The position numbers and the translations under genes were made by a program. DNA of 32,000 bases from Candidatus Saccharimonadota bacterium (GTDB lineage: Bacteria; Patescibacteriota; Saccharimonadia; Saccharimonadales; UBA4665): the NCBI GenBank assembly GCA_016700375.1, contig CP065016.1, positions 810,001-842,000 of the forward strand, given 5' to 3'. Under the pieces are notes generated by a model, which was not told the DNA's origin, searched no databases, and saw only the letters and a program-made list of their open reading frames with translations. Every line of letters starts with the position of its first letter. Position 1 is the stretch's first letter. Below, one piece after another: positions 1 through 32,000 of this stretch.

Positions 1-54
1 CGCATCCCGCTACAAGCGCGCCAAACATCGCAAATCGAAGAAACCGTTGCTTTA

Positions 55-354
55 TCACCCCAGCCCCCTTACCACGAGGGTAACTATAGAATAACCGGAG
101 AGCGCAATCGCAAGACCGATAACTGCATAAAGTATGCCTTTTTTTGCTTGTGCCATCTTTGCGGGATCACCAGAGGCCAATATATAGCGAAGTCCGCTAA
201 TAACGATGATGAGTAGCGCGACCGATCCAGATATGCCAAATACGATACGGAGTATTTCGGGAATAGATTCTTTCGCAATATCTCCTGTAGCACCACTGTT
301 TGGAAGGGGCGAATAATTTATATCTGCAGCAAGATGATAAAACAATTTCATCAT
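55..354 (-). CDS. Small two-TM pilin-like protein (VirB2/TrbC-type T4SS pilin hairpin)
   Basis: 99-aa ORF. Two hydrophobic helices (FGISGSVALLIIVISGL and ILYAVIGLAIALSGYSIVTLVV) flank a short charged loop, ASGDPAKMAQAKKG. This is the TM-loop-TM layout of VirB2/TrbC-like pilins. The start overlaps the stop of the upstream ORF (ATGA at 351-354), indicating translational coupling. Confidence 0.6.
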   Translation of the reverse strand: MMKLFYHLAADINYSPLPNSGATGDIAKESIPEILRIVFGISGSVALLIIVISGLRYILASGDPAKMAQAKKGILYAVIGLAIALSGYSIVTLVVRGLG

Positions 355-1178
355 TTCGAAAGCCTCCCCCCTACATAGGACACGACCGCTGCTGCCACTA
401 TAGCTATTACGAGCCCGACGAGCGCATTAATAATACTCTCACGACCTCTTTTTGTTTTCTCTGGCTCCCCCTGGCTCGTTGTAAGCAATATACCTCCAGC
501 TATAACAAACCCTACCGCAACGAGCCCGGCGATCCGTACTAGTGTGTCTGCAAGCGCTAACACTACGGGGAGCAAGTGACTTTTCGTTCCTGCATCATCA
601 CCCAACAGCTTAAAGTTTGTGACATCACACGTTTTTCCACCTCCGGGACCATCTGCAAACGCTTCAGCCGGGAGATAGGCGAACCAGGGCTTAAGCCCAA
701 GGAACGGTTTTGAACAACGAGAAGCAAGCGACCCCGTGCCGGCTGCAGGAGTAGATGTCTTATTAAGCGCACCCGGTGACATAAACTGTATGCCCGCAAA
801 CAGGAACATGAATACCACGAGGCTTAATAATGCTTTAGATATCTTAGATTTTGCGGCTGCGGCTTTTTGAGGGTCTCCTGCAGATGCCGAATACTGTATC
901 CCCCCCATAATAACCCCAGCAATAATAGCCACCCCAGCAACCATGCTGAACATTTTTATGGTTGGATTAACATACTTAGCAACAAAACAATCCTGCGTGT
1001 CTGAACTATGCCCGATTGGACAACACGTTCTCTGATGTCCCGCAAGGTTTGTTTGACCGGTTGGACATATTGCCGCGTCTCCTTCTGAGGCATATACCTT
1101 CCCTGATAGCGGCATAAGTGCAGCAATCCCGAATGCCAGACCAGCTGCTAGGATAATTAATTTTGTACGGATATTCAT
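351..1178 (-). CDS. Membrane protein with signal peptide and two tandem pilin-like hairpin modules
   Basis: 275-aa ORF with an N-terminal signal-like segment (MNIRTKLIILAAGLAFGIAALMPLSGKVYA). It contains two copies of the TM-[SA]xG[DE]PxK-TM module (SASAGDPQKAAAAKSKI and TSQGEPEKTKRGRESI), the same module as in ORF 55-354. There are 4 Cys after the signal peptide and 2 more in the inter-module linker. Confidence 0.55.
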   Translation of the reverse strand: MNIRTKLIILAAGLAFGIAALMPLSGKVYASEGDAAICPTGQTNLAGHQRTCCPIGHSSDTQDCFVAKYVNPTIKMFSMVAGVAIIAGVIMGGIQYSASAGDPQKAAAAKSKISKALLSLVVFMFLFAGIQFMSPGALNKTSTPAAGTGSLASRCSKPFLGLKPWFAYLPAEAFADGPGGGKTCDVTNFKLLGDDAGTKSHLLPVVLALADTLVRIAGLVAVGFVIAGGILLTTSQGEPEKTKRGRESIINALVGLVIAIVAAAVVSYVGGRLSK

Positions 1179-1323
1179 GCTTATGCACCACTATATAATG
1201 CGCGACAATATCCATCAAGACGTAACGCTATATGTGGCCAGCCAAAACATGCGGTTAGCCACCGACAATTTACAACGAACATACCCGATTAATCTAGAGG
1301 CGCCTTTCGCAAATCTGGTTTTT

Positions 1324-1347
1324 TCTGTGGTAGGTTTAATCTGTGGT
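1324..1347. repeat. 8-bp direct repeat TCTGTGGT x2 (1324-1331, 1340-1347) in the divergent pilin/T4SS intergenic region
   Basis: Read directly: ttTCTGTGGTaggtttaaTCTGTGGTgaac. AATCTG also occurs twice (1312-1317, 1338-1343). The repeat lies in the 380-bp spacer between the divergently transcribed units. Confidence 0.5.
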
Positions 1348-1545
1348 GAACTATGCCCGCCAAACGCTAGTATGATGTATAACTTATCCCGAGACGCCGC
1401 TGGAAGAAATTTTTATATATTTTTTCAATAAATCTATTCTCTGAAGCGTTCGTGTAATTGTTTTGTACTCTTACTATGACGCTCTCGGTAAGTACCAACA
1501 ATCGCGGGGGGTAAGCGCAGTCTTGTGAATACCTCCGAGCTAACG

Positions 1546-1551
1546 TATTAT
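1546..1551 (+). promoter_or_regulatory. -10-like hexamer TATTAT 7 nt upstream of the ATG at 1559 (possible leaderless start)
   Basis: The sequence reads cgTATTATttatagcATG. There is no purine-rich SD between the hexamer and the ATG. Confidence 0.3.
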
Positions 1552-1558
1552 TTATAGC

Positions 1559-4500
1559 ATGAGCAAAAAGAAGCGCACAGCGTCGCTTTTGGGGTTACTA
1601 CTGGTAGTATGTGCTTTTGTGCTATTGCCTACCGTACGGACTTACGCAGCTGTAAGCCCATCTTCTTACCCCGAGGATAAGGCCAAGGCGTTTTATTATG
1701 GATCCTGGTTAATTAACTGTTTTAGCAACGGCAAATACAGTATTGATATGAGTGGCGATGCCAGCGTTAATGCAATGAATGTCGGGCCAGGTGACAGCTT
1801 TGTGACGGGCCTAACGGGAGCCGATCCCAGAAAGTGTAATGATAAATCATTTGCTCTTGATGCTATCCGCCACCTAAATATACCCTGGGCTACGCCACAA
1901 GATACTTTAAACTTCTTGTGTGATATCGGAGCCAAACGGGTGAACGACGGCGAATGTAAATCACTAAGAAACGACTCACAGCTTGGACTCGACGCAAATG
2001 CCGAAACCGGAGAGAAAGTTAGAGCGATTATTAATAGCTCTGCTGGGTATGATGTTTTTGCAGCCTATAGCAACAGTAAGCTGCTGCAATACATCTACTA
2101 TGTAAACTTGGCTTTTCTAAAACAATGCAATGCGGGAGAGAATAATACATCCCTAGTCCTAGCCGAGGATATTACTGACATAGAGGTTCTGCGGAGCGAT
2201 GGAACCTTTGAAACTCAAAGGCGACAATACAACACGGGTTTATATGTTGCGTTTGATGACGAATTTAACGGCCATTGGAATTCGGATGATAAACCCTCGA
2301 AGACTTGTCCTAAAATCGTAGCAGCCGCAAACGAATTAGCCAAGAATCCCGCCGTAGCCCAGGAGTGGAAAAGCAGTTATATGCCCGGTACGGGCGACAG
2401 GCCGGGAACGTGTGAGGATAGGTACGCCGGAAGCACAGACGCATTAAAAGCCTGCCAAGATGGCTTCGCCAACAAAACAAACGCGACCTATTGTAGCGGA
2501 GCTTATCCAAAAATAGCATCTAGGCCAGACAGTTTTACCAACAACGAGGCGTGTCTATGGGGCCAAAGCGATAAAGCTATAGGAGCAACCGGGATTACGC
2601 CGACCCAAAACCCTACTGGATCAACTAACAATTCCGGCGCTGGTGATGCACCGACCAGTCTTTGCGGATTCGACGGCGATTCTATGGAGTGGATAGTTTG
2701 TCCAGTTGCTGCCGCGCTTGAGTCATTCTCGAAGTCTCTGGCAAGCAACATAGAAGGATTGATGTTTTTCCCAACCCAAGACGTTTTTGGTAAAACAGGA
2801 GCGGGCGGCGCTACCGACAACCTTCGTACTGCATGGGCGAGTTTTCGAAACATCGCGATAGCTATCATTGTTATTGCTGGCCTGGCGATGGTGATTAGCC
2901 AAGCGCTTGGTTTTGAGATCTTGGATGCATACACCATACGCAAGTTGTTGCCTCGTCTTGGCGTTGCACTGGTGGGAATCGCGCTTTCTTGGAACCTAAT
3001 GCAGTTCTTTATAGAGCTCACAAATGACCTCGGAAGCTGGACACATGACCTAGTTGTTGGCCCCTTTGCAAATATGCCCGTTGCTAAAATAGACACCACG
3101 AATACGGTCTATAACTGGGCAACTGTACTTGTGGCCATCGTTGTAGGGATACCAAAGCTATACTTTCTGGGCGGAGTTGGTGTTATTACCTTGCTGTTAA
3201 TTGTTGGCCTAATCATTTTTCTGGCCTTTATGCTCTTCGGCTTACGGTGGGTAGTAATTATGCTTTGCCTCCTTTTGGCGCCGTTAGCTATTGCTTCGTA
3301 TGTACTGCCTGGGACGCAGAAGGTATGGGCGTTCTGGAAAAATACCACCATTACTAGCCTGGCAATTTTCCCGGTGATTATGGGGTTACTCGCCTCCGGC
3401 GAGGCAATGGCACGAGTAACGAGTCAGATTGAAAACTTGCCGGGCGGTTACATATTGGTTGTGGTTATATTTGTCGGACCCATAGTACTCATAATTCCAA
3501 TTGCACAGAAATTCGGGGGAGTTCTTGGGGGAGCAATTGGTTGGGCAAGCGGACTTGGCAGCAAAGCTATGGGCAAGGGAAATAAGTTCTTGCATGAGAA
3601 TTCGGAATATCGGAAAGGCGAATATGCCACTGGCGCGAAAAGAGGCCCCGCGCTAGTCACTGGCTATGCACGACGTAGTGCTTTATCTCGTCAGGGGGGT
3701 TTCAGTCTTACTCGCTCTGGAAGACGTCAGTACAGGCAGGCAGAGAAAAAGCTCATTCAAGACGCAGCAGCCGAGCGAGCCGAAAAAGACAAAGGCTTTT
3801 CTCTGGGCGCGACCGACGCGACAATCCCGGCCATTTATGCAAATTCGCGTGGTGATTATTTGCGCGAATATGTTAATAGGAACAGAGCTGCTATGACAGC
3901 GGAAGGGCTCAGTGAAAATCAAATGCAACAGCGTGCTCGAATGCGCATGGGCCAGCTGGAAGCAGGGACTGGAACCGTTATGGGCAGCAGGGCAATGAAA
4001 GCAGCCGCATTCCGTGGTCAAACAATGGATGGTGCGGGGTGGTTCAATGAAGCCACGCACGAAACAGATTTCCAAGCCATAGCTGAGGCCTCCAATCACC
4101 TCATCAAACAAGGGATAATGAGCGACGAGGACATTGGTGGCGTATTGGGTCAAAACCAAGCACGCGCAGATTTTAGTGGTATGACATTCAGTCAGCGCGT
4201 CGGTATCGCCACTATGGGTGAGCGGGGGAATGGCGCCCTGACGGACGAACAACAAAATCTACTTCGTAGCCAATCCTACCAGAGCATGCGCAATAGTCAG
4301 GCCGAGCTCGGTAACTTGCGTACAGCCCGAAAGGTTGCGCGGGAAGGCGGCATGCGCCTCAACGCAACCCTTACTGACAATATGGCCGGTTTTGAAAGCG
4401 GGGGCAACCGACTGCTTACTGGCACCAACGACATGGACACGTTGGCCTCTGAGTTTGCAACTTTCGCAAACTTCCAAGACATGGCTTCAAGTGCTTCTAT

Positions 4501-4774
4501 AGACGCACGGGAACAGTTTGCGACACAGCTGAAACAACAATACTACGCAGAAGAGCTTTCAGACGGAATGCGCACAATACTCCAGCCACTCCTCACAGCG
4601 AGAGGGGGCACAGTATCAACACAGGAAATAATGGACTATTGTCGCGGCAATAGCGACGTAGCAGCAAGCCAAGAACTTATTGATTTATTCACGGCTCGTC
4701 GTCGCGAGTACTCAAGTGGTCGTATGCGTGATGCCGCCGGCAGGGCCGCTATGGTCGATGCGCCGGCTGCATAA
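1559..4774 (+). CDS. Giant polytopic membrane protein, VirB6/TrbL-like T4SS channel component
   Basis: 1071 aa with a signal peptide (MSKKKRTASLLGLLLVVCAFVLLPTVRTYA). An ectodomain of about 400 aa carries 12 Cys. A central block holds at least 5-6 long hydrophobic helices (residues about 430-660, e.g. VITLLLIVGLIIFLAFMLFGLRWVVIMLCLLLAPLAIASYVL). A R/Q/A-rich C-terminal tail of about 400 aa follows. It is the first gene of an operon containing PrgI-like and VirB4 genes. Confidence 0.55.
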   Translation: MSKKKRTASLLGLLLVVCAFVLLPTVRTYAAVSPSSYPEDKAKAFYYGSWLINCFSNGKYSIDMSGDASVNAMNVGPGDSFVTGLTGADPRKCNDKSFALDAIRHLNIPWATPQDTLNFLCDIGAKRVNDGECKSLRNDSQLGLDANAETGEKVRAIINSSAGYDVFAAYSNSKLLQYIYYVNLAFLKQCNAGENNTSLVLAEDITDIEVLRSDGTFETQRRQYNTGLYVAFDDEFNGHWNSDDKPSKTCPKIVAAANELAKNPAVAQEWKSSYMPGTGDRPGTCEDRYAGSTDALKACQDGFANKTNATYCSGAYPKIASRPDSFTNNEACLWGQSDKAIGATGITPTQNPTGSTNNSGAGDAPTSLCGFDGDSMEWIVCPVAAALESFSKSLASNIEGLMFFPTQDVFGKTGAGGATDNLRTAWASFRNIAIAIIVIAGLAMVISQALGFEILDAYTIRKLLPRLGVALVGIALSWNLMQFFIELTNDLGSWTHDLVVGPFANMPVAKIDTTNTVYNWATVLVAIVVGIPKLYFLGGVGVITLLLIVGLIIFLAFMLFGLRWVVIMLCLLLAPLAIASYVLPGTQKVWAFWKNTTITSLAIFPVIMGLLASGEAMARVTSQIENLPGGYILVVVIFVGPIVLIIPIAQKFGGVLGGAIGWASGLGSKAMGKGNKFLHENSEYRKGEYATGAKRGPALVTGYARRSALSRQGGFSLTRSGRRQYRQAEKKLIQDAAAERAEKDKGFSLGATDATIPAIYANSRGDYLREYVNRNRAAMTAEGLSENQMQQRARMRMGQLEAGTGTVMGSRAMKAAAFRGQTMDGAGWFNEATHETDFQAIAEASNHLIKQGIMSDEDIGGVLGQNQARADFSGMTFSQRVGIATMGERGNGALTDEQQNLLRSQSYQSMRNSQAELGNLRTARKVAREGGMRLNATLTDNMAGFESGGNRLLTGTNDMDTLASEFATFANFQDMASSASIDAREQFATQLKQQYYAEELSDGMRTILQPLLTARGGTVSTQEIMDYCRGNSDVAASQELIDLFTARRREYSSGRMRDAAGRAAMVDAPAA

Positions 4775-4808
4775 TAAGAGCGTCTGATAAACCAGAAGTG
4801 GCATCAGC

Positions 4809-4817
4809 TGCTATACT
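4809..4817 (+). promoter_or_regulatory. Extended -10 element TGCTATACT, 9 nt upstream of the ATG at 4827
   Basis: The sequence reads cagcTGCTATACTataaacagtATG. The same 11-mer, TGCTATACTAT, also occurs at 18798 and 18859. Confidence 0.4.
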
Positions 4818-4826
4818 ATAAACAGT

Positions 4827-5960
4827 ATGGCGACGTATAAGGTTTTACAGGATGTTGAGGCAGAGGACAAGCTTGTTGGGCCGTTGACTTTACGGCAGTT
4901 TATCTATGCCGCTATCTCGGCCTTCTTGCTATATCTTTCCTTTTTTGCACTTACAAAAAATGTGGGGTTTTTGCTGATATTTTTCGTTCCGCCCGCACTG
5001 TTTACTGGATTTCTGGCCATACCGTGGCACGGCGACCAGCCCACTGAGGTGTGGGCCATAGCAAAACTGCGCTTTATGTTAAAGCCTCGTAAGCGCATTT
5101 GGGACCAGAGTGGCGCAAAAGAACTAGTGACTATTACGGTGCCGAAGAAAATTGAACGAAGTCTAACAAATGGATTAAGTCAAATAGAGGTTAGGAGCCG
5201 CTTGCATGCTCTTGCCGATACAATCGATAGCCGAGGCTGGGCCGTAAAAAATGTGAATGTAAACCTATCAACGGGTCCGAGCTCTTATTCGACAGCGTCT
5301 GACCGCCTTGTTGATGCAATGTCCCTGCCTCAGGACGTAAGTGGCGTTGACGTACGCGCAACAGACGATATGCTCGACCCAAGCGCAAGTGTAGTAGCAC
5401 AGCATTTTGATTCCATGATTCAAAGCGCCGCTACCGCTCAAAGGCAACAGCTCCTGGAGCAAATGCAGTCCCCTACCGCTCAGTCCACCGCACAATCACC
5501 TCAGAATACCCCCCAGAATGACTATTGGTTTATGCACCAACCCACACCAGTTGCCGGACAGTCTACGTTCAACAATGCCGCCGTGGTTGCACCAGGCATG
5601 ACTACAGCAAGCGAGCCACCCGCTGTCGCTCAAGCGGTAGCTCCCACCGCAGAAGAAGAGGCTCTAATTGTCCAACTAAAAGCAACCAACGAGTCACATA
5701 GCACCGCAAATAATCACCTAAAGCACATCAAAACATCGGCGGAGCTTGCCGAAGAACAACGACTTTTCATGGCACAAAAGGCCGCAGAAGCGGCTGAAAA
5801 ACAGCGGGCCGAAAGACAAAAAGCACAAGTGACTTCAGAGAAGGAGGCTGCTATAATGAACCTAGCAAGAAACGACGATTTAGACGTTGCGACAATTGCT
5901 CGTCAGGCGAAGAAAGAAGTGCAGAGCAATGACGGCGAAGTTGTGATATCACTTCACTAG
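4827..5960 (+). CDS. PrgI-family (VirB3-like) T4SS membrane protein with a long low-complexity and coiled-coil C-terminal extension
   Basis: The N-terminus, MATYKVLQDVEAEDKLVGPLTLRQFIYAAISAFLLYLSFFAL, followed by a second TM, matches the PrgI/VirB3-like signature (acidic EDK..G.LT.RQ then a TM hairpin). The C-terminal half is Q/A/P-rich and then charged and helical (AELAEEQRLFMAQKAAEAAEKQRAERQKAQ). Confidence 0.6.
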   Translation: MATYKVLQDVEAEDKLVGPLTLRQFIYAAISAFLLYLSFFALTKNVGFLLIFFVPPALFTGFLAIPWHGDQPTEVWAIAKLRFMLKPRKRIWDQSGAKELVTITVPKKIERSLTNGLSQIEVRSRLHALADTIDSRGWAVKNVNVNLSTGPSSYSTASDRLVDAMSLPQDVSGVDVRATDDMLDPSASVVAQHFDSMIQSAATAQRQQLLEQMQSPTAQSTAQSPQNTPQNDYWFMHQPTPVAGQSTFNNAAVVAPGMTTASEPPAVAQAVAPTAEEEALIVQLKATNESHSTANNHLKHIKTSAELAEEQRLFMAQKAAEAAEKQRAERQKAQVTSEKEAAIMNLARNDDLDVATIARQAKKEVQSNDGEVVISLH

Positions 5961-5983
5961 ATATAAATGAGGCAATCGTAGGC

Positions 5984-6847
5984 ATGGACCCAAACCAGCA
6001 AACATACGCAGCTCAGATGCCACAACAGGGCATGCCGACACCCCCCTATACGCCCCAGCCACCCGCGCCTGGCCAAATGCCACCGCCAGGCCAACCGGCA
6101 GCCGGTGTCGCCCTAAAAAGTAACCCTAATAGCACCCAAAACACGTTACAGATAGCAGAGATTCGCGACGGCATAGTCATCATGAACAATGGCAGCTATC
6201 GGGCGGTGGTTATGGTCAAAAGCATCAACTTTGACCTCATGAGCCCCCAGGAGCAAGAAGCAACCGAATACGCCTACCAGGGGTTCTTGAACTCGTTGTA
6301 TTTCCCGATACAAATCTTCATACGCTCTCAGAAGGTAGATTTACAGCCGTACGTAGAAAAGCTTGATAAAATCCGCACCGAACACGATAACATGCTTCTC
6401 GCGCTTCTTATGGACGACTACATTGGCTACATAGACCAGCTGGCGCTCCAAACGAACATCATGGATAAGAAGTTTTATATCGCAGTTCCATATGAGCCCG
6501 CGGTAGGCCCAGACAAAGCGCTTACGCAAAGTAAAAACTTTTTCACTGGTTTTGTAGAACTCTTTAGCAAAAACGAGAATCATGTTGTTATTAACGAACC
6601 AGACCTTATGAAAGCAAAGGACGAGCTTAGGAATCGGGTTCAGGCCGTTCTTGGCGGGCTACAGCAGTGTGGCATTCAGGGCCTACCCCTAGACACCCAG
6701 GAGTTAATAGAGCTCTACTACGACACATACAACCCCGACACCGCCACCCGACAGCAACTGAAGAATTTCAACGATTTGACCGCAGAGGTTGTGCAAAAAG
6801 GTGAGGGCATGGCACCACAACAGCACCTACAAAGGGAGCTCGGGTGA
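5984..6847 (+). CDS. Hypothetical T4SS-associated protein; P/Q-rich N-terminus followed by a domain resembling the extreme N-terminal domain of long Gram-positive VirB4 ATPases
   Basis: 287 aa. The first ~45 aa are P/Q-rich. The segment IAEIRDGIVIMNNGSYRAVVMVKSINFDLMSPQEQEATEYAYQGFLNSLYFPIQIFIRSQ then follows the I..I.DGI...G.Y....iNf.L.s.Eq......FLN....Q pattern I recall from the N-termini of ~800-aa Firmicutes VirB4/TraE-type proteins. It has its own SD-like GAGG upstream. The functional call is inference. Confidence 0.45.
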   Translation: MDPNQQTYAAQMPQQGMPTPPYTPQPPAPGQMPPPGQPAAGVALKSNPNSTQNTLQIAEIRDGIVIMNNGSYRAVVMVKSINFDLMSPQEQEATEYAYQGFLNSLYFPIQIFIRSQKVDLQPYVEKLDKIRTEHDNMLLALLMDDYIGYIDQLALQTNIMDKKFYIAVPYEPAVGPDKALTQSKNFFTGFVELFSKNENHVVINEPDLMKAKDELRNRVQAVLGGLQQCGIQGLPLDTQELIELYYDTYNPDTATRQQLKNFNDLTAEVVQKGEGMAPQQHLQRELG

Positions 6848-6920
6848 TGCCATATCCTTTTTTGGTGCTTATTTCCTTGCCGAGATTATTGTTCTCTGAT
6901 GCAAGAGGAGCTTTTATCTA

Positions 6921-8846
6921 ATGGGTTTCGGCAAGAAAAAACCAGCATTAGACCCCATTGCCCTTGCGCAAGCCCAGCAAGCCAAAGAACAGGCCGAGGT
7001 AAATGAAGCCTTTCGTAGAGGCATTACGGCGCTGCGAGATTTTATTGCACCCAGTAGTATTGAGTTTTTTAGTACCTACTTCCAGATTGGCACCCGCCTT
7101 GCGCGCACCTATTACGTTTACGGCTACCCGAGACAGATTTACACAGGCTGGTTAAGCGGATTGGTTAACCTCGACGAGGTGATGGATCTTTCCATTTATG
7201 TATACCCCGTGGAAAGTCAGGTTGTGCTTGAAAACCTCCGCAAGAAAGTCACTCAACTCGAAGCCGGTCTCCAAATTGATTCCGAGAAAGGTCGGGTGCG
7301 TGACCCTGCCAAACAGGCACAAATTCTGGATGCAGAAGAAATGCGCGACAAGCTTCAGGTGGGGGAGGAGCGATTCTTTCGATTTGGTTTGTACTTTACC
7401 ATATACGCAGCAAGCCAAGATGAACTGGAGTTTGTCAGCCACAAGGTCGAGAGTATGCTCGGCCAGCAACTGGTGTATAGTAAGGCGGCAACCTCCCAGC
7501 AAGAACAGGGACTTAATAGCGTCGTACCGCAGATGGTTGACCAGTTACAAATACGTCGGAACATGAGTACGGGGGCAATTAGCACCAGTTTTCCGTTCAC
7601 AAGCGCCGACCTTAGTCAAGACAACGGCATTCTATATGGCATAAATATGCACAATAGCGGCCTCGTTATTTTCGACCGGTTCAGTCTCGAAAACGGCAAT
7701 TCTGTTGTGTTTGCAAAGTCCGGCGCAGGGAAAAGCTTTACAGTTAAGCTCGAGGCGCTGCGTAGCCTCATGTTTGGCACCGAAATCTTTATCGTTGACC
7801 CCGAAAACGAGTACGAACGCATGTGTGACGCTGTTGCGGGCGCGTACGTTCGCCTGAGCCTTAATTCTACAACACGAATTAACCCGTTCGACCTACCCCA
7901 GGTAGTGGATGGTGAGGAGGCAGACAATGCCCTCCGCTCAAACCTCATCACACTCCACGGACTCTTGCGCCTCATGATGGGTGGCGCTCAAGCCCAATTA
8001 CTTGGGGGCAACGGAGCGCTCGCTCCAGCACTGTCTCCTACAGAAGAGGCGGACCTCGACGCGGCACTTATAGACACCTACGCGAAGGCTGGTATTACAC
8101 AAGACCCCCTGACGCATTCTTCGGTGCCACCAACCATCGCTGACCTGTATGATACATTGCTTCATATGGGCGGTACCGGCCCCCAGCTTGCACAGCGACT
8201 CCGCAAATATACAAGCGGTACCTTCGCGGGCATCTTTAGCCAGCAGAGCAACATCAATATCAACAATCCATTGGTGGTCTTCAACATTCGCGACCTCGAA
8301 GACGAACTGCGACCAGTTGCTATGTACATTGTCCTAAACTACATCTGGAACAAAACGAAGAGCGACCAGAAGAAACGCATTCTTATTGTCGACGAGGCGT
8401 GGCAGCTGATGAAATACGAAGACAGTGCCAACTTCCTGTTTAGTCTTGCCAAACGAGCACGAAAGTACAATCTCGGCATCACCACTATCACGCAGGACGT
8501 CGAAGACTTCATGGGCTCCAGAATGGGGCGCGCCATTGTCGCAAACGCCAGCATGCAAATCCTCCTCAAACAATCAAGCAGCGCAGTAGATGTCCTTAGT
8601 GATGTGTTCAAACTAACCGACGAGGAAAAGAAGCGCCTTGGACAATTCCCGGTCGGCCAGGGGCTATTCTTCGCCGGCCAAAACCATGTGCATATACAGG
8701 TGGTAGCAAGCCCTACGGAAACAGGCCTCATTACAACGAATCCTCAACAAGTCCAAGCCATGAAGCAGGGCGACATGAGTCAGGCAAGCGGAACTATAGA
8801 TCTTGAAAACCAATTGTACCCTGGGAGTACAAATAATTTGTCATAG
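6921..8846 (+). CDS. virB4: VirB4/TraE-family T4SS ATPase
   Basis: 641 aa. N-domain motif FIAPSSIEFFSTYFQIGTRLARTYYVYGYPRQIYTGWLSGL. Walker A is FAKSGAGKSFT and Walker B is KRILIVDEAWQL. The sequence TTITQDVEDF lies downstream. An SD (AGAGGAG) lies 11 nt upstream of the ATG. Confidence 0.85.
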   Translation: MGFGKKKPALDPIALAQAQQAKEQAEVNEAFRRGITALRDFIAPSSIEFFSTYFQIGTRLARTYYVYGYPRQIYTGWLSGLVNLDEVMDLSIYVYPVESQVVLENLRKKVTQLEAGLQIDSEKGRVRDPAKQAQILDAEEMRDKLQVGEERFFRFGLYFTIYAASQDELEFVSHKVESMLGQQLVYSKAATSQQEQGLNSVVPQMVDQLQIRRNMSTGAISTSFPFTSADLSQDNGILYGINMHNSGLVIFDRFSLENGNSVVFAKSGAGKSFTVKLEALRSLMFGTEIFIVDPENEYERMCDAVAGAYVRLSLNSTTRINPFDLPQVVDGEEADNALRSNLITLHGLLRLMMGGAQAQLLGGNGALAPALSPTEEADLDAALIDTYAKAGITQDPLTHSSVPPTIADLYDTLLHMGGTGPQLAQRLRKYTSGTFAGIFSQQSNININNPLVVFNIRDLEDELRPVAMYIVLNYIWNKTKSDQKKRILIVDEAWQLMKYEDSANFLFSLAKRARKYNLGITTITQDVEDFMGSRMGRAIVANASMQILLKQSSSAVDVLSDVFKLTDEEKKRLGQFPVGQGLFFAGQNHVHIQVVASPTETGLITTNPQQVQAMKQGDMSQASGTIDLENQLYPGSTNNLS

Positions 8847-8848
8847 TC

Positions 8849-11800
8849 ATGGCACGAGACGAAGACCGCCAATACAAACCAAAGAGCCTGCAGACACTAG
8901 ACAATCAAGACATGTCCCCGCAGCAACTTGAGGACCTCTACAACGCTCCGGCCGCTGACGACCTTGAGCGCAATTTTGCCATGCCTTCAGCGACACAGTC
9001 AGGGTCGGACATTGCAGACGAAAATGCCATCGATGACCTAGAAGACTCTTTTAATGGTCCCGATGCCAAAGAGTCTGGGTCGGCTAAGCTTGATTCTGCA
9101 AAAAATCTATCCGAAAAGGAGAGTCAGGGCGCGGATAAGCTAAATTACACCGGTACCGAAGCGGACGAGAAAGAAGCGTTGGACAAGAAAGACAAAAAAT
9201 CGAAACTAAAAAAATCATTTCTTTCGCGGCGAAAAAAGGCAATGATGTTTGGTGGTTTTGGGGCGTTACTTGGAGGAGGTGGGATACTTGGTTTTTCAAT
9301 GTTTCTGACACTCCAGTTTATACACATACCCCTAAACGTTCACGATGCATATAACGCTATCTCTAGGCGGGCTGTCGAAAAAATGGGTGACAATATATTC
9401 CATTATTATGTTGTGAAATATTTAGTACCCGGTATGGTAAAGAATGGCTGCACTACGACGCGCCGTACCAAGTCCTGCGCAGACGTAAGCGGAAAAACAA
9501 ACATAGTTACTGCCAACTTCCGGGCTTGGCGCGACGCTAACATAGAAGGAAAACTCGCTGAAAAGGGTATCGAGATCCGGCTTGAAGCAACCTCGAAAGG
9601 AAACAAAGTGTTCTTGACTACGCCCGAAATTCGAGAAGGTGTCGAGCTTGGAACCTACACGGGAAAATCTCGTGATTTCGAAGATAAGGCATTTGCACAA
9701 CTTCGTGGAAAAAAAGAGATTCACCGCGAGTTAAGCCGAACCATGTCCGCCCTGACCCTGAGAGATAGAATGTACATAAGGTTTATAGGCATGCCTTTGA
9801 TTGACCGTAAGTATTCTCCCCGATATTGTATCGTCGCATGTGAAACAAGAAAGAAAATAAAAGCAACAAAGACCGAGCTCCTCTCTATAGCGAAGGGTCG
9901 TTTTATTGAACGAGTTATTACCCCCTTAAATACCTCTATCGGTCTCTCTTTAGAGTGCGCGCTCGATGGTTTCACGTGTGGCGACCTTGACAGCTCGGAA
10001 AGCACGGGAGAGAGGAGAACGAAATACCAAAAAGATCTTCAGTTAAGACTTGTGGATTTACAATCAAAATACGGTAAGGCTTCTATAGAAGAACTGAACA
10101 AGCAGGCCGATGAGATTCGCTCGAAGGGGGCAGTGGAATACCTCATAAAACAAATTGCGGGAGAGACCACCGCCAAAATAGCCGTGAAAGTAATTCCAGT
10201 AGTTGGGTGGATTGACCTTGGTGCTAGCTTGATTTCCGGCGCCCAAAAAGCAGCACCCACTATACTACACATGAACTACGTTATGAATGAGACGGCAATG
10301 GTTGGTACCGCTACAATGGCGCTAACTTATGCGAGCGAGCTGATGAGCGGATCCGCCGACCCCGCCACCCTCAATTCCTTTTCTCTTCTGTATGGAGCCG
10401 ACGCATCGCGTGACCAGGGGGGAGGAAGCGCTCAAAGCAGCCCTTTATATGGCGCAATCATGGGCGGGGGTACCCAAAAACCGGTAGCCTCTCTTTTCCC
10501 CAGGGCATACGCAGAAAGCACCGCGACGAATGCCATGTGTGACGATGGCGAAGGGTATCCAGCAGGCGCACTTATTTGTCCGAATGTGGCAATCGGATCC
10601 CCCACTGGTACTCTTGCCTTTGTTACCAAGGTTGCTGTAGATGGAATTACAAACAACCCCTTTCTCGCATTTCCGGGTTTCGTCGCAAACGTATGGGTTA
10701 ATATTAGGGACGGGATACTGAGTATTTTTTCTTTCATTGAAGAGCCTCTCTCTAAGCTTGTTGCGGCAATTACACCCCAGCAACTTACTGAAGTGCTAGA
10801 GTGGCTAAAAAACGAAGTGTTTGCAAAAATATTTGTCCTTGCCTCTACCCCAAACCAAAGCGGTGCACGGTATTTTGAGACAATGGTTGGCGGAATTAAC
10901 ATACTCACAAACTACACACGCCACTTTGGCCTCGGAGGAAAGGTTTTAAACTCAACACAAGTCAAGGCCTTATATAAGGCGGATGCCGAACAAAAACATT
11001 ATGAATATTCTAAACTACCCTTGTATGCCAGGATGTTCAGCAAAGAGAACAGTAATTCTCTTGTGTCAAAAATAGCTATGAGCATCCCTAGTGGCTCTGG
11101 CGCGGCACAAAGTGGCCTAATTGCGTCCACATTAAACCCTTTACGTTCTTTAGCTAGTTCTATTGATGCGGTTACTTCTAGAGACGCTTCTGCGGCTGCA
11201 AAGTTGCCCGAAAAAGACCCATTTGGTATAACCCAATATGGTTACGCCGAGGATGACTCAATATTTATTGCTGACCCAGAAGCCTACTGGGAGTCGGCAA
11301 AGTGTGATGACCCCAATACTACTGTTACGTGGGGGAACTCAACGACGCGCATAAATGACATAAGTCAACTCCCCGAACACGACCAAACTAATCCATGCCT
11401 CTTGATCCGTGCTTCAGTCGCGACCAATGGCGGTCTGTATGATAAAAGCCTTCTCCCCAGTCCGCCCGCGACAAATACCGCTGTTACACTCGGAGGGGAG
11501 CTTGGTACTGTTGGGAACTTTACATTCCCGCTAAAAACCACTCAAACCAGAATCAAGACGGCGCAATATCAGGATGCAACCTATAAGCTGACTAAGTGGG
11601 CTTGGTGTTACACCAGTCAAACAAATTGTCACCACGACTATCCCGCAGCAGATATATTTGACAACCCAGGCACAGAGGTCGTGGCTGCCGTAGGGGGTAC
11701 CGTAGTAAGATATAGACCAAAGCCATCGTGTTCCCCAGAGCGTGGGGGGTCTCCCAGTATACAAATTAAGGGTGATGACGGCAATTACTATTTTTATACT

Positions 11801-12010
11801 CATTTTCGAGGAGGCTCATTATTACAAAGCCAGGAGGGTGCTCGTATAGACCAGGGCCAAACCTTGGGTGTTATAGGTGAACCAGCCTGTGCACAGGGCA
11901 CGCAACCACACGTTCACTTCCAGGCATACTCAAGCCCAATAACGGGTAATCCTACTTCTTCAAACGTGCAACCAATCCTCATAAAGGCGTTCGGGGCGTT
12001 GCCGCAATGA
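8849..12010 (+). CDS. Large membrane-anchored cell-wall hydrolase with a C-terminal M23 (LytM-type) metallopeptidase domain; VirB1/PrgK-type functional analogue
   Basis: 1053 aa with an acidic, disordered N-terminus of about 125 aa. A K-rich stretch and one TM follow (RRKKAMMFGGFGALLGGGGILGFSMFLTLQFI). The C-terminal M23 motifs are HHDYPAADI, YTHF and QPHVHFQ. The start lies 2 nt after the VirB4 stop. Confidence 0.7.
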   Translation: MARDEDRQYKPKSLQTLDNQDMSPQQLEDLYNAPAADDLERNFAMPSATQSGSDIADENAIDDLEDSFNGPDAKESGSAKLDSAKNLSEKESQGADKLNYTGTEADEKEALDKKDKKSKLKKSFLSRRKKAMMFGGFGALLGGGGILGFSMFLTLQFIHIPLNVHDAYNAISRRAVEKMGDNIFHYYVVKYLVPGMVKNGCTTTRRTKSCADVSGKTNIVTANFRAWRDANIEGKLAEKGIEIRLEATSKGNKVFLTTPEIREGVELGTYTGKSRDFEDKAFAQLRGKKEIHRELSRTMSALTLRDRMYIRFIGMPLIDRKYSPRYCIVACETRKKIKATKTELLSIAKGRFIERVITPLNTSIGLSLECALDGFTCGDLDSSESTGERRTKYQKDLQLRLVDLQSKYGKASIEELNKQADEIRSKGAVEYLIKQIAGETTAKIAVKVIPVVGWIDLGASLISGAQKAAPTILHMNYVMNETAMVGTATMALTYASELMSGSADPATLNSFSLLYGADASRDQGGGSAQSSPLYGAIMGGGTQKPVASLFPRAYAESTATNAMCDDGEGYPAGALICPNVAIGSPTGTLAFVTKVAVDGITNNPFLAFPGFVANVWVNIRDGILSIFSFIEEPLSKLVAAITPQQLTEVLEWLKNEVFAKIFVLASTPNQSGARYFETMVGGINILTNYTRHFGLGGKVLNSTQVKALYKADAEQKHYEYSKLPLYARMFSKENSNSLVSKIAMSIPSGSGAAQSGLIASTLNPLRSLASSIDAVTSRDASAAAKLPEKDPFGITQYGYAEDDSIFIADPEAYWESAKCDDPNTTVTWGNSTTRINDISQLPEHDQTNPCLLIRASVATNGGLYDKSLLPSPPATNTAVTLGGELGTVGNFTFPLKTTQTRIKTAQYQDATYKLTKWAWCYTSQTNCHHDYPAADIFDNPGTEVVAAVGGTVVRYRPKPSCSPERGGSPSIQIKGDDGNYYFYTHFRGGSLLQSQEGARIDQGQTLGVIGEPACAQGTQPHVHFQAYSSPITGNPTSSNVQPILIKAFGALPQ

Positions 12011-13275
12011 GGTCAATATACAGCAACCGCATAAAAAGCACCCTGACCATATTTGGATCGTTGATGGTACTCGGCAACGCTGTTATCGCCACCGCCGAAC
12101 CACTTGATGGTGACGCTCTTGATATGGTTTTGATTGGTAGTGTATGGTATGAAAAAAACCAGGCACTCCTAGGCTGCCTTGCGGGTGGTGCCAACATACC
12201 AAATGGGACAAGCGAACAAAACGGGAAGGCTATTTTTGATTATCTTACACAACCAGGACGGCTAACGCCCGTACAGGCCTCGGGAGTCATCGGTAATATG
12301 ATGGTAGAGTCAGGATTACTACCACAAAGAAAACAGGGTACGCAACCAAGTCAGATAACAACCGCGGAGGAGTTTCTTGCTAGTGGCTCTGGTGTGGGGT
12401 GGGGGCTGGTGCAGTGGACCCCTGGTTCGAAGTTTATTAACTCTATCGATCCTCAAACCAAAACTGCTGCTCATACCGTTGCGGAGGCAAACAATCTTGG
12501 CGTGCAGATAGCCTTCGTCTGGAGTCAGCTCGAGGGTAAAACTTCGATACCGGAAAAGGGGGCAGGGGATGATTTAAAACAACAAACCGACTTACGTGAA
12601 GCTGTTCTCGCATTCCAAGGGAATAAATTAGCAGGAGGGAAGTACATAGGATATGAACGGCCACTTGACCAGTCTGGCACTGTCAGTGCCCGCCTTTCCT
12701 ACGCAATAGATGCGCTGAAAAAATATGGTTCAATCCCATCTACTAGCCCGTCCCCTGACTCAAGTTGTGGGGGTGGTGGGGGTTCGAGCGCTTTCCTAAA
12801 CGGGAACTACAGCCTACCTGTTAAGAAAAAGTGGTTTGACCAACACCCAGAGTGGTTTTCAAAAGCGCACCACGACTACCCCGCCGCTGATATACCCGTT
12901 CCTTTAGGGGAAGAGGTCTATGCTGTAGCAGGCGGGAAAATTACATCGGCACCCGCTGGCACAGCCACAGGTGGTCTTGGTTATGGTGTTATAATCGACG
13001 TTGGGGGAGGGGTAACAATGCAGTATGGGCATGGTAGCGACGGTGGCTCAGTTCCTGGGGCAAAACAAGGGGACACGGTTAAAGCAGGTCAGCTAATAAT
13101 GCACTCGGCAAGTACGGGGCATTCAACCGGTCCACATCTTCATCTTGGTATCAGAGTTAATGGTAAAGCGGTCTGTCCCCAAACCCTCCTGATGGCCATT
13201 GGGAGTGGCGCTAGCATACCAGATATTAAACAGCTGCCCACAGTCGGCTGTACATACGTCTGGGGGAAAAAGTAA
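12007..13275 (+). CDS. Secreted bifunctional peptidoglycan hydrolase: phage-tail-lysozyme-like N-domain plus M23 peptidase C-domain
   Basis: 422 aa with a signal/anchor (TLTIFGSLMVLGNAVIATA). The N-domain carries TPVQASGVIGNMMVESGLLP...GWGLVQWTPGSKF, the signature of phage tail-tip/ICE lysozyme domains. A G-rich linker (CGGGGGSS) follows. The M23 motifs are HHDYPAADI...GHSTGPHLHLGIRVNG. An ATGA overlap with the upstream gene lies at 12007-12010. Confidence 0.7.
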   Translation: MRSIYSNRIKSTLTIFGSLMVLGNAVIATAEPLDGDALDMVLIGSVWYEKNQALLGCLAGGANIPNGTSEQNGKAIFDYLTQPGRLTPVQASGVIGNMMVESGLLPQRKQGTQPSQITTAEEFLASGSGVGWGLVQWTPGSKFINSIDPQTKTAAHTVAEANNLGVQIAFVWSQLEGKTSIPEKGAGDDLKQQTDLREAVLAFQGNKLAGGKYIGYERPLDQSGTVSARLSYAIDALKKYGSIPSTSPSPDSSCGGGGGSSAFLNGNYSLPVKKKWFDQHPEWFSKAHHDYPAADIPVPLGEEVYAVAGGKITSAPAGTATGGLGYGVIIDVGGGVTMQYGHGSDGGSVPGAKQGDTVKAGQLIMHSASTGHSTGPHLHLGIRVNGKAVCPQTLLMAIGSGASIPDIKQLPTVGCTYVWGKK

Positions 13276-14777
13276 TGCGGCAAAAACAACAAATACAGCT
13301 ATTGGCCGTTGGCATATTCGCTTGTTTGTTGTTTATGTGTATGTCTTGGGCCTGGGGACACTCATATGTGTACATTGTGAATGTGTCGGGAGGTATGCGA
13401 ACATACAAAATCATTGGGGAGTCTGGGGCAACCACCTCCTTCAATTCATCGGACAAGATCATAAAGAGGGTCGTCAAGAACGACACATACCAGGTTGTGG
13501 TTCAGCAAGGTGCGAAGAACTTCTTTGCTATACAAAAGACTAGGGGTTTGTTGAGGACCACATCTATAAATGTATCGCTTGTTGCAGAAAAATCACGAAG
13601 TTTTGTTGGCAATAATCCATCCCCCTGCTCCTTCTATAATGGTGACGCGATGTTTTCTGCATCCTGCGATGACTCTGCGTACAGAATAGAGAAGCACTTG
13701 CCTGCATCTGGCTACACACCTTCTTATAGTTCATTATTGCCCACAAATAGTCTATTTGGGGATTTGGGCGGTGTTGCAATAACAAAATCGGGTGATGCTG
13801 TTGCTTTACTAAAAGATACTGAGGGTGTGGCGGGCTACTCACTGCAAAGAATTTCTCCGGAGTTAGTTGGTGCTGACCGTGTACGGATTGGTGCCCTTGA
13901 TCCAAGCTATAGGTATGAGATGCGTCCTTATATGTCTGGTGTTCTGGTTTATGAAAGTACAAGGGCAGATTATTTCTATATCAATCCAGAAACCATGTCT
14001 TCCATCCGCCTCCGACCCGAGCCGCCCCACACTACTGGTCTCAGTCCAGCCAGTGTCCGTACACACAAAGACGATATTGCAATCTTATATACCGACACTA
14101 CGGCGACTGAGAGCTTAAATCCAGAGAATGACATGACGGCTACAAAAGACCTCCCTGGCACATCCGAGGTTATCATATACGCCAATAATAAACAAAGGCA
14201 TATCGTTTTGCCTAAAATATTCTCGACGGCAATAACCTGTGCACAGTATCGACTTTGTGCAATAAATTCGGTCGGCATGACGGTGTATGATGTCAAGGGT
14301 TCGGAACCAAAACAACTCTATACAATTCCTGGGATAGTCGACGTATTTGAAACCTCGTCGTCAAGCCTTCGTATAGTTTCCTCACTTGGTATTATGTCTT
14401 ATGATCCGTTGCGTGATTCGGGTTCTTATGATTACACTTTTGGAGATTATCGCCTGTGTGGTTTTTCGCCTGCAGCAAATGATACGTATCTACTTTGCCT
14501 AATTGATACTCGTCAGGAAAAAATTGGACTACTTGTTGAGGAGAGGGAAACAACAGGTGTAGTTCCTATAGACAAGATTGTATTGAATGTATTGCGCTCT
14601 AAAGCCGTTTCGTCTGTGTCTGTATATAAAAATCTTGTTATTGTAACTCCGGAATATTATGACCAAATCTCTGGGCGAGCAATTGATGAGGCTAGTGTTA
14701 AAAAAAACCTAAAGGCTGTTATCGACAAGATGGCGTTCCCTAATGATTATACTGTGGTTAATAGTGCTGAATTGTAA
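13275..14777 (+). CDS. Hypothetical bitopic membrane protein (N-terminal TM, ~470-aa beta-rich ectodomain); last gene of the T4SS operon
   Basis: 500-aa ORF whose start overlaps the upstream stop (TAATG at 13273-13277). The N-terminal TM is LLAVGIFACLLFMCMSWAW. I recognise no family motif. It is visibly more A+T-rich than its neighbours. Confidence 0.6.
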   Translation: MRQKQQIQLLAVGIFACLLFMCMSWAWGHSYVYIVNVSGGMRTYKIIGESGATTSFNSSDKIIKRVVKNDTYQVVVQQGAKNFFAIQKTRGLLRTTSINVSLVAEKSRSFVGNNPSPCSFYNGDAMFSASCDDSAYRIEKHLPASGYTPSYSSLLPTNSLFGDLGGVAITKSGDAVALLKDTEGVAGYSLQRISPELVGADRVRIGALDPSYRYEMRPYMSGVLVYESTRADYFYINPETMSSIRLRPEPPHTTGLSPASVRTHKDDIAILYTDTTATESLNPENDMTATKDLPGTSEVIIYANNKQRHIVLPKIFSTAITCAQYRLCAINSVGMTVYDVKGSEPKQLYTIPGIVDVFETSSSSLRIVSSLGIMSYDPLRDSGSYDYTFGDYRLCGFSPAANDTYLLCLIDTRQEKIGLLVEERETTGVVPIDKIVLNVLRSKAVSSVSVYKNLVIVTPEYYDQISGRAIDEASVKKNLKAVIDKMAFPNDYTVVNSAEL

Positions 14778-15833
14778 CTATTGCGTCCCTGTTGGAAAAA
14801 TTGTGCTGGACGTAAAATGCTTCACTACAATATCCGCATCTGTTGTCGTAAGAAAGGTTTGAAAGTTTTGTAAGTGGCTTGTTAGTGACTGACGACGGGC
14901 GCCGTCGAGCTCACTAAAAACATCGTCCAGCAGCATAAGTGGTTTTTGGTTTCGGGTCCGTTCAAGTATTTGGGCTTCAAGTATTTTTAGCGCCAGTGTT
15001 GCTGTTCTCGATTCGCCGCGTGAGGCGGTTAGGGCGGCCGGCACGTTACCAAACCGTACTATGATGTCATCTCTATGAGGACCAAATGAGGTAAACCCTC
15101 GTGAGGTATCTGAGTGATAATTATCTTCAAGCACCCGCATAAGTTGCGATTCGTAGTCAACCCCCACTAAACGACTCTCGTAGCTAACACCTATCTTTGT
15201 GTCGGTTGCCGCAAGCTGTTTATAGGTGTCCTGTATGTGGGTCGAGAGTTCGTCAACGAGCTCGCGCCGTGCACGGTAAATAACCGCCCCGAGCTCGCTG
15301 AGCCGCAGGTTCCATGGAAAAAACTCTTGTTTCGTTGTGTGTGGTGTTTTTAAGAGTGTGTTTCTCTGGGCGAGCACCCTTTTGTAGTTTTTACGAAACA
15401 CGTTATAGCCAGGTTTTATTTGTTCAAGAATATCGTCTAGGTACATTCTTCTTCCCTCGGGGGGTCCTTGTAGCAGCATGAGGTGATTTGGTTCAAATAG
15501 AACAATTGGTATTTTTTGTTTCTCTGGCAGACGTGAGTATGTTTTGGCGCCCACGGTGTATGTTTTTTGGAGCAGGGCGCCTTTCTTGAGAATAATACTT
15601 CTTTCCTGTGTGCCGTCGACAACACCGTCAATTCTTGACCAATCAGCACCAAATGCCACCAAGTCATTATCTCCAACCCTATATGACCCCGCGCGCGCCA
15701 AGACGAGTAGGGCTTCAAGTAGATTTGTTTTGCCGCTTCCGTTTGGTCCGACAATTATATTTACGCCATCACCAAACTCAAAAGCACTGTCCGCATAAGA
15801 CCGAAAATGTTGCAGCCGAACATTCGATATCAT
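14778..15833 (-). CDS. recF: DNA replication and repair protein RecF
   Basis: The N-terminus, MISNVRLQHFRSYADSAFEFGDGVNIIVGPNGSGKTNLLEAL, contains the Walker A motif. LLDDVFSELD is present at the C-terminal end. The gene sits in the canonical dnaA-dnaN-recF order. Confidence 0.9.
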   Translation of the reverse strand: MISNVRLQHFRSYADSAFEFGDGVNIIVGPNGSGKTNLLEALLVLARAGSYRVGDNDLVAFGADWSRIDGVVDGTQERSIILKKGALLQKTYTVGAKTYSRLPEKQKIPIVLFEPNHLMLLQGPPEGRRMYLDDILEQIKPGYNVFRKNYKRVLAQRNTLLKTPHTTKQEFFPWNLRLSELGAVIYRARRELVDELSTHIQDTYKQLAATDTKIGVSYESRLVGVDYESQLMRVLEDNYHSDTSRGFTSFGPHRDDIIVRFGNVPAALTASRGESRTATLALKILEAQILERTRNQKPLMLLDDVFSELDGARRQSLTSHLQNFQTFLTTTDADIVVKHFTSSTIFPTGTQ

Positions 15834-15839
15834 GCGGTC

Positions 15840-15845
15840 AGTATA
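15840..15845 (-). promoter_or_regulatory. -10 hexamer TATACT 6 nt upstream of the recF ATG (possible leaderless recF transcript)
   Basis: The minus strand reads ggcTATACTgaccgcATG inside the 20-nt dnaN-recF spacer. No SD is present. Confidence 0.35.
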
Positions 15846-15853
15846 GCCTACGC

Positions 15854-16945
15854 CTAGCTTTTTAGGGGCATGATAATGTGTGTGTAGTCATCGCTGCCCG
15901 GGTCAGACAAAAGAACCGCTTCGACTTTGCCGTTAAACCCTAAATACACCTCTTTGCCTTCCATTGCCTGAAGCGCTTCGAGTAAGTAGCGCGAGTTGAG
16001 GGTAATAGAACCCGTGCCTTTTGTTTTAACAGAGGCAGTCGCGTTGTTTTCACCAAGTTGTGAGGCAACCGCACGAACCCATATACTTTGGCTCGCCTCG
16101 TCCACACTAAGCACAACACTCCCGGCACTCTCACGCGCGAATAAACTCGTTACTTTGACTATATTAATAAGCTCTGCTCGCGACAAGGTTGTTCCCACAG
16201 CAAATGATGTTGGGATTAGTTTTCGGTAATCTGGGTACGTACCCTCTATAAGCCTAGCCACAACCTCAACGTCACCAACCCGAAACAGTGCCTGTTGGTC
16301 ATCGCAAACAACAGTCACATCTTCAGCCTGGTCATTAATAACTCGAAGCACATCCTGAAAGGCAGAGGCGGGAATGAGAAGGTTTACGTCTTGTTTTGTG
16401 TTATTGAGCCGCTTTTCGGCTAACCGGTAACTGTCTGTTGCCGCAAAATACAAAACCCCTTCAATGGAACGAACATATACACCGGTTAGGACCGGCCGAC
16501 TCTCGTCTCCTGAAGCGGCAAATAAAACCTGGTGAAGGGTTTGTTTGAGTAGGGGTGCGGGCACTGTCCATGTGCTACCTTTTTCTATTGCTGGCATTAC
16601 AGGAAACTCTTCTGCACTAACACCATTTATAACTGATTTATATTGCTCGGCTGTTATTTTTAGCCGTTGGTCGTCTTGTTCGAGCTCTATCACACCACTC
16701 GGTAGCCCTGCGACGAGTTCTTGGAAAAGTCGTGCCGGCACCGTAAGACTTCCTTCTTCCTGCACCTGCGCACCGATTGTGCTAGAGATTGCAATATCAA
16801 GGTTTGTTGTTGCAAGCTTCAGCCGATTGTCTTCTATAGAAAGAAGTACATTTGCGAGAATGGGTAGTGTTGAGCGTGTGTTTGCAACGCGAGCAACATA
16901 GTTAAGTGCTTTTGTAAGGTTTTCTTGAGTTACCTTTAGTTTCAT
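15854..16945 (-). CDS. dnaN: DNA polymerase III beta sliding clamp
   Basis: MKLKVTQENLTKALNYVARVANTRSTLPILANVLL is a typical DnaN N-terminus, and the 363-aa length is typical. I chose the ATG at 16945 (GGAAAGG upstream) rather than the 6-codon extension in the ORF track, which would overlap a DnaA-box-like site. Confidence 0.92.
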   Translation of the reverse strand: MKLKVTQENLTKALNYVARVANTRSTLPILANVLLSIEDNRLKLATTNLDIAISSTIGAQVQEEGSLTVPARLFQELVAGLPSGVIELEQDDQRLKITAEQYKSVINGVSAEEFPVMPAIEKGSTWTVPAPLLKQTLHQVLFAASGDESRPVLTGVYVRSIEGVLYFAATDSYRLAEKRLNNTKQDVNLLIPASAFQDVLRVINDQAEDVTVVCDDQQALFRVGDVEVVARLIEGTYPDYRKLIPTSFAVGTTLSRAELINIVKVTSLFARESAGSVVLSVDEASQSIWVRAVASQLGENNATASVKTKGTGSITLNSRYLLEALQAMEGKEVYLGFNGKVEAVLLSDPGSDDYTHIIMPLKS

Positions 16946-16953
16946 ATGGCTAC

Positions 16954-17216
16954 CTTTCCACACAACGAACTAATGAAAAAATTATTTTTATACCAAGAAG
17001 TAGTTATTATTAGGGATGTGGAAAATGAGGAAAAACCAAGAATAACAGAGGGAAAATAAACTCTAACCTTGTGGATAGTGCTGCCCAAAACACAAGGTCT
17101 GAACTGAGCATAAAGGCCTGTACTATACCCAGTCGACACTAAACCTACCAACGCCGTGTGTGTAAAACCAAGAAAGCGAAGCATAGTATCCACAAAGCGC
17201 CCACAACCAATCCACA
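16954..17216. promoter_or_regulatory. DnaA-box cluster plus A+T-rich stretch in the dnaA-dnaN spacer (candidate oriC half with DUE)
   Basis: 9-mers near the consensus TTATCCACA: CTTTCCACA 16954-16962, TGTGGAAAA 17017-17025, TGTGGATAG 17070-17078, GTATCCACA 17186-17194, CAATCCACA 17208-17216. An A+T-rich run spans 16971-17013 (taatgaaaaaattatttttataccaagaagtagttattatta). Confidence 0.6.
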
Positions 17217-17230
17217 ACCCACAAACAAAC

Positions 17231-18622
17231 CTAAGCATATAGGCGCTCCTTAATTTCGGCTAAAGCCGTACGAATAGACGGGTCAAAATCAGTTTCTTTC
17301 TCTATTTTTTCTACAGAATGGATTGCTGTTGTATGGTCTTTTCTGCCTAGCTCCAACGCTATCTTTGGGAAGCTCAAATGGAGTTCGCTACGAAGAAGGT
17401 ACATCGCAACTTGCCTAGGAACCACAATGTCTTTATCTCGTTTTGGTCCCATAATATCCTCGAGTGGTATTTGGTAGTATTTGGCGCAGCGCTCAACGAT
17501 TTGCCGGGCGCTCAGATGCTTAGGTCGGCTTTTTGAAGAACCCAGTAAGCCACTCACAATCGCAAGGTTTGGTGAAAGGTCGCGCATTTCACAAAACGCG
17601 AGGACTTGATTGAGTGCGCCCTCTAACTCCCGAATATTTGTCTGAAACTGTGTTGAAAGGTATTCAACGACATCGCTTGGCAAAACAGTGTTTTTTTCCT
17701 CGGCCTTAGACTGGATGATGGCACAGCGGGTTTCGAAGTCGGGGTTTTGCATATCTATACTCATGCCCCATACAAAGCGACTCCGCAGTCGCTCTTCAAG
17801 CGTCGGAATCTCGCGGGGTGGTTTGTCGCTACTAATAATTATCTGCTTATTTGCCTGGTGGAGCGCGTTAAAGGTGTGAAAAAACTCCTCTTGTATTTTT
17901 TCTTTACCTGCTAAAAACTGTACATCATCAACAATCAGAACATCTGCGCTTCTATAGTAGTCAGCAAAGTCGGTATTTTTTTTGAACCGGAGCGCATCTA
18001 CAAACTCTTGCACAAACTGTTCGCTCGACACATACACAACGTGTGAGCCTGGGCGGTTTGCGAGTACGGCGGTTCCGACCGCCTGGATGAGGTGGGTTTT
18101 CCCGATTCCCGCGCCGCCATATAAAAACAAAGGATTATATTTTTTCCCGGGGTCAGCGGCAACCGCTTGGCAGGCCGCATATGCGAGTTCATTACCAGAC
18201 CCGACAATGAAGTTCTCGAACCGATATTTCTCGTTAAGGCCCTGGCGGTAAGTATGCGTGAGGGGGCTTGCGGTTCGGTGTTGCCCATTGCCTGGGCTGG
18301 GAACCATCCGGGCTTTTTCTATTTGTTGAAATACTGCCCGTTCGTCTGTCTCGCGAGACCGGGGTGCACTAGCTTGGATTTTAAATACAATCCCAGATGT
18401 GTGGACGTCATTTTTTTCTAACGAAGCCGATATGACATCGGCATACTTTCGTTCGAGTTGCTGTTTGATAAACACATTCTGCACTCCAATGGTTGCGACT
18501 CCATCAGCAAAATCAATCAGTCGGGTATTTTTAAACCAGGTGACGTAATTTGCTCGCGAAAGAGAAATTTCTATGTCACCCAAAACAGTTTGCCACAGCC
18601 GGTCATAATCGACAGCATTCAT
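17231..18622 (-). CDS. dnaA: Chromosomal replication initiator protein DnaA
   Basis: MNAVDYDRLWQTVLGDIEISL is a typical N-terminus. Walker A is GGAGIGKTHL, followed by LIVDDVQFL. The C-terminal DNA-binding helix contains GRKDHTTAIHS. I chose the ATG at 18622 (GGAG 8 nt upstream) rather than the GTG at 18679. Confidence 0.95.
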   Translation of the reverse strand: MNAVDYDRLWQTVLGDIEISLSRANYVTWFKNTRLIDFADGVATIGVQNVFIKQQLERKYADVISASLEKNDVHTSGIVFKIQASAPRSRETDERAVFQQIEKARMVPSPGNGQHRTASPLTHTYRQGLNEKYRFENFIVGSGNELAYAACQAVAADPGKKYNPLFLYGGAGIGKTHLIQAVGTAVLANRPGSHVVYVSSEQFVQEFVDALRFKKNTDFADYYRSADVLIVDDVQFLAGKEKIQEEFFHTFNALHQANKQIIISSDKPPREIPTLEERLRSRFVWGMSIDMQNPDFETRCAIIQSKAEEKNTVLPSDVVEYLSTQFQTNIRELEGALNQVLAFCEMRDLSPNLAIVSGLLGSSKSRPKHLSARQIVERCAKYYQIPLEDIMGPKRDKDIVVPRQVAMYLLRSELHLSFPKIALELGRKDHTTAIHSVEKIEKETDFDPSIRTALAEIKERLYA

Positions 18623-18671
18623 ACGGTACGCTCCACGTTTCTTAGGTAAACTATACTGAAGGAGACGAAAG

Positions 18672-18794
18672 TTTTCCACAACTTTTTCTACAACTATTTT
18701 GTCAAGCAGAAAAAGAGTCCCAAGGGGTAGTATTTATCCACAGCCCAGGCTAACACCGTAGCTTCTGTGGAAAATGTTGGGAAAAGGGGGATAA
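18672..18794. promoter_or_regulatory. DnaA-box cluster in the dnaA-rpmH divergent spacer (second oriC half / dnaA autoregulatory region)
   Basis: TTTTCCACA 18672-18680; a perfect TTATCCACA at 18734-18742; TGTGGAAAA 18766-18774; a weaker GGGGGATAA at 18786-18794. Confidence 0.6.
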
Positions 18795-18797
18795 CTT

Positions 18798-18806
18798 TGC
18801 TATACT
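18798..18806 (+). promoter_or_regulatory. Extended -10 element TGCTATACT (upstream copy of a tandem pair)
   Basis: The sequence reads actTTGCTATACTATgg. It is identical over 11 nt (TGCTATACTAT) to the copies at 18859 and 4809. Confidence 0.3.
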
Positions 18807-18858
18807 ATGGCAAGAATAGCAAATATATAAGGCTATGGCGCGCTGGGCGACCGGGCCG

Positions 18859-18867
18859 TGCTATACT
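18859..18867 (+). promoter_or_regulatory. Extended -10 element TGCTATACT, likely rpmH promoter
   Basis: The sequence reads ccgTGCTATACTATatg. It lies 31 nt upstream of the rpmH ATG, with an AGGAAGAG SD in between. Confidence 0.45.
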
Positions 18868-18898
18868 ATATGTCAGCTAATAACATTAGGAAGAGACC

Positions 18899-19036
18899 AT
18901 GCCAAAACGAACCTACCAACCAAAAAAACGACACCGCGCCAAAGAGCACGGTTTTATAAAAAGAATGGCCTCGCGAGCGGGCCGCGCAGTGCTAAAGCGC
19001 CGCCGCAACAAGGGCCGCGCACAACTTACTCGATAA
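18899..19036 (+). CDS. rpmH: 50S ribosomal protein L34
   Basis: Hand translation gives [45 protein letters not shown] (45 aa), the near-invariant L34 sequence. It falls below the ORF-track length cutoff. It lies immediately upstream of rnpA. Confidence 0.93.
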
Positions 19037-19046
19037 CTTACTTCAC

Positions 19047-19430
19047 ATGCTGCGCAAAGAGAATCGTTTTCATGGTTCCAGGGGTGTGCGGCTAACGTAT
19101 CGCGGTAAACAAGTTCGCGGAAGGCTTTTATCGCTGCGCTACAGCAAAAGAAGCGAAGCGGGATACCGGGTTGTTGTGGTGGTTAGTCGCAAGGTCAGCA
19201 AGTCGGCGGTTATACGAAACCGAATTCGTCGGCGCGTGTACGAGCTGGTGCGTTCACAGTTTCAGGGCGCAGTGGAGGGGTACGATTTCGTACTCAGTGT
19301 CTACGACATCTCCCTAGCCACAATGACGCCACCCAAGTTACGCAGTGAGCTTCAGGGGGTGTTGTCAAAAGCACTGCCGGCGCGGTTTACCCGAGAAGAA
19401 CGTGGTATAGTAGAGGGGCAAAAGGAGTAG
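19047..19430 (+). CDS. rnpA: Ribonuclease P protein component
   Basis: 127 aa and basic. The motif SRKVSKSAVIRNRIRRRVYELVR is the RnpA RNR motif. The gene sits in the canonical rpmH-rnpA-yidC order. Confidence 0.85.
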   Translation: MLRKENRFHGSRGVRLTYRGKQVRGRLLSLRYSKRSEAGYRVVVVVSRKVSKSAVIRNRIRRRVYELVRSQFQGAVEGYDFVLSVYDISLATMTPPKLRSELQGVLSKALPARFTREERGIVEGQKE

Positions 19431-19431
19431 T

Positions 19432-20388
19432 ATGTTTACGGATTTTGTTGTCCAGCCCATTTTTAATTTGCTCGTACTTATTTATGCGATTATACCCGGG
19501 CACAATTTTGGTTTAGCAATCATAGTATTTACCGTGGTTATTAGGCTCTTTATGTGGCCGCTCGTAAAGAAGCAGCTAAGGCAGACGAAGATAACTCGCC
19601 AGCTTCAGCCAGAGCTCAAGCGCATCAAAAAAGAGGCGAAGGGTGACCGACAGCGTGAAGCTCAGATGATGATGGAGTTGTACAAAGAGCGCGGTGTTAA
19701 CCCATTTGGTGCATTTCCAACGCTGATTGTCCAAATGATTGTACTCATAGGGCTATACATGGGCCTCATTAAGGTCATAAAAGACCCTAACCAAATTGTG
19801 CAGTTTGCGTATGCGCCGCTGCAAAACCTACCCTGGATGGAGCACTTGGCTGGCAATATTAAGGCCTTCGATAACTCGCTCTTTGGTGTTATTGACCTTT
19901 CCAAGGTTGCTATCAACAGCCAAGGTACGTATGTTCCGGCGCTCGTTCTTGTGCTGCTCAGTGCCGGCATACAGTTCCTTACCAGCCGCCAGCTAATGCC
20001 GACAGACAAAGAGGCGCGAAAGCTCCGACATATTTTGAAAGCTGCAGGCGACGGTCAACAGGCCGACCAGGCAGAAGTAAGCGCCGCTGTCGGGCGAAGC
20101 ATGCAGTACGTTATTCCTTTTATGGTGTTTTTCTTTACCATCAACCTCGCGGCCGCCCTTAGTCTGTACTGGTTCACTGGCGGTGTGGTGGCGTATTTGC
20201 AGCAGAAAAAGGCGCTCGAAGATGATGCCGAGCAGCTTGTTGAGGCGGCCGAGTCTGACAAGCCGCTTAAAACCGAGCGCGGCAGTAAAATATCCTATTC
20301 ATCTACCCCTGAAGCAGAAATAGTTACTACAACCACAAAACAAATACGCACAAAAACCTCCAAAAAGTCTAAGAAGAAACGGAGGTAA
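19432..20388 (+). CDS. yidC: Membrane protein insertase YidC (short, Gram-positive type)
   Basis: GLAIIVFTVVIRLFMWPLVKKQLRQTKITRQLQPELKRIKKE...MMMELYKERGVNPFG is the YidC/Oxa1 core. The C-terminal tail is K-rich. An SD (AAAGGAG) lies upstream. Confidence 0.9.
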   Translation: MFTDFVVQPIFNLLVLIYAIIPGHNFGLAIIVFTVVIRLFMWPLVKKQLRQTKITRQLQPELKRIKKEAKGDRQREAQMMMELYKERGVNPFGAFPTLIVQMIVLIGLYMGLIKVIKDPNQIVQFAYAPLQNLPWMEHLAGNIKAFDNSLFGVIDLSKVAINSQGTYVPALVLVLLSAGIQFLTSRQLMPTDKEARKLRHILKAAGDGQQADQAEVSAAVGRSMQYVIPFMVFFFTINLAAALSLYWFTGGVVAYLQQKKALEDDAEQLVEAAESDKPLKTERGSKISYSSTPEAEIVTTTTKQIRTKTSKKSKKKRR

Positions 20389-20390
20389 CC

Positions 20391-20858
20391 ATGAATAATG
20401 ACGTTGAAGCGGCAATCCAGTACGCCAAGAAGTACCTGGAAGATTTGTTGTCGTTTTACGGCCTAAACACGGACGTGTACGCGACCACAGAGGACAATGA
20501 AGTAATAGAGCTAAACATACCATCTACCCACCTCAATGGCTTCTTGATTGGCCAGCGCGGTGAAACCATGCGCTCTATGCAGTTTTTGGTCAGCAGCGCA
20601 CTCAAGAACCAAAACTATACGTTGTGTCGGGTAAATGTAGACGTTGCCGAGTACAAGAAGCAACGCGCCGACCGCCTCGCCGAGACCGTAGAGGGGTGGG
20701 TAAAGAAAGTGAAAGAAACAGGCGAGTCGTTTGAGGTAAAGCCCATGAACGCCGCCGACCGCCGCACCGTACACAGGGTGGCGTCCGAGGCAGGACTAGC
20801 TAGCGACTCTGTTGGCGAGGGCCGTGACCGTCACATTGTCCTCAAACTCGCCGATTAG
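20391..20858 (+). CDS. jag: Jag/KhpB-type RNA-binding protein (KH plus R3H domains)
   Basis: 155 aa. The R3H motif is MNAADRRTVHRVASEAGLASDSVGEGRDRHIVL. The gene follows yidC as in the canonical yidC-jag pair, with an SD (GGAGGT) upstream. Confidence 0.8.
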   Translation: MNNDVEAAIQYAKKYLEDLLSFYGLNTDVYATTEDNEVIELNIPSTHLNGFLIGQRGETMRSMQFLVSSALKNQNYTLCRVNVDVAEYKKQRADRLAETVEGWVKKVKETGESFEVKPMNAADRRTVHRVASEAGLASDSVGEGRDRHIVLKLAD

Positions 20859-20911
20859 TAAACTACAAACACAAGCAATATAGCAATATTGCATCAAACA
20901 GTACAATAGGA

Positions 20912-20917
20912 TATAAT
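20912..20917 (+). promoter_or_regulatory. -10 hexamer TATAAT 20 nt upstream of the ATG at 20938
   Basis: The sequence reads aggaTATAATcgcaataaagcgagtttcctATG, in the 79-bp spacer after jag. Confidence 0.35.
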
Positions 20918-20937
20918 CGCAATAAAGCGAGTTTCCT

Positions 20938-23910
20938 ATGGGACGAACGAATAAACTCTGGTCAACAACTTTATGTCTCGTCGCGCTAGTAATGGGCGGG
21001 GGAGTGGTGTGGGCTGCATCACCGCGTACAGCGTGGCTTAGCGCGGCCGAGCCAATAATTGAAAAGGTCGCTGAGCTCCCAGAAAATCTAGAACCGCCAA
21101 GTCTAAACCACGACTGCACGCCGACGCAGCTTCCGAACGGGTCAAGCACGATAGATTCCTGTGCATATAAAACGCCCATAGGCACCATTGCTGGTGGTAT
21201 GCTGCTCGATGGGCCAAAGGGCACCTACCCGTACGACCAGTTTTACGGCGGTTTTATTTTGCCCAGTATTCCAAACCGACCCAACACAATCGTGACCTCA
21301 ACCATATCGAACGGAGTTAACGCAATCCGTCTTGGCGCCTATGACCCAGCCCAACTAAAATTTGCCGAATACTACGGGGGTAAAAAAGTGTACGAGTACA
21401 GAGGACAGCCAAGCACAACTATTAAAATACCAGGTGACTCGGGCGCGCTGAGCTTCAATGCATCGGGTGTTGCCTATTCAAGCAACGGTGATTGGTTGGT
21501 GGGGGTTGTGAGGGGCAAAGGTATATTTCGCTACGACCTTACAGCGCTTCAAGGGAAGCTGATTGCGTGGGATGCGGCTTCGTACACGTATGGTTTTGGG
21601 TATAAGAACACGAATAATTTGGCCGTCAGCGATGATGGTCGATTTGTGGCAATAACCTTTTCGGTTCCAAATGGAAGCAGCTCGAGACCATCACTGCGGG
21701 TGTATGATACGCAAGCCTGCCGAGACCAGTACCCAAACTTCCTTGAACCAACGAAACACAACGGCTGTGAGTACAAAGACTACTGGACCGGTGAATACCG
21801 CACGGGGAACACACGGGGCATACGAGACGTGCTGCCAACGGCTGAATATCCGCGCCGGGTTCGCTTTACTGGCATCGATACGCTGACGTTTGACACTATT
21901 TACGACCGCACCGGTCCGAGCGCATACAAAGTTGCGCGCTATAGTCTCCGTGTGCCAACCACCACCAGTCGCGAGTACGTCAGCGTGCTTGGCATGGGCG
22001 ACTCATACATTTCTGGTGAAGGTGCCGCAGGTACCTACTCTGCTGGTACAGATACGAAACAGAACAAATGCCACCTTTCGTGGTTCTCCTACCCGTACCG
22101 TGCGGGCGCCCAAGCCTTCCAATACGGCCACTCCGTCGCCTGCTCCGGCGCAACGATGTTTGACGTATCGATGGCCGCCGGGGACCCAGAAACAGACCCA
22201 GAGAAGAAGGTTACGAGAGAGGACGACTACTTGGGGCAAGTAATCAATAAAAAAAGGTGGGAAGAGCGTAACCAAGTAAACACTATCAAGAGTTTTTCTC
22301 CAGGCTATGCTCAGCAAGTAGTATTTGCTCGCGAATACAAACCTCGCACCATCTTGCTTTCGGTCGGTGGCAACGATGTTGCATTTGCAAAAATACTCGC
22401 CACCTGCGTTGCGGGGGAAGTGGCCGGCACGTGCTACCACTACTACGAAGACCGCGTACAACTCATGGAACAAATACTCGGTCAGTATGAGCGACTTGTG
22501 AAAACCTACAAAAGTGTACTCGCTGAAAGTGGCGGAGCGCGGGTGTATGTAGTGGGCTATCCCCAAATACTGAAAGAGGGCGGCGCTTGTGGAGCAAATG
22601 TTCACTTCAACGCCGCCGAAGTGCAATTTGGAGCGCGCTTAATCACCTACCTCAATAGTGTTATCAAGCGAGCTGCTGCCGAAGCAGGGGTGTACTATGT
22701 CGATACCGAGAGTGCACTAAACGGCTATAGACTCTGTGAGGCTCCAAAAAACAATGCTGGAGTGAACGGCCTGACGACGGGAGATGACAAGGGTGTTAAG
22801 GTGCAGGCGCATGCAGGTGGCAAAACATATTCAAAGACCATAGGCATTGGGAATGAAAGCTACCATCCCACAGCCTTAGGTCATAGGCTGCTCGCGCAAC
22901 GAGTCATCTCGAGCACGACTAACCTAACGGCCCCAATGCCTGCGCCGAAAGCTAACAACAAACCAAGCCTAGACTATACAAGCTCGCTCCTGAAAGATGT
23001 TGAACACGCTCCAGAACAACAGCGCCACAGAGAAGCAATAAAGTGGTCAGACGCAGGCGATATAAGCGTATTGCTCAAAAACAGTCCGTACAAAACGAAC
23101 GCGCCAAAGGGAACGATTAAACAGGGCACCTCAATTAAAGGTGTTCTGCGTTCTAACCCCGTGACACTATTTGAGGGTATCTACGATGAAACAAAAGGTT
23201 TTGTATTCACTATTCCAGATTATATCCCCGTTGGGCTACATACTTTCGATATATATGGCGTGACGCCTAACGGGGACCCTATTGACTTACGTGAAGTGGT
23301 ATATGTGGCGGAAGAGACAGATGACTTTGACGGAGATGGAACACCAAACGAGCAAGAAGCGTGCGTTCTGGTAGGCTCACTCGGGATTGACCAGGACAAC
23401 GATGGTGCGGACGATGCCTGTGATAGCGAGCTGCGAGACATATCCATAAACGATTCAGTGCCCGAGCTTCCCTCGAGAAGTCCAATCGCGTTTGATCCCG
23501 ACGAAAATACCGGTACACCTGGTGGTTCACAAAGTATCGTTGTGCCCTATATCCCACCCGAATACAATGCTAACGAGAACGATTCGTCACAACCAAAGAC
23601 CACAGCTACTCGGCCGACAGGTTCGTCGAATAGCCTTACAAACACGAATAACCCCACTTCGACACAGCCAAACCCAAGCCTACCGCCATATTTCGGCTAT
23701 GTTCTAACGCCCCCCGGCATTGACTTGCAAAACGGTACGGACGTCGCAGCTACGGCAGCTACAAACGTGCTCGGCAAAAAAACGGACATGCCCGAAAAGC
23801 CAAACAGACAAGCAACCAGAGGCGAAAATACCATAACGTTGATTGCTCTGGCTACGACTGCTTTCGTAACACTATTTGTATTGACGGTGTTTCGCAGTAG
23901 ACGCGGCTAG
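20938..23910 (+). CDS. Large surface protein: N-terminal beta-rich domain, SGNH/GDSL hydrolase (lipase/esterase) domain, TSP3-like Ca-binding repeats, S/T/P/N-rich stalk, C-terminal TM anchor
   Basis: 990 aa with an N-terminal signal/anchor (LWSTTLCLVALVMGGGVVWA). SGNH block I is LGMGDSYISGEGA (Ser codon 22003-22005), block III is SVGGNDV, and block V is ESYHPTALGH. Asp-rich repeats are DDFDGDGTPNEQE and DQDNDGADDACD. The C-terminus is ITLIALATTAFVTLFVLTVFRSRRG. Confidence 0.65.
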   Translation: MGRTNKLWSTTLCLVALVMGGGVVWAASPRTAWLSAAEPIIEKVAELPENLEPPSLNHDCTPTQLPNGSSTIDSCAYKTPIGTIAGGMLLDGPKGTYPYDQFYGGFILPSIPNRPNTIVTSTISNGVNAIRLGAYDPAQLKFAEYYGGKKVYEYRGQPSTTIKIPGDSGALSFNASGVAYSSNGDWLVGVVRGKGIFRYDLTALQGKLIAWDAASYTYGFGYKNTNNLAVSDDGRFVAITFSVPNGSSSRPSLRVYDTQACRDQYPNFLEPTKHNGCEYKDYWTGEYRTGNTRGIRDVLPTAEYPRRVRFTGIDTLTFDTIYDRTGPSAYKVARYSLRVPTTTSREYVSVLGMGDSYISGEGAAGTYSAGTDTKQNKCHLSWFSYPYRAGAQAFQYGHSVACSGATMFDVSMAAGDPETDPEKKVTREDDYLGQVINKKRWEERNQVNTIKSFSPGYAQQVVFAREYKPRTILLSVGGNDVAFAKILATCVAGEVAGTCYHYYEDRVQLMEQILGQYERLVKTYKSVLAESGGARVYVVGYPQILKEGGACGANVHFNAAEVQFGARLITYLNSVIKRAAAEAGVYYVDTESALNGYRLCEAPKNNAGVNGLTTGDDKGVKVQAHAGGKTYSKTIGIGNESYHPTALGHRLLAQRVISSTTNLTAPMPAPKANNKPSLDYTSSLLKDVEHAPEQQRHREAIKWSDAGDISVLLKNSPYKTNAPKGTIKQGTSIKGVLRSNPVTLFEGIYDETKGFVFTIPDYIPVGLHTFDIYGVTPNGDPIDLREVVYVAEETDDFDGDGTPNEQEACVLVGSLGIDQDNDGADDACDSELRDISINDSVPELPSRSPIAFDPDENTGTPGGSQSIVVPYIPPEYNANENDSSQPKTTATRPTGSSNSLTNTNNPTSTQPNPSLPPYFGYVLTPPGIDLQNGTDVAATAATNVLGKKTDMPEKPNRQATRGENTITLIALATTAFVTLFVLTVFRSRRG

Positions 23911-23916
23911 CTGTTG

Positions 23917-23922
23917 TACAAT
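23917..23922 (+). promoter_or_regulatory. -10-like hexamer TACAAT 6 nt upstream of the ATG at 23929 (possible leaderless start)
   Basis: The sequence reads ctgttgTACAATagctatATG. No SD is present. The hexamer lies 7 nt downstream of the stop codon (23908-23910) of the 990-aa gene. Confidence 0.35.
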
Positions 23923-23928
23923 AGCTAT

Positions 23929-24504
23929 ATGAAGAATCGAAAACGTAAAACCTCATACGCAAAACAATTCCAAAAATGGCAAAAAAACCTCGGACCTGCA
24001 CGTAGTACTCTTTTGATATTGGTGATTATTATTGGTGCACTTATTGGGGTAAAACAAGTGCAAGTATACAGAGAAAGAACAACATATAAGTCAGCAGAAG
24101 GGCAGATTGAAGCACTAATAGACGATGTATCAAAGTTTGCCCCCACTAGCAAAGAGATGCGCAAATATTGTACCTATAGTTCGGAAAAATTTTCCAAGGG
24201 CAGCCTAGGCTGTGTTGTTATGGGCATAGTCACATTTGTTGGTACGCAAGAACAGCAAAACGCATTAATTTCGAAGATTAATTCCTCCAGAGAACAAATC
24301 CCATGGGAGTTTATGTATGACAATACCAAGAATCTCCTCAATCGCAATGAGCAATCTGGGGTTTTTGTCTATTCGTATAAAACACTGACATGCGGCTTAA
24401 GCTATGGCAATAAGTCCACAGACGGCACAGATACGAACTACGATAAAAACGTACTAGTTGTAAGTTACGATTGCACGGGCTCCGCGCTGAAAGAATACTA
24501 CTAA
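23929..24504 (+). CDS. Hypothetical N-terminally anchored small protein (4 Cys ectodomain)
   Basis: I took the ATG at 23929 (MKNRKRKTSYAKQFQKW...) rather than the TTG at 23914. The single TM is STLLILVIIIGALIGV. I recognise no family. Confidence 0.5.
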   Translation: MKNRKRKTSYAKQFQKWQKNLGPARSTLLILVIIIGALIGVKQVQVYRERTTYKSAEGQIEALIDDVSKFAPTSKEMRKYCTYSSEKFSKGSLGCVVMGIVTFVGTQEQQNALISKINSSREQIPWEFMYDNTKNLLNRNEQSGVFVYSYKTLTCGLSYGNKSTDGTDTNYDKNVLVVSYDCTGSALKEYY

Positions 24505-25592
24505 TTCCCGAGTGCCTTTTCGTAGACTTCTAGGGTTTGTTCCGCGGTGCGGCGCCAGGAGTATGTTGCCGCTTGTTCTCTGCCCTTTTTAATCAAATTG
24601 CTTCGAAGCGCTTCGTCGTACAGCACCTCGCCAATCTTGGCGGCCATGTCGCTAGTATCTAGGGGGTCAAAATAGTGTGCCGCCTCGCCGTACACTTCCG
24701 GCAAACACGTTGCGTTACTGCTAACCACGGGCGCACCGTGAACCATTGCCTCCAGTCCTGGTAACCCAAATCCCTCGCTCAAGCTCGGAAAGACATACGC
24801 AGCACAGTTTTCATACAGCCAGCGAAGCTGTCCCTCGCTCACAAAACCGGTAAATATCACGTTTTGTATGCCCTCACGCAGCACTCGCTCTTCGTGTCGC
24901 GCATAGTTCGCATCTTTCTTACCCGCGAGAACTAGCATAAGCTCAGGGTATGTTTTTTGCAGCACCACAAACGCATCAATTAATCGCCCCAAATTTTTGT
25001 GTGGCATGGGCTTGCCCGTGTACATTATGTATCGTTTGTTTTTTAGAGCGGCCAGCGGCTCTGCATTTTCACGAATTGCGTCGGCGGCGAGTGGAATAAT
25101 GGTAAATTTGTTTGGCGAAACATGGGCAAAAGCTGCCACATCATCACGCACAAACTCGCTGTAAGAAATAAGGGCAGCGGATTTTTTTGCCACGCGCTTA
25201 TTGAGCCATACGTAGACGCGTTGCTTGAGCCAAAACACCAACGCATTTTTGGCGGGGTTGCGGAACCGGGTGGTCGTGAGGTCATTCATGGTGGTAACAA
25301 CGGTGCCACGGTAGAAGGCTGGCTGCTGAACCATGGGAAAATGAACAACATCGGGGTGTAGTTGGGCAATTTGATGAAGCAACCCGACTTGCTCGGCAAG
25401 TGTGAATTCTTTGTGCGGGCACACAATTTTTGTAAACCGAGAGTTGCTTGGGGTCCAGCCCGGTGCATCTTCCGGCTTAATGAGCACGCTATATGTATTG
25501 ACAGTATCAACTTCCTGTAGGTAATGAAGCAGCCTTTCTATATATCGCCCCGTTGTTGTTCGTAACTCACGGGCATCTATTACTATTTTCAT
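24501..25592 (-). CDS. GT4-family glycosyltransferase
   Basis: 363 aa. The N-terminus is MKIVIDARELRTTTGRYIERLL. The C-domain signature is VFPSLSEGFGLPGLEAMVHGAPVVSSNATCLPEVYGEAAHYFDP (E-x7-E region). Confidence 0.8.
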   Translation of the reverse strand: MKIVIDARELRTTTGRYIERLLHYLQEVDTVNTYSVLIKPEDAPGWTPSNSRFTKIVCPHKEFTLAEQVGLLHQIAQLHPDVVHFPMVQQPAFYRGTVVTTMNDLTTTRFRNPAKNALVFWLKQRVYVWLNKRVAKKSAALISYSEFVRDDVAAFAHVSPNKFTIIPLAADAIRENAEPLAALKNKRYIMYTGKPMPHKNLGRLIDAFVVLQKTYPELMLVLAGKKDANYARHEERVLREGIQNVIFTGFVSEGQLRWLYENCAAYVFPSLSEGFGLPGLEAMVHGAPVVSSNATCLPEVYGEAAHYFDPLDTSDMAAKIGEVLYDEALRSNLIKKGREQAATYSWRRTAEQTLEVYEKALGN

Positions 25593-25598
25593 ATGCCA

Positions 25599-25604
25599 AG
25601 TATA
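25599..25604 (-). promoter_or_regulatory. -10 hexamer TATACT 6 nt upstream of the GT4 ATG at 25592 (possible leaderless start)
   Basis: The minus strand reads gtcTATACTtggcatATG. No SD is present. Confidence 0.4.
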
Positions 25605-25643
25605 GACTATCTCCTATGCTTGCTACCACAGCTGCATGGGGGG

Positions 25644-25652
25644 TGGTATACT
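25644..25652 (+). promoter_or_regulatory. Extended -10 element TGGTATACT, likely gmd promoter
   Basis: The sequence reads gggTGGTATACTttagg. It lies 35 nt upstream of the gmd ATG (25688), with an AAAGAGGAG SD in the leader. Confidence 0.45.
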
Positions 25653-25687
25653 TTAGGGGTAGTAATAAAGAGGAGTTTGATGAAATC

Positions 25688-26716
25688 ATGGCGAAAAAAG
25701 CGCTCATTACTGGCATAGCAGGACAAGACGGCGGGCATCTTGCAAAATTGCTGCACGAAAAAGGCTATGAAGTATACGGCGTTGTTCGAGGCCAAATGGA
25801 AGCAAGCCACCCGCGGTACAAAGCGCTGAAAGAGGAGATGCCCTACGCCGAACTTGTTATGGCAGACCTCCTTGATCTTTCTGCGCTGACACGTGCCGTG
25901 CAGACGATTCGCCCGGACGAAGTGTACAACCTAGCGGCCATCAGTCACGTGGGCTATTCATTCCGCGATCCAATTCTGACATGTGATGTCACCGGTAAGG
26001 GGGTTCTAAACATGCTTGAGGCAATCCGCCTGAGTGGCCTAGAAAAAACCACCCGTTTTTACCAAGCATCGACCTCTGAAATGTTTGGCGGTCTCGACTA
26101 CAACCGTCCTGGGAAGGGCTACGATGAAGACTCTGCTTTTCACCCACGAAGCCCCTATGGTGTTGCGAAGCTGTATGGTCACTGGATAACCAAAAACTAC
26201 CGTGAAAGTTACGGCATGCACGCGAGCTGCGGCATCTTGTTTAATCACGAAGGCGACCGCCGCGGCCCAGAGTTTGTGACGCGCAAGATTAGCCAGGCAG
26301 TTGCCCGCATAAAGACTGGCGGCCAAGAGTTCATTGAACTGGGGAATCTAGATAGCAAGCGTGACTGGGGCTACGCTGGTGATTACGTAGAAGGTATGTG
26401 GCGCATGCTGCAGCAGGATGCACCAGATGACTACGTGCTTGCTACCGGAGAAACCCACACCATTCGTGAGTTTTGCGAGCTCGCCTTTGCAGAAGTGGGC
26501 ATAGATATTACGTGGCGAGGTGAGGCAGAAAAAACCGAAGGCGTTGACCAGAATGGTGTTGTCCGGGTAAGGGTAAACCCAGAATTTTACCGGCCGGCCG
26601 AGGTAGATATTTTACTCGGTAACCCAGCAAAAGCCGAAACAGTTCTAGGCTGGAAGCGCGCTGTTGATTTCCCGGGTCTTGTGCGACTAATGGTTACCCA
26701 CGACCTTCAGGCCTAG
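25688..26716 (+). CDS. gmd: GDP-mannose 4,6-dehydratase
   Basis: MAKKALITGIAGQDGGHLAKLLHEKGYEVYGVVRG, then YQASTSEMFG, then SPYGVAKLYGHW (YxxxK), then NHEGDRRG. These are characteristic GMD motifs. The start was moved to the SD-preceded ATG at 25688; the ORF-track extension overlaps the divergent gene. Confidence 0.9.
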   Translation: MAKKALITGIAGQDGGHLAKLLHEKGYEVYGVVRGQMEASHPRYKALKEEMPYAELVMADLLDLSALTRAVQTIRPDEVYNLAAISHVGYSFRDPILTCDVTGKGVLNMLEAIRLSGLEKTTRFYQASTSEMFGGLDYNRPGKGYDEDSAFHPRSPYGVAKLYGHWITKNYRESYGMHASCGILFNHEGDRRGPEFVTRKISQAVARIKTGGQEFIELGNLDSKRDWGYAGDYVEGMWRMLQQDAPDDYVLATGETHTIREFCELAFAEVGIDITWRGEAEKTEGVDQNGVVRVRVNPEFYRPAEVDILLGNPAKAETVLGWKRAVDFPGLVRLMVTHDLQA

Positions 26717-26731
26717 GTGTATTCATCAACG

Positions 26732-26755
26732 CGGTATCACGAATTGCCGTTTTTT
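26732..26755 (+). terminator. Weak intrinsic terminator candidate after gmd
   Basis: A 5-bp stem, CGGTA/TGCCG (one G-U pair), with an 8-nt loop, followed by TTTTTT at 26750-26755. It lies 16 nt after the gmd stop. Confidence 0.3.
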
Positions 26756-27000
26756 GCTCGGTGTCTAGGCTGATGGCGGCCGACGCGAGCGCAGTCTTTC
26801 CGATACCTTCTGCGACTATCTGCAACCCTTAGGCATAACTCGTAAAGTAGCTGACCTCAAAACCGCCTCCGTGGAACACTGGGTCGCGACGGCCCGTTTC
26901 TGCTATTGATTGTGTAGGCGTCATTGAGTATTAATTATACACATTTTTGCTAAAAAATCAATAAAAACATGCTAATTTCAAGGACTATATCCTCGATAAT

Positions 27001-27066
27001 CTATTCGCGGCTCCGCCAGTCGGCGATGATGTCGCTGATGGTTGTATTGAACAGTACTTCAGGAAG
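27001..27066 (-). pseudogene. Relic of the 3' end of an epimerase/reductase gene (paralogous to 28426-29364)
   Basis: The minus strand translates to LPEVLFNTTISDIIADWRSRE*. This is colinear with the C-terminus of the intact gene, QPEIPLETTIADVIADWRNRDSS*. A 16-nt identical core, cgccagtcggcgatga, occurs at 27014-27029 and 28445-28460. No upstream body of the gene remains. Confidence 0.55.
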
Positions 27067-27097
27067 TGAAAAGCAATAGTATAATGGTGCGCAGTAA

Positions 27098-28345
27098 TCA
27101 CTTCTTGGCCCATTCACCAATACGGTTTGCAAGTGCTATCGAGGGACGCTCGATGTAAATGTGCATAAAATGTGCAACGAAAAGAATAACGGGAAGGGTT
27201 GTGAGTAACGAGAGAAATGCTGAAGGCATGTACTCAAGGTGATTTCGGAAATAGACGAAAACAGTCGTCGTTAGGCTATAAAGTAAAATGAGGTGAACTG
27301 CGTAAACGGTGTAAGATATATTGCCGAGCCACGAAGCAACAGGGTTTTCGAGCAGTCGCCGTAGTCTATCCCAGCTCAACACAAGAATAATGATAATCAC
27401 GCCAGCGATGAGCTGAAGTATGGTGCGGGATAGCAGAAGGTCGCCGTTACTCAGGGTGAGCATTTGCCAATATTTTCCCAAATTTGATCCCTCAAGCCCT
27501 ACAATTGAAGGGTATGAACCGATAGCAAAAGCCAACAGAAGAGAACATATTTTATACGGCCAAGGCAGCATCGCAATTTTTCTGAATATTGCCGGAAAAG
27601 TGGCAAATATATCGGCAAGGATCATTCCAGCAATAAAACCAACGAAGTACGTATGGATAAAAGCTGCTATGGCGATGCTGTACAATAGCCATCGCCTTCG
27701 CATTCCCCTGCACATTGAAGCGAGCCCAAATATGATGAAAGACCCAAGTAGCTCATAGTAGATAGTCCAAAGCACGGGATTATACGTAGAACTTGCCTCT
27801 GCCTGTAATGTGAACGCGCCAATGAGTCCTTGCCAAATAGCTCCGATAAAACTTGGCGAAAAAGAAAAGTACGTATTTCCCGTCCAGGGTGAGTGTAGTA
27901 TGGCGCTGTCTGTGGAGTTCGTGTAATATCCGAGCGACAAAATCGCGTAGCTCATAATAATCGAGAAGAATGCAACGGGCATAAGACGAAAATAGCGCTT
28001 GAAAGAAGCTGTGAATAACGAAGACTGTTTATTCTCAAAAAAACGAAGGCTGAGAACGAATCCGCTAAGGATAAAGAAAAGCGAAACAGCTAAGCTGCCG
28101 GAAAATAATGAGGCCAGTGGTGAGTGATAAAACCAGAAGTCGTAAGAACTGTGTGCGTATGCGGATCCTGCTCCGATTGCAGCAGGAAAAAATATACTGG
28201 CGAAATGCCATAAAATGACGCTGAACGCCGCGATACCTCTGACGCTATCCAGTGCGGTAATTTTTTTCGTATTTGTTGATGTTTTTTCGTCGGACTGTGT
28301 GGCGCTTCTTTTAAACCAAAGCTGGGAGACTGACTCCATTTTCAT
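27098..28345 (-). CDS. Acyltransferase-3 family integral membrane O-acyltransferase
   Basis: 415 aa with about 10 hydrophobic helices. The N-terminal signature is LDSVRGIAAFSVILWHF (the acyltransferase_3 R-G...H motif). The gene is embedded in the glycan locus. Confidence 0.8.
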   Translation of the reverse strand: MKMESVSQLWFKRSATQSDEKTSTNTKKITALDSVRGIAAFSVILWHFASIFFPAAIGAGSAYAHSSYDFWFYHSPLASLFSGSLAVSLFFILSGFVLSLRFFENKQSSLFTASFKRYFRLMPVAFFSIIMSYAILSLGYYTNSTDSAILHSPWTGNTYFSFSPSFIGAIWQGLIGAFTLQAEASSTYNPVLWTIYYELLGSFIIFGLASMCRGMRRRWLLYSIAIAAFIHTYFVGFIAGMILADIFATFPAIFRKIAMLPWPYKICSLLLAFAIGSYPSIVGLEGSNLGKYWQMLTLSNGDLLLSRTILQLIAGVIIIILVLSWDRLRRLLENPVASWLGNISYTVYAVHLILLYSLTTTVFVYFRNHLEYMPSAFLSLLTTLPVILFVAHFMHIYIERPSIALANRIGEWAKK

Positions 28346-28388
28346 CTACTGTTTGCCCTCATTCTCCCACCTGCCAAATGCTGTCATG

Positions 28389-28397
28389 AGCATAGCA
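28389..28397 (-). promoter_or_regulatory. Extended -10-like element TGCTATGCT upstream of the acyltransferase
   Basis: The minus strand reads tcgTGCTATGCTcatg. It lies 43 nt upstream of the ATG at 28345, with GAGGG in the leader. Confidence 0.35.
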
Positions 28398-28425
28398 CGA
28401 CCGGGTAAAAAGAACCAGATTACGG

Positions 28426-29364
28426 CTAACTGCTATCCCTGTTGCGCCAGTCGGCGATGACATCAGCGATGGTCGTTTCGAGTGGTATTTCTGGCTGCCA
28501 GCCGGTATCGGTAGTAAGCTTTTCGTGACTGCCATATATGTCGGGCGTGTCGGACGGCCGCATACGGGCGGGGTCTTGTTCGACTGTTACGGCTGTGCTT
28601 GATTTTGAGACGATGAGGTCTAGCATTTCCTGTCCGCTGCGACTTGTGCCGGAGCATATGTTATATGTTTCCCCGGAGCGACCCTTCTCGAGCAGTAATC
28701 TGTACGCCCGAGCAATATCCCGTACGTCTGTATAATCACGCTTTGCCTCCAAGTTACCCACAAGAATTTTGTCTGCGCCGCCGCGTTCAATGTCAATCAC
28801 CTGTTTTGCTAGGTCTGGAACGATAAATCCGAGGTTTTGACCCGGCCCTATGTGGTTAAATGGCCGGGCAATAACTACTTCAAAGCCACGCGTTTTGTAG
28901 TATTTGCCCATTTCTTCTTGACCAATTTTGCTGACAGCATAGGGGGAATTGGCAAGCACTGTCGAGTCTTCATAAATAGGCATTTCTGCATTTGGGTCAT
29001 ACAACGCGCCGCTACTAATGATGATAAACTTTGGTTTTACGTTTTGACGGGTGGCTTCTTCAAATAGGTTTACTTCCATCCCTATGTTAACAGCCACATA
29101 CTGAAGCGGCTGTTCAAAAGATGGTCCGACTGCAGCAAGCCCAGCGAGATGAATAACACCGGTTACCCCTTGAAAATTAATCTTTGCAACTTCTTCGGGA
29201 TTGTTTAGGTCCGCAACGATGTAATCGGTAAGGCCCAGGGGGTCTTTCATACCGGGTAGTTTCGGGCCACCGACCCCTACAACTTCATAGCCAGCATCTG
29301 CCAGCTCCTTTACAAGGTGGTTGCCTACGAATCCATTTGCACCTGTTACTAACACCTTACTCAT
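28426..29364 (-). CDS. rmd: Extended-SDR NAD(P)-dependent epimerase/reductase, most like GDP-4-keto-6-deoxy-D-mannose reductase (Rmd)
   Basis: The Rossmann motif is MSKVLVTGANGFVGNHL and the catalytic motif is SPYAVSKIGQE (YxxxK). RPFNHIGPGQ and LVGNLEAKRDYTDVRDIARAYRLLLEKGRSGETYNICSG match the Rmd-like pattern. It is paired with gmd. The specific substrate call is inference. Confidence 0.65.
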   Translation of the reverse strand: MSKVLVTGANGFVGNHLVKELADAGYEVVGVGGPKLPGMKDPLGLTDYIVADLNNPEEVAKINFQGVTGVIHLAGLAAVGPSFEQPLQYVAVNIGMEVNLFEEATRQNVKPKFIIISSGALYDPNAEMPIYEDSTVLANSPYAVSKIGQEEMGKYYKTRGFEVVIARPFNHIGPGQNLGFIVPDLAKQVIDIERGGADKILVGNLEAKRDYTDVRDIARAYRLLLEKGRSGETYNICSGTSRSGQEMLDLIVSKSSTAVTVEQDPARMRPSDTPDIYGSHEKLTTDTGWQPEIPLETTIADVIADWRNRDSS

Positions 29365-29370
29365 AAGACC

Positions 29371-29379
29371 AGTATGACA
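29371..29379 (-). promoter_or_regulatory. Extended -10-like element TGTCATACT 6 nt upstream of the rmd-like ATG (possible leaderless start)
   Basis: The minus strand reads tcTGTCATACTggtcttATG in the 35-nt spacer. No SD is present. Confidence 0.35.
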
Positions 29380-29399
29380 GATGCAAACCCCGGGGACAA

Positions 29400-30566
29400 T
29401 TACCGAGTTCGCAACATAGAGTCAAGTAGGCTCTGCATTGTGCGTATATTTGCACTCCAGCTAAAGCCGGTAAGCCGTTCCTGGCCTTTTTGGATCAGTG
29501 TTTGGCGAAGTGCGTCATCGGCGAGAAGTTTGGTAAGGATCTTTGTTATATCTGTTGGGTCGGTCTGCTTGAAATAGATTGCTGCGTCTCCAGCGACCTC
29601 ATGGAAAACAGGAATGTCAGTAACTGCAACAGGAATATTTTGCTGCATAGCCTCAAAAATCGGCATACCGAAGCCCTCGTAATGTGAAGGGAGCACGAAG
29701 CACGCGGCATGCCGATAGAGCGCAATTTTTTCAAACTGACTGACATAGCCGGTTCGTATCACTTGTAGGCCGGCGTCTTCGGCTTCTTGTATCGTTGCCT
29801 GAGTATCTTCATCGTTCCACCCCTTGCCGCCAGCCAGGACTAGTGAATATTCAGCACGTATCTTTTCAGAAAGGCACTTATAAGCCCGTACGAGTCCGAC
29901 AATGTTCTTCCTCGGTTCCAGCGTACCGATGTACAACACGTATTTCTTGGAACGTACGCCAAGATCTATGAGCCGGTCGGAAAGCGTCGCAGTGATGTCG
30001 GCGGCCGGCGCGGGCGGGATTGGGAGAATGATCATATCATTGCTATATGTCGGGTAATTGTTCCGTAACCGCTCCGCCGTGAAATTCGATATGGTCACGA
30101 TATGGCTACATCGCCGCAGAGTATCTGGGACGAAACGTGTAAGGTCCTGCCGGTTCTTTTTCGAGACGAACTCTGGGTGGTCGACAAAACACATGTCATA
30201 TATGAAGCCAATCGCAGGAGTCCGAAAGAGTGATGGCACACTGAGGTAGTTCAGGTGTAGTGCCATAGCAGCCCGCCTAAATATCCGTAGCTCCAGCGGT
30301 ATTTCGACCCGGAATCGCCGGAGCAGATTCACAAACTGGATGGGTAGGAAAGGGTTACGTACATACGATATGTTTGACGCTTTCGGCAAGTCTGCTTTTG
30401 ACCTAAGCATAAAGTCGTACGCATGCCCGACGAATCTAGTCTCTGGCATGACGGCCGCTAGCTGTGCGATCAGTGTATGGCAAAAATACCCTACTCCGGT
30501 CTTCTCGCCCAGAAGTACCTGGGCATCGAAATACACGATTGATCTTTTGCTAGGCTTTATTGCCAT
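29400..30566 (-). CDS. GT4-family glycosyltransferase
   Basis: 388 aa. The signature VLPSHYEGFGMPIFEAMQQNIPVAVTDIPVFHEVAGDAAIYF is present. The start overlaps the upstream GT4 gene by 17 nt. Confidence 0.8.
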   Translation of the reverse strand: MAIKPSKRSIVYFDAQVLLGEKTGVGYFCHTLIAQLAAVMPETRFVGHAYDFMLRSKADLPKASNISYVRNPFLPIQFVNLLRRFRVEIPLELRIFRRAAMALHLNYLSVPSLFRTPAIGFIYDMCFVDHPEFVSKKNRQDLTRFVPDTLRRCSHIVTISNFTAERLRNNYPTYSNDMIILPIPPAPAADITATLSDRLIDLGVRSKKYVLYIGTLEPRKNIVGLVRAYKCLSEKIRAEYSLVLAGGKGWNDEDTQATIQEAEDAGLQVIRTGYVSQFEKIALYRHAACFVLPSHYEGFGMPIFEAMQQNIPVAVTDIPVFHEVAGDAAIYFKQTDPTDITKILTKLLADDALRQTLIQKGQERLTGFSWSANIRTMQSLLDSMLRTR

Positions 30567-31767
30567 GCTCGACTACCTTCTCCAGTATCATCTTGGCCGT
30601 TTTGTCCCAGGTGAAACGGGCGGCATGTTCCTTGCCCCTCTGAATGAGATCTTGCCGTAAGGTATTATTGTTTAGTACTCTTTCCGCCGCGGCGGACAGG
30701 TTGTTATCCTGCTCGACCAAGATACACGCATCTCCTGCTACTTCTGGGATGGACGAGGTGTCGTACGCGACCACTGGACAACCAGCCGCCATCGCCTCCA
30801 GTATGGGTAAGCCGAAGCCTTCATAGAGGCTTGGGAAGACGAAGCACTGGGCCCGTCTATATAGATATAGTAAGTCATTGTGTGTCACAAAACCGGTGCT
30901 CAGGACGTCTTTAGCATATGCCTCATTGTTGTGTAATTCCGCGTACCAACCTCGATCTGCCAGCTGATCCTCGAGCGAGAATTCCTTGCCGACTACAATA
31001 AGGCGAAGCTCCGGGTGTGCAGGTTTCAATGCGTAAAGTACTTTCACAAGTTCAGCCACATTCTTGCGGGTATCTATGCCCCCTACGTATAAAATGTACG
31101 GTTTTAAAGCTAACTCGCGCACTCTATCTGATGGTTTGCCGCTTGAGACAAAGAAAGAGTGATCAACTCCAAGCGGAACGACCGTAACTCGTGAGGCTGA
31201 GATGGACGGCAAGTAACGCAGCAGGTCCTTTTTTGAACTTTCTGATATAGCAAGTAAGTGGTCAGCTTTTTGGAATGAGTGTATGAATCGGAGATACTTT
31301 TGCCAATACATATGTCGCGCCAAACCATCTTTCAAGCGCCTGAAAGGCCGAATATTTTTCGAGGATTTTTTTTCTATATCGCGGAACAAAAGCGGGATAA
31401 GGTCGTAGAATATGACCACAGTCAACACGCTTCGGGGGACGCCCAGAGCCGCATCGAACTGTAAAAATACATCTATATCATCAGGGCTTGGTTGAGCTAC
31501 GCTGAAGGAGGGCAGAAAAGAACGAAAGTACCGTTTGCGGCCCAGTTTAGGGCTTTTTATGGTCCGTACAATTGAGTCAGGGAATAGGGTGGTGATTTCT
31601 GGCTGAGGTATATCCGCATCCACGTAAAAGGTAAAATGGTGCAATGACCTTTCCGGCAGGCGGCTCAGTGCGCTCATAAAGAACTCCTCAGTTTTGCCTA
31701 TCCCTCGGAAACGGGTCTCACCCTGCATGGGGCGCAGATCAATGCCTATCTTCATATCTGTATCCAT
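30550..31767 (-). CDS. GT4-family glycosyltransferase
   Basis: 405 aa. The signature VFPSLYEGFGLPILEAMAAGCPVVAYDTSSIPEVAGDACILV is present. The true start may be the second ATG at 31755 (MKIGIDLRP). Confidence 0.8.
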   Translation of the reverse strand: MDTDMKIGIDLRPMQGETRFRGIGKTEEFFMSALSRLPERSLHHFTFYVDADIPQPEITTLFPDSIVRTIKSPKLGRKRYFRSFLPSFSVAQPSPDDIDVFLQFDAALGVPRSVLTVVIFYDLIPLLFRDIEKKSSKNIRPFRRLKDGLARHMYWQKYLRFIHSFQKADHLLAISESSKKDLLRYLPSISASRVTVVPLGVDHSFFVSSGKPSDRVRELALKPYILYVGGIDTRKNVAELVKVLYALKPAHPELRLIVVGKEFSLEDQLADRGWYAELHNNEAYAKDVLSTGFVTHNDLLYLYRRAQCFVFPSLYEGFGLPILEAMAAGCPVVAYDTSSIPEVAGDACILVEQDNNLSAAAERVLNNNTLRQDLIQRGKEHAARFTWDKTAKMILEKVVEHGNKA

Positions 31768-31871
31768 TGATTATGTTGAATATTGATTTAGTATGACATA
31801 TACAATATTTCTAAGAAACACATACAGATCAAAAGATTACAACGCGTTGACATACTTACCGACATCGACAG

Positions 31872-31880
31872 TGCTATAAT
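31872..31880 (+). promoter_or_regulatory. Consensus extended -10 element TGCTATAAT 8 nt upstream of the ATG at 31889
   Basis: The sequence reads cagTGCTATAATagtgcctaATG. No SD is present. Confidence 0.45.
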
Positions 31881-31888
31881 AGTGCCTA

Positions 31889-32000
31889 ATGTTGGGTATA
31901 TTTAAGAAACGGTCTAGGGCACTTTTGGGTGCGATGTTAATCACTGACTTCAAGATAAGATATCAGGGGTCTGCACTTGGTTACCTATGGTCGTTGGTAA
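31889..32000 (+). CDS. ABC-2 type polysaccharide/teichoic-acid exporter permease (Wzm/TagG-like), 5' fragment running off the window
   Basis: Hand translation gives MLGIFKKRSRALLGAMLITDFKIRYQGSALGYLWSLV. The D.K.RY.GS.LGY.W motif is the characteristic N-terminus of ABC-2 glycan exporters. Only 37 codons are visible. Confidence 0.55.
   Translation, partial: MLGIFKKRSRALLGAMLITDFKIRYQGSALGYLWSLV

Follow-up and report, generated by a model that had tools for sequence, protein, structure and literature searches.

Two divergent, tightly packed gene units occupy positions 2-14777 of the window (the whole 32-kb stretch of DNA analyzed here), as delimited by gene coordinates and profile searches. 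The minus-strand unit is an array of VirB2-type pilin genes, and the plus-strand operon encodes a VirB6-like protein, a PrgI/VirB3-like protein, a TrsD-like protein, a VirB4 ATPase, two peptidoglycan hydrolases, and a membrane-anchored beta-propeller protein. The initial annotation had described two coupled units with junctions of 0-75 nt or overlapping, and the re-derived coordinates agree: the plus-strand genes are separated by 52, 23, 73, and 2 nt and then overlap at ATGA (12007) and TAATG (13273), and the last gene stops at 14777, stop to stop with recF at 14778. It had also counted ten consecutive genes, of which nine are complete; the tenth is a further pilin gene that starts with GTG at 58 and is cut by the window edge. 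GC content is even along the window.

A consensus scan of the divergent intergenic region (1179-1558) found promoter-like sites toward both units, TTGTGA-17-TATTAT at 1523-1551 on the plus strand and TTGATG-17-TATAGT at 1218-1190 on the minus strand. Each site stops a few bases ahead of its start codon, and neither start flanking the region has a Shine-Dalgarno sequence. Since consensus matches in the scanned region are no more frequent than in shuffles, the evidence that the predicted promoters face both units is weak.

The pilin array

Two VirB2-like pilin genes had been annotated initially. The VirB2 type is borne out by matches to PF18895 (T4SS_pilin), but the count is a lower bound, since the array runs past the edge of the window, and the source locus has at least three pilin genes. 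The 99-aa pilin (55-354, minus strand), with hydrophobic helices at residues 31-63 and 73-99, matches PF18895 (1.3e-12, Pfam), TrbC (3.5e-4), and the NCBIfam Mbov_0395 pilin-like model (1.7e-7). Its gene shares 4 nt (351-354) with that of the 275-aa pilin, and its stop overlaps, at GTGA, the start of the third gene, whose first 19 codons lie at 2-58 (minus strand) and whose N-terminal translation, VIKQRFLRFAMFGALVAGC, resembles a signal peptide. In L002, the closest complete genome (related at 88%), the counterpart of this edge-cut gene encodes a 139-aa PF18895 pilin with two more pilin genes beyond it; the L002 array holds five pilin genes and six pilin domains.

Judging from its profile matches and conservation, the 275-aa gene (351-1178, minus strand) is a conserved fused double pilin. 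PF18895 matches it in two stretches (7.7e-16), and the Mbov_0395 family reaches 1.6e-10 and 40.5 bits (cut-off, 40). The N-terminal half comprises a signal peptide, a Cys-rich stretch, and the first pilin domain (about 72-138); a conserved linker (FLGLKPWFAYLP) and the second pilin domain (about 201-274) follow. Homologs of like length form more than 70 clusters at 41-88% identity, and the cysteines and the linker are conserved among them.

Membrane core, split VirB4, and surface proteins

The assignment of the polytopic 1071-aa membrane protein (1559-4774, plus strand) as an extended VirB6-like protein is weak at the sequence level: the protein itself has zero Pfam matches, TrbL matches only 7 of its 45 relatives, with a best E of 0.0026, and the precomputed annotation of the identical NCBI entry and of relatives includes PF19590 (TrbL_3). 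Its modeled fold leans toward the initial annotation: TrwI/VirB6 of R388 ranks 1-4 among 350,542 PDB chains (Foldseek), with probabilities of 0.90-1.0 and TMt up to 0.46 but E values of 0.05-0.2. Hydropathy places a signal/anchor helix and a Cys-containing outer domain in the N-terminal region, ahead of a helical membrane core (about 380-700) and a helical C-terminal domain (about 750-1064); the AF2 model has a mean pLDDT of 66, with the core and the C-terminal domain above 80. The next protein (377 aa; 4827-5960, plus strand) matches PF12666 (PrgI) at 4.4e-11 across residues 5-91, as expected for the annotated PrgI/VirB3 homolog, and has an N-terminal membrane hairpin (hydrophobic segments at 24-67) and a long Q/A-rich tail.

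VirB4 is split in two. The 287-aa TrsD-like protein (5984-6847, plus strand) is a detached VirB4 N-terminal domain, as first proposed: it matches only N-terminal parts of the profiles, namely positions 98-288 of 894 in VirB4_plasma (2.7e-6), 2-95 of 752 in conju_CD1110 (3.3e-4), and 15-142 of 201 in TrsD (3.7e-4). The protein does not resemble the VirB4 ATPase encoded by the next gene, and its orthologs carry a precomputed PF26593 (TraC-like) match. The 641-aa VirB4 ATPase (6921-8846, plus strand), without the usual N-terminal domain, aligns to positions 174-733 of 752 in NCBIfam conju_CD1110 (2.1e-107; 360 bits, where the cut-off is 325) and matches P-loop_TraG (6e-28); its translation retains intact Walker A (SGAGKS) and Walker B (ILIVDEAW) motifs.

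Both annotated peptidoglycan hydrolases contain a Peptidase_M23 domain. The 1053-aa bitopic protein (8849-12010, plus strand) has a cytoplasmic N-terminus, crosses the membrane with one helix (about 137-158), and ends, after a body of some 750 aa, in an M23 head (1.2e-9 at 934-1028). The body, whose profile gave zero matches against the PDB, is homologous in relatives, whereas the head differs, being M23, VanY, M74, or none detected. The 422-aa protein (12007-13275, plus strand), secreted or anchored, combines PF18013 Phage_lysozyme2 (3.9e-21) with PF01551 Peptidase_M23 (9.9e-19); the latter aligns to lysostaphin and LytM-type structures and keeps the HxH motif, with the first zinc-binding His displaced (HHDYPAAD). 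The first zinc-ligand motif is non-canonical in the M23 domains of both proteins, and M23 activity is therefore not assured.

The last gene (13275-14777, plus strand), initially called an orphan bitopic protein, belongs instead to a widespread family of at least 535 representative clusters (E ≤ 1e-3), all of about 500 aa. The AF2 model of the 500-aa protein (pLDDT 84, pTM 0.81) predicts a membrane helix, a small beta-sandwich, an extracellular beta-propeller, and a small alpha/beta domain; six cysteines are conserved, and the structural matches are to generic propellers only. In all 12 further loci with this gene (L002, L005-L015), it follows the lysozyme gene, and wherever the downstream DNA is covered, recF is next to it or one small ORF away.

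Relationship to known systems

Profile searches with Pfam and NCBIfam models gave matches far beyond chance for the pilin, PrgI, VirB4, M23, and lysozyme domains, and VirB7, VirB9, and VirB10 went undetected, in keeping with the annotated Gram-positive-type minimal type IV secretion system (T4SS) combined with VirB2-like pilins. We consider it likely that the locus is the chromosomal T4SS of Saccharibacteria, a member of the Patescibacteria clade that goes back to the MPF-FATA conjugation machinery of monoderms; proteins identical to those encoded here are NCBI entries from a Candidatus Saccharibacteria MAG. The observation is sound, though the system was already known: this cluster was described between 2023 and 2025, and the same T4SS reading has been published for Saccharibacteria and Patescibacteria (PMC10633639; PMC12857230; PMC12102498). 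The initial annotation had mentioned T4SS-like loci in Saccharibacteria but missed this prior description and the essentiality data obtained by Tn-seq.

By gene order, the ortholog of this locus is SEML1_0004-0019 of Southlakia epibionticum ML1 (Wang et al. 2023, Cell; PMC10633639), which belongs to the same phylum-level group: S. epibionticum and L002 have the genes from recF to the pilins in the order seen here, and comFC, or a ComFC-like gene in L002, lies past the array. The ML1 cluster likewise lies straight after dnaA-dnaN-recF, contains a lysozyme-type hydrolase, a roughly 1100-aa protein with a DD-peptidase-like head, VirB4, a TrsD-like protein, PrgI, extended VirB6, and a divergent pilin array, and is without a coupling protein or relaxase. 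It differs in having two extended VirB6-like genes (SEML1_0011 and 0013) where the window has one, an NTF2-like protein (SEML1_0012) that is absent here, and two small exported proteins (prealbumin/BT0923-like and PEGA) in place of the 500-aa propeller. Its second hydrolase has two lysozyme-like domains and a cysteine protease rather than lysozyme plus M23, and its first two pilin domains are not fused in one gene. In S. epibionticum co-cultures, nearly all T4SS orthologs, including the pilins and both hydrolases, are essential by Tn-seq (Wang 2023, PMC10633639); by analogy with this organism, which is of a different genus, the present locus may be essential as well.

The Patescibacteria survey (Quinonero-Coronel et al. 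2025, PMC12102498) describes the same MPF-FATA-related VirB4 and PrgI-type VirB3, a TrsD-like protein as the most frequent neighbor, VirB2 arrays of 2-11 genes, the absence of a relaxase, and dnaA, dnaN, rnpA, and rpmH near virB4, and nothing in our results contradicts it. The MPF-FATA systems themselves (Trs of pGO1/pSK41, with TrsC, TrsD, and TrsE; the CTn2-type integrative and conjugative element [ICE] CD1110; Prg of pCF10) share a VirB4 above the CD1110 cut-off, a PrgI-type VirB3, a large membrane-anchored wall hydrolase, and the lack of VirB7/9/10, and pGO1 also has the VirB4 N-terminal domain as a separate TrsD-like protein. Unlike the present locus, they are mobile, have a coupling protein and relaxase/oriT, use adhesins in the absence of VirB2 pilins, and carry hydrolases of the SLT/CHAP rather than lysozyme2/M23 types. 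A weaker resemblance links the locus to the Mycoplasma ICE genes Mbov_0395-0397 (NF045849, NF045889, NF045975), from a wall-less monoderm with a small pilin-like protein beside VirB4: the pilins match its pilin-like model at the cut-off, and the best match of the TrsD-like protein is a mycoplasma VirB4 N-terminus. These elements are mobile and without wall hydrolases, and we regard such weak sequence matches as a lead and not as membership. With diderm type IVA systems (Agrobacterium VirB, R388 Trw) the locus shares VirB2-type pilins, VirB3, VirB4, and a VirB6-fold membrane core; unlike in those systems, the cell has a single membrane, and VirB5, VirB7, VirB8, VirB9, VirB10, and VirB11 were not detected at the locus.

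Chromosomal position and possible functions

Beyond the operon lie, in order, recF (14778-15833), dnaN (15854-16963), and dnaA (17231-18679), all identified by Pfam on the minus strand, followed by rnpA, yidC, and jag; a conserved 98-aa ORF (16942-17238, minus strand) separates dnaN from dnaA, and rpmH lies at 18900-19034. The DnaA-box motif TTATCCACA, with at most one mismatch, has 16 matches against 6.7 expected, a count that no shuffle reached, and 6 of the 16 sit in two clusters flanking dnaA (17017-17194 and 18672-18774), a candidate oriC. The annotated adjacency to recF-dnaN-dnaA recurs, with this gene order, in five relatives (L005, L007, L008, L011, L016), and that to recF in five more (L003, L006, L009, L012, L013). 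The recF junction is kept among loci whose propeller proteins are only 22-32% identical, and the locus stays in place in relatives with 22-27% identity in the propeller and 67-71% in DnaA.

The initial annotation had favored a domesticated host-interaction machine over a conjugative element, and profile searches agree in finding no coupling protein (T4CP, VirD4), relaxase, integrase, or transposase in any ORF of the 32-kb window. An ordinary ICE with its coupling protein, relaxase, integrase, and att sites outside the window is extremely improbable and already largely refuted. Such an element would account for a VirB4 that scores above the curated cut-off of the CD1110 ICE-type family, for a locus cut by the left edge of the window, and for the abrupt shift in divergence that one strain pair shows at its right border. 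In L002, however, the 7.4 kb left of the pilin array are free of these same genes, the flank holding three more pilin genes, a ComFC-like gene, a PD-(D/E)XK nuclease, hypotheticals, and carA; flanking repeats and a compositional shift are absent, the recF junction is identical despite the divergence of the propeller protein, and the Patescibacteria survey found only 109 relaxases overall (PMC12102498). The locus is most likely fixed in the chromosome next to the origin and not a conjugative element; as our search covered the 32-kb window, the genome may still encode a VirD4-like protein far from it.

We see roughly an even chance that this gene set is the one required for building a VirB2-type pilus and not the one required for recruiting DNA. 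A VirB4 hexamer, docked to the membrane via the TrsD-like piece and PrgI/VirB3, would pull pilins out of the membrane and pass them to the extended-VirB6 platform, and the lysozyme and metallopeptidase heads would open a passage in the peptidoglycan of the cell itself and probably also of the host. The product would be a hollow tube reaching the host cell, both an anchor and a conduit for material between epibiont and host. At least three pilin genes here, five in L002, and the conserved double pilin support this idea. Neither a VirB8-like (NTF2) protein nor a VirB5-like tip protein was found at the locus; both are needed for pilus formation in diderm models. A tube 8.6-9 nm wide has the width of conjugative pili. 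Cryo-ET of Mycosynbacter amalyticus, a wastewater Saccharibacterium, revealed a tube, 8.6-9 nm in width and 61-70 nm in length, that runs from the inner membrane into the host and to which the authors gave no assignment (PMC11880426); by analogy, we infer that the pilin array may be linked to this tube. T4SSs that work without VirD4 have precedents in Bordetella Ptl, Brucella VirB, and Helicobacter ComB (PMC12857230; PMC11665869; PMC12102498).

Other functions would fit parts of the evidence. A protein-effector translocator, in which a VirD4-like coupling protein encoded elsewhere recruits cytoplasmic effectors or toxins for injection into the host, as in the bacteria-killing T4SSs of the Xanthomonas/Stenotrophomonas type, and in which the pilus is an attachment device only, is unlikely but deserves consideration: published speculation favors it (PMC10633639; PMC11665869), and the survey places VirD4 homologs in most Patescibacteria genomes, far from virB4. 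Against this reading, the survey also reports that the S. epibionticum T4CP homolog is non-essential whereas its T4SS genes are essential (PMC12102498), and at the present locus no effector/immunity-like gene pairs were seen and no T4CP lies within 32 kb. Import of host DNA, nucleotides, or other building blocks, which the epibiont is unable to synthesize, by a machine like Helicobacter ComB or Sulfolobus Ced seems distinctly improbable. ComB, a DNA importer, is a precedent among T4CP-less T4SSs (PMC11665869), and a ComFC-like gene lies just past the pilin array in L002 and S. epibionticum (SEML1_0021, K02242). Weak partial matches to the CedB and CedD ATPase models point the same way, but at 55.9 and 28.1 bits they fall far under the cut-offs of 700 and 600 and reflect only the shared P-loop region. 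Moreover, deletion of comEC in S. epibionticum abolishes competence but spares viability (PMC12857230) and comFC is non-essential, so an essential role would not be ComEC-dependent DNA uptake. That the machine is self-directed, remodeling the cell's own wall for division or budding without host contact, is very improbable: the essentiality of both hydrolases and the giant protein in S. epibionticum and the frequency of M23/lysozyme domains in division and sporulation machinery (SpoIIQ, EnvC, and NlpD matches) would suit it, yet a tight operon with VirB4, VirB3, VirB6, and pilins is without precedent in division, and peptidase heads that vary among close relatives fit a variable external target better than the own wall.

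The propeller family, the swapping of hydrolase heads, and the recF identity step do not appear in the parts of the Patescibacteria survey used here (PMC12102498). Across relatives, the surface parts of the system diverge much faster than VirB4, and the peptidase heads of the hydrolases are swapped. In one strain pair, nucleotide identity changes in a sharp step where the locus meets recF, a pattern suggestive of cassette replacement.

Architecture of the locus

The locus combines a minus-strand pilin array with a plus-strand operon of seven genes (1559-14777), and the ORF map and junction sequences bore out the gene coordinates of the initial annotation. On the minus strand, the gene of a 99-aa pilin (55-354) shares a 4-nt overlap with that of a 275-aa protein (351-1178). 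Both products are pilins of the VirB2 type, as had been proposed (PF18895 at 1e-12 and 8e-16, respectively), and the 275-aa protein carries two pilin domains, giving three PF18895 domains in two genes. The proposed count of two pilin genes was too low, however, because a third begins at the window edge, where positions 2-58 hold a GTG start and a signal-like N-terminus before the sequence is cut. L002, a related locus in the complete genome CP064992.1, has five pilin genes. The double pilin belongs to a conserved family of more than 70 clusters, with 41-88% identity, an invariant linker motif, and invariant cysteines.

Successive genes of the operon are spaced by gaps of 52, 23, 73, and 2 nt and then by overlaps of 4 nt (ATGA at 12007) and 1 nt (TAATG at 13273). 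The 377-aa product contains a PrgI domain (4.4e-11) and is assigned to VirB3. The 641-aa VirB4 scored 360 bits against the NCBIfam model conju_CD1110 (2.1e-107; cut-off, 325), and belongs to this ICE-type family, related to the monoderm MPF-FATA class, with an alignment confined to positions 174-733 of the 752 in the profile. A 287-aa protein encoded upstream of VirB4 matched VirB4 and TrsD profiles at their N-terminal positions only and showed no similarity to the 641-aa ATPase. On this evidence, the TrsD-like gene and the ATPase gene together are predicted to encode a split VirB4, like TrsD/TrsE of pGO1.

The 1071-aa protein is probably VirB6-like. It has no Pfam match of its own; TrbL was matched in 7 of 45 relatives, weakly (E≥0.0026), relatives carry a precomputed TrbL_3 label, and the family profile retrieved coiled-coil noise alone from PDB sequences. 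The AF2 model was confident in the membrane core and in the C-terminal domain, and its best four matches among 350,542 PDB chains were all R388 TrwI/VirB6, at marginal significance (E of 0.05-0.2, TMt≤0.46). Entries identical to window proteins exist at NCBI (IPP75_04295 and IPP75_04325, from a Candidatus Saccharibacteria MAG).

After virB4 come the genes of two peptidoglycan hydrolases. The larger, hereafter the giant (1053 aa; 8849-12010, plus strand), crosses the membrane with one helix and ends in an M23 domain, while the second (422 aa; 12007-13275, plus strand) joins a Phage_lysozyme2 domain to M23. Both M23 domains keep the HxH motif and have a shifted first histidine motif, HHDYPAAD. 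The body of the giant (∼750-850 aa) is homologous across relatives, and its peptidase head differs: M23 in the window and in the related loci L007, L011, and L016, VanY in L004, L005, and L017, M74 in L009, and none detected in L003 and L012. The second hydrolase keeps Phage_lysozyme2 across relatives, the partner domain being M23, NlpC/P60, an SGNH esterase, or GH3 plus M23. When the profile of the giant's body was compared with the PDB, the peptidase head was the sole match, and a PHROGs search returned nothing past the hydrolase domains. We also noted that, where HxxxD is the canonical zinc-ligand motif, both M23 domains (11630-11656 and 12868-12894) have the unusual nonapeptide HHDYPAADI, with 89% DNA identity over 27 nt. 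This suggests either that they form an M23 subfamily of their own or that gene conversion has taken place between the hydrolase genes.

The last gene (13275-14777, plus strand) encodes a 500-aa protein that had been labeled an orphan, a label that no longer holds: a full HMM scan recovered 535 cluster representatives (448 at E≤1e-30), all of ∼500 aa. Its AF2 model is confident (pLDDT 84, pTM 0.81) and shows a membrane helix followed by a small beta-sandwich, a beta-propeller, and, at the C-terminus, one more small domain; the fold matches were to generic propellers. The six conserved cysteines point to an extracellular location. In 12 of the 12 further loci that have it (L002 and L005-L015), the propeller gene lies after the lysozyme gene, and wherever downstream DNA is present in these loci, recF is adjacent or one small ORF away. 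L003 and the published system of Southlakia epibionticum lack the propeller and have two small proteins in its place. No separate gene for a VirB8-like (NTF2-fold) bitopic protein of the PrgL/TraM kind was found in the locus, nor does the propeller model contain an NTF2 domain.

A fixed position beside the likely origin

The propeller gene and recF converge, with stops at 14777 (plus strand) and 14778 (opposite strand), and are followed by dnaN, a 98-aa ORF, dnaA, rpmH (18900-19034), rnpA, yidC, and jag. DnaA-box-like sites are enriched (16 observed versus 6.7 expected, a count reached by 0 shuffles) and cluster on both sides of dnaA, which places the end of the operon ∼2-4 kb from the likely origin. 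The operon thus adjoins recF-dnaN-dnaA, and the recF-side junction recurs in ten other loci, with recF-dnaN-dnaA in L005, L007, L008, L011, and L016 and with recF in L003, L006, L009, L012, and L013. Even distant relatives share this insertion context.

Pfam and NCBIfam searches found no coupling protein (VirD4/TcpA type), relaxase, integrase, or transposase on any ORF of the 32-kb window. Nor was there an outer-membrane core (VirB7/VirB9/VirB10) or a VirB11 ATPase on any ORF. The initial annotation had pointed to the sequence beyond the left edge as the place where VirD4, a relaxase, and an integrase might still make this an ordinary integrated conjugative element. L002, the closest complete genome (88% identity in the best segment of its VirB6-like protein), stood in for that sequence; the many frameshifts in the T4SS genes of this assembly resemble indel errors from long reads. 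Left of the array, L002 carries three more pilin genes, a ComFC-like gene, a PD-(D/E)XK nuclease gene, hypothetical genes, and carA, and this flank contains no coupling protein, relaxase, or integrase. The window has no GC shift and no att-like or oriT-like flanking repeats, the repeats present being short, imperfect, and of the kind expected by chance. A conjugative MPF-FATA system or ICE is therefore very unlikely: coupling protein, relaxase, and integrase are missing from the window and from the left flank of L002, att repeats are missing from the window, and the insertion site is fixed. As for ComB/Ced importers, their components scored below the family level (CedB, 55.9 bits for a cut-off of 700; CedD, 28.1 for a cut-off of 600), and we read these matches as P-loop similarity only.

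The locus is a further member of the chromosomal T4SS already published for the Patescibacteria clade and does not constitute a new kind of system. From its sequence, we infer that VirB4 falls inside this clade; it is 81-98% identical to the VirB4s of Saccharibacteria loci with the same architecture, L002-L004 being named Saccharibacteria or Saccharimonadales. The MPF-FATA-related VirB4 is accompanied by TrsD-like and PrgI genes beside virB4 and by an array of VirB2-like pilins that differ in sequence, the cluster is free of relaxase and coupling protein, and the chromosomal site is beside dnaA/dnaN. This is the Patescibacteria-wide pattern of MPF-FATA ancestry, TrsD, PrgI, VirB2 arrays, rare relaxases, and nearness to dnaA that Quinonero-Coronel et al. 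2025 describe (PMC12102498). Wang et al. 2023 (PMC10633639) reported an "apparent T4SS" in S. epibionticum (SEML1_0006-0019) that is closest to Gram-positive conjugative systems, has a series of essential pilins, and lacks coupling and relaxase proteins; according to their tables, it lies directly after dnaA-dnaN-recF and has the gene order found here, with comFC past the pilins. The initial interpretation of the feature as a real, chromosomally settled T4SS-like machine was correct and agrees with this literature almost point for point (PMC10633639, PMC12102498). Compared with S. epibionticum, the window locus represents a second architecture, with a single VirB6, a fused double pilin, the propeller accessory, and M23 heads.

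Almost all T4SS genes of S. epibionticum are essential in co-culture by Tn-seq (PMC10633639). By analogy with that strain, ML1, which belongs to another genus, the locus described here may be one that the epibiont needs in order to grow on a bacterial host. Patescibacteria account for a large part of bacterial diversity and lead an attached life on other microbes, a lifestyle for which few machines besides this T4SS have been shown to be essential (PMC11665869, PMC12857230). A 2025 review presents the Patescibacteria T4SS as a newcomer to the T4SS superfamily (PMC12857230), and a 2024 perspective calls the role of the Saccharibacteria T4SS "completely unknown" (PMC11665869). Head swapping, the propeller family, the divergence gradient between surface and motor, and the identity step at recF are worth following up.

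Several observations concern the origin region and the expression signals. The gap between dnaA and dnaN is filled by the 98-aa ORF (16942-17238, minus strand), which overlaps both genes, has no family match, and includes three DnaA-box-like sites (17017-17194). Counterparts exist in L007 (91% amino acid identity, dN/dS of 0.36), L016 (98 aa), and L005 (80 aa). Either the ORF encodes a small conserved protein, or this part of the origin has stayed open by chance. If the origin is at dnaA (candidates at 17.0-18.8 kb), the operon (1559-14777, plus strand) is head-on to the leftward replication fork, which moves in the direction of transcription of the pilin genes, recF, dnaN, and dnaA. The T4SS operon of S. 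epibionticum has the same orientation relative to the origin. Essential operons are not usually placed in this way, and the orientation may bear on how fast the operon evolves. Promoter-like -10 boxes lie a few bases before the starts of the double pilin gene (1190-1218, minus strand) and the VirB6-like gene (1523-1551, plus strand), as well as upstream of 4827. The starts next to these boxes have no Shine-Dalgarno sequence, and the transcripts may be leaderless; promoter and terminator consensus counts were not above shuffled expectation. An 84-aa ORF (1177-1431) that sits in the promoter region and has no matches was treated as spurious, and tRNA and Rfam scans of the window found nothing. 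The divergent promoter region of L002 (8621-10000) exceeds that of the window (1179-1558) by ∼1 kb and includes an ORF of 332 aa that has no Pfam match. L005, one distant relative, has a gene of the 23S rRNA intervening-sequence protein family (2520-2879, minus strand) between the PrgI and TrsD-like genes, which breaks the otherwise conserved operon.

Conservation gradient and identity step

The comparison set comprised 16 related loci, and the metagenome scan used a 12-sequence alignment. Relative to L005, protein identities descend from VirB4 (82%) and the TrsD-like protein (72%) through DnaA (68%), DnaN (62%), and RecF (51%) to PrgI (47%), lysozyme-M23 (39%), and the propeller (27%), similarity in the giant's body being undetectable. 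The cytoplasmic motor has diverged less than DnaA, and the exposed parts change fast. The domain-swapping, fast-evolving parts may be the ones that face the host.

L007, a contig of a near-identical strain from a different sample (Logan SRR29870300), could be compared with window positions 7374-24800. Almost all of the stretch from recF to a GDSL gene is 90-100% identical in nucleotides (dS of 0.10-0.29), with dips in two 60-nt windows of recF (∼80%) and in a short GDSL patch (69%). The T4SS genes, on the other hand, are 60-88% identical, and the drop occurs within ∼60 nt of the 14.8-kb junction, at the convergent stop codons; VirB4 is 98.4% identical as a protein yet has a dS of 1.14. L016, an evenly diverged locus used as a control, has no such step, and the search for a second close strain pair to replicate it found none. 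This single strain pair suggests cassette replacement by recombination or, alternatively, a chimeric metagenome contig.

Possible function and genomic surroundings

Genes for pilins, VirB3, a VirB6-like protein, and a split VirB4 occur in the locus together with those for wall hydrolases and a surface propeller, and parts for DNA processing and substrate recruitment are absent locally. In diderm T4SSs, VirB4 is the ATPase that drives pilus biogenesis, and the pilins are fed in at the VirB6/VirB3/VirB4 assembly; substrate transfer requires the coupling protein, and making the pilus does not. Our working model is that the locus would be a pilus-building machine whose product reaches the host, with hydrolases that would open the wall and variable surface parts that may be tuned to the host envelope. 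Cryo-ET of Mycosynbacter amalyticus, a wastewater Saccharibacterium, revealed an unassigned barbed-tip tube, 8.6-9 nm wide and 61-70 nm long, that runs from the inner membrane into the host beside thinner type IV pili (PMC11880426). That pilins of the kind described here form this tube is a lead, not a test. The width of the tube matches that of conjugative pili.

Cargo could move outward, in the form of effectors, or inward, in the form of nutrients or nucleic acids. Essentiality in S. epibionticum is independent of ComEC (PMC12857230), which argues against classical DNA uptake, and the distant coupling protein (T4CP) of this bacterium is non-essential (PMC12102498), which argues against classical export dependent on a T4CP. 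A further proposal, which we consider rather unlikely, is that of a strain-variable host-range cassette: the array would build the unassigned 9-nm "lance/conduit" seen by cryo-ET to extend from Saccharibacteria into their hosts, the pilins, the outer domain of VirB6, the giant with its exchangeable head, the lysozyme partners, and the propeller would match the host envelope, and homologous recombination with its anchor in the conserved recF-oriC flank would exchange whole alleles among lineages. Were this the case, the machine would be "domesticated" in position yet horizontally moving in content.

Next after jag lies the gene of a 990-aa GDSL/SGNH hydrolase-domain protein (20938-23910, plus strand), which is 94% identical to its L007 counterpart except in an indel stretch (22062-22354; 69% nucleotide identity); at the neighboring position, L005 has an 885-aa protein of the PIG-L deacetylase family. 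The L007 contig departs from the window at ∼24.2 kb, the start of a cell-surface polysaccharide cluster (24501-31767) that includes genes for three GT4 glycosyltransferases, a GDP-mannose 4,6-dehydratase, an NAD-dependent epimerase/dehydratase, and an Acyl_transf_3 O-acyltransferase.
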